Positions 1 to 64,000 of a DNA stretch of 64,000 nucleotides are shown in pieces. How positions within the stretch are numbered: position 1 is the first letter of the stretch; every line of letters starts with the position of its first letter. The notes under the pieces were generated by a model that searched no databases, was not told the DNA's origin, and saw nothing but the letters and a program-made list of their open reading frames with translations. The stretch covers positions 25,234,001 to 25,298,000 of the forward strand of contig OZ004613.1 in NCBI GenBank assembly GCA_963924565.1. Reading direction: 5' to 3'. Made by a program: the position numbers and the translations under genes. This stretch comes from Ascidiella aspersa. Taxonomy: Eukaryota.

Positions 1-436
1 GACGTGTTTTTTTTTGTATTTTAGCTGACTTGGCGCACAAATATGTTGCGCTAATCGTGGCATAATAACACCCGGAAAACGATCTTCGTTTGGTATTGCA
101 GGTGGCGGAAGAAGTGCTTGTAATTTAGCGTAGTCCCGTACATGGATCTTCCAAAATCAATCACACATATTTCACGGTCTTTGTTTAGTTTCTCGCCTAA
201 AGTTAACGATTGCACACGAAGTGGTTTCGCTTTGCGTCTAAAAGTTCGCCTTTGCTGGACGGTAATGAACGGTTTCTAATTAGTTTTTTTATTTATTTAT
301 GACTTCATTACAATCACTATTTTATAACGTCATACCCGTCACTATTTTGTGACGTCATTAACGTCAGAAGGAAAACTGGGAGTTCCCTAAGTTGAAAAAT
401 CGTAATCCCCTTTTTGAATTTCTGGATACGCCCCTG
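1..436 (-). mobile_element. Interspersed repeat (partial) inserted near the start of intron 1 of SGNH gene copy A
   Basis: The reverse complement aligns with 49767-~50125 (shared cagcggcgtagccagaaat / tgccaagtcagctaa). After 436 the sequence matches copy B intron 1 from ~7500, where the element is absent. Confidence 0.7.
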
Positions 437-699
437 TGTATAGCGTTTCGTTCAGCGCTGTTGATAGAAACGTCGATTTGCATCACGAATTGTTGATGTT
501 TGTTGCGGTACATATGTTTTGTTTCAGAATTTGAATGCTTTTTAATGACTCCAGTGCACAAATCAAAGCGTATAAGTTTGGTGCTGGGTGAACGACCACA
601 ATATCCAATATATTCTCAACGTTATGTTTAAAGCCAATCAACTGCAGATTTCTGAAGCTGTAAAACCAGTGTGAACGATAAATCCTTGTGAATTTTGTT

Positions 700-865
700 A
701 TACGCCCTGTTTTTGCAGGATAGCTTTAGAAAGACTTACTAAAATCTGTCGGACCAACCAGGATTATCGTGCAAGCAAGACATAGGAAACTCTTGTCAGT
801 GCTGACAGAACTTACGACGTCGGCCTTAAAAGACAGTCGCTCTACCGCCTGAGCAAGGCTGGCTC
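700..865 (-). mobile_element. tRNA-derived SINE relic in intron 1 of copy A
   Basis: The minus strand reads gccagccttgctcaggcggtagagcgactgtcttttaaggccg, a tRNA 5' half/A-box. Paralogous copies lie at ~7780-7926 and ~19562-19720. Confidence 0.55.
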
Positions 866-1140
866 ATTGGAGCTGGCCGGAAAACTTCCATAGCACCGTC
901 GCACACCTCATCCTGTTAGTCTCCTCAAACTCATTTGACAATGAATAAACCGCCCTTATCAGTAACTGGATCATGCATTAAAACATAATGTTATTTTATC
1001 CCTTTGACATTGCGCTTATTATTAGAACACCGGGTTTCCAAGTCTTACAGAAAATAGTCTACCAATTAAATATATTGGGCCCACTGAACACAATAGTCTA
1101 ATTGGTGGTTCGTATAGGCAGGACTTCAGAAGGGCTAGAT

Positions 1141-1585
1141 CAGCGGTCGCCAAACTTTTTTTTTAATTTTGCCTGTTGGACCATTTGCAATGCTTTTTAT
1201 ATTACGCGGCCCTATGAAAATTCAAGGGTCAGTTGACCCATGTTTCTTGTAGTACACTGGTGCAGTTACGATTCTTTCTGATGTAACAACTTTTTCCGTG
1301 CTCAATCTGTTAGTACAAGCAACTACATATTTAAGGGGATCCACAGTACCGTATCATTATTCAATGAAGCATGCATACATATATGAGTGTTAACAACTGA
1401 GATCCAGCCCTTCTGAAGCTGATTTCTGATTCAAACGACGGATAATGTTTAGAACATAGACAAATGTTTAAAAACATTCGCTAAAGCTTAATGTTTGAAA
1501 CCTTAAGGACAATTCTCATTGCGGACCCTCTGAAACTGCTGCACGCACCCCGGTCGGTCCGCGGAATCCAGTTTAGGAACCGCTG
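1141..1585. mobile_element. Non-autonomous hAT element (MITE)
   Basis: Termini cagcggt...accgctg with a perfect 8-bp TSD ggctagat. Related copies at 8613-9071 and 47554-47963. Confidence 0.85.
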
Positions 1586-1685
1586 GGCTAGATCATGATG
1601 TATGAACAATGTTTGTAACGTATAGTTAGTTTAAATTATCAACGCAGCCAAGTAGGTTTTTACACTGCTTCGATTTAATTTGTAG

Positions 1686-3109
1686 CGCTCAACCGACGAT
1701 TGCTACATCTGTCGTGCCATCTCTCGCAAGTTGGTGCGATCCACACGGAAAGAAACCTTGTTGCAGTAATACCAATGACGGACTGTGCAGTTTTCCTTCG
1801 AACGACACTTGTGAATGCGAAGGGTAGGCAATCACACGCACAATAATATATTGTTTTTTTGTGCAGGCGCCAAGGTTATTCAAAAATGCGCACATTAATA
1901 GTTTACAATTTACTGGTACTGGAAAGCGTGCAGAACTGGGAGCTTAGCCTTATATAATTTGTTAGTTATCTATTTTGTTAGTTATACATTGTGATTCAGA
2001 TGTATGATCGTTTCGAAAACTTGTGCTCGGTAGCTCAGTTGGATGACCGATGTTGGTGTATGTCCAGTATGGATGTCATAATTAATAGTTATTTATTTTA
2101 AAATCAAATGCCCAACATTACACTATATTTAACAAACATGGAAAGCCGTAGAATTTTTGAGCTCCTAATTCACGGCTCACTGTAAAGAGCAAACAATCTC
2201 AATAAAAGTTCAAGTTGTGCAAATAAATGGAGATGTCTTTATTATTATATTGACAGCTGCCTCGATATGACCAAGTACAAGCACGCCGAGATTTCTCGAT
2301 GGGAAACCGAGGACGCGCTATGCAAGTGGAACAACTACAGCAGCACACAAGCATGTGACGTCATACGGGAGTCTCCCTACGACAACATCTACTTTGTGGG
2401 GGATTCCCTGATGCGAAACATGTTTATGACGCTCACCGTACTGCTCACGGGCGACCCCGTGCGGGGAGCGTGGGGAAAATCAATGACCGAGGAACAAAAG
2501 CAAGTTTGTGTTTCCAACGAGCTTTTGTGCCAGCTGGAGTGTAGAAGAGTTGTGACAAGTTCGGATAAACTCCTTTACCAAGAAAAGCTCTGCGGGGGAA
2601 CCAAACCCAACTTTACGATCGATATGCTCGTTTACTATAACAATGATCGCAGTAGGCTCTTTATTAACCACGTCTTGAAACTTCTGGGCAAACGCGGGTC
2701 GCTAATTGTGGTTGGGGTGGGATTTCATTTTCAGCTTGATGCGGAAACGGTAATCGGAAACTACTTAAACCCAGCCGTGGAAGCAATTGAGAATTTCTAC
2801 AAAGACAGTGGGCTGCCAGCCTCTAAAAGATGGCCGCGAATATTCTTCGTTAATCCGCTAAATCCTTCTTTCATGAAGCCAACTGTTCATCATAAAAAGC
2901 AAAGCAAGGCCGCGGTCGCTTCGTTTTGCTCGAGAATGAGCGAATATTGTCGCCAGCACGAAATCCCGCTGTTCGACTTCAGACAGCTCTCACATCACGT
3001 GCACAGCTTCGACGGAACGCACTTCGGCCTCGGCGTGAACTTGATGAAGAATCAGATCTTGCTCAACTACATTGCTGGAGAGGCGAAAGGGACAGATTGG
3101 CAGTCTTGA
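1686..3109 (+). CDS. SGNH/PC-esterase-like acyl-esterase/transferase with Cys-rich module, copy A (5'-partial; exon 1 lies upstream of the window)
   Basis: Exon 2 is 1686-1823 (138 nt, ag/gt) and exon 3 is 2257-3109, with compatible phases. Contains the FVGDSLMRN and SFDGTHF motifs and is near-identical to copy B. Confidence 0.85.
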
Positions 3110-3448
3110 TTAGAGATGTGTGATACTTGGCATTTTTAGTAGATAGCCTATATGCATTATATTATAGCGTTACTTATCACCAAATCCCAATCCTTTTATT
3201 TAGAGCTTTGCCAATTTTAATCTATTTTCGAATATGAACACAAAGGTGAACTTCAGATTTTGTTATTTTAATTATTTTGTAAGTAGAACAAAAAACATTT
3301 CTCATGTGAAACTTAAACTGCTACACTTCTTTTACTATAGAAATGTCTATTTTACTGTATAAAAAAAAATAGTCATATAGCTATACTATTAGAATCCTAC
3401 CATAAAAAGGTTGGGTTTTAAATGAAAAATAACTAGGCTATCTTATAC

Positions 3449-3760
3449 CAGAGATATGGAGTCGTAGTCGGAAGTCGGGACTCGAGTAAGACCACGTAAG
3501 ACTTCCCAAGTCCCGATTCCGACGTGCGCATGCGCAGTACAAAATTTCCTAAATGACAGTGTCGCAATCTGTAAATTGTAAAGATGTTGGTAATAAATTA
3601 TATGACACCCCTATCAGTATATTGCTGTATATTCACCAACTAAGTTATGAAAATGGGTAAAATACAGGCTGTAGAGTCGGACTCGAAAAAATTGCACATT
3701 TGGTCGGAGTCTGACTCGGGAGTCGAACTCGGGTTATTTTTAACCGACTCCGCGCACTTA
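3449..3760. mobile_element. Non-autonomous DNA transposon with gagtcg/cgactc subterminal repeats
   Basis: Flanked by the 8-bp direct repeat tcttatac. Same family as 48810-49474. Confidence 0.75.
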
Positions 3761-5374
3761 TCTTATACAGTTTATTTGCCTGTCGTGCATTAACTGATAT
3801 TGTGTCATACTAGAACCAAAATATTGGATTTTTTTTTAAAGTTGATAAAATATTTTTTTTGTGATAAGTAAACTAATTACGCTTATCATGTTTGTATTTT
3901 ATCCAGGCAGCACAAAAATCCTAATAAATTTTGAAGCAGATGCATGGGACTACACTAAACCATAATAGCCCCTCATAGCAATAGACGTCACCCAACACCC
4001 CGCATGCACCATTTACACAATCGCAATTTTCAAACAGCCATGTGAAATTTCGGCTGCATATGAAATACTGTGAACTTTAAGGCTTATAGCTGTGTTTGAA
4101 ACAATTCATTTTTGAAACGACTCATGTCACAATCTAAAAATCTTTAATCACCTTAAATCTAAGTCTAGTACTTTTCAACAAGTACCAAGCCATGTCCTGA
4201 GCTTAAGTTAACCGAGTGCAAGTTCTAGCCTAGTTCTTGCCATAACAAAAGTCATTTAAAATAAAAATTAACTTTACCAAAATCGGTGAAAAGCAGGTTC
4301 CATTATGCAAAAGGTTGCACAGGAAACAACAAACAAAAAAACAAAAAACAAGTTAATTTTTGGCTTTCAATGTTTGACGAAAATAACACCAGGGGCGAAC
4401 AAAACGCTATCAATTTGACCAGCCCTGTTTTAATTAAAGCTGATTAGTCGAGCTGCTACCGGAAAACCGTAAATCAATATCTTTCACTTATTCCAGTTAG
4501 GAATTCAAGCCCAGAGTGTGTGTGAATAGTTACCATGGTGTTAGCGAGACTGTGCACAATTCAAAACCTATAACAGCATGTTTTAGGTGGCATATGGCGC
4601 ATATCTTGTAGTTGTACACTTGGACTACGCGAAACTTCGTTATGCTAGCGAATAAAGAATCGCTGTACCGACTTGTATATCCTGATTAACTAAGCCTGGC
4701 GTGAAAATTGTGATTCCGATTCAGAAAAATATTAGGTGTATATTGAATGTACATTATAAAAAATAGAAAATGTCGAGTTAAACAAAAAGTAATAAAACTT
4801 TAGTTATTGTTTGATGCAAGGTAGAGTGTTTTTAATCTTAAACCAAAGTTCAAGGGTATTACGTTTAAATGAAACGGGTTTCATATTTTTCTTAATCGTA
4901 CAAAAAACTTGGATTTTCACTATTGGCCAGATTTTTCATGTTGGAAGGATTTCAAATCAAGCCATGACAAACAACTTAATATACAGTCATGTTTATTAAT
5001 ACGAAATATGTGAAAACCGGGGATATTTGATAAGGTGCTATTCTCGCACTACGTCTAACAACAACAAAAAATAAATATATATATTTATGCTCACTAAAAA
5101 GCATTTTCTAGGTTTGAAAAATACTTGAAGTAACAAATTGGTCAAAACCAAGACAGTAACTTTGTGTCGCATTTGTTTCTTACCGACGCAAAGCTTGCGA
5201 ACCAAATCTTTTCTGCACCTTCCACTGTGGACTGCTGTCATGAAAAAAAATCATATCACCAAAGTGACTTGCTTTTCGTACTTAATCACCCAAACCAGAA
5301 GTAAACGTGTCAGTTTGTAAGTAAAACGGTCATATATAGTGTGGTGGTGGGCAACCTGAAATTAGAGTCTAAAC

Positions 5375-5688
5375 CAGGGGTTCCCAACTTTTTTCCAATA
5401 CCGTACCACTTGGACATTTTCTGACGCCACGCGTACCACTTCTTCTATAACAGTGGTTTTCACCCTTTTTCTACCGCGCAACCTGTGGTAATTGTTCTGT
5501 GCCTTGCGGAATAATTACGTAACAATGAATAGGCTTTAGGTAAGTTTTTTTTTTTTAAATACAGACCAACAAAATATAAAGTTGTGAATCCAGGTTTTTG
5601 TAAAAAAAACGGAAGGTATACTCGCGTACCACCTGGAAAACCTTCGCGTACCAATAGTGGTACGCGTACCACAGGTTGGGAACCCCTG
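5375..5688. mobile_element. hAT MITE
   Basis: TIR caggggttcccaac/gttgggaacccctg, perfect TSD gtctaaac and internal cgtacca repeats. Confidence 0.9.
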
Positions 5689-7158
5689 GTCTAAACGAAA
5701 TCGTCAATTAGAACGCCCTTCTGTCGCATAAACATTTAAAAGTTTTAAACTAATCGAGTCCCACAATAAAACCGCAAATTTTGCATGTCGAGATCTTACC
5801 TATACCACGTAATTCCTGTCGCTAGTAATTTATTGACTGGAAACTGCCAACAGATGGCGACAAAAGCATTATTGAGAAACTTTTCTTTTTTTCTGGATCG
5901 TCTTAAATACAAGAAACTTGAACGACCCAGAAAAAAACAGTCAGTCGATCTGTTTTAAACTAAAAAGTCGATCCGTTCGTTTTAAACTGTCGACGCCTAG
6001 GGCTATTGTACCAGTTGTTCGAGTCCATCCATAAGTGGCCTGGCTAGCAACGAGACATCATTTTTCTGTTCAAGTATAATGCACCCAAACCAGCAAGACT
6101 TGGCCGTTGCCGAAAGTGTAAGAATATGGATTACCTATGTTGGGGCACAGACAACGCATTTACATGTATAGCCAATCTCTAAAACAGCCCCTCGCTTTTC
6201 CCTTGGACGTTTATTCGTGATATATATATATATATATCAAGTTTTAATGATGGCCATCGCTGAAAATCCTGCCAAAACAAAACGAGGTGTCATATTTAGA
6301 ACTCCTTCTCCAATTGTCATGCTTACAAGATTAACTGCCTCAGGCAGCAGTAATTGTTCGGCATACTGTAAGGCTTTTGACACTGATAGCAATTTATTGC
6401 GTAACTTAGTAAGATGGTAATAAAGCCTATTAGAGTTGCGTCAATTTTGAATGGTAGACATCTGCATGTGAAAAGGTTTAGTTTTCAAGCAAAATACTCT
6501 CTGGGTTTGTTTAGGAATGGCGGATTTAGATAATGCTGAAGCTAATCAGAATGCTATCATGGTAATGCTGACTCACCGAGGTTTCTCTTTGCCATTTTCG
6601 CAGAGAGCTGTAAACCCTATATTGATAGGTAATTGACATTATTATTGCGGACTTTTTTGTCGATTATTGTCAGTCATCGAATTGTGTTTGTGTTTCAACA
6701 CGGTCTTAACATAACATATATATATGACTTCTCTAGCCTTATTTAATTGTCTTATAGTGAAGTAAATCATAGGTAGAAAATGTCATGGAAATGTCATAAA
6801 TAATTGTTATTGTACGTAACAATGAGTTCTAAAGCACATTTTAGGCCATAACATTTAATTTAATTATTTTGTTCCACCGATTAGGTTAAGAAATGAAACG
6901 AAAGCATTGTGCGACGCTCTTAGAAAATTGAAACTAGCCTAATGATATAACTACCTGTTTAGCTTTGTCAAGGTTGCGATTTCATACACGCTTTTGTATT
7001 GTACCGCTACTGTTTTTTACAACTCATGTCTTCCCTATGCAGTAAACATTTAGATGTTTGTTTGCAAATTCATATTGTTTGCGTTATAGTTTCCTTTCCG
7101 GAATGTTGTCCCAAAGACCTGATCTTGGAATAAACGAATCGATGTAAACAAACAAACA

Positions 7159-10100
7159 ATGAAGTACTTTAAATTATTTTTGTCAATGTTGTTTGCCTGC
7201 CTTTACATCACATGGATTTGCTCGCATGAAAAATGGCCGCATCTTGCTGAACACGGCAGCCTCAGTATCAAGTCTGAAATTGATGAGCCGGGAATCAGAC
7301 ACGTCTACGCGTCAAGGTCGCGAGCTGCGACTTGCGACAATATTCTTCAAAACCTGACTCGTGGTCGGTGGAAAAGGGATTTGACCGCCAATGAGAGTTA
7401 CCTCGACTCTTTCATTAGCACTTGTCGGAGGGAAAGATTGATGATCGATCGGGTGTGGCGCAATGACGGGAAATGTGGTCATCTGCAGTAAGTTTATTGT
7501 TGTGTAGCGTTTCTTTCAGCGCTGTTAGGTAGAAACTTGGATTTGCATCACGAATTTTGATGTTTTTTGCGGTATATATATTTTGTTTAGGAATTTGAAT
7601 GCTTTGTAATGACTCCAGTGCACAAATCATAAACGTATAAGTTTGGTGTTGGGTGAACAACCGCAATATTCAACATATTCTCAACGTTATGTTTAATGCA
7701 AATCAAGTGCAGAACTTAAAGGCTGCAAAACCAGTGTCAGAGATAAATTATTGTGAATTTTGTTATACGCCTTGTTTTTACAGGATAGCTTAAAAAAGGC
7801 TTACAAAAATCAGTCGGACCAACCAGGATTATTTTGCAAGCAAGAAAGAAAACTTTTGTCCGTGCTAACAGAATTTATGACGTCAGCCTTAAAAGACAGT
7901 CGCTCTACCGACTGAGCAAGGCTGGCTCATTGGGGCTGGTCGGAAAACCTCCATAGCACCGTCGCACACTTCATCATGTTAGTCCCAACAAACTCATTTG
8001 ATAATGAATCAACCGCCTTTATTTGCAACTGAATTATGCATTATAAACATAATGTTATTTTATCCCTTGGACATTGCGCTTATTACTAGTACACCGGGTT
8101 CTTAAGTCTTACAGAAATTTATCTACCAATTAATCCCATTAGGCCGACAGAAGTTCTTTTGGCGGTTTAGTAACACAATAGTCTAATTCAGGGTGGTCCG
8201 GGCCACATGTGGCCTGCCACATTATTGTTCGCGGCTCGCGAAGCACTGTTGAATTTTTTGCAACGCGTACTGTTAGAGCAGGGGTGTCCAACCTTTTAGC
8301 TCTTGTCGGCCGCATTGACAGTCTTATTTTCCTCACGGCCGCAAGTTAATTTTTTTTAAGGATGACTCAAAAAGTTGTCAAATCGTGACGTCATATCATT
8401 ATTATTCTTAAAAAGACGTTTTGTTGTCTAACAAACTCGTGGTAAAATATGAAACCTAAATGCAGATTAATCGCGCGAAGCACGAATAAAAATGCTCCTG
8501 GCACGCATGGAGCCTGCTTTATGTGTCCCGTAAAGAATATGCAAGAATATTGTGGCCCGCGATGCTGTCAACCTTGGTTGTTCGTATAGGCACGATTTCA
8601 GAAGAGCTAGATCAACGGTTCTTAAACTTTTCTATAAATTTTGCCTGGTGGACACTTTGCAATGATTTTTATATTTTATTATTTTTTTTTTTCGCGTCCC
8701 TTTTTTTTTGGCCCTATGAAAATGGGTCAGTTGACCCATGTGTCTTGTCGTACACCGGTGCAGTTACGATTCTTTCTAATGTAAAATCTTTCTAACTAAT
8801 ATGAACGATTCGCTGATAGCATACTGCAGAATAATATTAGGTACTACAACATAATTTGGGATGTCACAAGAGACATCACAAAACACGCTTTATTATCGTA
8901 TAATAATGCATAACTAAACACGACAGATAAGGTTTACAACATAGACTAATGTTTAAAAACATTCGCTCAAGCTTAATGTTTGAAAACTTAAAGACTAATT
9001 CTCATTGCGGACCCTCTGAAACTGCTGCGCGCACCCCAGTCGGTCCGCGGACCCCAGTTTAGGAACCGCTGGGCTAGATCATGATGTATGAACAATGTTT
9101 ATGTAGTTATAGTTTAAATTGTCAACGCAGCCAAATAAGTTTTTATACTTCTTTGATTTAATTTGTAGCGCTCAACCGACGATTGCTCCATCTGTCGTGC
9201 CGTCTCTCGCAAGTTGGTGCGATCCACACGGAAAGAAACCTTGTTGCAGCAATATCAATAACGGAGTCTGCAGTTTTCCATCGAACGACACTTGTGAATG
9301 CGAAGGGTAGGCAATCAGAAGCAAAATAATTTATTGTTTTTTTTGTGCAGGCGCCAAGGTTATTAAAAAATGCGCAACAATACAATAATGTTTACAATCT
9401 ACTGGAAAAGCGTGCAGAACTAATAGCTTAGCCTTATGTAATTGGTTATTTGTCTATTTTGTTAGTTATATGTTGTGATTGTGATATAATATATAAATAC
9501 TATTTTTTAGCTGCATTGTTTATTCAAATTCAATGTTTGGGGCAGTTATGAAATTAAGCCTAAACGGTTCGATGATGCATTTCGGTAAAATAATTTTTTG
9601 CAGGGGTTATGTTTGTGGTTATGACTTACATGTAATGTAGTATGATTGTTTTAAAACTTGAAAACTTGTGCTCGGTAGCCCCGTTGGTTGACCGATGGTG
9701 GTGTATGTTCAGTATGGATGTCATAATTAAAGTTATTTATTCATTTTAAAATTCAATTCCGAACATTACACTATATTTAACAAACATGGAAAGCCGTAGA
9801 ATTTTTCAGCTCCTAATTCACGACTCACTGTAAAGAGCAAACAATCCCAATATAAGTTCTTTAAGTTGTGCAAATGAATAGAGATAGTTTTATTAAATTG
9901 ACAGCTGCCTCGATATGACCAAGTACAAGCACGCCGAGATATCTCGATGGGAAACCGAGGACGCGCGATGCAAGTGGAACAACTACAGCAGCACACAAGC
10001 ATGTGACGTCATACGGGAATCTCCCTACGACGACATCTACTTCGTGGGGGATTCACTGATGAGAAACATGTTCATGACGCTCACTATACTGCTCACTGGC

Positions 10101-10757
10101 GACTCCGTGCGGGGAGCGTGGGGAAAATCAATGACCGAGGAACAGAAGGAAGTCTGTGTTTCAAATGAGCTTTTGTGCCAGCTCGCGTGTAGAAGAGTTG
10201 TGACAAGTTTGGATCAACTCCTTTACCAAGAAAAGCTCTGCGGGGGAACGAAACCTAACTTTACGATCGATATGCTCGCTTACTTCAACAATGATCGCAG
10301 TAGGCTTTTTATTGACCACGTATTGAACCTTCTGGGCAAACGCGGGTCGCTAATTGTGGTTGGGGTGGGATTTCATTTTCAGCTTGATGCGGACACGGTA
10401 ATCCAAAATTATTTGAACCCAGCCGTTGAAGCAATTGAGAATTTCTACAAAGACAGTGGGCTGCCGGCCTCTGAAAGATGGCCGCGCATATTCTTCGTTA
10501 ATCCGCTAAATCCTTCCTTCATGAAGCCAACTGTTTATCATAAAAAGCAAAGCAAGGCCGCGGTCGCTTCGTTTTGCTCGAGAATGAGCGAATATTGCCG
10601 CCAGCACGAAATCCCGCTGTTCGACTTCAGACAGCTCTCGCATCACGTGCACAGCTTCGACGGAACGCACTTCGGCCTCGGCGTGAACTTGATGAAGAAC
10701 CAGATCTTGCTCAACTACATTGCTGGAGAGGCGAAAGGGACGGATTGGCAGTCTTGA
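7159..10757 (+). CDS. SGNH/PC-esterase-like type-II membrane protein with hevein-like Cys module, copy B (439 aa)
   Basis: Exons 7159-7487, 9169-9306 and 9905-10757 total 1320 nt, with canonical GT-AG and phase 2/2. The protein has an N-terminal hydrophobic anchor MKYFKLFLSMLFACLYITWIC plus GDS and DxxH motifs. Confidence 0.9.
7780..7926 (-). mobile_element. tRNA-derived SINE relic in intron 1 of copy B
   Basis: Paralogue of 700-865; the minus strand reads gctcagtcggtagagcgactgtcttttaaggc. Confidence 0.55.
8613..9071. mobile_element. hAT MITE (paralogous to 1141-1585)
   Basis: Termini caacggtt...aaccgctg, TSD agctagat/ggctagat. Confidence 0.8.
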
Positions 10758-12206
10758 TTAGAGATGTGTGATACTTGGCATTTTGCCCGACGCCGATATT
10801 TTGGGAAAAACTGCAGCAATCCGATGCGATTAAAAATGACGTCTTCAGTTTGATCAAAACCGTAGATTCAAAATTAAAAAAGGAAAATATTATTAAGCCG
10901 GAATTCGCTTTATCGTTAGGATGCTTTCATAACTTCACATTTAAAGTAATATTTTTACCTTTAAAAATAGAACTTTTCATTTTGGATCACAAACAATCTG
11001 AAAGGCACAAACTCATTTAGTATCACATCGGTAATAATATCTCCCTAGTAGCCTATGGGCCGGTTTAATGTTGCAGGAAATCCTTGTTCACTCTTTTCGC
11101 TATTCTTTTCGCTATTAAACAAATTTCACAATACAGATTTCTTTTGGAATTGTAAATGATATTATGCCATTACAGTATTTGCTTTAAAAAAACAAATTAT
11201 CTACAAATACTTGTTGCTATTTAGTAAGAAACCTCATTGTCTTATAGCAATGCGTTTTTTAATTGCAGATAATTTACGTGTTGCCTTGAGTATAATTATT
11301 TATTATTATAATCGAACCATCGTTTTGAGCGATTTTTATCAGTCAAGCAGCAACAGATATCTTACTGATAAGTGACAGACGAAACAACTGACATTAAATT
11401 TCTATCCAATTTTTGCATTTTTTAGTGAAATACAGGTTCAACTTTTATTTGAAATATAAAATCAATGTAATTTTGTGGGGTACGAGCAGCAAAAAAGGTT
11501 GGTAACCCTTGCCTTAATAACTTTTGTTAACCCGCAAATTGCACTTTGTTATTTAAAAGTTGTTTTGCAGGTTGTAACCCAGCGGTTCTTAAACTTGTTT
11601 GAGCGCGACCCAAATCTGAGTTTTATGAGCATCTCACGACCCAAGCCTCAAACATCAAAAAATGTACTTTTTCTGATATGAATGAAAAAAAAGACACAGA
11701 AAACCAGATATAGTACCCTACATATTTCTATGCAACAATGAGTGAGTACAAACAAATGATTAATTTATTTTAGTGTGATTGGTGAAACTGTCCTGTCTAA
11801 TATCAGCGTGGCTTGTTGTGGTGACTAAAAGCTTACACCAGCAGCTACTGTAGCTGGCTGCCATCAAAACCTTCATAAAACCACTTATGATGCAATAATC
11901 CAGGTTGCAGATTTGAAGCAACGTGAAAAGCTTAGAATTTTTCAGCAATAATTCAGTTATGATTGAACTGAAAATATTTAAAAAATAACATGAAAAAAGC
12001 TTTTTGACCCTGCGCGAATTTTTCCCAGAAATTTTATTAAAATCACTAATAATTACTTTAATACTTAAACAGTATACTCATAACTGACTGTCAAATGAGT
12101 AGTTACAATATATTTATCACCCAATACATTTAAAAGATATTGCACGTATCCAATAAAACGAAACTGAGTTTAAGAACCACGACCCTATTGTGTGGTGCAT
12201 GTAATT

Positions 12207-12605
12207 CAGGGGTTCTTAACCTTTTTTGTATATTTTACCCTTTTAACAAAGATGAATATCAGATTTACCCCCAACATATAAAATGGTTCTATTTTTTTTA
12301 AAAAAGAGTAGAAAATTATATTAGATATGAATGAACAATAAAGTTACTAAGAGATAAGGATGTTGCCAATTAATCAAAATAGCTATCATCGCGAAAAATA
12401 ATGTTACCGACACGATGATAAAGAATTATTAGGCTAACTTGAATTAGCAGTTAACCTGAACTAGGAAAGTAGGCCACCTATACCTATGGCTTGCACACTT
12501 TTTCTGTCCTGTCTGATGTGGATATTTTGATTGATAGCTCATTTATCCCCTAAAACGAGAAAATTCCCCCCCTGGGGTAAATTTACCCCCGGTTAAGAAA
12601 GGCTG
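12207..12605. mobile_element. hAT MITE
   Basis: Termini caggggttcttaacc...ggttaagaaaggctg with a perfect TSD atgtaatt. Confidence 0.85.
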
Positions 12606-12652
12606 ATGTAATTGAAAGGTTTTCGCCTAATTTGTGGTTCATTTTTACTTAC

Positions 12653-13004
12653 TTGCGATAACCACATTTTCCGTCGTCGCGCCAAAACCTTTTCAAGATT
12701 TTCTCTTCATTCCAAAATTTGCTGTAAAGTGCGTCGTAATAGCGTACGTTGCCTGACGGATCCCTTCGCCAGCTATACCATGAGTTATATTTGAAAGCAG
12801 GTTTTCACACCGCGGAGTTAAATTCTGCGATGTCGCGGGTTCTTCTTCAAATACTCGTTTGTTTTGCGACGTAAGAGGCTTAACCTTGCTGTAATATCGA
12901 CTCAAAGTAGTCGATATTGAGCGTTTTGCGTAGAAGTGTATCCATGCAAAACACACACAAGCGGCTATGACCAACGCGTGAAAAGTTAACTTTAAAGGTT
13001 TCAT
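12653..13004 (-). pseudogene. Orphan frameshifted exon 1 of the SGNH family (copy E)
   Basis: Reads MKPLKLTFHALVIAACVCFAWIHF...CENLLSNITHG, then a 2-nt insertion at ~12775, then SWRRDPSGNVRYYDALY...WRDDGKCGYR and a gtaagt donor at 12652. I found no exon 2/3 downstream on this strand. Confidence 0.8.
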
Positions 13005-13592
13005 TACGTGTCGGTCAGAGTTATTTGTCGGAGGCACTGTATTCTGTATACACCTTAAAATGCAGTATTGGGGTTATCGCAACTTAACATAGAGTAAAGA
13101 AAATTTTAAAAATATTGTCACGGTAGAAATAAGCGCGAAATAATTTGAAATTGTGTTTTAGAATTTAAGCATAGTGTTGTGAAATGTGAACACGACATTT
13201 TTGAATTTCTAAATTAAAAGGGTTATATGTCTAGGTCCACGGAGGATATCATTTTAAGTCGCTTACGACGTGCCTTATGTTAAACAAATAGTGCAGCAAA
13301 AATATTAAATTTATCCTAAAACCACAACAACAAAAGCAGCATCGGCAAGCAAACTGAATAACCTTTATAATTTAACTAAGGAAATTTGGGCAATATTTTC
13401 AAATATTTATTAAAAAATGCTTTTATTAGAATTACTGACACAAAGTCATTTGCTTAAGTTACTGAAGACCGAGTTTAGTTATTAGCCCTCAAGACTTAAG
13501 TGAATAAGTTTGTTAACAGCAGCATTTTAAATACAATTAGGCAAACCACAGGACACATAACGGGACCTTTCAAAGCAACAATCGCTATAAGG

Positions 13593-13920
13593 CAGGGGTT
13601 CTTAACTGGGGTCCATGGACCCCTTGGGGGTCCGTGAACTAGTTTTAGGGGGTCCATGAAACCCAATTGAAATATTAGTGTATATTTAAGAAGTAATATA
13701 TTTATCAAAAAAATAGAATAAAAACGGCTTTGCACTGATGCACACGGCTCCATTTCACTTTCACATTCACATTTTTCGACCGAAATCAGCAGATTTATAA
13801 AGTCTTTTTGTATTGTGACGTAAATTTGTGACGTCATTTTTAAAATGTTTGCGTACTGTGATCTGCGCGAGACAAAAAAAAATTCAGGGGTCCCCGGTAA
13901 AAAAAGTTTAAGAACCCCTG
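13593..13920. mobile_element. hAT MITE
   Basis: TIR caggggttcttaa/ttaagaacccctg, perfect TSD ctataagg and internal gggtcc repeats. Confidence 0.9.
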
Positions 13921-13926
13921 CTATAA

Positions 13927-14420
13927 GGACTTCTATATAATACCACCGTATGAAGACAAACGAAATAATAAGTCAGTATATGTACGTAGGAATAAGACTT
14001 AAAACCGTCAGAACAGTTTCGATTACTCAATCTACGATCGTTTGGAACATATTGGAATAAATCCCAAACTCATCGGAATAAGACCTAAGCGGCCTAAATT
14101 AGCCCTATATTTTTTATGGACACCGGTCTGGCATCGGCCGTTTGGTTGTCGGCATTTCGGCGCGCTATAGTTGAAACGGCGCCGCAGGGGCTCCGCTGTT
14201 TTGGCACCGGGCTTTTGCACCTGTTGGGATTTGGGAGGGTAATTGGTGAGGTCAGAATTTGGGTTACGGTGAAATTATAACGTGATTTGGCGATGAACTT
14301 AGGGGTGTGGATGGGGTTCGCTAAAAGGTCCCAAATGTTCTTATAGCCGTTTAGGTTATATTTGACAGGTTTAGGTCTTATGCCGATTTCGCTGTTATTT
14401 TAACTTCGGTCTTATTGCTA
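13927..14420. repeat. Interspersed repeat with ggaataagac/gtcttattcc internal inverted repeats and a G/T-rich core
   Basis: Similar to ~54545-55061, which ends cggtcttatggctgaagtcc. Boundaries are approximate. Confidence 0.55.
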
Positions 14421-15424
14421 GGGTTTTAAACAACATCTGCAAATTTCTTTAGTTTTTAAAGTTCCTGCGTTAATCCTAATAAAACCTCGCTTTTCATTAC
14501 TAATTCATCTGAAACTATTCATGCCATCTAATGCTAAATTATTATAACGTTATGATCTATTTAGCACCATAAAATGAGTTTAAGATATTTAATAACTGTT
14601 TTCTGCTGTTTATAAATAGAAAGCGCAGTGTTTTGCTGACGCAAAAGGCAAACCTTTTTTCAGCTACACTGCTTTTAAGCAAACTTGGGTAACTGACTTT
14701 TTTTTTGGTTTTGTTTTAGCTAGTTAAACTAGAACAGGCAAACAACAACTAACATAACAAACTTAAACGCATTGCTGACATATCAATAGTATGAATGGAT
14801 TATAGTCGATTGGTTTGTGTCGCTGTACAGAAAAGCACGCTGGTTGTATTGACGCAGGCAATTAAGCGTGGGAAACACATATTGTTCAACTTGACATACA
14901 GTCGCGTTTTCTACAAAAGTGTGCAGTTTACCATAACTTTATTTTAAAGCAATTTGTAGATATAAATAGTTCTTCATAATAAATTACAAAGCGAAAAAAG
15001 TCGATTAGATCGACATCATCCTGATTAAAACGTTTTGATACGAGCTTTATCCTCTTCAGTAAATGTTGCATTTATTATCAAGCTACATATTATAGATCCG
15101 TGCATAGTGTCCCTTGTAGAAGTATATGACCATATTTTTCATTCACACCGCTGGCAAAAAGCCAAAAGAGACGTACAAATAAATAAGTAATTTAACTTAT
15201 AAAACTGTAAAACATAATACACATAAAATTGCAGATAGGCGCAAAACTGTGCATTGACAATTTGTTAAAATTTTAATTATTGGGCCTCACCAATAAATTA
15301 CTTTATCGACTAAATGAAACACACCGCATTAGTTGCGTTTCCTTCTTTTACAAATGCGACCACGGAGTTCTTTCAGTCACTCGCTGATTCGCTTGGCTTA
15401 CGTTCTTTCATGAAATACGTATCG

Positions 15425-18400
15425 TCAGCTCATCTCTGCTGATTGCTCGGCCTCCCCTGCTATGTAATTAAGGAAGATCTGGTTCTTCATCAAGTTCACG
15501 CCGAGGCCGAAGTGCGTTCCGTCGAAGCTGTGCACGTGATGTGAGAGCTGTCTGAAGTCGAACAGCGGGATTTCGTGCTGGCGGCAGTATTTGCTCATTT
15601 TCGACGAAAACGAATCGACTGCGGCCTTGCTTTGCGTTATGAGAAAATGACTTGGTTTCATGAAAGACGGATTCAGCGGATTGACGAAGAATATTCGCGG
15701 CCATCTTTCAGAGGTCGGCAGCCCACTGTCTTTGTAGAAAACCTCAATTGCTTTTACGGCTGGGTTCAAGTAGTTTCCGATTACCGTTTCCGCATCAAGC
15801 TCAAAATGCAATCCCACCCCAACCACGATTAGCGACCCGCGTTTGCCCAGAAGTTTCAAGACGTGGTCAATAAAGAGCCTACTGCGATTATCGTTGTGGT
15901 AAACGAGCATATCGATCCTAAAGTTAGGTTTGGTTCCCCCGCAGAGCTTTTCTTGGAAAAAGAGTTGATCCAATCTTGTCACAATTCTTCTACATGGGCG
16001 CCAGCAGAAGAGCTCGTTGGAAACACAGATTTGCTTCTCTTCCTCGGTCATTGATTTTCCCCACGCTCCCCGCACGGGGTCGCCAGTGAGCAGTATAGTG
16101 AGCGTCATAAACATGTTTCGCATCAGGGAATCCCCCACGAAGTAGATGTCGTCGTAGGGAGATTCCCGTATGACGTCACATGCTTGGGTGCTGCTGTAGT
16201 TGGTCCACTTGCATCGCGCGTCCTCGGTTTCCCATCGAGAAATCTCGGCGTATTTGTACTTGGTCATATCGAGGCAGCTGTCAATTTAATAAAAATATCT
16301 ATATTTATTTGCACAACTTGAAGAAACTTATAATAAGATTGTTTGCTCTTGACAGGGAGTCGTGAATTAGAGCTGAAAAATTCCACAGTTTTCCATGTTT
16401 GTTTCTTCAGGTAAATGTTAGGCATTTAATTTACATTGAACAAATATATTTACTTTAACATCCATGGGCCGGCAATAGTTTTCAATCGTAGTGCTAATTG
16501 CAGTCAACATATTCGTAGTATTTCTTTCCATCCGGCATAAACCTTACGCAATACAATAAAGAGTGTTTTGTTTCAAGCACACGGATAACTTCAAAGTGTT
16601 TGCAGACCTGCATTTTTCGTTTTATTGTCTGCTTTGCTATGTCTATAATTACTTTACAGTTTTGTTTGAAATTCTCGTTGTCTTGGTCTTTTTTTTTTGC
16701 TTTTTGCTAACGTGGATTAATATTTATTAAAAGATATTTTCTAGTAAAAAAGATGCAGCCATACAGTTAAAACACATGGGTGCTTTCAAAAGGCAACTCT
16801 CAACAAGGACATACACCACCATCGCTCAACCAACTGAGCTACCGAGCACAAGTTTTTAAATCTCTAAAAAACGTTAATTTATCGCAAAAACGCCCTGGAT
16901 TATTCAGGCTTACTTTCATCACTGCCCCAAACAATGAATTTAATGCAGCTAAAAAAATAATATTTATATATTATATTAGAATCACAATTAATGGACAACT
17001 AAAAAACATGCCAACTAAGAAATGTGATCAAACTAAACTATCAGTTCTGCACGATTTTCAGTAAATTGCCAATCACTAATTTTGCGCATTTTTTGAATAA
17101 GCGCCTGCACAAAAACACTCTAAATTTTTTTGTGTGTGATTGCCTACCCTTCGCATTCACAAGTGTCGTTCGATGGAAAACTGCAGACTCCGTCATTGGT
17201 ATTACTGCAACAAGGTTTCTTTCCGTGTGGATCGCACCAACTTGCGAGAGACAGCCAGTTGACTGGCGCAATCGTCGGTTGAATACTAAAAATCAAATCA
17301 AAGCAGTATAAAACAAACATTTAACTGCGTTGATAAAATTTAAACTAACAATACATTATACACAATGTTATATACATTGTGATCTAGGCCAGTGGTTCTC
17401 AACCGCATCAACTTCCTGCCGGTCCGCCAAATATATTACAATTTTACATCTTAGTTGCAAAATGCCAGATGTTAAAAGCTTGTCAATTAAATGTAGAACT
17501 TCGCCAGTTCCGTAATTTGCTGCGTTGTGACGCAACATAGAGTTGTGCTCTACTTTGGACTTTATTGTTCGTCACAATGGCGCAAGTGTTGTAGTAAGCT
17601 ACAACTCGAAAACTTCAATGAACCACGTAAAACACGTATGATATCAAAAAGACAGCAGCAAATTGCTTATTAAATTGACGTCACCATTCTTTGCTTTTAA
17701 GTTGCATATACTTTTGTCGTAATTACATTTTGGGTTGATTTTGATTTTTGAAGGTCCACCGGTCCGCAAAACTTGTTTTGAAATTTTACCGGTCCGTAAT
17801 CTAAAAAGGTTGAGAACCACTGATCTAGGCATTGTAATCTAGCCCAGTGCTCTTCAACCCTTTTTGGTTTGGTGAACCCTTAAAGTTGTTGTGACGAATT
17901 CATGCACCTTGTCTACTTAAAACGTAAATTGCGGTAAAAAACGATATGAAAAAGCAATATGCAATCAAATCATTATGTAAATCAAACCTAGCGAAGCTAC
18001 CGAAGTTTTGAACACTGTAGGTAAGAGTTCGACTATGACTGCAGGCTGCTTGCAAGTACTATTTATGTCATAAAACAGCATTCAAGCTTTGCACAAAAAA
18101 CAGGAATACAATTGATACCGCGACAGTTCAAAACGGGTGTGCCGCGTATTGATACCGCCACGGCAAACGGGTGTGCCGCGAGACCATGTCAGGTGTGCCG
18201 TGACGTATTAGTAGGTGTGTTACTTGTTTTTCTTGAGGCATTTTGGCCTTGTTATTCATTTAGGGTGTTTCGCTGTAGGAAGTTTCAGTAATTTTTTAAG
18301 ATTTTGTAATATTACGTTCAATGTCAAACATTTCGAAATAGTTTTGACTGTCTCAACTAACAGGAGTATAAATCTACAGCAGTTGTTTTAAAACTTTAAA

Positions 18401-20492
18401 CCAAAGTGGAAGGGGAGATTATCCGTACGCTCAAACCCCCTTCAAATGTCATTGTGAAAAGTATCATTGACTTTTCGTAATTGTATAGATTAATTTTGGC
18501 TGCTGTTCCGAAAAACAAAATATTGATCAAACGTGCGAATTTACCAATAAATGTCACCAATGTTCACTGATGCGCTATTGCAAGGGGGTGCAATTTACTT
18601 GGGTTAAAATATTTTAGGAAACGATGAGAAGATAAAGGAGGCCGCCTTCGCCGCGTTTATTCAAAATTCGCCTCCTTTTTTTCTATGCTGCGTTGGATAT
18701 TTGCCCTATTATTTATTGTCTACTGTCGATCTACATATATTTTGTAGGTGTGTGGTCATCGGTTTTAACTCTGGTTTGCGGAACACTGATTTAAACTACC
18801 AGTAACAGTACACCGAATGCCGCCAAAAATCTATATTCGGCCTAATATGCTTGATTGGTCGCCAATTTCTGTGAGCTTTGGGAATCTGGAGTACTACTGC
18901 AATACTATAGTCATGTCTAAGTGGAAAATGACAGTATTTTTATAATGCATGGTATATTGCTGATACAGGCGATGTTCGTCCATCTAATAGAATTGTGTTG
19001 GCGAACAGGATACATCAGGCCACAACCAGATAATTCTATTTTCTAATTTAATGAATTAGGGCAAAATGCATTAAATCTAATTCTAATCTAATTTGTGATA
19101 TGCTTGTGTGAATCTATTTATAAGAAAATTCGGATTTTACCAAAAATTCTACTTTGTCCCGCGGCATTTTTAGTCTTTCAGTTATTTAAAGAATTTCAAT
19201 TAATTCTTTCGATTGGGACGACTTGTAAGTAATATTTATAGCCTGAAAAGCATAAAAAGTCATAAAACTTAGCACACACATATTTACCATTCACGTCCAT
19301 TTATTAAATTGAATGTGAATAATTTAATGTAATTCTTGACAAATTCTAGTTGAAATTTGATTTTTTAGGAATTCGGTCGTTTTAAGTCTAATCAAATTTG
19401 AGAAAACTCAAAACGATTTAATTCTAATTCTAATCTAGTTTGGAAAACCTAAAAGCTCTAGTTTTAATTCTAGTCTAATGTCAAAAAGCTAAAATGAATC
19501 CAGTTGTCCAAGTCTGCATCAGGCAACGGTGCGATTGAAGTTTTCCGACCAGCTTCAATGAGCCGTCTTTGGTCGATCGAAAGAGCGACTGTCGTCGTAA
19601 GGCCGAGGTTGTGGATTCGAACCACAGCGCGGGCGTTTGTCTCGCGTGCACAGTAATCCTGGTTGGTTCGAGTGATTTAAGTGAGCATTTTTTGAGCTAT
19701 TCTAGGTACTAATTTAAAACAAGAACATAACAAAGATTTAAGCAAAATAGGATGTAAAATAAATTTCGCAATCATCCCTCGTCCACAGTTCACACTGCCT
19801 TGAAAGCATCAAGTTCTGCACTTTATTTGAATTTAACATATCAGGGGTGTTAAGTTTGTGGGCACTCTACCAGTACCAAACTAAAACTTTTGTGCACACT
19901 TATTTAATTCCCTCTGAGTCCAACCCTTGAGTTATTGAAAGGCAACAAAGTTCCGAAACAAAAAGTATATACCGCAACAAAATTCGTGATTCAAATCATA
20001 GTTGCTAACTTTACAGCGCTGAGCAATAACACTAGGGAAAAAAAGAAAACTTTTTTTAGCTTACACAGTTTTGCCTAACGCTAGCGAATACTATACAAGC
20101 CACAAAACGCGTCAATTTGCGCTTCATTCTATTGGGTCGTCACCTTGACTTTAGGATACCTACTGCAGATAACCACACTTCCCATCGTTGCGCCACACCT
20201 GATCGATCATCAATCTTTCCCTCCTGCATCTGCTATAGACCGCGTCGAGGTAACTCTCATTGGCAGTCGAATCCCTTTTCCACCGACCACGAGTCAGATT
20301 TTGAAGAAGACTGTCGCAAGTCGCAGCTCGCGACCTTGACGCGTAGACGTGTCTGATTCCCGGCTCGTCAATTTTGAACTTTATACTGAGGCTGCCGAGT
20401 TTAGCAAGATGTGGCAGTTTTTCATGTGAGTAAATCCATGTGATGTAAAGGCAGGCAAACAAAATTGACAAAAATAATTTAAAGTACTTCAT
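15425..20492 (-). CDS. SGNH/PC-esterase-like protein, copy C (439 aa)
   Basis: Exons 20492-20164, 17285-17148 and 16277-15425 have the same sizes as B (329/138/853). Splice sites are canonical and the motifs are intact. Confidence 0.9.
17390..17822. mobile_element. hAT MITE
   Basis: Perfect 15-bp TIR cagtggttctcaacc and perfect TSD atctaggc. Same family as 33830-34286 (opposite orientation). Confidence 0.92.
19562..19720 (+). mobile_element. tRNA-derived SINE relic in intron 1 of copy C
   Basis: gccgtctttggtcgatcgaaagagcgactgtc...gattcgaacc contains a B-box-like motif. It occupies the same intron position as the copies in A and B. Confidence 0.55.
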
Positions 20493-21341
20493 TGTTTGTT
20501 TGTTAACATCGATTCGTTTATTCCAAGATCAAGTCTTTAGGGGACATTCCGTGAAGGAAACATATAACGCAAACCATATATATTTGCACTTTGAACAAAC
20601 ACTCTATATTTTTACTGCATCTGGAAGACATGAGTTGTAAAAAACGGTACAATATAAATGGGTGTTTACATCGGAACCTTGACATAGCAAAACAGGTACT
20701 TTTATCATTAGGCTCGTTGCAATTTTCCAATGGCATCGCACAAGGTTTTCGTATCGTGTCTTAACCTAACAATAATAATTAATTAAATTAATTGTTATAG
20801 TTTAAAATGTGCTTTATAACTCATTATTACGAAACAATAACAATTATTTATGACATAACAATGACATTCGTCAACTCTGATTCACTTTACAATGAGACAA
20901 ATAAAGGCTACAGCAGTCATCATATAAATGCTATGTAAAACCATGTTGAAACACAAATTCTAAGACCGAGAAAGATGGACCAAAACAGTGCGCAATAATA
21001 ATGTCAATTACCTCAATTTACGGTTTACAGTTCTCTGATAAATTGGCAAAGCGAAACATCAGTGTGTCATATATAGAAGAGCACTGCCAATTGTCATGAT
21101 AGCATGTTGACTATTAACCTTCAGTATCATCTACATCCGCCATTCCTAAATAAACTCTGAGAGTATTTTGCTTAAAAACTAAAACTGTTTCACAAACAAA
21201 AGTCTACCATTTCGAAATTGACTCAACTCCCATAGGCTTTCTTACCATCTTACAAAGTTACGAAACAAAGCGTAAAATAGCTTACAGTATGCCGAGTAAC
21301 TTCTACTGCCTGCTGCGGTTAATCTTAGCAAGATGCTAGAA

Positions 21342-21663
21342 CAGTGGTTCTCCACCTTTTGTGGCTTGCAGCACCCCTCAAAAATAATCAATGGCTTGCA
21401 GCACCCCTCAAAAATAAATCGATTTTCGTTCGTTGAGTATTTTACTAAACTGTCACTATAAATGAAATTGGAACACCACACGCAACTTAAAACAGGCAGG
21501 AAAGTGTCATTTGATATAATGGTCTCTAATCGTACACAAATAGCTGTGTCACAAAGCTTACCTATTGAGCAAAAATCAAATTCTTAAAATTTCTTAAATA
21601 CCTATTACACCCTTGAGCATTGGACACATCAAGCCGCCGCGGCACCCCGGTTGCGAACCACTG
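21342..21663. mobile_element. hAT MITE
   Basis: Termini cagtggttctccacc...ggttgcgaaccactg, TSD tgctagaa/tgctaaaa, and an internal 30-bp tandem duplication. Confidence 0.85.
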
Positions 21664-22239
21664 TGCTAAAAGAGGAAGCTCTAAAACATGTTGCGGGTGG
21701 TAACGTTATCTGTCTAATGTGCAGTCGCATTATATGCCATTCGCCACCACATTTTATGTGAAGCAGAATTTTCAGCGATTGCCACCAATAATACTAAATA
21801 CTTACATATCGATCACGGATAAACGTCCAACGAAAAATGCGGGTGGCTGTTTTACAGATCGTCCCGAGATTCACTGAACTTAAGTGAAGCCACTCGTCAC
21901 ACTAGATTTCGATGGTGGTAGCCATCAATATAACTTTACTTTGATTGTGCATTTCTGTTGCTTAGGATTAGTTATTTCAGAATGGCAACCATCAGCTAAA
22001 TTTCGTGCTCTGTTTTTTGTATATATAATGTATGTGGACTTGCATTTTGCTTGCTTTCTCTTGTGTTTAATAAAAAAATAGCTGAAATACCTCTCGCTGA
22101 GGCGCGTTGCTAGTCAATGCAAAGGCGCCTCAAAAAAAGCTTGGAAGCATTGCATTTGTCTGTACTGTGCTGGGTAAAGTATTTGAATTGTTTATGTCTT
22201 CAAAACAAGTCTTTCTGGGTTTGGTGCATTACGCTAGAA

Positions 22240-22531
22240 CAGTGGTTCTCAACCTTTTATGGTTTGCGGCACCCCTAAGAAATAATAAATAGATTGCGGC
22301 ACCCCTACAATAGGTACTTCACTAGAATGTCACAATAAACGAAACTGGAAAAATAAACATCAACTCTGTACAACGTATAACGTTTTAATTGGATTTATTC
22401 CACTCTACTAATCTTGCACAAAAAGTTGTAGTAGTTGAGCAAAAATCAGATTCTTAATGATTCTCCAATATCTCTCGGCACCCTTGAGCATTACAAATGG
22501 TACCCAAGGGTGCCGCGGTTGAGAACCACTG
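22240..22531. mobile_element. hAT MITE (same family as 21342-21663)
   Basis: TIR cagtggttctcaacc, TSD cgctagaa/cgctaaag, gcggcaccc repeats. Confidence 0.85.
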
Positions 22532-24221
22532 CGCTAAAGCATAAAAGAATAGCTCCGTGATTTGTCCAGACTCCTTATAGATATAGATCAAATCGAACCT
22601 AACAACGGCTACAATAGCCCTAGGCGCCGAGAGTTTGATCTATATCTCATCTATATGCCGGTTTTAATTGAACAAACGGATCGACTGCTAATCGAATCGA
22701 CGATTTCACATTGTTTAACAGTTTACGCGATCTTTAAGATTCAGGAGCGACAACAGTTAAAATGTATTAAATCTTTCTTTATATTCTGTTCGTCATATTA
22801 AGGCACAATCTGGACCTGGCGAACACCATGAGATCAATATTATGTGATTTATGCATACCCTTGCTTAAGAAAAGGATCGAGCGTCTTGATTGGTTTCAAG
22901 CTTGACAAACCTGTCCTGACCCTTGGGTCCCATGTCCAAATAACAGCTTCTCGAAACGTCTCAGCAATTCTCGTTTAGTTTAGACGTTAAGCCATAGTCG
23001 ATGGTGTACTACGATATTTCTTAACCCATGGGTCGCGACCCAAATCTATGGGTCGCCATTTGTTTGTTTAGGTCGCCGATCGCAGTCATTATAATTTTAT
23101 TTTTTATATAACTTGAATTAATACGCTTTGGTCGCAGCGACTTTTATAGGTAAATTTTACATACTTAATTTTTTTACATACTCTACAGAACATACGCTAT
23201 GGTGAAACGTAGCAATGTTAGCAGATGAATTTTTCCAATCACATTCTAATGACAATAAATTGCGATTTAAACTAAATTGATTGTGAAATAATTAAAAGTA
23301 ATTCTACTCAAATTCTAGCTGATTGTATAATATTCAAAAATTTAAATGTGGAAAACTAAATTGTTCTTTTATTTATCTAATTTGAAACAACTATAATGCC
23401 CTAATTTTAATCTAGTCTAGTTTCAAAAGTTAAAATGAATCTGAAGTCTGCGAACATCGGACTGGAATTAAGGATGCGTTACCGCCGGCAAATGAATTGC
23501 GTGGTTTTGTGCTATCAGCAAAGACATTCTTTTTGCTCGTTAAGGGTGCAGATAAAACTGTCATATTTGTTGTTGTGGTCATTTAACATTGACAAATGTC
23601 TAAAAAAAAGGTATCATGAGACTCATTTGCATTATTAAGGTGTAACTTAAGTGTATTTTTTTCTCATGAACTCATCTGATGCAGAAAACACAGTTCAAAA
23701 ATAAAACTTCACCGCACTATGTATTTATTTGATTTTAATTGCCACTTCTATTGATTTTGGTATCACATTGTATCCCATAAGTTAAATGAGAGTTAAAAAA
23801 TGGTCATGTTAGTTTTATCGTGTAGATTTTCGTCAAATTATTTAGGCCGGTTGTGTACAGAAATTTAATAGTGTTAACACCCAATTCCAATTACGTTAAG
23901 TTATTCCGAGGTATAGTAGCCTAATTTAGCTGTTACAAAACTATTTTCAGTTTTTAAAATAAAACACGATTTATAATAACTTTTATATCTTATAAGTTAT
24001 TATATCTATATGTTGCATAGATTACCATGGAGTACAAAAGTCAAATTAGTTCGGCTGTTTCTGCTCAGTTGATTTCAAGTCGAGCACTAAACAATAAACA
24101 ATAAAAAATAAGTCCTTGTCCTATTTTTTGCATATACTTGATAGAACAGCGATAACTTTTTGTGCCCAAAACCACATACAAATAATATCGCAGGGAAAAT
24201 AAGCGCTACAAAAAACAAAAG

Positions 24222-27200
24222 TCACTCATCGAGGTAATTAAGCAAGATCTGGTTCTTCATCAAGTTCACGCCGAGGCCGAAGTGCGTTCCGTCGAAGCTG
24301 TGCACGTGATGCGAGAGCTGTCTGAAGTCGAACAGCGGGATTTCGTGCTGGCGACAATATTCGCCCATTTTAGACGAAAATGAAGCGACCGCGGCCTTGC
24401 TTTGCGTGGTGAGATAGACCTTCGCTTTCAGGATTCCAGGGTCCAGTGGAAGAACAAAGAAGATACGCGGCCACCTTTCAGAGGCAGACACGTTCTTGCC
24501 TCTGTAGAAGTCCTCAATTGCCTTTACAGCTGGGTGCACAAAGTCGCCGATCGTGGCGTTCGCGTTGAGATGGAAGTGCAAGCCAATCCCGAGCACAATC
24601 AGTGTGCCATTTTTACCCAGGTGCTCATTGACGTGTTTTAAAAACTTTGCACCGAAAGCTTTGTTGTAGTAGACGAGCATACTGACCGCAAAGCCGGGCC
24701 TCGTACCACCGCAAAGTTTCTCGGGATAGATAAGTTCATCAAGAGTTGTTAAAATGGTCCTGCACCAATCCCAGAAGAAGAACTCCTCCGCAACGCAGAT
24801 TTGCTTCTGTTCCTCCGTCATCCTTTTGCCCCACGCACCCCGCACGGCGTCGCCAGAGAGCAACATGGAAAGCGACATGAACATGTTTCGCATCAGGGAA
24901 TCCCCCACAAAGTAGATATCGTCGTAGGGAGACTCCCGTATGACGTCACAGGCTTGTGTGCTGCTGTAGTTGTTCCACTTGCATCGCGCGTCCTCGGTTT
25001 CCCATCGAGAAATCTCGGCGTACTTGTACTTAGTCATATCGACGCAGCTGGAAAACAAATAATAAAGAAAAACAAACAGTAAAGTCATCCCTGTCCCTTT
25101 GTATAATTTGATGAAACTTGTAATCGGGTTTACCCCAAACAGAGTGACATACTTGTACTTAGTCAAATCAACGCAACTGCGATTGTAACGTTAAAGACGT
25201 TATCGCCTGCTGCTTATATATTAAACAATTTATAATATCTTTGTTTTCACCTGCTGACAGAAATAAAACATTGTTTTAATTTAGCGATATTAAAAGTGTT
25301 ATTGATATAATCAAATTTTGAATGAATAAGGCAGCAGTTCGATAGTTGGATTGACAGATTCGGTGAGTCGGCGATGACTTTTCGGTGTACTAATGATACG
25401 TAAGCCGTAATCGTTGGTCAAAAAGGACTATATCACTATGGTTAACACACATGGATGTGTGCATGTTTCATTCAGTTGGTTAATGAACGAAATAATGCTC
25501 AACCATAAACAGGCTGGCTAAATCTAACGAAAACTTCTAAAAATTTACAACCTTAAAGTAACTTTAGTTAACCATTCACCTAGTTAAGTATAGAAAGGCC
25601 TTGTCCAAGCTAAAACAGCGAAAGTGTAGAAATGAAAGATAATTCACCAAATAAACAAATCAAATATAAATTAATTATAGGCTTAACATGCAACATAATA
25701 TGAATGACGAAATGCCCGACGTTGCCCAGTTTAAATAGAATATTTACTAGTTTAATTCTATCCCGGCGTTGCCCAGATTAAATAGAGTGGTAACCAATTT
25801 AATTTTACTAGTTCCGTTGTTGTGGCGACGTTAATTATTTACAAAAGCGCGATAACTTTCTAAATTTTCTTAGATTTTGCTTTGGCCCACCAAAATGTAG
25901 TAACCCATAATGTAATTAATTACGTTTGTATATTAAGTTGTACTATTGGTGTCATGGAGTTCGACCACCGTATCAATTTAGTACGTGTATTTCGTTGTCG
26001 CACTCTATGAGTTTACTGCCATGCAGCATGCACGCCCTGTACACGCCCAGTACACGCCCTGTACACGCCCAGTACACGCGTTTCTCGCGTTGCTATTTCG
26101 CTAGCGTCCCTAAGGCGCAGTAATTGTTGGTTTACGTTGAAATGGTGATTGCATTGTACGCCCTATATAACCGTGCGTGTTATTCGTTCTTTCCCTCTGC
26201 TTTACTTCTACGTCTATGAACACTATGTATATCTGACAACTTTGGTCTAAAAAAAAGAAAGACAAAAAAATATATATTTCAGCTTCTTCCCTGTGTTATT
26301 AGGTGTAAAATAATGCAGCCTGCAACTCTAATATATTTCCAGTGATGTTGAATCTATTAACTGTTTTATAATTAGTTTGTTTGCAATTCCAGAAAAAAAT
26401 GAAAAAATAAAATAAACCTTAAACGAATACAACAATATGTGCGTGTAAATTTGATAGACTCTGGTTAAAACATGAATGTCGCAATTAACATGAAACCGAA
26501 ACGTAATGTTACGGATTTACGAATGAATGCCGTCTATTAACATTTGTAAACAAAGTACGTAGTCGATAAATTGTTTTTTACTAGTTTCAGTTAAATAGAT
26601 TGACCTAAGCACTTTTTAAACCATACCAAACAACCTATCAATACCGATACGATACAGATAACGATTTTTGTTTGTTGTCTCCTACCCTTGACACTCGCAA
26701 GTGCTGTTAGATGGAAGGCTGCATACTCCGTCGTCCGAATTACTACAGCAAGGTTTTTCTCCGTATGGGTCGCACCAGCTTGGAGCCTCCGGCATCCGAC
26801 TATCTTCTATCTTGGCTTGAGGACTGTCAGGTAAAACACCGCTTATGGAAAATGCAACGTACAGTTATACATCTTTGGAGCATAATGGTTGGAGGTTGTA
26901 GTAAGACGTAATAAGAATACCAAAGCCCATACACAAGTTGGTAATATTTCGAACGTTTCGAATAACTTTCTAAAGGAGAAATACCTACTTCAGTATGGGC
27001 TTTGATATTCTTAATGGTTTTAAAGCAGGTTAGAAGCTTTAGTGAAAGCATAAATTGCAAGTTATTAAGGAACTGTTTTGAACCGTTCATACGTTATGTA
27101 AAACTAGTGCTTTCCAAACTGGGTCTGTGTATAATAGTTTTAAAGGGTCTGTACAAGACATGCGAGACTGATAAATTGTATTATCCGGCGGTTACACTTC

Positions 27201-27912
27201 TTTACGTTTTATTACACAAATCATTTGGCAACCTGTGTACCAAGCAATTCAAAACAACTACCGATTTGGACGAGTAATCAATGCAGAGTTTTTTTCTTAT
27301 TTAAAGTAATTTATGGGGTTCTCCAAAATTTCAAGTGCCAAAAGAGAAAAACCAGATCGGTGTTAGTTCTGCGCGGGGCATTGGAGCAGCTTGTCATCGC
27401 ACACTTTTATTTACCTTGATATTTATGTAAGAATTAAATTTGGAAGCAAAAACTGGCGGATTCGTAATCGTTTTAGTTTAGTTGGGATTCCATGTCACTC
27501 TTTTATTCGCAAATGCCATGGCATCGCAGCTTAACATCCGTCCAATACAAAATTATTTCGTTCAACCTTAACTTACTTTTCCAAACCACATTTTCCGTCG
27601 CCGCGCCACAGATGCAGCAGCATTTTCTTGCTCTTCCAATAACCGCCGTAAAGTGCGTCGTAATAGCTAACGTTGCCCGCTGGATTTCTTTGCCAATTTC
27701 CATGAGTTAGGTTGGACAGCAGATTTTTGCATGACCTTTTCTTTGTTCGTCGGTGCTGTCTTAACGTTTTTCGTTTTTGTTTTGAGAGGCTTAAATTTGA
27801 CGTATTTACGACTGGATTCCGTGAGCATGGATTCTTTCTCGTAGAAAAAAATCAAACCGAGGCATACTAAAACGACTGCCGAAATTAAGCAGGCACTTTT
27901 TAAATTCCTCAT
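24222..27912 (-). CDS. Divergent SGNH/PC-esterase-like paralogue, copy D; apparent +1 frameshift in exon 1 (pseudogene, null allele or assembly error)
   Basis: Exon 1 is 27912-27577 (336 nt where 3n+2 is required). Exon 2 is 26823-26686 (138 nt, SWCDPYGEKPCCSN...CECQG) and exon 3 is 25047-24222 (GDSLMRN, FDGTH). Exons 2 and 3 are open. Confidence 0.75.
25700..26420. repeat. Interspersed element with duplicated cccggcgttgccc motif and a tacacgccc(t/a)g tandem repeat; possibly Helitron-like
   Basis: The motif occurs at ~25715 and ~25762 and the 11-bp tandem units at ~26029-26080. The class is inferred and the boundaries are approximate. Confidence 0.35.
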
Positions 27913-28246
27913 TTAATTTGTGATTTACAGCACTTTCTGTTATTTAAAATGAGGTTTCTGATATAAAGGGGTTTCAGGTATTTTTACTTTAACACCGATT
28001 TTAACATTTTTTTCCCTAGGGCATACTTGTTTTTTGAACCTTGTCTTCTGGGCCAAAAACCCATTTCCGTCTATACAACAAACCACAATTTAGGCACTTT
28101 CTGGCTTACATTTTGTACAGTTATATGAACGGTAATATTAAAGAAGCCTTTAAATTCGCTATACTTTTGTTCTATACAGTATGTTCATTAGAACAAAAAC
28201 AAAATAAAAAAGTAAAAGGAAGTGTGACAATTTAACAACAGTCCTG

Positions 28247-28741
28247 CAGTGTTGCAAACAAGTCTTTTAAAAATGTCTTAAGTCCCAGCCAAGGTATTTG
28301 TGAAATAACTTAGTCCAAAAAGTCAAGTCTTTTTGAATGAATAACGAGTCAATTTCCAGTCCAATTCCAAGCCATCGTTTGCCCAAGTTAAGTCATAATT
28401 AGAGCAAGTCAACTTCAAATCAAGGTCTTGTCATGAAAATAAAAGGTTAAACTTTTACAATTGTTAAACTCCTCCGATTATAAGCAATAACTCAACTAAA
28501 AATAATAAAAACGCAATATAAAGCAAACTAATTTTGTTAGGTGCAACAATTAGGGTAAATATGCTCAATTTTTTAAATGTTGCATAATGAAAACACTTTA
28601 TTTTACCCAAAGTCATTTCTCTAGATACCAATGTCAAGTCAAGTCATTTTGACCAAAAATCTTAAGTCAAGTCAAATCATTTGAAAACAATGACTTAAGT
28701 GTACATAAGCCAAGTCTTTGACTTAAGTCATTAGAGAACTG
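28247..28741. mobile_element. Non-autonomous DNA transposon with aagtc/gactt subterminal repeats
   Basis: cagtgttg terminus and many aagtc(aagtc) repeats. Family members at 43132-43237, 48940-49326 and ~51435-51560. Confidence 0.65.
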
Positions 28742-29908
28742 CAGTTCTGTAACTTTTAAACTTATCTAAAAAGACCGCGCTTAAGTGTTATTATACTATT
28801 TAAGGTAAACTATGGACATCTAAACAAAGAATAAACTACAGGATGTAAAATTTCATGACTTACTACAATTACTACATGTTATGTTTTCATTTGATATAAA
28901 CTGCCTCTGCAAAATCAACAACAACATGTACAGCTTTGCAATCAAAAAGTATTTAGCAAGATATCCTATATCACCTTGACCAATAATACACAAACTTTTA
29001 ATTCAGCATAAGGCAATAAATTTCCACTCATTTAAATTCACTTTATAAAAAAGGAGAGGCCTACTATTTTGAACTGCGCTGTCTTTTGTAAGAACGCCTT
29101 TCTCAACTGACAGTACAGTGAATGAATAGCGTTCATTGCAGGTTTCGAAATCCCTAAAATGGATTTAAAGTTTTGATGAAAAACTTAACTTTGTATAGTG
29201 TGGATGTAACCTAACATCGGTTATATATAACAATATATATAACATGCATAAAACTGGAGAACCTTATAGATAGATCATTTCTACCATTTTTTCGTCCGTT
29301 GAAATGCAGATTTCTATTCTTTCGAGCCTTGCTGTATTCACAAGAATACAATTACACACCTAAGTAACACGATACAATCGCGCCGGTGGAGTAACACGAT
29401 ATTACGCAGTTCGTAAGATCTACATTTTCTTAGATCTAACCCCAAAGAAGCAGCCTAAAGGTTTCCTAGCAATCCATACGAAAGTACTTGGCTGAGTTTA
29501 GGTTGGAAATTTGACATGTTTTAAACAAAAGCAAAAAGCTAATTAGTTTTGCAGGAAGCGCTGAAATCCTATAAAGAAACGTCTACGTTAGTTGAAATGT
29601 TGTACAGCTTGACTTGCATTAGGCTAATGTAGCGTAATTAAAGATTGGATATACTTGAAATTAGATAACAAACCTTTGTGCTATTCATATAGTTTTAATT
29701 ACACATATAGTAATTAAAAAAAACATGTTGGCATTGCTATAGCACATACAATCCCATTTTTAAAGAGTCAAAAATACTGAATAAACAATCATTGGAGCTC
29801 GATTCACTGCACAGCCCAACACTGTATGACATACGAATGAGGTAGTGCTAAATCTTTATATGGAACCCACAGAAAATTCAAAGCCACGAAAAACATGACC
29901 AATATTAT

Positions 29909-30220
29909 GTTTTTAATATGATCGATAATTTCAGTAAAATATACTTTCAGGTTTTTTCTTAAAATGACTTTTAATCAGGGCGTACTTCGAGCTTTTATGA
30001 TATTGAATATGATAAGTCACGCAACGCACAAAGCTCGAAAAAAAATGTTCAATATTTTGTTTTTAATATGATCGGTATTTTTTTTTCAGTAAAATATACT
30101 TTCAGGTTTTTTCTGATAACAACTCTTAATCAAAGGCGTACTTCGGACGTTTATGATATTGAACATGATTCAGACTATATGTTCAGTAAGTCACGCAACG
30201 CCCAAAGATCGAAAAATATT
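29909..30220. repeat. Local tandem duplication (two imperfect ~150-bp units)
   Basis: ttttaatatgatcg...ttcagtaaaatatactttcaggttttttct...taagtcacgcaacgc occurs twice in succession. Confidence 0.8.
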
Positions 30221-32512
30221 GCGTTTATTTCGTTTTGTTTGGCAAAACTTTTAATTTAGAATGCGACGTGACGCATTAGGTACAAAAAAGGTAAACGGAT
30301 TGCTGATACTCTCGTTGTTATACATTTCTTCTAAAAACGCAATGCATAACATACAAATAAAGAGATTAAGTTGGAGAAACTTTATTTTAGAGAGTTCCAT
30401 AATACTAATAATTTCCAACAACGAGATTCTATGCATTCTGGGGTGAGAAGCCTAACTCAATATGCAAATGCAAAACGTCAAACAAGATTAGCACGGAACG
30501 GGAATTTTCTTGCACCGAATAGTTAAAATATCTTACAAACACGGGGAATGGTCATAGCCTCGTGCCAAGCAATAGAAAGAGCGACTGGTTGATGTACATT
30601 GTCGAACAGCATCCGGCTCACGGGCCGTAGGTTCCTGAACCCTGGCTCAAACTGAAGTCAACAGTTTTAAAGCCTTTTGACTGAGATTCCCTGTAAGATA
30701 AAAGTTGCCATGATCTAGCATATTAATATCCAGTATCATCGGTAGAGTACCGCAACCTGTAGTAGGAATACGAATGTTACCGGATTTCGCAAGTGATTCC
30801 ATTGCGTGCACATAACCTAGTCCACGAAAAACGCAGAAATATTCGTTACGCACTCTCTTATTTTAATTTGGACCCTTGGGTGGTTATTTGGACTGTTTAA
30901 ATATGCTTCGGCAACACGATAAATTGAGGAACGTCCGAAACATGAGAATTCATTCCGATCCTGAAACGCAATTCTTTGGAAAAAAACAGCATGGCTGTCA
31001 ATCCGATAGCTATAATGTCCGATCTAGCTTATTGGGCTTCACTATAGTCGCAAGCTAAAGTTTATGATAGTGTTTTAGCTTCCACCTGAAACGTCCATCA
31101 CGCCTGAATTCCAACGGCGATTCGAAGTCAAAACTGCCATAATACAGAAAATATCCCGCCTTCTAGCCACCTGCTTAGGACTATAGGTGGTCGTACTGTA
31201 CATTGTACATCGAAGCGTTGTTCGACTCTTTAGATTAAACTATAGTTAATGTGACGTGAACACATTTAGTTGTAGAACAAGTTCAAAGCAAAAGACCGTG
31301 CAGCCTACGATAAACTTGCGTCCTCGTATAATAACTTTATTGAAGGCTGCCATGTCCGGCAGGTTTAATTTATCGCCCGCGAAATATTTCCCAACTATTT
31401 TTGCGAAGATCCTAAAATACGGTTGTTAACACCTTTGTAACGGAAATGTAGACACGCTCAGCATGTCCGAAATAAATGAGGCAAAAATCACGCAACATTG
31501 TGTAATTCATATATACACAACCTGAATATATTTTAAAATTATTGTAAAATAAACGCAAGATGACGATTGCAGAAACTACATCAAATACAATCACAAAATT
31601 CAATTAGCGGTGGTAGCTCTTTCCATCTGTCGTTTAAAGTGTTACAGCTTGCACAAAAACAAAACAATTACATTTGCGATAGAGGCACGTGGGCTAGAGA
31701 ATCACGTAGTATATACATGTACACCTAAGGAATATGATCACAGGGTTATACTTCACCAACCGCAAACCGACAGCAGTAAAACATTGTGCAAAACGTGATT
31801 TAAAGTCAAAATTAACCAATTCTCCACCCAAAATTAAAGCATTTATGTTTAATCAACAACAAAAACAATGTTTCACGTTTTCCATGATGTGTTTTTTAAG
31901 TACGATTAAGATAATAGACAGCGAAAAGCGTGACACAGTCAAGTGGGGACAGTGTTTTTAACGTATTCATGTGCTGTAACAATCAACCTACAAAGTCCGC
32001 TGGCATCAAACAGCAACTTTTAATCTACAGTGTTTTTGACTTGTCAAAATTTACACATTAGGTAAAAATTTGTCAAATTTTTTCAAGTCAAAAACGAATC
32101 AAAATGCACATAAATCGTTTAAAAAATTATAAATATATAGTCAGCTTTTTGAAATTGATCGTACATTTTTTTTTAATTTATCGTTCAATCTAAAAAAAAT
32201 GTTTGATTTATATTCAAAGTCATTTTAACCGTATTATATCTTCATAAGAGCAATATACGGTGTAAAAAAAGAGTTAATAACGACACCTAGGTTATTTAAA
32301 TCAATATATTTCTAGCAGGTCAAAATTTTGTTAAAATAAATTATTTTTAGGTCAGAATTTGTCAAAATTTTAACTTTTCAGGTCAAAATTTCTTAATTTT
32401 TTGGTTAAAAAATTATCGCCCTAGTAATAAGTAATTATGTTTAATGTCAATTAGCCTAAGAGCTCTATGTTAAGATATTTCCACAGACTTTAGTTACACC
32501 CGGCCATTCTTT

Positions 32513-35500
32513 CTACAACCTTGATTTACGGGTTAGAGCTTCTCTAGCAAGCCTGGTGACCTCCAATGCACAGCCCCAGTGCTGGGCAATCCCCTTGGCT
32601 CCGTGTCCGTAGTTGTGAACAACCGGCATCAACTTCGCGCCGTTTCGCGAATCCGAACTTATCCGAACCAGTTCGGTCTCGATTCGGGCGCCTCCGATTC
32701 GTCCCGGTCTGATGCCCACGTCCGTGTAGCGCTCCACAGCATCTTCTGACCGCGGGTAGAGGGTCTTGCACTTGTGCCAAATGTGCTCGGAGTCTCTGGG
32801 ATCTACATGGGTGTCAAAACGCCCCACCTGGTACACCCCACCGATTAGTACGTCATCATTTCTCGGTGCCATAACTGTATCTTCAGCCAAGTAGACCTTG
32901 TCGATAAAGGGTGCGTCCACGCTGATGTATTGGCCTAAAAACCACATTTTTTACCGGTAAACATTAAACAAGTTTGAAGGAATTAAAAAAAGAAAAATGT
33001 ATGCCAAAGGTTAGTGGTGATTTAGGTAGTTGAAAAATACAATAGTTATTGACGTTTCTCCAAGGGTATTATAAATTACTTTTACATTTAATACAGAAAA
33101 TTAGCAATTACAAATAATTATTGTACAGTAGTTTAATTTTTTACCTTTGTTAGGCAGTTTTTAACGCAAACCTGAAAACAAAACTGAGAAAAAAATCTAA
33201 TATTTGTAAAAATTCACCTCTGACAGGAACCACGTTTCGATCAGAGGTCAATGACCCGGCTCCGGCTCCTGTGCAGTTCACCACAAGGTCATACGAATTT
33301 CCCAGCTGCTGAAATGACGTCACTTCTTGATTGATAAACGTCACGAAAGCCTCACCGTTCCTATTGGCCACCGATACACAAATTAGTCAATATTTGAAAT
33401 TGATGCTAGAATGAAAAATGCACGATTGTTCATAATATAGTAAAGCTCTGCGTTAAAAACCTTTAAATTAATTGAAAATTAGTATCTCTGTCCCTTGTTG
33501 CGTAAAGAGATTTTGCGAGCCATGAGAGAATTCAATTGATGAACAAACACAGCAAAAAATAAATATCGATTTTTATTTTTCAGCCGAATACAGTTTTACC
33601 ATTGACCTAATGTAATTAGATTTTTTATTTATATTGCTTAGGAACGCATTTCTAGGTAATAAAGAAAACAAAATTGAGTAGGCTTGGCAATTGTTTTCGC
33701 AGCGGCAATTTCATATGTATATATATATAAAAGCTACGTTACACATCCGTGCATAGTGTACCCAAGTATATATTTATATATATATACTATCAAATTAAGG
33801 AAAATCACAACAAATACAATCATTTAAACCAGTGGTTCTCAACCTTTTTTGCTTACGGACTGGTAGAATTTCAAAACAAATTTCGCGGACCGGTGGACCT
33901 TCAAAACTTAAAATCTACCCAAAATGTAATTACGACAAAAGTATGTAACTTAAAAGCATAAATGGAAACTTTAATTGAATGAGCAATTTGCTACTGTCTT
34001 TTAGATATTATACGTGTTGTACAGGGTTCTATTAAAGTTTTCCGCATAAAACTGGTCTTAAAGTTTACGACTTGAACGAGTTTGTACTCCTAAACAATTA
34101 GGCACAAAACTTGCAGCATTGTGACATACGATAAAGTCAAAAGTAGACCATTAACTCTATGTTACGTAACAATGTTGCGGATTACGTAACTGGCGAAGTT
34201 CTAAATTTGACATTTTGAAATTGAGATACAAAATTGTAATATATTTGGCGGACCGGCAGGAAAGTTGACGCGGACCGGTGCCACTGATTTGAACCATTGG
34301 TCATCAAACATTTTTTTATAAAGGGGCTGGCTCGGAATTGCATTAGACAACTTCTTTACCTGACCTTTATTTTCAATAAGGAAATATGCCACGCGCCGTA
34401 CTTTGGTGACCCCTGTCCCCTGGTAAACCATATATTGCAATCCTTTGTGTAGCTTAATACCTTTTCTTCTTTCGCCTCAGGTTTTCCATAAGCCAAGGCA
34501 GGTATTTGCTGGTGTTAATCACATAGCAGGGTGCGACGTAGCCGGTAACAGAACCGTTTCCCAACGAGCCGAAAATTAACAATCCGGCGCCCTCTTCCGA
34601 CAGGTGACTGAACTCCTGCATTTCCCGCATGGTGGCGCTCCTGTATCCTAAGGCTTGTCGATGTTTCGGCGGAACTTTTAAAATGGTAACAAAGCGCTGC
34701 TACAATTGTTAAAATTATATTGCATTCAAAGGCAAACGTAAAGAGAAATGTTAAGGGAATTAGCATTTCTGGTTGAATAGTAAATGTATCGCAAGACCAA
34801 TCAGAGGCCAACTGAAAATGTGGAGGTCTCGCCGTACAACTTATAGAATGGTATCGTTCCAAAATTTTATTTAAATCAAATGCATTTGTATGACACTTAA
34901 GTATACAGTTATACAAAACAGGAAAGCCAAATTTCCATGTAGATTTTTCTCAAGATTTAATGCAAAATAGTCGTTAACATTTATTGTCACTGTATAGTTT
35001 TAGACAACAAGCATCTTGAAATTAAACCGACGAAGAAAATTGCTATGCTGATTTCACATCATGGTGAACTACTGGTAAATGTTTAATCAAAGGGGCGTGT
35101 TACCACCAAGGTGGCTGATTAATTATTAGCCAACTTTCATAGTCAAGCGCAAGAATATTATGCGGACATGAACTAACTGTTAAAGAGCATAATAATTTTC
35201 AATTCTAAATTAGAACTTTCTTTCCAATAACAGAATCTACCTGAATATTAATGGTGAAAAACAAACCATTCGGTTGCACATCAATGATAAAAATTAAACA
35301 AAGTAGAGAACTTTATAAACCAAAATTCTATTTGTTTGGATGTTATAATATGATATATTTATTTCGCTACTAAAGAATCTTTTTCAAATCTTGTCTTTAT
35401 TTGTCGCCGATAAATTTACGTTTTAAGTGTAATGGTTGTCATACACTATTGCAAACAAAATATATTACAAATCGTATGCCCCGGTTTTGTAAAATGAAAT

Positions 35501-36552
35501 AACCTTCATGTCTAGTAAAAGATAATAATCTTTGACGTATAAGTAAACCTGTCTCATGAACCAACAAAAAGAACGCTTACTTACGTTTCGCATCTATGAC
35601 TTCTTGTGACGTGTTAAAAAGCACGATGGCATCCCTGTGACGTAATCCGGCGTTCTCGGCCTCGGTCGGGTGAACTTGGGAACAATAGGCCTGGGTGGCC
35701 ACCACGTGGTCGTTGGCATTGGGGGCGTCGAGTGGACCCACACCCCCGTTGATCACAATTCCGAACCCGTGTGTGCTGCACAAAGTGTAAAGGGATGTTA
35801 CCGTGTTACTGTTCCTTTGGTACTAATCTGGAAGAGTTTACCAAATATTGGGCTTCGTAGAAATAAACATTTTACATTTTCAGCACCTTTTCTTTTACAA
35901 ATCTTTATTTGGTGAAACTTCCGAGATTGAACCAGCTTGATATAGATTAGCTTACTTCATCGTGTGGCACCTAGAATCACCGCTTTTTTGTATTACCACA
36001 AAAGTATGACAATGTGTACCAATTTCTGTTCAAATATGCTATAAAGTAGGCTACATTAAGAGAAATCGTTGTCCACCCTACATGGCTTTTCGGTAACGTG
36101 ATACCGCTGTTAGACATTAGTAAACAGTACGATACAGGCATGTGTCAACATTTGGAAGTTTAACACTCACCACATTAATTTCCAGACTGCAGGCCTATAG
36201 CTTTGCTACTTAACTTTTACAGCCATTCGACTTACAAACCTATGTTACTTTTAATATTCAATTTTTCTGTTAACATTCAGTGTTATTTTTAATACATTAT
36301 AAAAAAGTAGAAATATTCTGATGAGTTTTTCCCTTTATTTCTCGCACAAATTTTGTAACAAACTTTTTTAACATTAATGTAATTCAAGCGGACTACAGGT
36401 CTATTGGCTTTTTACCTGCAGACATTTTTTCTGCTCGGAAAAAATTCCAGAGCAATCACATCGACGCTGCTGTTAGGAAATTGTTCAGTCAGACATAACG
36501 CTGAAGCAAGGCCTTGAATTCCAGCGCCGATTACAGCAATTGAAAACGACAT
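32513..36552 (-). CDS. D-amino-acid/D-aspartate oxidase-family flavoprotein, paralogue 1 (368 aa, PTS1 SRL)
   Basis: Exons 36552-36416, 35775-35585, 34674-34461, 33360-33218 and 32934-32513. Motifs are AVIGAGIQGL (FAD-binding GxGxxG), VVNCTG, PVRGQ, GIRPGR, HNYGHGAKG..HWGCA and C-terminal SRL. Confidence 0.92.
33830..34286. mobile_element. hAT MITE in intron 3 of DAO-like 1
   Basis: TSD atttaaac/atttgaac. The empty site is visible in paralogue 2 at ~41478-41485. Confidence 0.9.
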
Positions 36553-37101
36553 ACCTAAACAAATCAGTCTAGCCTACACGACAAAGCAGCTGTTTTTTTG
36601 TAGTACAATTGACACTCGTAACTGTTAATTTTTTTGCTGAACCATGTGGCAGTTGCATATTACATTTTTTTTTATAAATCGTCAACACCTATTTGACTGG
36701 TAAATACACATTTCGGTGCAAAGAAAAATGTAACGGTTTTGGGGTATTTTGATGTCGCTCAATTCGAAAATAATAAAGCAAGACCAGGTTAGAAAAACAA
36801 CTAGCCTGTGATGATTTCAAATAGTATATTTAAGTTTAAACAACTTGATTTGATAGCTGCAATCTAAATACACCTTTGCTTCAAGCACATTTGCTAATCG
36901 ATGTGTAAACTTCGATTACTAACTATTCAGTTTGCTTCGCATCGCTGCCCCACTCTCTGCAATTGGTATCGAAGTCTAGGAGAAAAGTTGCATATATTTT
37001 CTTTCTAATGTTTTGCAGCTAGCCTCTCTTGTCCAGCATTTGGTAAACAAGGTAAGGACCCTCTGCATTTAGCTTTGTGATACTGGACGATCACGCTAGA
37101 A

Positions 37102-37878
37102 CAGTGGTTCTTAACCGGGGGGGCGTGCCCCCATAGGAGGGCGCCAAGCAATTCTTAGGGTGGGCGCGAGCTCTACTTCAATATTTCAATTTTTGCAATG
37201 ATTTTTATGGTTTCGTTTGGGTTAGAGACCACTCCTACAGCTGTGTTAACTCTTTTTTTCAACTTTAACATTGAAACTGTAAAAAATTTTAGCGCTACGT
37301 GCGAATCGGGCTTTTTAACACGAAGTCTCTTTGAGTCCCATTAAATATTTTCATATCATCGAAGGTATAACGGCCCTATTTAAATACAATTTTTTTAACT
37401 TATAGATAAACGATATAAGTTATAACCCTCTTTTCCGTGTTTTATCTATGATAACAGGCTACTACAGTGGGACTCGAAGTTTTTGCGCAAATCTATAATG
37501 TTTTTGCAATATTTGCCGTTGTATTGTTTAAACACGATAACGCAATGTTTTAATTTTTGCGCTAGGAATTTTTTTTTGCTCTCGACATCACAGCCTTACA
37601 ACTGTGGAGTCACAACACGTTTGTCAAAATCAGCTCGATAAAAATCAATGTGTCGTGCACGAGCACTTTGTTGCGTGCCCAATGCGAAATGCCGTTTCAA
37701 TTACAGTTTAACCAATTCTACTAAATAAACTGAATTTTTTTCGCGACCAACAATACATTTACCTAATTTCTCAATAGTGTTTAATTGAAAAATGCCGAAG
37801 TGCTTTTCGTAGGGGTGGCGCAAGGCATGAGAAAATTGTCGAAGGGGGGCGCGGCTAAAAAAAGGTTAAGAACCACTG
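37102..37878. mobile_element. hAT non-autonomous element (777 bp)
   Basis: TIR cagtggttcttaacc and TSD cgctagaa/cactagaa. The empty site cacgctagaaggttaagg is in the duplicate at ~44498-44515. Confidence 0.92.
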
Positions 37879-40082
37879 CACTAGAAGGTTAAGGTATCGG
37901 TAATCAAAAATAAACCAAGTTGTACTGTTGCATAAAACCAGCTCCAATGCTGTCAAGCTTTAGAGAAAATATTACACTATCAAGCCTTACTTTGATTTGG
38001 TAGTGTAAAATTTTTAACAGCACTGCTTTTTGTAAAGGTCTGTTTTTGCAAACGCTGTTCGAAAGTGACCAAGTGACTCTTTTCAAATTTACTCAAAAAA
38101 CACTTCTGTATTTCACAAATACACGCTAAATCTACAACAGTGGGTTGTAAAATGGTGATAACTTATAACTTAATAAGTTTTTTAGAAGTGCATTTCGTCG
38201 CATCCAGTGTATGGACAAATACGAAACGACGCTTCTGTGTGACAATTTAAACCCGTATGAGGTGAAAGTTCTTGTGTGGAAAAACAGTATTTAATAGGTT
38301 ATAAATATATGTATGTCGTAAACCTAAAAGTCATAAAACTCGTGCGTATTATTTAACACTGTGTTGTGCCTACATTTCTTTTAAAGCGCTATTTTTTTGG
38401 CTTGTGGCACCCTATAAAAATTATAAATACTTTGCGGCACCCTTGCTCGTATTTTTGCTGACTGGTTTTCTGTAACGTTACAATAAACGAGAAGAAACAG
38501 CTCATTAACTGGGAAACAATGCTAAAAAACCTATTTTTTTTATTTTTGGCACTTTTATCGTAAGCAAAAATCTGAATCCTAAAGATGTACATTGTAGAAG
38601 TGCATCCGGTTCACGGGCCGTAGGGTACTGAACCCTGGCTTTTGACTGAGATTTCCTGTGAGATAAAAGTTGCCATGGCCTATCATATTAATATCCAGTA
38701 TCATCGGTAGAGTGCCGCAACATGTATTAGGAATACGAATGTTACCGGATTTCGCTAAAGATGACAGTGCGTGCGCCTAACCTGCACTACGAAAAAAGTG
38801 GAAATAGTGGTTACGCACTTTCTTATTTAAATTCGAGGGGACCCTTGGGTGGTTATTTGGAACAGCTTCAGTTTAAGTATGCTTCGGCAACCCGATAAAT
38901 TGAGGAATGTCCGAAACATGAGATCTCATTTCGATACTGAAACGCAATACTTTGCAAAGAATGTATGGCCGCCAATCTGATGCCTAATGTCCGATCGAGC
39001 ATCGTGTCCGATCTAATTTTATCGGACATCGCTTCAGTCGTCAGCTATCGAGACCGGTCTGTCGCTCTTGCACTATTCTTGGGCCGTTTAACGCAATAAG
39101 ATGGTGGTCTCTGCGGTAGGTTCATGATGGTGTTTTAGTTGAGTTTAAATCCTTCAAAATGTTATTGGTACATTTGCCAACACATTTGAATTTGAATTGC
39201 GATTCAAACCAAAAATTTCCTTAGTACAGAAAATATTCCACATTCTAGCCACGTGGCTCGGATTATAGATGGTCATACATTGTACATCGAAGCGTTGTTC
39301 GACTCTTTAGATCAAACTATAGTTAATATGGCATGAATACAATTAGTTGTAGACCAAGTTCAAAGCAAAAGACCGTGCAGCCTACGATAAACTCCTCGTT
39401 TAATAACTTTAGTGAAGGCTGCCATGTCCGGCTGGTTTAATTTATCGGCCGCGCAATATTTTAAGTATTTCGCGAAGATCCTAAAATACGGTTATTAACA
39501 CCTTTGTAACCGAAATATAGACACGCTCAGCATGTCCAAAATAAATTAGGCAAAAATCACGCAACATTGTGTAATTCATATACACAACCTGAATATATTT
39601 TAAAATTATTGTAAAATAGACGCAAGATGACGAATGCAGAAACTACATCAAAGTCAAAAACGAATCAAAATGCACATAAATCGTTTACAAAATTAAAAAA
39701 AAATTTAGTCAGCTTTTTGAAATTGATCGTTCAGTTTTTTTTTAATTTATCGTTCAATCTAAACAAAAATGTTTGATTTATATTCAAAGTCATTTTAACC
39801 GTATTATATCTTCATAAGAGCAATATACGGTGTAAAAAAAGAGTTAATAACGACACCTAGGTTATTTAAATCAATATACTTCTAGCAGGTCAAAATTTTG
39901 TCAAAATAAATTATTTTTAGGTCAGAATTTGTCAAAATTTTAACTTTTCAGGTCAAAATTTCTTAATTTTTTGGTTAAAAAATTATCGCCCTAGTAATAA
40001 GTAATTATGTTTAATGTCAATTAGCCTAAGAGCTCTATGTTAAGATATTTCCACAGACTTTAGTTACACCCGGCCATTCTTT

Positions 40083-43000
40083 CTACAACCTTGATTTACG
40101 GGTTAGAGCTTCTCTAGCAAGCCTGGTGACCTCCAATGCACAGCCCCAGTGCTGGGCAATCCCCTTGGCCCCGTGCCCGTAGTTGTGAACAACCGGCATC
40201 AACTTCGCGCCGTTTCGCGAATCCGAACTTATCCGAACCAGTTCGGTCTCGATTCGCGCGCCTCCGATTCGTCCCGGTCTGATGCCCACGTCCGTGTAGC
40301 GCTCCACAGCATCTTCTGACCGCGGGTAGAGGGTCTTGCACTTGTGCCAAATGTGCTCGGAGTCTCTGGGATCCACGTGGGTGTCAAAACGCCCCACCTG
40401 GTACACCCCACCTATGGCTACGTCATCATTTCTTGGTGCCAAGACCGTTTCTTCAGCCAAGTAGACCTTGTCGATAAAGGGTGCGTCCACACTGATGTAT
40501 TGGCCTATAAACACATTTTTTACCGGTAAACATTAAAGATGTTTGAAGGAATTAAAAAACGAAAAATGTAGCCAAAGGTTAGTGATGATTTAGGTAGTTA
40601 AAAATACAATAGTTATTGACGTTTTTCCAAGGGAATTATAAATTACTTTTACATTTAATACAGAAAATTAGCAATTACAAATAATTATTGTACAGTACTT
40701 TTTTTTACCTTTATTTTTTTTATTTTTTACCTTTGTTAGGCAGTTTTTAACGCAAACCTGAAAACAAAACTGAGAAAAAAATCTAATATTTGTAAAAAAT
40801 CACCTCTGACAGGAACCACGTTTCGATCAGAGGTCAATGACCCGGCTCCGGCTCCTGTGCAGTTCACCACAAGGTCATACGAATTTCCCAGCTGCTGAAA
40901 TGACGTCACTTCTTGATTAAAAAACGTCACGAAAGCCTCACCGTTCCTATTGGCCACCGATACAAAAATTATACAAGATTAAAAATTGATGTTACAATGA
41001 CACCATACTGTAAGAAACAGATAAAACACATTCTGTGCGAATGAAAGGGAATTTTACAGTCGATCACTTTAAAAGGCGACGAACATTTGTTAAGAGTATG
41101 AACATACGTTCACCGGAAGAAGCAATATTGATATTAATATAGTAAAGTCCTTCGGTATACACCTTTAAATTCGATCAGCAGACCACTATCTCCATACGCT
41201 CTTGCTTTAAAGGGGATATATTTCGTGACATGAAAGCATTGAATTGTTAATTGAACAAATACAGCAAAAAAATATATCGAGTGTTATAGTTCAGCCGAAT
41301 ACAGTTTTAGACCATTGACCTAGTGTAATTAGCTTTTCTATTTGTATTGCTTGGAAACGCATTTCTAGACAATAAAGAAAACAAATTGAGTAGGCTTGGC
41401 GTATGTTTTTAAACCGGCAATTCGATATATATATATATATTTATGTCAAATTAAGAAAAATCAAAACCAATACAATCATTTAAACCAGGGGCCATTAAAC
41501 TTTTTATAAAGGGGCTGGCTCGGAATTGCATTGGACAACTTCTTTACCTGACCTTTATTTTCATCAAAGAAATATGCCACGGGCCATACTTTGGTGACCC
41601 CTGTCCCCTGGTAAACCATATATTGCAATCATTTGTGTAGCTTATCACCTTTTCTTCTTTCGCCTCAGTTTTTCCATAAGCCAAGGCAGGTATTTGCTGG
41701 TGTCAATCACATAGCAGGGTGCGACGTAGCCGGTAATAGAGCCGTTTCCCAACGAGCCGAAAACCAACAGTATGGCGCCCTCTTCCGACAAGTGACTAAA
41801 CTCCTGCATTTCCCGCATGGTGGCGCTCCTGTATCCCAACGCTTGTCGATGTTTCGGGGGCACTTTTTAAAGGGTACAACAAGCGCTGTCACAAATGTTA
41901 AAGTTGTATTGCTTTTCAAGGTAAATGTAAAGATAAATATAAAGGGAATCAACATGCATTGTTTAAATCGTAAATATATTGTAAGCCAATTCAGTGGCCA
42001 ACTGTGTTTTCTTCGATAATGTGAGGTTCTAGTCTTACAAGTTATAAAATGGTATAGTTCCAAAATTTGATTTAGATCAAATGCATTTGTATGAAACTTG
42101 AGTATACAGTTATACAAAACAGGAAAGCTAAATTTCCATGTAGATTTTTCTCAAGATTTAATGCAAAACAGTCGTTAAAATTTATTGTCACTGTATAGTT
42201 TTAGACAACAAACATCTTGGAATTGAACCGACGAAGTAAATTACTATGTTGATTTCATATCACGGTTTAATCAAAGGGGTGTGTCACCACCAAGATGGCT
42301 GATTAATTATTACCCAACTTTCATAGTCAAGTTCAAGAAGCTTATTCACATGAACTGTCTGTCAAATCGCACAATAAAAAGAGGAAAATAATTTTCAATT
42401 CTTAATCAGAATTTTCTTTTCAATAACAGAATATGTCCTAATCAGAATTGTGAAAAACAAATAATTCGGTTACACATCAATGATAAAAATTAAAAAAGTA
42501 AACGAAAAATCTGTTTGTTTGGACGTTATAATATGATAACTATATTTCGCTACCAAAGAATCTTTTTTAAATCTTGTCTTTATCTTCCGCCAATAAATTT
42601 ACGATTTTAATGATTGTCATACACTATTGCAAACAAAATATATTACAAAACGTGTGCCTCCGATTTAGTAAAATGAAATAATCTTCACGTCTAGTAAAAT
42701 ATAATAATCTTTCACGTATAGGTAAACCTGTTTCATGAACCAACAAAAAGAACGCTTACTAACGTTTCGCATCTATGACTTCTTGTGACGTGTTAAAAAG
42801 CACGATGGCGTCCCTGTGACGTAATCCGGCGGCCTCGGCCTCAGTCGGGTGGACACGGGAACACCAGGCCTGGGTTTCCACCACGTGGTCGTTGGCATTG
42901 GGGGCGTCGAGTGGACCCACACCCCTGTTAATCACAATTCCGAACCCGTGTGTGCTGCAAAAAGTGTAAAGGGCTGTTACCATGTTACCGTGTTTTTTCG

Positions 43001-43843
43001 TATCAAACTGAGAGACTTTCCCAAATATTGTGCTTTGTTGAAATAAACATTTTACAGTTTAACCACCTCTAAGTTTAAAAACCGTTATTTGGTGGAAACT
43101 TCTGGGGGTGAACTAGCTTTATATAGATCAACAGTGTTGTAATGAAAGTTCTTGGCTTGACTTAAGTGCACTTAAGTCACTGTTTATAAATTACTTGACT
43201 TGAGTCCTTTGACCAAAATGACTAGTTCACAACACTGTAGATTAGCTAACTGTACTTCGTCGAGTATCTTATCGAACAGCTAGAATCACCGCCTTTTTGT
43301 AGTACAAAAAAGTTTGACAACTTCTGTTCAAATGCGCTATGATGGTTTTCCACCCTGCATGGCTTTTCGGTAACGCGAATACCGCCGTTAGGTTAGACGT
43401 AACATTATGTAAACAGTACGTAACAGGCATGTGTCAACATTCGTAAGTTTAACACCGACCACAATAACTTCCAGACTGCAGGCCTATAGCTTTGCTGCTT
43501 AACTTATACAGCCATTCGACTTACAAACCTATGTTACTTTTAATATTCAATTTTTCTGTTAACATTCATTGTTATTTTAAATACAATATAAAAAAGTAAA
43601 AATATCCTGATGAGTTTCTCCCTTTATTTCTCGCACAAATTATGTAACAAACTTTTTTAACATTATTGTAATTCAAGCTGACTACAGGTCTATATAGCGT
43701 TTTTACCTGCAGATATTTTTTCTGCTTGGAAAATAGTCCAACGCAATCACATCAACGTTGCTGTCAGGAAATTGTTCAGTAAGGCATAACGCTGAAGCCA
43801 GGCCTTGAATTCCAGCTCCGATTACAGCAATTGAAAACGACAT
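40083..43843 (-). CDS. DAO/DDO-family flavoprotein, paralogue 2 (368 aa, SRL)
   Basis: Exons 43843-43707, 42954-42764, 41862-41649, 40946-40804 and 40504-40083. Sizes and motifs are the same as paralogue 1. Confidence 0.92.
43132..43237. mobile_element. Short aagtc-family MITE in intron 1 of DAO-like 2
   Basis: TIR cagtgttgt/acaacactg. The empty site tatagattagct is at ~35941 in paralogue 1. Confidence 0.8.
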
Positions 43844-45891
43844 ACCTAAACAAAGCAGTATGACCTACTTGAGGACGCAGCTGTTTTTGTAGCACAATTG
43901 TCATTCATAACTGTTAATTTTTTTGCTGAACCATGTGGCAGTTGCACATTACAGGTTTTTTATAATCACCAACACCTATTTGACTGGTAAACACACATTT
44001 CGGAGCAAAAATTTAACGGTTTTGGGATATTTTGATGTCGCTGAATTCGAAAATAAAAGCAAGGCCAGGTTAGAAAAACAAATAGCCTGTGATGATTTCA
44101 AATAGTTACTAGCAATTTTGTATTAAATTTCAGTAATGTTAGGTTCAATTGTCTCTAAATAACCCTTCAGTTTCTTGTCTTTCGCATTCATTATCTGTAT
44201 ATTTTAAGTTAAAACACCTTGGTTTGACGCCTGCAAACTAAATACACCTTTAATGCAAGCATGCTTGCTAATCAATGTGTAAACTTTCTTTCGAGTACTA
44301 ACCATTCAGTTTGCTTCGCATCGCTGTCCCACTCTCTGCAAATGGTGCCGAATTGAATGTAAGCTACAGCTGAAAAAGCGTCTAGGAGAAAAGTTGCATA
44401 TCCTTTTCTTCTAATGTTTTGCAGCTAGCCTCTCTTGTCCAGCATTTGGTAAACAAGGTGAGGACCCTCTGCATTTAGCTTTGCAATACTGGACAATCAC
44501 GCTAGAAGGTTAAGGTATCGGTAATCAAAAATAAACCAAGTTGTAGCCTACTGTTGCATAAAACAGTCTCCAATTCTGTCATGCTGTAGAGAAAATATTA
44601 CACATTCAAGCTTTACTTTGATTTGGTAGTGTAAAATTTGTAACAGCACTGCTTTTTGTAAAGGTCTGTTTTGCCAAACGCTGTTCGAAAGTGACCAAGT
44701 GACGCTTTTTGAATTTGTCACAAAAAAACACTTCTGCATTTCACAAACACACGCCAAATCTACAACAGTGGGTTGTAAAATGGTGATAACTAAGAACTAG
44801 TAATAAGTTACCAATTGTTTTTAAGAAGCGCATTTCGTCGCATCCAGTGTATGGACAAATACGAAACGACGCTTCTGTGTGACAATTTCAACCCGTATGT
44901 GGCCAAAGGGAAAAGTTTTGGTGTAGCAAAACAGTATTTAATAGGTTATAAATATAGGTATGTCGTAAACTTAAAAGCGCTATTTTTTTGGCTTGTGGCA
45001 CCCTAAAAAAAATATAAATAGTTTGCGGCACCCTTATTCGTATTTTTGCTGACTGGTTTTCTGTAACGTTACAAGAAACGAGAAGAAACAGCTCATTAGC
45101 AGTGCAATAATGCTAAAAAAAAACATCCTAAAGAATTTGAAAAAGTTCTAGGCACCCTTGAGCGTTAAAAATGGCACCCACGGCACCCCGGTTGAGAACC
45201 ACTGAGCTATACAATTGGTTCAAGTTACACAAAACACTCACCAAGTATGATAATTGTGTTATTCATTTTCTGATTTAGAACGAACGACTGCTATACACAG
45301 CACTAGGCTATCCAAAAAGTACATTGCACATGGAGTTTTATTTATTGAAGAAATTACCTCTTTTTTAATAATTAACGAATATACAGCAAAGCAACATCAA
45401 AAACACATACAAACTAGAAAAATTCGGCAGAATTACATACAAAAATATAAAAATATATATTTTTGTCAATTGAAAACATTAGTAAGGCGAAAGATAAGAC
45501 TCTATGATTTCGCCGTAAAGTAGTTTTGCTCAATTTAGGTTGCACACCGAAAGTCACAAAAAAATTTTATTCGGTTAGAAACACAAGTAAGAAAACGAAA
45601 AATTAAATAAGAGACATTTGGGTATTTTTTATTGTGCTTAGAAGACCTATTAGTATTTGTAAAAAGAAGATAAATCCCATTAAAAGCGTATGGTTATCCC
45701 TACTACACAAATTTAACCAAATTGAAAAATTTTTAGTTTTACTCTTTCCCACTAGCGCCATGGAAAATGAATTCCATACATTTTATTTAACAAAGTAGGC
45801 CTACACTCACGATTGAAACTTTGGCACTATCATACGATAAATATATTAGCTGTGAGCAACTATTTACAAAAAAAATTAATCTATCTACATT

Positions 45892-48800
45892 CTACAGCCT
45901 TGATTTAGATTTCAACGCCTCGGCAGCAAGCTTAGCCACCTCCAATGCACAGCCCCAGTGTTGGGCAATTCCCTTTCCCCCGTGCCCGTAGTTGTGGACA
46001 ACCGGCATCAACTTCGCGCCGTTTCGCGAATCCGAACTTATCCGAACCAGTTCGGTCTCGATTCGCGCGCCTCCGATTCGTCCCGGTCTGATGCCCACGT
46101 CCGAGTAGCGCTCCACAGCGCTTTTTACAGGCGGATAAAGAGTCTCGCATCGATGCCTCATTTGCTTGCTGTCTATGGGGTCCACTTCGGTGTCGAAACG
46201 TCCAACTTGGTAAACGCTACCCAAAAGCACGCAGTCATTTCTGGGAACTATCATCGTCTCGTTCGCAATGTAAACCTTCTCCACGGAAGGGGCGACAGCG
46301 CTGATGTATTGTCCTGCAATTGCACTTCAAATCTCTCCAATGTTTTGGTTGTCGAACTTTTTTAGCTTTCGGCACACAAAACAATACAATACATTCGCGG
46401 CACATACTTTCTAAACAATAAATACTTTGATATCTCCTTTATTTCACGGCAAGAAAATTGGTAAATATTCTATAATAATCTCGGTTTTTAAATGAAATGG
46501 GAATTCTAAACTCGTATGCTTTCTTGTGTTCCCGTTTGTGATAATTGCATGACTTGGCTGCAAGAATAGACGAATGGTTAACTTTAAAAAGTACAAAACG
46601 TTTCGCGCCCAACTTTTTATTTACCCAGTTTAAGAAAAGCAGTTTTAAACTTTACCCAGGTTTAATTCTAAAATTCATGACTTGGCTGCAAGAATAGATT
46701 ACAAAGATATTACCTCGAATAGGAACCAACTTTCTATCAGAGGTCAAAGTTCGGGCGCCGACCCCGGAACAGTTCACCACCAGGTCATACGAACTGCTCA
46801 GCTGATGGAATGACGTCACTGTTTTCGTATGAAACGTCACCGCGGGTTCGCCGTTTCTTTGCGATCAAGATGCATTTTACTACAGTTACCGGTGTATATT
46901 ATTCAAAATCATTAGTAAACTATTAGTATTTATCCGAAAACTAGTCTCTTGCAGGATCGAGTTTAAATTTGCATTTACACTAATTAGCGTTTTGCATGGT
47001 TCGAAATGTCGAACACATAGCTATTATACCACCGTAAAAAAACGCGTTGTTTTCACTTAGATTAGATAAACAGAGACGGTGTGGCATTTTCGTTATGTTA
47101 TTGAAAAAGATCTTTTAAGTCATTTTATTGCTGAAGGGTCGGTCAAGTTTAAACCAACTGCTGATTTACGACAGAGGAGCTCTGAAACAATGGAACAGCA
47201 GATAAAAAATCCTATAATCTCTGAAATCACCTTTTTGCTTTCCTTCTAAGTTTTTCCATAAGCCATGGCAAGTATTTGCTGGTGTTTATCACAAATGAAC
47301 TTGAACTGTAACCTGTCAACGAGCCGTCACCTGAAGAACCAAAAACTACCAACTGGGCGTTCTCGTCCAACAAATGTTTGAACTCTTCGATTTCCCGCGT
47401 GGTGGCGCTCCTCACCCCAAATGCTTCACGTTGCTTAAGGGACACTTTGAAAAACATATAGCCTGAGGTATTAAGCTATGAAAATCTGCAGCATTTCATG
47501 TTTAAAACTAGCTAAAATGTGTATACCGTGTACATGTCTTAATTTATTGAGAGCAGCGGTTCCCAAACTTGCGTACGGGGACCAAATGGGGTCCGTACAG
47601 CAGTTTCAGAGGGTCCGCAATGAGAATTAGTCTTAAAGCTTTAAAACATTACGCTTAAGGGAATGCTACGTTTGTCATCTTTATTAGTCTTTAGTTATAC
47701 TTTGCTTTCGATTATATAGCGTGTTTTATAATGTCGCTTGTGACATCATGAATCATTTATTATGATGTAGCCTACTATACCTGCTATCAGCGAATCGTTC
47801 GCATAAGTTAAAAAGTTGTTACATTAGAAAAAATCGTGACTGCACTAGTGTATTAAATAGACATGGGTCAACTGACCCTTGAATTTGTATACGACCACGA
47901 AATATCAAAATAATTGCAAAGGGTCCACCAGCCAAAACTTTTTAGAAAGTGCTGAAACCGCTGCTCTAGAGTGTAGAGCAGGGGAACCCTGAATGGCACG
48001 TTTTTGTGATTCACGACTCAAATAATAGTATAATATGTAACAAAAACCAATGCCTATGGAAATAAAAAGTCCTATTGAAAACAAATATATCCAAAATTAT
48101 TTCGTCTTGGTACCCTTCCATTAAAAACGACTTTAACCAACCCTAATTATTCTGCGGGCCCGCATACTACACAACTAGTGGTCTAATACAAATTCGTCTC
48201 CATTGGCTGATTTTCTCTATTCTTTTAAGAGCAGAGTTTAAGTAAAGTTATAAAACTCACAATAGAGCGTCTCTCTACGTGTTCCTAACGGTGTTTGGAA
48301 AACAACTTTTATAAAGAAAGTTCAGTACAATGCGAGCAAAAACATGGTTTATACATTCTTGAGTCTGTCAACAGGCTGAAAATTTTTATATATACATGCC
48401 TTCTGTCTCAATTGCGAGTCCTTATTTGATGGAACTACAACTATTTTTGGTATAAAAGCTATAGTCGTGCGAGAGAAGATTTGAGAGAAATCGAACAGAG
48501 CAAAAATTAAAGCCGTTGAAACAAAACTTTATGTTATAATACTTTTGCATGTTTTTTTAAACGCATACGTAGAATTATGTTGTACAACAGTTGTTTTCAA
48601 CTGTGTGAGTGGTAACCTATGCAATTATCCGAGTTGTAACCTTCACAAGCTGCCTTTCATGTTTTCTGAGAAAAATAATATTCAAGTGTAATACAAGGTA
48701 CTGTTTTTATCAAGACAATTGGTTTTTATGTTTTTTGATCAAGGATGTTGACCAGAAATCCACTTCTATATAAAGGAATAGAATTGCACGCAAATCACAT

Positions 48801-50955
48801 TGTATTAACAAGAGCTGGGGAGTCGTAGCCGGACTCTAGACATGATAAAGTCGAATTTTTGGCCGGAATCGAACTCAGGACGCGAGTAGTATTACGCATG
48901 CTCAGTTCGAAATTTCGTAACTGTGAAGACTGCATGTAACAGTGTTGTAATGACAAGTCATTTACTTAAGTGTACTTAAATCACTGTTTACAAAAGGAAC
49001 TATTTTTGGCAAAATAATTTGCCTTTGCTTTCGGACAAATTACCTAACTTTAGTCACTTGGGCACATGATAGAGTTAAAATAACGAATTTTTATTAAATT
49101 CGGTTAGATATGTTAATTTTTCAATTTAAAACAATTTTCTTGCTATATATTGCATTCATGGCATTTGTACTGGAGTTATTGCTCTTTTAACACTTTAACA
49201 GTTCAACGTTTAATTTTTATGACAAACACTTGACTGGGAGTTGCCTTACGTAACCGATGACTTGGACTTGGACTGGGACTTGACTTTGACTATAGTTATT
49301 TTACGAATGACTTGTTTATAACACTGATAACTACCTTGCTTTAGTTACGTACATTAGTGAAATGAAGGAGTCCGACTCTGGACTCGACGAAATCGCACAT
49401 TTAACATGAGTCAGACTCTGGTTCATTTTGTTGTCCGAAGTCTGATTCGGGTTATCTTTAACTCCCCGGCCTTGGTATTAACCATAACCAACCTTACATT
49501 GTGAGTCTATAGTTTCTTGTGACGTATTGAAAAAGAAAATCATGTCACAATGACGTATTCCGGCAACTTCGGCTTCGGCTGGATGGATTTGGGAACACCA
49601 AGCCTTGGTGGCTACCACGTGGTCGTTAATATTGGCTGCGTCGAAGTGCCCCTGTCCTTTGTTAATAACGATACCGTATCCATGTACACTGTGTGGATAT
49701 AATAAACAGCACAATTGTAAATAAATCTTTTTGAAATGACTTAAGACCCACTCAGGTCATTCTCAGCAGCGGCGTAGCCAGAAATCCAAAAATGGTAGGC
49801 TCCCGAATGTTCAACCGAGTGAATTCCCCTATTTTCCGTCTGACGTTAATGAATAATGACGTAATAAAATAGTTGCAGGTATGACGTCATAAACAGGAAA
49901 AAACTAATCACCAATTAACGTCTAGCAAAAGTGAACCTTAAGACGTAAAGCGAACACGTGGTTCGTCGACACTCTTGCCAGGTGCCAGCTGCGAAACAGC
50001 TTAGTGTGCAATCGTTAACTTCTGATAAAAAATTATACCAAACGGAAAAAAATGTTTTTTCCGGTGGTTATTATGCCATGATCGTACCACCGGTGCCGAG
50101 CTGTGTGCCAAGTCAGCTAATATACCAGCTGTGGTTGAGGGAAAATAATTTGCGAAGTTCACACTAATAAGTCCACACTAATCACGTAGTTTCAGAAAAA
50201 GATTACAGAAAATAATTTTGCGGTAACTATCATTACATAAAAATGGCGAGTTTAAAACGCACATGCCGTTGTTACACCAACATCGGAAAAACGTGGAACA
50301 TTAAGTGTGCCTGAACTCGACGTTTTTAAAGAGTTTTGTGTTGAATTTTGGTTTCATATTAGCTTAACATGCGTGACCCAATTACATTAAAAACATTGTC
50401 AGTTATTAAGTTAAACAAAGCATGACAATAACGATCAAAAACAAGAATATTACTTACAAAAAAAGAGGGCGGAAGGGGATTGTGGCGGTTGTCAACAGGC
50501 AACAGCGGTAGGGATACACGACTCGACTACATGCTAAAGTAACGCTTAATATTCTATTTTTTGGGAAACACATAGTGTAGCACACAACTATATGTTAATG
50601 CAGCGCGTCGAAAGCGTCTAAGATTTATAACACGAGTCACAGATGATCCGTGACCTGCATTTATCTATTAATTATCGCTCACCAGTTTCCAATACTTTTT
50701 CAAAGCGGAATTAAACATGTTTCCCTGTAGTTTGCAAGCAGAAATTCACTAATCATGTTTAAGAAAAACATTTGCTTATTTGTTTGCAAGTCACCTAACA
50801 TTTAATCACTCGACTAACCTGCAAAGGTTATTCCTCGAAGGAAAAAATTCCGAAGCAATCACGGTGACGTCACTATTCGGAAACTGTTCAGTCAGGCATA
50901 ACGCCGACGACAGACCTTGAACACCTGCGCCGATCACAGCAATCGAAAACGCCAT
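45892..50955 (-). CDS. DAO/DDO-family flavoprotein, paralogue 3 (most divergent; 368 aa, SRL)
   Basis: Exons 50955-50819, 49688-49498, 47444-47231, 46856-46714 and 46313-45892. Motifs GAGVQG, VVNCSG, PIRGQ and HNYGHGGKG. Confidence 0.92.
47554..47963. mobile_element. hAT MITE (family of 1141-1585, opposite orientation)
   Basis: Termini cagcggttcccaaac...aaaccgctg. The internal sequence is the reverse complement of 8613-9071. Confidence 0.8.
48810..49474. mobile_element. gagtcg-family element with a nested aagtc-family element (48940-49326)
   Basis: Outer direct repeat gtattaac and ends ggggagt/actcccc. Inner termini cagtgtt...aacactg. Confidence 0.75.
49767..50125 (+). mobile_element. Interspersed repeat, family of 1-436
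   Basis: Colinear similarity to the reverse complement of 1-436. Confidence 0.65.
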
Positions 50956-52369
50956 ATTTTTTGCAAATGCAATAAACTTATTTGAAATTAACAACCTGAC
51001 AAAAATGTTGTCACATGAAATCCACATGTAAAAAGCATATTATGTCTATAGTCGCTCCAACAATTCACCTTACTTTAAACCTATAAAGATTATAATCTAA
51101 AGGTTTATTGAGTCAAGCTAAACTTAGTATTTGTTGCCATATGCGTCTAAACTCCCATATTTTTCTGTACAAAGCCTACTTTTCTGTACAAAGCCTACTT
51201 TAATAAACTGGGCGAACGTCAAACGCTTCACCAGCTCATTAAAGTCATATTTCAGTACTCACCATACAGCTCACGTTTAGGATGTTTTTATTATAAATTA
51301 CACAATGCCGCATTTGCACGAAGCTGACAATACTACTGGGAAAAATATTTTGTTTAGTTGTTGCTACTGTTCTAAAAGTGTCGGCGGCGCACCATTTGTT
51401 TGAAAACATATTTGGATTGTCATTTGTACGAAAAACTAGTAAGTCCAAGTCATTTTGCCCAAAAGACTTGAGCAACGTCAAGTAATTTAAAAACAGGTAC
51501 TTAAGTGCACTTAATACTTAAATCATTCCAGTCATTGATTTAAGTCATTACAATATTGGTTGGAACTATTTTAAACATTAAGCCTTACTTGAAAATATAT
51601 ATTACATATAATTACATAACATTTAAATCAAGCTTTTTTCTATAGCATTTTGGGTTTTTCTTTAACAATAATTTTAGAAGGATTTCTATAGTAGGGATGT
51701 TCAAAGTAGAATATTAGGTTTCGAATATCCACAATCAGAGATAAAACAGCAAATCAGTAGCTTTACTTACGGTTACAATAATATTTAACAACAACAAAAC
51801 CGAAAAGTAAAGTATCTAACCCGTCCGAATAATGAACAGCGAGCAACTGCTGATTTTGACAAAAATGTGAGCACTTTAATAACAAAAAACAGATGTCGGT
51901 GATAAATAATATCGTAGAAACAAGAGAAACATGAAAAACAACACAGAAAATGTCTACAACCAGGCAATTGACAAATCGTGTTAAGCAGTATGCTGCTTGA
52001 ATACAGTAATGCACACAGCCAAGCAGCTGGGCGTCACAAACGGCCAGGCTGTTGATCACATTGTACCTACTATGCAGAAATAGATACCTAAAAAGCAAAC
52101 CAAAATTAGTGCAAAATCCTAACTGGCAACCCTTCTGTTGCAACTTAACGTATTTAGTGAGATTGCGAACTCTGCACCTGGAATTACATCATCTAGTCGC
52201 TCGCACATTAACACTCATGATAAGCCAAAGGTTAATTATCGACAAGTAATAGGTCACCTTTAAGCACTGTAAATGTGTTTCATATATTGTTTTTTATTGT
52301 GACGCCATATACTCCTTTGATGAAAGAATCGTGCTTGCAAATCAATCTGGGCTATCATCATTTGGTCTG

Positions 52370-52384
52370 AATAAATGCGCCGGA

Positions 52385-52416
<32 letters not shown>
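52370..52416 (+). repeat. AATAAA followed by an A29 tract; possible 3' end of a retroposed sequence
   Basis: aataaa at 52370-52375 and a poly(A) run at 52388-52416. No TSD was found. Confidence 0.4.
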
Positions 52417-52419
<3 letters not shown>

Positions 52420-53219
52420 AGGGCGTTTTTGTTAAATATGTACAAAATGCTTACTTTTCAGTAAGCCTTGCAACCTGCCACGACCGCTTTCTCCACTTTA
52501 TATCCCCTTATTTACTACACATAGTAGCAAATTTTCGGGTGTTATTCAATTAAGGTGTTATTCCGACTGGTTGGACTTAATTTTCGGTCTTATGACTGGT
52601 GTCCATGAAATGAAAAAAACTTTGGTCAGCAAAAAGGTGCCGTATCCAAGTCCAACATGTGAGTTCGTTTCAAACTATAGTCTTTCTAGGCAGTTACGTT
52701 TTTCTCTTTCCATTGCTTTTTAAAACCATTAAAACAGTACAGTGCAAGAGAACCATTATTTTGAACCTTTAAAACACTGCAAGAGGTTCGCAGGAAAAAA
52801 TATATTTGTACAATGTTTCGTATCTGTATGACACGATTTTTGACTCCATGCCAATTTATTTGAAATCTGAATAATCTAAAGAATTGGCAAAAGCACAAGC
52901 TCACTAGCTCATGTTACCACAAATATAAAACAAAACTCGTATATACAAATGTGTAAATTGTGCAGGGTTGGGCATATATTTACAGCGGGCCGCATGAGAA
53001 AAACAAAACAAAAAAACGTTCTGGTGGACTGGGTCAAATATAGAGTTTCGAATACACGCAGTATTACGTTTACTGTCACGCTATAAAAACGTATGTTTAA
53101 TAAACATGTTATTACGTTCGAAGTTGTGAGCAAATGCGCACCTGAAGTCTAATTTAAAAAGGCGATTACGCGTCAAGCAAAGCGTTGCACAGAGAACACG
53201 GTCAAAAGGTCCCTTAGGG

Positions 53220-53445
53220 CAGTGTTTCTTAAACAGGTGAATGGTTCATCCCAGGGTGAATGAAATTTTGCAGGGGTGAACCCACCAAAAGGGGCATATA
53301 AGGGTGAACCGTCAGAAATCAATTATAGTAATTTGTGCTGTTATATATACACGAGATAGTTTTGTCATATCATGAGACAAGGGTGAATAAAATCTGGAGA
53401 TAGATGCTAGGGGTGAACATAACTAAAAAAGTTTAGGAAACACTG
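53220..53445. mobile_element. hAT MITE
   Basis: TIR cagtgtttcttaaac/gtttaggaaacactg, TSD ccttaggg/tcttaggg and internal gggtgaa repeats. Confidence 0.88.
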
Positions 53446-54275
53446 TCTTAGGGCACATCCAAACTTACGATGCGTTTAACAACGGAGGACTTGTTGCAGA
53501 TGGGATCCTTACGATACAATGGTCATATTACAAAGACGGAATAAATCGGACGCAACACATAAAATGTTTAACAAAATACATTGGAAAAAAGGCTGCAATA
53601 CTAAGTTTGTTCATAAGAAGTCCATTTTAACTCCATTTGATCGAAGCGCGAAAAATGCTTTCATAATTGCAAAGTTTGACAAACTGAGTGCCTACATAGG
53701 TGCTATTTGTCTGTAAAGATGCCAATACCAGAGCTCGAAACATACGATAAAGGCATGAAAGATTCGCGTGAAGCGATATTTATTTTAGTATTCAAAACAA
53801 ACAAATAAATGGGGTTTGGCTGGGTCATGACCGAATCCATCCTTTAAATATATATACGTTACCACCAAACGTATAAAACGTTTCTTGTTTTTACTTACGT
53901 GTCTTACTGGCTTCATGGCAAACATTTTTCTGAAACAACAGACAGGGATATATATAGTTGGTGTGTTATCAAACGCCGAAAATACTGAAAAAGTATTTTA
54001 AGGAAAATACGAAAAGGTCGGATTGAATTCCTTGGCGGGCCATGTTTTGGCCAGTTCAAGAAGAGTTTATATTTTCATTATAAAGTTAACGAACACAACC
54101 AGGCGATTGTTGAGCACATTCACGAAATACAATAAGCGGTGACAGTTTAAAAAGCATAAGAGCAAAAAGTTTTCGGTGTGGCGTTCTCACCAAATGGATA
54201 CAAGAAGAGCATGGTTAATTCACGCAGTGTATGTTGCATTTCACCACCTTTCAATAACAAAAGTATACTCTAGAA

Positions 54276-55295
54276 CAGTGCTCCGCAACCGGTGTGCCGT
54301 GAGACCATGTCAGGTGTGCCGCGACGTTACCGTATGTGTGTTAACTTGCGTTTTTTAATTGTACTTTGTACAGCAGATTTTAACGAAAATGATGCAAGGC
54401 AGACATTTTAACTCTATGCAATAATCAATGTAAATTTTCCTTAATATATAAAACTATGACCTTTCAACCGCCGGAAGTCAAATTTTAAAACATCTTTCTA
54501 ACTAACTCATTAACAGGAGTATAAATTTTCAGCAAATGATTTCTAACCATGATATAACTAAAACTAAAATCTTCGAAAAAAATGGCTAAACCTGTCGGAA
54601 TCTACCTAAAGTTGATGGGAATAAGGCCTTAATTGACAGTAATGACTAAAAATGTAACGATGGAATGTGGAATGATCGGGGTTCATCAGTTTGACATTGG
54701 ATGTCAACGTTTCGGCGTTCTACTTTGAATAGCGATTACGGCGCTGTTAAGTCGCCGCTGTTTTAACATTGGGTTGTTTCCCCTGTTTGGGGTAAGTGGT
54801 GGGTAGTGAGTGGGATTAAATATTAAGTTAGGGTTGAGATTGAGGAGTTAGTGATGAATTTAGGGGTAGGGTTTGAGGTTATGTAATAGGTTGTATAGGG
54901 CTTATTTCGAAATTTAGGTCTAATTTCGACAGGTCAGGATTTATTCCGATTTAGACGATAGTATACGACTATTAGGTATTAGTCCTATTTTGGTCTTATT
55001 CCGAACTGTGTTTTAGTTCGACGTTGATGTTGTTTTAATTTCGGTCTTATGGCTGAAGTCCTTTTGGCCGTCTTAAGATATTTTAAAAGACCGTAAAACC
55101 GTAAATTCAGAAGATAAGAGAATGTAAAACGTCAAATTTTCGGTGCGTTAATCGTAAATTGCACATTATTCTCTGAGCAGCCTGCTATTATGCTTTTGTT
55201 GTCTATTGTCAATCGTCATATATTTCGTAGGTGTGCCTTCAATTTTGTTTACCTGTGTTGGTGTGCCTCAAGTGAAAAAAGGTTGCGGAGCACTG
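54276..55295. mobile_element. hAT non-autonomous element (1020 bp) carrying a nested repeat (~54545-55061)
   Basis: Perfect 15-bp TIR cagtgctccgcaacc and perfect TSD ctctagaa. A related decayed copy lies at ~18130-18790. Confidence 0.9.
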
Positions 55296-55655
55296 CTCTA
55301 GAACCCGCACCCACCACCTATGTAACGTTTATGTAAAACTCTGTGCTAAATCATTTTGGTACCAAATTGAACTATTTGAAATCGATCTGTCCGTTTTACG
55401 GTTTAACGAGAGATTGTTTACTGAAGTTAAAGATGAAAATGGCAGCAAACAGCACGAGGCAATAAACAGAAATAGTACCAACTTAACAGCAAATAATTTA
55501 GTAATTCGGCTGACACCAATCCATTTGCGTCACCGTTTTAGGTGACCAATGATTTAAACGGTAATATTATGAATTTAGGGCCAATGTCAATAAGATTGAA
55601 AGCAGCTTTTATTTGCTATTTTCCTTTGATTTTAAGGAAAGCTGGAACATTCTCT

Positions 55656-58600
55656 CTACAACCTTGATTTACGGGTTAGAGCCTCTCTGGAAAGCCTAAC
55701 CACCTCCAATGCACAGCCCCAGTGCTGGGCAATCCCCTTGGCTCCGTGTCCGTAGTTATGAACAACCGGCAATAACTTCGCGCCGCTTCGCGAATCCGAA
55801 CTTATCCGAACTAGCTCGGTCTCGATTCGCGCGCCTCCGATTCGACACGGTCTGATGCCCACGTCCGTGTAGCGCTCCACAGCATCTTCTGACCGAGGGT
55901 AGAGGGTCTTGCATTTGTGACGAATGTGCTCGGTGTCTTTGGGGTCCACGTGGGTGTCAAAACGCCCCACCTGGTACACCCCACCGATTAGTACGTCATC
56001 ATTTCTCGGTGCCATGACTGTTTCTGCAGCCAAGTAGACCTTGTCAATGAAGGGAGCGTCCACGCTGATGTATTGGCCTATAAACGTCAGTTTTACTTTG
56101 AAATATTAAATATGATTGTAGTCATTTGGCAAAAACATTTTGTATGTCAATATTTTTTTTATATTTTGTCAAAGAAAAACGTTTAGTCGTCCACATAAAG
56201 TTTTTTAATTGTCTCCGAAAATGAAAATTAGTATCTATTCTAGAGGCAGTTTTCAACGCCTTTTATGAGCTTTTAATAACTAAATATTTATACATTACCA
56301 GTATTGTTCTGTTTTGGCCAAAGACATTTCTGTTAAAAAACATTCCTGTCAAAAACATTACAAATAAACAATCAAAAAAACATTAATAAAAACAAGTTTC
56401 AAAGAAAACAAATTTTAACGATGCATGAATTCTATACATATAGCCGTTGAAATCTCAAACATAAACACAAAACCGCCACCCTAGAAAAAAACTGACAATA
56501 AAATATAAATCTGGTATGGCCTAAAGTAACCTCTGACAGGAATCATCTTTCGATCAGAGGTCAACGACCCGGCTCCAGCTCCTGTGCAGTTCACAACTAG
56601 GTCATATGAATGCCCCAGCTGATTGATTGAGGTCACTTCTCGTTCGACAAATGTCACAGCTGGTCCACCGCTCCTGTTTGCAAACGATATATCAGACGTG
56701 TTTTACCGAATATTATATTTCTTCATTTGTAAAATTCAGTTTCAATAAAGCCTAACATATTCTCTTCGACAAAAGAGGATACAGCTGATTGTATAAACCA
56801 GGGGTGGGCAACCTACGGCCTGCCGGTCAGACCCGGCCCGCCAACGCTAATCATGCGGCCCGCGAAACTAATTATAAACTGGGCACGAAGCCATTCCTCA
56901 TATTTTTATGGCAGTTTCAACTAATTAGAAGCAACTTTTTTGTTTTTAAGTTAGCAAAACTGTAATTATATAAGGCCTTGATACTGTCGATGATAGGTGT
57001 ATTACAAATAGACAGAAATCATGCAATGGCACTTTGAAAATACTTTGTGCTCAAAAGGGATTAGAAAAATTTTTCAGTTTTATTCCTAAAGTTGGCAAAA
57101 AACTAAGTTTGTACAGCTGTGGAGTGGTGCCCAACTCAAAACGAAACCATTAAAATCATTGCTAAAAATTTAAATATTGAAGTAGAGCTCGCGCCCATGT
57201 GCTTTTCTTATAGCAATGAAGCAATGTTGTTTATTGAAAAATCAAGTCGTGAGCCACCAATATGATTTCAGAAAAAAAAATAAACCACTTCACCGTTATT
57301 TTAATGCCAACGCACTTATATAATCAACAGTGTTTTGTTATAGCTTGTATGGTTCTAAACTCCGCGTGGCAGCAAACAAAACATCATAACTTAGCTTTAA
57401 TAAGTGAATAGAACTGTTGTTGTAACATACTCTCGCAAACCAAAAGCAAGAACACAACAAAATATGCAATTAGCTTCGAGGGTATTTCTCAACTTTGCCA
57501 ACCGATCGAACTTTATTTTTAGTTTACCACATTTTCACAAGCTCTAAAGTAGTTAAATTACCTATATTATGTTTTCAAAGACATTCAAATTTAAATAGCA
57601 AACATCCAGACTGATGGACTAACTGGACGACAACAAAATATATATTTAGATATAATTCAATAATGAATGCATTGCAGCCGTTTTTTGTAGCTTATTACCT
57701 TTTCTTCTTTCGTCTCAGCTTTTCCATAAGCCAAGGCAGGTATTTGCTGGTGTCAATCACATAGCAGGGTGCGACGTAGCCGGTAATAGAGCCGTTTCCC
57801 AACGAGCCGAAAACCAACAGTCTGGCGCCCTCTTCCGTCAGATGACTAAACTCCTGCATTTCCCGCATGGTGGCGCTTCTGCATCCCAACGCTTGTCGAT
57901 GTTTCGGGGGAACTTTTTTAAGGGTACAACAAGCATTTTAAACAGACAGTAGAGAAATGCTTTGAAGCAGAAAACATATAAATATTTTGATTAACATTAA
58001 ACAAGCAGTAGGGGAATATTAATTAAAATCGTTTAATTGTATTGTTGTTAAATCAGAGTCGGCAAACTTTTTTGTCGCGGCCCAAAGTAGTCTTTTCAGA
58101 GCTATTGAAGGCCCACTACGTAAAACTACTACGAAAACAGCGTCGAATTTAAGATATTTTTTTTTTAATGGCATAGTGCAAAAGCACACTTTAAAAGAAT
58201 ATACGCGCGAAGCAGGACATTTTTGTCAATTACTTACAGTTAAAGTTGGCAAAAAATATAGTTCGACAGGCTCTCAAGACCACATTTGGCACGTGGGTCT
58301 GAACCACACTGAAACCATATAAAAATACCATATAAAAATAAATATAAAAATACAGTCTACCACAAAGTGCAATGAATGTAGCCCGCAGCTATCAGACGGC
58401 CCGTAAATATTCAATAACACTAAACTATTCAAAAGTAACTCGCGGCCCAACAAAAATGGCTCTGCGCGCCACATTTAGGCCGCGGCCCTCAGTTTTTCGA
58501 TAGGTGGTAAACTTATTCGTGGAAGCATAACTAAAGAACGCTTACTTACGTTTCGCATCTATGATATCTTGTGACGTGTTAAAAAGCAAGATGGCGTCCC

Positions 58601-59460
58601 TGTGACGTAATCCGGCGGCCTCAGGCTCGGTTAAATAAACTCGGGAACACCAGGCCTGAGTGGCCACCACGTGGTCGTTGGTATTGGGGGCGTCGAATTT
58701 ACCGAGACCCCTGTTGGTCACAACTCCGAAGCCGTGTGCGCTGAAATTGAATCGGTTTTAAACGAATATTTTTTGTAACCCAAGATGTTCACACAACCGC
58801 TCTTCAATACGATAAATGTGAACCCAATTATTGTTTGCCGTGCGATTTGGCGTAGAAAGGTGCCACGTGCCAGTGTGTTGGTGGCCAACGGAATATAAGG
58901 CTGAAGTTAGTCTTGCTGTAGATAATCATTAAAATGTGATAGCTATATTATATTAGAAATCTATTTGAACCACATGTGGCCACCATGTCTAAAAAGTGGT
59001 TAAAACTAACGAAACGACGGTAATTTTGGTGCCAACGGCGTGTTATTCGTGAAATCCCCCAGGTTAACTATTTAATATATTGTAGCTAAAGGTCAATTGC
59101 GTATTTTGGACAATCGTTGTTGTCTTTGATAGATTTTCCAACTTATAACTCAAAAAATACCTCTTGTGCAACCCCTTTTTCTTGGTGCACCCCCATATTT
59201 TTGCCAACTATGAACTCACAAATAATTGTTACTTGAATTCGCTTTTTATTTCCCGCCCATAGTTTGTGATGTCGCGCATTTTTCAGTACTACGATGCACA
59301 CAAGATAACTAAAGCGTATTTACCTGCAGACATTTTTCTTGCTCGGAAAAAATTCCAACGCTATCACATCGACGCTGCTGTCAGGAAATTGTTCAGTCAG
59401 GCATAACGCTGAAGCAAGGCCTTGAATTCCAGCTCCGATTACAGCAATTGAAAACGACAT
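55656..59460 (-). CDS. DAO/DDO-family flavoprotein, paralogue 4 (368 aa, SRL)
   Basis: Exons 59460-59324, 58740-58550, 57912-57699, 56673-56531 and 56077-55656, with the same sizes as the other three. Reads GIRPCR instead of GIRPGR. Confidence 0.92.
58053..58506. mobile_element. hAT-like MITE; inverted partial copy at ~62365-62640
   Basis: The terminus cagagtcggcaaactttttg is the reverse complement of aaaagtttgccgaccactg, which ends at 62640. The internal gaccacatttggca is shared. Confidence 0.65.
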
Positions 59461-61508
59461 ACCTAAATACAGCAGTCTAGCCTATTCGACAAAGCAACTC
59501 TTATTTGTACAACTGTAATAACTGATAACACTATAGTAGCAAAATCATGGGATAGTTACATATATTGTGTTTGTACGCCAATTCCTATATTCCTGGGATG
59601 TTTTTATTTAATTTGGGTAATGTTAGTTAATTCTGAACTTTAATGTCTTCATTATAACAAATCCGAAACTATTTAACGTTCATGCAACCCAACTGCTGCA
59701 TTGTGTCAATAAGTTTATGCTTTCAACGTGTTTTTGACTTATAATTGCAAAAACGTCCTACTTTGAATCTCGTATTGTAAATTGGTTAACCATACTGCCT
59801 AAATATTTTTCAGTCGCTTTAGTTAAACGCTGTGCGGAAGCGACGCCTTTCGCGTTTTGCTTCGAAAAGGAAACCACAGGTCGTTTGTCAAATTCGCTCC
59901 CGATTTGCTTCAGCAAATGATCGATTCTCAAAAATCGCATGGCACAGCATTAAGTCAAATAGACTAATATATAGAACAGGGGTGACCAAACACGCAGCTC
60001 TACGCCCAGTTATATGCGACTCTTACGTTCATGTTGCACATATAATTTGGTTTCTACTTCCTTTGGTTAAGTTATGGATTATTGTGGGTTTCGACTCTTT
60101 TTTCGCGCTTTGCGCGATCGCTTTGTGGAGTGAGTAAGAAACCCCATTCATTTCTTTCCATGTGTGTAAGGTGTGGCTTTTAGCGGTTAACCAGGTAATA
60201 AATGCAGCTCTTGGTATATGATTGGTTGGCCTCACCTGATATAGAACGTGGCTCATTTTGCGTATATTCATCATAAAACGAATGCCTGTTCGCGTTATAT
60301 ATCCAACATGTTGATTTTTAATGTGACAAACTTCTTAAGTCAACAGTAAAGCTGTTTAATAATACTAGTTTATAGATGTTTGTCTAAACAGCCTAAAAGC
60401 TTATCGAATTGTAACTGGTATTAAAATTGAATCCCATGTATCGTACCACAATGTTGTTAATCATTTTTTTAGTAAAATGGCATTTTCTGGTGTATAATAC
60501 AGTCGGGTAGATATGCTTCCTAGGGCCTGTCCTACAGTACTTGTCTGTTACACGTTCGATATACTACAATGACCTGGGGACAATTAACACAGCGGAAAAT
60601 TATAATATCTGTAAATATAATAAAACGAAATATATTCCGAGTTTTACTCGGTTGCTTACGAAAAACAGCGACTACAATAACTACATTTTATATGGAAACT
60701 TGACTTAAACTTGTTTGTCGGTTTTGTCCAAAATAGATCTTGTTTTTAAAATATTTGATTTTCGCTAAATTATAGTATGATTTTCATTGCCGTTACGATC
60801 TAATAATCAGTTACCATAGAATACTAATTGCAAACCAACCATCGAAGACATGTAAACTCTGTGGTATGCGGTTTATATTTAAACGCAAAAAGTGTAATAG
60901 AAACCTTAAATCGCATTTACAAACAATGAAGCTAAACTCATAAATCACTAACGTGTTATTAGTTTTACAAATAACAAAACCCCACTCTCTACCCAGAGCC
61001 GACCAGCGATAATGTGTTTACCGATCAAAATAGTACCTTTCATCCAAAGAGATTTAAACTTTAAAGTCTCTTTGTTTCATCCCAGATGTTTTTTCAGAGT
61101 TTACAACTAATAACGTTTCTATTGCAATTACCGTAAACATTTTTGCTTTCGGCTATTTCAAACCAGCGCCCTCCAAAAAACTCTGCTGCGTTTTAAATGT
61201 TTAAAAATAATTTTTTAACGCAAAAAGCTTTACTTTCAATAACAAAATCGTAAATTGTGGCTTGATTACATGTTCATTGTTTTGCAAGAAATCTATACTT
61301 TATAGTGATTGCTGATTGCAATATAAGATTTTGTTGAAATTTAATTTTGATCACGTATAAATAAGCGATTTTAAAATCTTACGTGGTATGCGGCGATAAA
61401 AAAATATGTAAAAAAGTATTTTTACCGAACAACACAAATACGTCAACGACTTGTCATTCCGTCAACAATACGAATTTCAATAACTTTTTTATTTCATTTT
61501 CCATCGCG

Positions 61509-61718
61509 ATGGCTGATCTGCAAGCATATGTTGCGGAACAAAAGGGTAAAAGTAAATCCATAGCTTCGGACAGCGAGTCAGACTCTGCCAGCCTTTTGTC
61601 ATGGATGCCGTCATCAGTTAACATAACAATGCCAAATGTGTTCAGTAAAGAGCCCAGTGAAAAGAAAGAGTCGACGTGGTTTAGCGAAGCAAAAAGCGAT
61701 CCTATGTGCCCTGCCTTG
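61509..61718 (+). CDS. SFT2D3: Vesicle transport protein SFT2C-like, first coding exon (rest beyond the window)
   Basis: MADLQAYVAEQKG...WFSEAKSDPMCPAL followed by a gtaagt donor at 61719 (210 nt, phase 0). It resembles the N-terminus that precedes the L(S/T)xxQR Got1/Sft2 domain, recognised from memory. Confidence 0.7.
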
Positions 61719-61857
61719 GTAAGTTTGCTAGACAAATAATCATACAATTTGGTAATATTTTCCGGATGTTGTCGTTCTTAAATATAATCGTGTTACAACC
61801 ACTAAAGAGTGTGCACAAATTTATTGTTTGCTGCAGCTAACCAACAACAAATAATTC

Positions 61858-62061
61858 GGCGCTGGTCTAGAATCCTACCACAACGAAACACCACTATGGG
61901 TTAGGGTGCGGGTTAGCGTTTGGGTGAGGGTGGGTCAAGTATTATTATTGAACAAAGAATATAATAATACTTGACCCACCCACACCCAAACGCTAACCCG
62001 CACCCTAACTCAAATTTTGTGCGTTGATTTTAGAACTGTGGTAGGATTCTAGACCAGCGCC
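61858..62061. mobile_element. Foldback/palindromic MITE (204 bp)
   Basis: 25-bp perfect TIR ggcgctggtctagaatcctaccaca plus ~50-bp inner inverted arms, with flanks aataattc/aataattt. Solo ends at ~3390 and ~63578-63602. Confidence 0.85.
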
Positions 62062-63707
62062 AATAATTTTTTAAATATGGAGGGTTGGAAAGTAAGGCCC
62101 ATTTTACCGCCCAGCCGCGGTCATAGCCACGCATTTCGTGTAAAATCAACGTTAAATGCGGTCAGCCTTAAAAAAATCGTTCAAATGCGTAAAACTTTCC
62201 TCGCGCTAACGGTTTTCAGGGTGATACTCCATTTTCAGCTGTGCAAATTTTGCAAATAACGTTATTATAGCAGCGCAAATTTAGGCGGAAATGTTTTTTT
62301 AGCCGCGCAATTTCAAGCTGCAATATTGTCTCCCATGTGCAAAATCAGAAATGTCCAATATCTGGGTTCAGACCCACATGCCAAATGTGGTCCTGGGAGC
62401 TTGTCGAACTATATTTTTTGCCAACTTAAACCGTATGTAATTGAAAAATTGTTCGTGCTTCGCGCGTATATTCTTCGTTTTATAGTATGTTTTACATTAT
62501 AATATGCCAATGTTTTGTGCAACAAGGCCTCGTGTTATATTTCACTTAAAAATCGTATCCTGAAATCTTTTTTGTAGTGGGCCTTTAATAGCTCTGAAAA
62601 CAGTACTTTGGGCTGCAACAAAAAAGTTTGCCGACCACTGTCCTAAAGGCGAGAATCAAGAAATTTATGCCAAAGTCTCTTACTCCTTATATTAATCTGG
62701 TTCAAATGTACAAGCAGCTAAAATGACAGTCCTTAAAACTAATTGAATTCTATACAAAGTCACTTCACTCATAATGTATTATTGCTCATTAAGTATATTG
62801 GCAGTTAAATCACAGTACATGCGATAAAATAAAGCTGTGTTTCGAGCTCGAATGCAATTATACGCAAACTGCAGAAATTGCACTTGTGTAAGGTGTGGAC
62901 AAAATGTTAACTTTCTTGTTGTGTGTTATTTTAAAGAGGTGCCTTGTCCAGCTATTACTAATTGTAAATTTATTTAGCTAAAAGTTGGGTTTTGTTTGGA
63001 TCTGGGTTTACCTTATGGTATTATTAAGTTTAATTTGTGTAGTTTTGCATTATTTCAATTATTTATACTCTAACAACGTCATGACATAACTTTGTAAAAG
63101 CATTCCTGACAAAAAACATGTTATATGGCACTCAATTTGGCTAATTGCTCCACTTTGTCATTTTTGAGTGTACAGACATGCTTTAAAGTTTCAGCACTCG
63201 TCAAAAATCCCACCACAGTTTCATTTAGGGTGTGAGTTTGGGTAGGTAAAGTATTATTACTATATATTTATTCTCCCATATTTTAATTTCTTTCTTCCAA
63301 TTTTAATATGACAACTCCTTTTGTTACTTTTAAAAAGTTAGCATTCTTGACCAGACAAAGTACGATATATATTGTTCCATAAAATATGCTCAAATGTTAA
63401 TTTTCTTGTTGTGTATTATTTGAAACAGGGCACCTATCTCACCACAGTTTTGTTCAGATTTTGTATTACTATCATTTTTGGTTGGGTCAAGTATTACTAC
63501 TATATTTATTCTCCCATATTTTTGTTTCTTTTTTGCACTTTTAATTTAACAACTTGGTTTGATACTTTTTAAAATAAGTGGTAGGATTCTAGACCAACGC
63601 CAATGTATGATGTATATTGTTCCGGAAAATACGCTTATTTGATGAATATATATGTTTTTTTGGCAGATGAAAATGTTAGTAAAAGTACATATATATATAT
63701 ACATAAT

Positions 63708-63739
<32 letters not shown>

Positions 63740-64000
63740 CCTGCCTCTGATTTGAAACTAGATACAAGTTTTTTTATAAAACTTTAATATTTTTTAATAC
63801 CATAACAGGTAAAATATAGAAGAACATACATTGGATACAATTGTAAACCTTTGATCTAAGTAAAACTGTATTTATTCCTAATTACCAGTAACTTTTATTG
63901 TGTTATATATTTAAAACATAGCCATCAGATTTTTTAATATATATAAATATATAGTCGATTATGTTAAACGCATTTCATAATGATATTTTTAGTCAAGAAA

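Follow-up and report, generated by a model that had tools for sequence, protein, structure and literature searches.

The window, the 64-kb stretch of DNA analysed here, carries a tandem cluster of five related loci (A–E), of which only two, B and C, are complete open genes (Table 1). When their exons are joined by coordinates, the introns are GT..AG with phase 2/2 and each gene reads through as an open protein of 439 residues; the joins rest on these coordinates and on the fit of splice sites and phase, RNA-read coverage being too low to display the junctions. The layout is not a product of chance: proteins in the databases from Ciona, Clavelina, Styela, corals and a snail have the same joined arrangement, and in all six paralogue pairs the dN/dS of exon 3 is 0.15–0.37. 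Paralogues differ mostly at residues 236–263, 276–297 and 365–385. For copy A, whose exon 3 is 94% identical to that of copy B, a tblastn search upstream found no exon 1 in the window, and DNA resembling intron 1 of copy B begins at position 437, 5' of exon 2. Copy D is likely a null allele or a young pseudogene: the frame slip in its exon 1 lies downstream of the anchor and ahead of the first lobe Cys, and a contig from run X1, possibly of the same source as the window, covers 26986–27949 with 0 differences and 0 gaps. The near-identical ends of its exon 3 likely reflect gene conversion. Locus E is a pseudogene remnant, a lone and frameshifted exon 1 from a divergent paralogue; no exon 2 or 3 belonging to it was found in the window.

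Table 1 Genes and exons of the tandem cluster, in positions of the window
Feature	Position	Strand	Content
Copy A exon 2	1686..1823	+	Six module Cys out of eight; bounded by AG and GT, frame continuous with exon 3
Copy A exon 3	2257..3109	+	Open frame with the final module Cys, W-x6-C lobe motif, SGNH domain and stop
Copy B, full gene	7159-7487, 9169-9306, 9905-10757	+	Joined frame open, 439 aa
Copy B exon 1	7159..7487	+	Hydrophobic anchor, stem, first lobe motif, helix, module start WRNDGKCG
Copy B exon 2	9169..9306	+	Hevein-like module core: C127, C135, C136, C144, C152, C154
Copy B exon 3	9905..10757	+	C157, W171-x6-C178, GDS 204-206, R209, GxGxH313, D408-x2-H411; ends 439 aa
Locus E, lone exon 1	12653..13004	-	352 nt; anchor and first lobe Cys share a frame, WRDDGKCG lies in a different one
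Copy C, full gene	20492-20164, 17285-17148, 16277-15425	-	Joined frame open, 439 aa
Copy C exon 3	15425..16277	-	SGNH domain; open frame, 85% identity to copy B
Copy C exon 2	17148..17285	-	Module core
Copy C exon 1	20164..20492	-	Completes 439-aa gene
Copy D exon 3	24222..25047	-	Open; middle divergent, ends near-identical to A/B/C
Copy D exon 2	26686..26823	-	Module core
Copy D exon 1	27577..27912	-	336 nt where phase 2 is required; one base out of frame

The catalytic part of these proteins has the layout of a PC-esterase. Its serine lies in G204-D205-S206 and is kept in 112/112 homologues. In PC-esterases this N-terminal GDS motif follows the first strand, and the exon 3 model has a strand (E43–48) and then a helix. 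The DxxH motif retains D408 in 105/107 and H411 in 101/106 homologues, with the last helix of the model beginning three residues past the histidine. PC-esterases are defined as having no conserved Gly after strand 2 and W or H in place of Asn (Anantharaman and Aravind 2010, PMC2824669); here, no column between residues 271 and 308 is conserved at 60% or more, and instead of GxND the proteins carry G309-x-G311-x-H313, with H in 99/112 and W in 5/112. The lobe motifs of copy B are C59-x3-L-x5-G-x-W71 in exon 1 and W171-x6-C178 in exon 3. Structure searches with the predicted models (pLDDT 95.8 and 93.8) returned SGNH proteins in the top rows of Foldseek and VIA-align, XOAT1 being first in VIA-align; the searches with a whole model hardly probe residues before 142. 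Against Pfam PF13839, two of the four exon-3 frames in the window scored 12.9–16.3 bits and the other two gave no match, below a gathering score of 27 bits that is a score rule only and not a family definition; the commonest weak Pfam match was NXPE4_C (27/103 members at E<=0.01). At the N terminus, B and C reach 2.0 in a hydrophobic 17-residue window at residues 4–6, the hydrophobic anchor of copy B spans about residues 4–22, and 77 of 83 homologues reach 1.8, a segment predicted to be a secretory signal or anchor.

Between the lobe motifs sits a module of eight cysteines (C106, C127, C135, C136, C144, C152, C154 and C157), which in a family profile align with C27, C41, C49, C50, C56, C63, C65 and C68 of the hevein-like domain (CBD) of amphioxus BbtPGRP3 (PDB 4Z8I; PMC4610682), with profile E-values of 3.9e-8 and 1.2e-4. 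Both modules start alike (WRxDGRCG), agree in the order of the eight Cys, CC pair included, and end in C-x-C-x2-C-x-D; however, the window module is embedded in an enzyme lobe rather than forming a terminal domain, its first loop is longer, and past CC it has two additional residues. All motifs quoted in an earlier note on this DNA are present, with a CG-to-WC spacer of 18 residues where it gave 16. Since the first cysteine lies in exon 1, the next six in exon 2 and the last in exon 3, the module is split over three exons as that note had said, and its hevein-like ancestry is borne out by the profile match.

Sugar stacking in PGRP3 involves S51, W53, W55 and H62, and the W53A/W55A mutant loses chitin binding (PMC4610682). 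In B and C, other residues stand at the positions of W53, W55 and H62, in agreement with the loss of stacking aromatics noticed earlier, and across 86 modules aromatics occupy these positions in 2, 14 and 11 cases, respectively. Pfam Chitin_bind_1 found no match in window exon 1 or exon 2 alone and matched 2/117 members at E<=0.5 (best 0.0016, below cut-off). On sequence grounds, we class the module as hevein-derived and not as a functional CBM18, and in B and C it is likely a structural part rather than a chitin lectin; that it outlasted the aromatics fits such a role. The earlier proposal of a glycan-recognition or structural insert is favoured in its second half, whereas recognition by these copies is unlikely. 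We consider it improbable that the module still binds sugar by way of a reshaped surface and guides the enzyme towards its acceptor, the role that the CBD plays in PGRP3; this reading fits either catalytic direction. In its favour, B and C retain S137, the counterpart of S51, tunicate members commonly have W126 and long-loop aromatics, W55 and an aromatic in the H62 position persist in members from corals and anemones, and on Lys-type peptidoglycan PGRP3 is five-fold more active with its CBD. Against it, the positions of the two tryptophans on which chitin binding depends in PGRP3 are non-aromatic in B and C, aromatics are rare across the 86 modules, and retention without them suits a structural part.

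EGF-like domains have a six-cysteine pattern without an adjacent CC pair. The EGF label given to the module in 2010 was rejected, as the module has eight cysteines with a CC pair; a module-only profile found no EGF chain among PDB sequences at E<=10, and Pfam EGF families gave weak partial matches only (hEGF at E 0.088 on P0002, EGF_Mua-3 in 2/117). That label belongs to the AFUA_2G11920 cluster (# 20; SIG/TM+EGF2+PC-Esterase), the same subfamily as the window genes, for which the supplement of Anantharaman and Aravind (PMC2824669) lists 6 Ciona, 8 Lottia, 5 Nematostella, 1 Hydra and 2 Aspergillus proteins. Among the listed proteins, LOC100176800 of Ciona shows 44% identity (E 1.5e-79), and LOC100185235, also listed, and LOC494393 were recovered as homologues; no Aspergillus member was recovered among the named matches. 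The 2010 paper calls the module EGF2 and predicts an esterase, whereas we find a hevein-like module inside a PMR5N-like lobe; "chitin" and "hevein" occur 0 times each in its supplement. Module-less relatives were found here in the non-animals Sphaeroforma and Syssomonas, to which the 2010 list adds Aspergillus. Because such module-less relatives exist, the module was inserted between the lobe motifs, as the earlier note held, and the models and their structural neighbours back its proposal of an SGNH/PC-esterase fold that includes a PMR5N-like lobe. Its "uncharacterised animal family" needs revision: the subfamily was catalogued in 2010 and has module-less members outside animals, yet it is biochemically uncharacterised as far as literature searches reach.

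Arabidopsis XOAT1 (ESK1/TBL29; PDB 6CCI), a xylan O-acetyltransferase, is 15–16% identical to the window proteins, which add a helix and the 8-Cys module to the small lobe. The plant TBL motifs RNQxxS, RxDxH and DCxHWCLPG are absent, the window proteins having RNMFMT and FDGTHFG, and the sole motif feature in common is the Arg at S+3 (R209), which XOAT1 requires for transfer and which 102/112 homologues keep. Human NXPE1 and the CASD1 luminal domain, both sialic acid O-acetyltransferases, have the same PC-esterase catalytic layout without Gly/Asn, and NXPE1 likewise has an N-terminal anchor. Unlike the window proteins, NXPE/FAM55 members have a neurexophilin/Ig-like domain before the esterase, where our models show the helix and Cys module with short strands only, and CASD1/Cas1p is fused to a multi-TM acyltransferase domain, whereas the window proteins have one hydrophobic segment and stop 28 residues past DxxH.

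With moderate confidence, we read the window genes as AFUA_2G11920 PC-esterases that are predicted to be secretory-anchored and most likely act as glycan O-acetyltransferases, with a hevein-derived lobe module that is here likely structural and not a chitin lectin. By analogy with XOAT1, NXPE1 and CASD1, they would be type II membrane proteins held by the N-terminal hydrophobic segment, their catalytic part lying in the lumen of the Golgi or on the cell surface. H411, with D408 orienting it, would activate S206 to accept acetyl from a donor such as acetyl-CoA; R209 may stand in for the missing Gly/Asn oxyanion hole, with H313 in the block III position, and in a ping-pong cycle the acetyl-enzyme would then acetylate a sugar hydroxyl on the glycan occupying the cleft. 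The three variable stretches would suit different acceptors among the paralogues. A secreted glycan of mucus or matrix is the most likely acceptor; the Golgi location and the tunic, mucus or matrix substrate put forward in the earlier note are inferences.

There is a small chance that the family consists instead of secreted or surface O-acetylesterases that strip acetyl from own or microbial glycans, for example in innate defence, with the module as a former or present targeting domain. The Arg at S+3 speaks against this, as do the PC-esterase relatives tested since 2010, which are transferases where found in the literature; a signal peptide is conceivable for B and C, given their short N terminus, but 65 of the 77 hydrophobic segments begin beyond residue 6 and are more anchor-like. 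Hydrolysis would agree with the esterase activity and the defence role for lineage-specific expansions predicted in 2010 (PMC2824669), with the predominance of esterases among structural neighbours ranked under XOAT1, with repeated gastropod and tunicate expansions and tandem birth and death in the window, and with the fusion of the same module to an immune amidase in amphioxus. It is quite unlikely that the enzyme transfers some other acyl group or serves a non-glycan acceptor (lipid, protein or small mucus metabolite): the SGNH scaffold is versatile, according to a review, no result here constrains the acceptor, and the cleft-side residues are not conserved with XOAT1, but characterised close relatives, where found in the literature, put acetyl on carbohydrates, and the fused module derives from a sugar-binding domain.

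For the origin of the preferred glycan O-acetyltransferases we offer a tentative account, which we think possible rather than probable: an early animal may have inserted a hevein-type chitin-binding domain in the small lobe of an ancient eukaryotic O-acetyltransferase, giving an acetylase guided by a lectin to GlcNAc-rich glycans of mucus or matrix, with Trp-keeping cnidarian members still binding sugar and the gastropod and tunicate expansions remodelling the module for new acceptors. If true, mucus-covered invertebrates would have an unrecognised glycan-acetylation pathway, and "plant-like" hevein domains would be ancient in animals rather than a plant-to-amphioxus transfer. Plant-like chitin-binding domains have been claimed to occur in no chordate except amphioxus, through horizontal transfer (PMC4610682), a claim on which our re-identification of the module bears, besides correcting the old EGF label. 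As the family was already catalogued, the gain lies in annotation and a testable hypothesis and not in a new kind of system. O-acetylation alters the resistance of mucus and matrix glycans to microbes and enzymes, as NXPE1 does in the human colon, and the subfamily, repeatedly expanded in gastropods and tunicates and expanded also in cnidarians, provides concrete candidates for glycan O-acetylation in invertebrates.

The window loci are real genes, the tandem copies A to D each combining a hevein-like 8-Cys module with an SGNH/PC-esterase domain, and exon 3 evolves at a dN/dS of 0.15-0.37 in all six paralogue pairs. Every motif quoted in the earlier note was found in the window (GC 37%, zero N), and the 439-aa spliced product described there is open in copies B and C once exons are joined by coordinates, across GT..AG introns of phases 2 and 2; the two proteins are 85% identical. 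The module is indeed split, its eight Cys distributing 1, 6 and 1 over exons 1, 2 and 3, and the CG-to-WC spacer, previously given as 16 residues, measures 18. Upstream of copy A, DNA resembling intron 1 of B begins at 437, after a repeat that recurs at 49767-49954, so exon 1 of A lies upstream of the window or was lost. At exon 1 of D, a contig from run X1, possibly the window's own source, is letter-identical and gap-free. Partner exons for the orphan exon 1 of locus E were looked for across the window and none was found.

Coordinates of the gene copies and neighbouring features (window positions)
Feature	Position	Strand	State
Copy A	exon 2 1686-1823, exon 3 2257-3109	+	exon 1 absent from window
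Copy B	7159-7487, 9169-9306, 9905-10757	+	open, 439 aa
Copy C	20492-20164, 17285-17148, 16277-15425	-	open, 439 aa
Copy D	exon 1 27912-27577, exon 3 24222-25047	-	exon 1 one base out of frame; exons 2, 3 open
Locus E	13004-12653	-	frameshifted exon 1
Oxidase-like copies	~32500-36600, 40080-43900, 45890-50960, 55650-59510	-	four tandem copies
Ser-rich exon	61510-61740	+	coding-like, Met-initiated, ~70 aa
Dispersed repeats	~13600-13920, 17400-17900, 22230-22540, 25380-25430, 26870-27010		high-copy

We mapped RNA run X3, about 6% of it read, onto 7950-27949. Depth was 0.47 in the B exon 3 bin (first mate on -), 0.35 and 0.34 in the C exon bins and 0.4 in the D exon 3 bin (first mate on + in both genes), and 0 in exon bins 15954-16620, 23958-24624 and 27293-27949. 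If the library is stranded, the few reads run in the sense direction in 4/4 covered exon bins. At this low depth no splice joint appeared among the best 15 of 335 rows for the interval, and splicing thus rests on splice signals, phase and the same joined sequence in database proteins of other species.

The best matches were from Clavelina (49-50% identity), Ciona (44%) and Styela (42%), which makes an ascidian the probable source. A 21-sequence profile recovered 721 representatives at E<=1e-10, of which 179 reached E<=1e-30; the listing covered 150 representatives. Species-assigned members come from tunicates, cnidarians (Nematostella, Stylophora, Acropora, Hydractinia, Sanderia) and gastropods (Haliotis, Lottia, Aplysia, Biomphalaria, Bulinus, Candidula, Bradybaena, Plakobranchus). 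Our counting set comprised 112 proteins, namely B, C and 110 of the database homologues P0001-P0166 with 290-730 aa and a GDS-like motif; 56 further sequences (fragments, arrays, variants) did not enter the counts. The strict 8-Cys pattern was matched by 86/112, the remaining 26 being N-terminal fragments, variants with different spacing or without one Cys pair, and module-less proteins. Relatives without the module are found, among others, in Sphaeroforma arctica and Syssomonas multiformis. In four proteins from Aplysia and relatives (P0036, P0051, P0052, P0096) the SGNH domain is lengthened by an insertion of ~130-170 residues that separates its GxGxH motif from its WP motif.

Within the PMR5N-like small lobe, 88 aligned proteins have both Trp, and the distance from G-x-W to W-x-P-x2-C is 88-114 residues in 86 of them, whereas it is 30, 37 and 43, with two Cys, in the module-less P0139 (Sphaeroforma), P0148 and P0150. 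This bears out the placement of the module between the two lobe motifs and implies that module and preceding helix were inserted into, or replaced, a short lobe loop. From the distribution, rather than a rooted tree, we infer that the module was gained in an early animal. In Clavelina LOC143464584, isoform X1 (P0218) contains two tandem copies of the module core, which seem to stem from a duplicated exon 2, and isoforms X2 and X3 have one copy each; the tandem core may be a gene-model artefact or reflect alternative exons.

As for module identity, family profiles matched the N-terminal domain of amphioxus BbtPGRP3 (E 4.3e-5 and 3.9e-8) with all eight Cys in register, supporting the hevein-like assignment at the sequence level. 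A module-only profile built from 13 sequences also matched PGRP3 (E 1.2e-4), with no other match at E<=10 among 177,635 PDB sequences. According to PMC4610682, the solved structure of the BbtPGRP3 domain shows a hevein-like fold that contains four disulphides, and the domain binds chitin via S51, W53, W55 and H62, binding being abolished in W53A/W55A. Of these four positions B and C retain only the Ser, in agreement with the reported absence of sugar-stacking aromatics. Across the 86 modules the Ser is conserved in 9, an aromatic stands at the W53 place in 2, at the W55 place in 14 and at both in 1, and an aromatic or His occupies the H62 place in 11; it is the coral and anemone members that retain Trp. 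The module is likely structural in the window copies, and it is doubtful that it still binds sugar there. PMC4610682 places such plant-like domains in no other chordate and proposes transfer from plants; this is at odds with the module homologues that tunicates, cnidarians and gastropods possess.

Judged by sequence, the module is mobile, being present both in LDLa-7TM receptors and in tandem arrays. ENA proteins P0230 and P0231 are LDLa-repeat 7TM receptors (Pfam PF00057, PF00001) that begin with three copies; we take them to resemble GRL101-type GPCRs. Arrays of 10-13 modules (P0095, P0116, P0134, also ENA) gave zero Chitin_bind_1 or EGF matches in Pfam, so Pfam largely fails to detect this family of modules.

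The SGNH-type fold proposed earlier was judged correct. The window proteins are probably lumen-facing, anchored O-acetyltransferases in which S206, H411 and D408 would be the catalytic residues, R209 would support the oxyanion, and the acceptor would be a secreted glycan. Of 83 usable homologues, 77 have a hydrophobic N-terminal segment, and its start lies beyond residue 6 in 65 of these, in favour of an anchor; the segments of B and C begin at residues 4-6 and could be cleaved off. That these enzymes are instead O-acetylesterases seems unlikely. Cnidarians and gastropods have little sialic acid, and a non-sialic acceptor therefore seems likelier. A different acyl group or a different acceptor from those of the favoured transferase is less probable still than an esterase.

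The subfamily itself has been catalogued since 2010, so the earlier description as an uncharacterised animal family fails for cataloguing and, within the literature searched, holds for function. In cluster '# 20; AFUA_2G11920' of the PMC2824669 supplement, two module-less Aspergillus proteins stand with Ciona, Hydra, Lottia and Nematostella proteins labelled 'SIG/TM+EGF2+PC-Esterase', and entries LOC100176800 and LOC100185235 were recovered among homologues of the window proteins. A term search of the supplement text (Figure 2 is an image) returned neither 'Chitin' nor 'hevein'. No functional study of the subfamily gene ids or of a hevein/SGNH link was found in open-licence main texts, to which transcriptome supplements and InterPro may add. 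What is added is the re-identification of the module, its placement in the lobe and a transferase hypothesis that is sharper and can be tested.

Compared with A, B and C, copy D has a mosaic exon 3: DNA identity is 87-98% at the GDS and DxxH ends, the middle is 58-68% identical, and synonymous differences concentrate in this middle tract, from ~residues 199-212 to 366-387. An all-tract scan with 1000 permutations gave p=0.001 for AD, BD and CD, and p=0.17-0.31 for AB, AC and BC; gene conversion between inverted paralogues is the likely origin of this pattern. The D-amino-acid/D-aspartate oxidase-like gene forms a second local expansion in the window, with a Pfam DAO match in the last exon of one copy (E 5.4e-11) and a C-terminal SRL, presumably a peroxisomal-type signal. 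The dispersed repeats, at which contig depth is very high with many loose ends, are probably short mobile elements within introns and spacers. The Ser-rich exon, which had no meaningful match in a Pfam search, may begin another gene.

Follow-up and report, generated by a model that had tools for sequence, protein, structure and literature searches.

Which substrate would the proteins encoded at this locus of the sea squirt Ascidiella aspersa oxidize? A 64,000-nucleotide stretch of contig OZ004613.1 (the window) holds four tandem genes of the family that includes D-amino-acid oxidase (DAO) and D-aspartate oxidase (DDO). A preliminary description of this DNA had proposed that the pocket of the encoded enzymes is rebuilt for a new substrate, such as an amine.

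The gene array

All four genes are on the minus strand, and each has five exons and four GT-AG introns. The exon lengths (137/191/214/143/422 nt) are identical in the four genes, and each coding sequence of 1107 nt encodes 368 amino acids with zero internal stops, so the four intact genes of the preliminary description are verified.

36552-32513, minus strand: gene A, 368 amino acids; exons 36552-36416, 35775-35585, 34674-34461, 33360-33218, 32934-32513
43843-40083, minus strand: gene B, 368 amino acids; exons 43843-43707, 42954-42764, 41862-41649, 40946-40804, 40504-40083
50955-45892, minus strand: gene C, 368 amino acids; exons 50955-50819, 49688-49498, 47444-47231, 46856-46714, 46313-45892
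59460-55656, minus strand: gene D, 368 amino acids; exons 59460-59324, 58740-58550, 57912-57699, 56673-56531, 56077-55656

Support for these models comes from the GT-AG signals, the matching exon sizes, and homology, as the RNA run gave no listed splice joints. With tblastn, we found no extra copies or fragments beyond genes A-D in the 64-kb window. In 6% of one raw RNA run (X7), there were 2–4 stranded reads at exon sites of A/B, and A-type letters were present in the stranded reads; the depth for gene C was 0–0.03 in three bins with exons 1, 4, and 5.

At the amino-acid level, A and B are 95% identical, D is 87% identical to A and 88% identical to B, and C, the most diverged copy (it carries HGYG, Met249, and GHGGKG), is 69–72% identical to the rest. 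Pairwise dN/dS between the copies was 0.21–0.31 (p < 1e-7 in six of six pairs). Genes A-D are under purifying selection, as had been suggested from their intact reading frames. All four products end in -SRL, a type 1 peroxisomal targeting signal (PTS1), and by this signal they are likely to enter peroxisomes. A PTS1-like end is not distinctive, as it is found in 137 of 241 other family members.

Parts of the array are duplicated or shared between copies:

30591..45120, no strand assigned: two head-to-tail units holding A and B (~30591-38529 and 38584-45120), from self-blastn
45998..46103, minus strand: 106-nt tract in exon 5 of C that is identical to B (40294-40189) and includes the Arg304 codon

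The adjacent A and B units are ~7–8 kb each, and their non-coding parts are 77–95% similar. At 12 B-diagnostic sites, every read of a separate DNA run (X6) carried A's letter (4–13 reads per site), and read depth over gene B was close to single-copy. Rather than a separate locus, B may thus be a second (unpurged) haplotype or a copy-number variant of A. Three loci are firm and the fourth (B) is uncertain. Around the 106-nt tract, 47 of 50 third positions are identical between C and B, versus 164 of 318 elsewhere, so the tract is likely to come from gene conversion. The array as a whole would reflect recent local duplication plus gene conversion.

An ascidian branch of the family

Exon 5 of A and of C matches the Pfam DAO profile PF01266 (41.8 and 38.3 bits; the cut-off is 27.9). 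For the fold, we used a model (pLDDT 92.6) of the closest full-length relative, Phallusia P0013, which is 52–53% identical to the window proteins. The model aligns to human or pig DAO and to human DDO with Z of 39–41 and rmsd of ~2 Å over 311–329 residues, versus Z of 31 for glycine oxidase and 28 for dimethylglycine oxidase (DMGO). Judging from this model, the window proteins have a DAO-type fold.

In the tree, the window genes are sister to P0013, within an ascidian clade of 14 rows (SH-aLRT 99) from Phallusia (A0A6F9DA25, CAB3236655.1), Ciona (XP_002123458), Clavelina (XP_076818292.1, XP_076807078.1), Styela (XP_039273198), and the window. The clade is marked by the motif S-x-H-G-F/Y-G, the lack of Tyr228, and an insert of ~17 residues, all of which the window genes have; the ascidian relatives share HGFG and a mostly basic gate as well. 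(The Ciona model P0011 has an insertion of 18 residues at the position of intron 1.) The clade falls outside the vertebrate DAO clade (SH-aLRT 100), which agrees with the earlier view that these proteins are neither classical vertebrate DAO nor DDO. The backbone of the tree has SH-aLRT of 80–85, and the clade may be nearer to either DAO or DDO. Mostly 1–3 copies were seen per ascidian genus, whereas this genome has 3–4 in tandem; duplications recur in Phallusia, Clavelina, and the A. aspersa genome.

The relatives have automatic names only ("D-aspartate oxidase-like"). Six clade proteins had no match above the curated cut-off in NCBIfam, and an Atlas search gave DAO-family clusters only. Our literature search, mainly of freely available papers, found no study of ascidian DAO/DDO or of this clade. 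With a hemichordate family member as the query, no named ascidian appeared in the 120 of 772 matches listed.

The active site and its candidate substrates

By aligning the window proteins with P0073 (pig DAO) and P0020 (koala DDO), we obtained residue equivalences, which refer to sequence columns, not distances. They uphold the equivalences that had been drawn by eye. The motifs quoted earlier are also as described: (V/I/L)CS(T/V/A)HG(F/Y)G, DTVMAP/ETVLAP/ETMIVP/ETVMAP, GIRP, GHGAKG (three copies), GHGGKG, and SRL.

35769..35771, minus strand: codon for His48 in A (in B, 42950-42948; in C, 49684-49682; in D, 58736-58734); column of pig DAO Val47
35763..35765, minus strand: codon for Phe50 in A (C has Tyr); column of pig DAO Ala49, on the si face, adjoins flavin N5
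42924..42926, minus strand: codon for Arg56 in B (C has Lys, D has Arg, and A has Gly); DAO Tyr55/DDO His54 column, active-site entrance
32873..32875, minus strand: codon for Val249 in A (C has Met); DAO Tyr228/DDO Tyr223 column
32708..32710, minus strand: Arg304 codon of A; DAO Arg283/DDO Arg278 column, kept in all four genes
32594..32596, minus strand: Lys342 codon of A; DAO Tyr314 column, Lys in all four genes

We counted residues in the 11–12 clade rows available for each column, four of which are the non-independent paralogues of the window, and in 347 other family members (241 for the lid and the C terminus). HG(F/Y)G stands in place of VAAG: histidine is in the position-47 column of 11 of 12 clade rows (P0168 has alanine) and in none of the 347 others, and none of the others has Gly48. 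The Ala49 column is Phe or Tyr in all 12 clade rows, and Phe in three others. The Tyr55 column is basic in 10/12 clade rows versus 10/347 others, and the Tyr314 column in 9/11 versus 5/347; just one of the 347 is basic at both. Exceptions include gene A, with Gly56, and two Phallusia rows, whose 314 column is Thr or Ile. The position-230 column is Ala, Cys, or Val in 12/12 clade rows. Of the 11 clade rows covering the Arg283 column, 10 have Arg there, as do 345/347 others; Clavelina paralogue P0003 has Ala instead, together with Val228 and Val230.

The loss of Tyr228 and the rebuilding of VAAG are real, as had been described. Other features singled out in the preliminary description are common in the family. 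The lid segment (R203-P231) has 21 residues in the window proteins versus 29 in DAO, but in 109 of 241 other members it is as short as DDO's or shorter. Just 50/347 others have Arg in column 216 and 91/347 in column 237, so lacking the DDO arginines is not distinctive; nor is the change of GHGG to GHGA, as Gly313 is Ala in 40/347. The position of His48, the basic residues at 55 and 314, and the insert were not part of the preliminary description.

Because the changes are common to ascidians of four genera, they were not made at this locus; the alignment indicates that they predate the array and are an old pan-ascidian trait of the clade. So the surroundings of the active site are rebuilt, as had been claimed, but the rebuilding is not tied to this expansion.

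Like mammalian DAO (pig 1KIF and human 2DU8; Z 40–41), the window proteins have the FAD motifs, Arg283, and HNYGHG..G...HWGCA. Unlike mammalian DAO, they lack the gate tyrosines 55, 224, 228, and 314, have Ala or Val instead of Ile230, and have a rebuilt si-face stretch and a lid that is 8 residues shorter. With human DDO (PDB 6RKF; Z 40.7, rmsd 2.0 Å over 329 residues for the P0013 model), they share Arg278, the short lid, PTS1, and, in principle, a cationic entrance. Vertebrate DDOs are ~33–35% identical to them and differ at Tyr223 (Val/Met in the window proteins), Arg216 (Leu/Ile), Arg237 (Tyr), His54 (Arg/Lys/Gly), and VAAG.

We tentatively propose, as a plausible reading of these columns, that the window genes encode peroxisomal oxidases of D-α-amino acids, probably acidic or N-substituted ones (D-aspartate, D-glutamate, or N-methyl-D-aspartate (NMDA)), that release H2O2. 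Arg304 would grip the α-carboxylate and FAD N5 would accept the Cα hydride, as in DAO. Tyr55, Tyr224, Tyr228, and Tyr314 are described as governing entry into DAO's active site; with the corresponding Arg56, deletion, Val249, and Lys342, the pocket would be roomier and its mouth cationic. In DDO, a cationic cluster at the entrance is reported to attract D-aspartate (PMC8260693), and the cationic mouth could be another solution to the role of His54, Arg216, and Arg237 in vertebrate DDO. The HG(F/Y)G loop might retune the flavin. In line with this reading, D-aspartate and NMDA are reported from Ciona, whose ganglion contains NMDA at 13.8 nmol/g (PMC2241627). Against an acidic substrate, the column of Arg216, which has been termed fundamental for the selection of D-aspartate by human DDO, is hydrophobic in the clade, and the gate has the exceptions given above (gene A and two Phallusia rows).

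We also considered that these might be ordinary, broad DAOs for neutral or bulky substrates (D-Ser, D-Ala, D-Phe, or D-Met) that evolve quickly, perhaps as the only ascidian DAO/DDO, with changes that were fixed early by drift. Pig DAO tolerates such changes: Y228A and G313A variants are reported to be active on D-Met, D-Phe, and D-Pro as well as on D-Tyr (PMC6003678). A racemase makes D-serine in Ciona (PMC8916719, a paper in which the word "oxidase" is absent), and no canonical ascidian DAO or DDO was among the named matches listed (120 of 319 and 120 of 772). However, four genera retain these substitutions, which hardly any other family member has; drift is not expected to yield such a pattern, and we consider this explanation unlikely.

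The preliminary description suggested a neofunctionalised oxidase of another substrate, such as an unusual amino or imino acid, an amine, or a secondary metabolite; in the version considered here, the substrate (amine or secondary metabolite) lacks an α-carboxylate. Indeed, positions 228 and 230, where the pocket is enlarged, are the ones changed, along with R283G, in engineered amine oxidases from pig DAO (Y228L/R283G and I230A/C/V + R283G); P0003 resembles these variants; and the recurring duplications would fit as well. But amine activity of the pig variants is reported to appear only with R283G, and Y228L with Arg283 intact oxidizes D-Phe (kcat/Km of 0.215 vs. 1.04) and no amine (PMC6174955). 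Because all four window genes keep this arginine (within a tract that is homogenised between copies), and only P0003 lacks it, amine oxidation by the window proteins is quite improbable.

A possible covalent link to FAD

In a profile-profile alignment, His48 falls without gaps on the histidine of STWHAAG in dimethylglycine dehydrogenase (DMGDH), which maps to 5L46 and to His48 of 1PJ5; in DMGO (motif STSHAPG), His48 is in the same column. The histidine in this si-face-loop column carries 8α-N3-histidyl FAD in DMGDH. (The covalent histidine of the fumarate-reductase type lies five columns before His48, in a weak alignment with E = 0.18, and we rejected it as a counterpart.) In the His48 column, the residue is Trp in fungal DAO and His in L-2-hydroxyglutarate dehydrogenase. 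Passages on the latter enzyme mention hydrogen bonds and hydrophobic contacts only, and the word "covalent" is absent (PMC10726252). That His48 of the window proteins forms an 8α-histidyl link to FAD is possible, on this alignment, but rather doubtful.

If it does, the enzyme might have a higher potential and oxidize N-methyl amino acids (sarcosine, dimethylglycine, or proline/betaine-like compounds), having converged on DMGO chemistry within a DAO scaffold. DMGDH is reported to attach FAD via N3 of His91, and such links increase the redox potential (PMC5082570). Nevertheless, the proteins are just ~16–18% identical to DMGDH/DMGO, the fold is much nearer to DAO/DDO (Z of 41 versus 28), and the 368-residue chains end at SRL-stop, with no C-terminal folate-binding domain (chains with this domain have ~830–870 amino acids). 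Also, P0168 lacks the histidine, and Lys or Arg is in that column in 40/347 others, so polar residues are tolerated there. We see little chance that this explanation is correct. In a combined scheme, the clade would have convergently become a covalent DAO/DDO-type oxidase by gaining a histidine where dimethylglycine and sarcosine dehydrogenases have theirs; its cationic gate would serve acidic or N-methylated D-amino acids, and the Clavelina paralogue would have become an amine oxidase. This scheme is conceivable, with about as much doubt as the covalent link itself.

The aromatic residue at the Ala49 column could impede the oxygen half-reaction, which counts against our preferred reading of a D-amino-acid oxidase. 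The G52V change in yeast DAO, at this column, reportedly lowers reactivity with O2. A si-face difference between DMGDH (Ala) and DMGO (Pro), probably at this same column, is tied to oxygen reactivity (PMC5082570). If the aromatic, present throughout the clade, blocks O2, then the protein would be a poor oxidase or a dehydrogenase whose reduced flavin hands electrons to another acceptor. However, the retained PTS1 fits a producer of H2O2, and because it is the main chain of this residue that touches N5 in DAO, its side chain may be directed elsewhere. We consider a poor oxidase or dehydrogenase very unlikely.

Among the sequences compared, this D-amino-acid-oxidase subfamily is represented by sea squirts alone. 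If a DAO scaffold did acquire covalent FAD naturally, this would provide a clean test of the evolution of covalent flavinylation. It would also have applied interest, given the weak binding of FAD by human DAO (Kd of 8 μM). And if this clade is the sole ascidian DAO/DDO, then its specificity would determine how D-amino-acid signals end in ascidians.

Four tandem genes and their neighbors

The window contains four tandem genes of the DAO/DDO family, each with 5 exons, a 1107-nt CDS, and a 368-aa product that ends in -SRL:

36552-32513, minus strand, gene A
43843-40083, minus strand, gene B
50955-45892, minus strand, gene C
59460-55656, minus strand, gene D

The introns are GT-AG and their positions are common to all four genes. 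No fifth DAO-type copy was found within the window. (A direct repeat of ~150 bases, 75% alike, lies downstream of gene A at 29889-30236.) At the amino-acid level, A and B are 95% identical, D is 87-88% identical to either of them, and C is 69-72% identical to the other three. All 6 gene pairs give a dN/dS of 0.21-0.31 (p<1e-7 in each), and the sequence motifs quoted in the preliminary description are all present as written.

B and C are identical across 106 nt of exon 5 (40189-40294 and 45998-46103), which includes the codon for Arg304 (window-protein numbering), but are otherwise 74% identical. Third positions match at 47/50 sites around this tract vs. 164/318 elsewhere. Together, these points suggest a recent gene conversion, which is likely, between C and B around the catalytic arginine codon.

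A and B lie head-to-tail in neighboring units of ~7-8 kb (30591-45120). Four read runs were mapped to 39800-59700 (B, C, and D). Among the best-supported 40 of 878 variant rows, a selection biased to high-frequency differences at low depth, 34 sites are in the B interval: 26 have A's letter, 6 have neither letter, and 2 are unaligned. At 12 of the 34, all reads from X6 (an independent DNA run) have A's letter, with 4-13 reads per site. The depth of X6 is 3.9-8.4 in five non-repeat B bins (chosen by eye) vs. 5.0-6.7 in six C/D bins. Reads from other individuals thus show A's letters at many B-diagnostic sites, and the species is not fixed for the letters of B. B may therefore be an unpurged second haplotype or a copy-number variant; three loci are firm. 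In 6% of X7 (a stranded RNA run), 2-4 reads cover sites in B exons 1, 2, 4, and 5, all oriented as a minus-strand transcript predicts, with A-specific letters in exon 1. This same 6% gave a weak signal in D bins, 0-0.03 in C bins, and no listed splice joints.

Four SGNH/PC-esterase/NXPE-like genes with GDSL and DGTH motifs make up another tandem array in the window, which also has the first exon of a further gene:

2186-3106, plus strand, SGNH-like gene, long last exon
9897-10754, plus strand, SGNH-like gene, long last exon
15428-16285, minus strand, SGNH-like gene, long last exon
24225-25190, minus strand, SGNH-like gene, long last exon
near 7123-7488, 12696-13073, 20163-20528, and 27576-27851, upstream exons of this array
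61509-61736, plus strand, first exon of a gene whose product begins MADLQAYVAEQ

The SGNH-like genes are 77-93% alike in DNA and have no Pfam match above cut-off. In the Atlas, they neighbor unnamed algal clusters (score 0.94-0.96); in some of these clusters, 12-16% of the members have PC-Esterase or NXPE4_C. The MADLQAYVAEQ exon has no Pfam or NCBIfam match above cut-off; the gene presumably resembles an SFT2-type vesicle transport protein.

An active site shared across ascidians

We compared the ascidian branch that holds A-D and bears HG(F/Y)G (the clade) to 347 other family members of 290-420 aa from the matches listed, with eleven duplicates (isoforms or clusters) removed. (For lengths, the counts are out of the first 241. 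A-D themselves make up four of the clade rows and are not independent.) In pig DAO numbering, the Val47 column has His in 11/12 clade rows and 0/347 others, the Ala48 column has Gly in 12/12 vs. 0/347, and the Ala49 column has Phe or Tyr in 12/12 vs. 3/347. The reported loss of Tyr228 held up: Tyr is absent from 12/12 clade rows and present in 293/347 others, where Val, Ile, Met, Leu, or Phe occurs in 23/347. Arg or Lys replaces Tyr55 in 10/12 clade rows vs. 10/347, and Lys or Arg replaces Tyr314 in 9/11 vs. 5/347. The segment preceding the YLPW motif has 46-50 residues in the clade vs. 30 in pig DAO (43 or more in 3/241 others). Other features that had been thought distinctive are ordinary: the short lid (21 residues here; 23 or fewer in 109/241), the missing DDO arginines (Arg at 216 in 50/347 and at 237 in 91/347), and Ala instead of Gly313 (40/347).

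Among the matches listed, the closest relatives of A-D are all ascidian proteins, automatically named "D-aspartate oxidase-like," plus one Logan fragment. The ascidian relatives are from Phallusia (two full-length and two fragments), Ciona intestinalis, C. savignyi (a fragment), Clavelina (two), and Styela. In a quick IQ-TREE analysis of 76 of 255 aligned rows (4 window, 42 labelled, and 30 further top hits; SH-aLRT only), the window genes and all these relatives, 14 rows in total, fall together on one side of a branch 0.58 long (SH-aLRT 99). Within this group, P0013 from Phallusia is the sister of the window genes (SH-aLRT 99). So the rebuilt active site is real, but it did not arise at this locus: it is old and common to ascidian orders, while the array itself is a recent local expansion. 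Since backbone support is just 80-85, orthology to DAO or to DDO cannot be called. No canonical ascidian DAO or DDO is named among the matches listed (120 of 319 and 120 of 772).

As a stand-in for the window proteins, we modelled the structure of P0013 (52-53% identical to them; pLDDT 92.6). The model matches mammalian DAO/DDO at Z 39-41 (rmsd ~2 Å), glycine oxidase at Z 31, and DMGO at Z 28.

Pocket and likely substrates

In DAO, Arg283 and Tyr228 hold the alpha-carboxylate, and residues 47-51 pack against the flavin's si face (excerpts of PMC6279847 and PMC5715370). A-D retain Arg283. Pig DAO Y228L still oxidizes D-Phe (kcat/Km 0.215 vs. 1.04), and Y228A and G313A variants keep activity (excerpts of PMC6174955 and PMC6003678, respectively), so D-amino-acid chemistry would be the default expectation for A-D. 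An amine substrate, as the preliminary description had suggested, is a weak proposal for A-D because Arg283 is retained and, in the accessible part of PMC6174955, pig Y228L lacks amine activity unless Arg283 is removed. (In the comparison set, 345/347 have this arginine.) Within the clade, P0003/P0009 (Clavelina XP_076818292.1) has Ala at the Arg283 column and Val at 228 and 230, which resembles engineered pig DAO amine oxidases, and would be the clade's best natural amine-oxidase candidate.

The access gate of mammalian DAO is Tyr55, Tyr224, Tyr228, and Tyr314 (PMC6003678, in part), whereas these columns, which are sequence positions rather than distances, hold Arg56, nothing, Val249, and Lys342 in the window proteins. 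Human DDO draws in D-Asp through the cationic residues at its entrance, His54, Arg216, and Arg237 (PMC8260693, in part); its His54 column holds Arg56 here. Arg56 and Lys342 in place of gate tyrosines could form a cationic gate unlike DDO's, with a larger pocket. We tentatively suggest that these would suit acidic or N-substituted D-amino acids, and Ciona contains D-Asp and high NMDA (PMC2241627, in part). However, the Arg216 column is hydrophobic and gene A has Gly56, which argue against a cationic gate for acidic substrates.

His48 and the flavin

We also considered that His48 of the clade (window-protein numbering) might hold FAD covalently. When bacterial proteins retrieved with a DMGDH motif were aligned to human/rat DMGDH and DMGO, the motif's histidine corresponded to position 64 in the 5L46 chain and to position 48 in 1PJ5. 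We take His48 of DMGO to be the FAD attachment site. In DMGDH, the 8-alpha link is to His91 N3, and such links lift the redox potential (PMC5082570, in part); from the construct offset, we infer that position 64 of 5L46 is His91. In profile-profile alignments (probability 94% and 98%), the clade's His48 falls on this histidine without gaps. But a histidine in the attachment column is no proof of a link, and 40/347 others have Lys or Arg there. Fungal DAO has Trp at this column, and L-2-hydroxyglutarate dehydrogenase has His. For the latter enzyme, the accessible part of PMC10726252 describes non-covalent contacts alone. Human DAO and DDO are both listed with plain FAD, outside six named covalent human flavoenzymes (PMC3684772, in part). 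Also, P0168, the Logan fragment within the clade, has Ala at this column. Overall, a covalent link seems less likely than not. P0168 has NAGYG instead of xHGFG, so that Gly-aromatic-Gly is kept and the His is missing, which makes it a natural control for this idea.

Our literature search, which covered few subscription papers, found no published study of any ascidian DAO/DDO, and the word "oxidase" is absent from the accessible part of a paper on D-serine in Ciona (PMC8916719). This apparently uncharacterized variant is real: A-D belong to a known enzyme family, within which their branch is older and wider than the preliminary description supposed.
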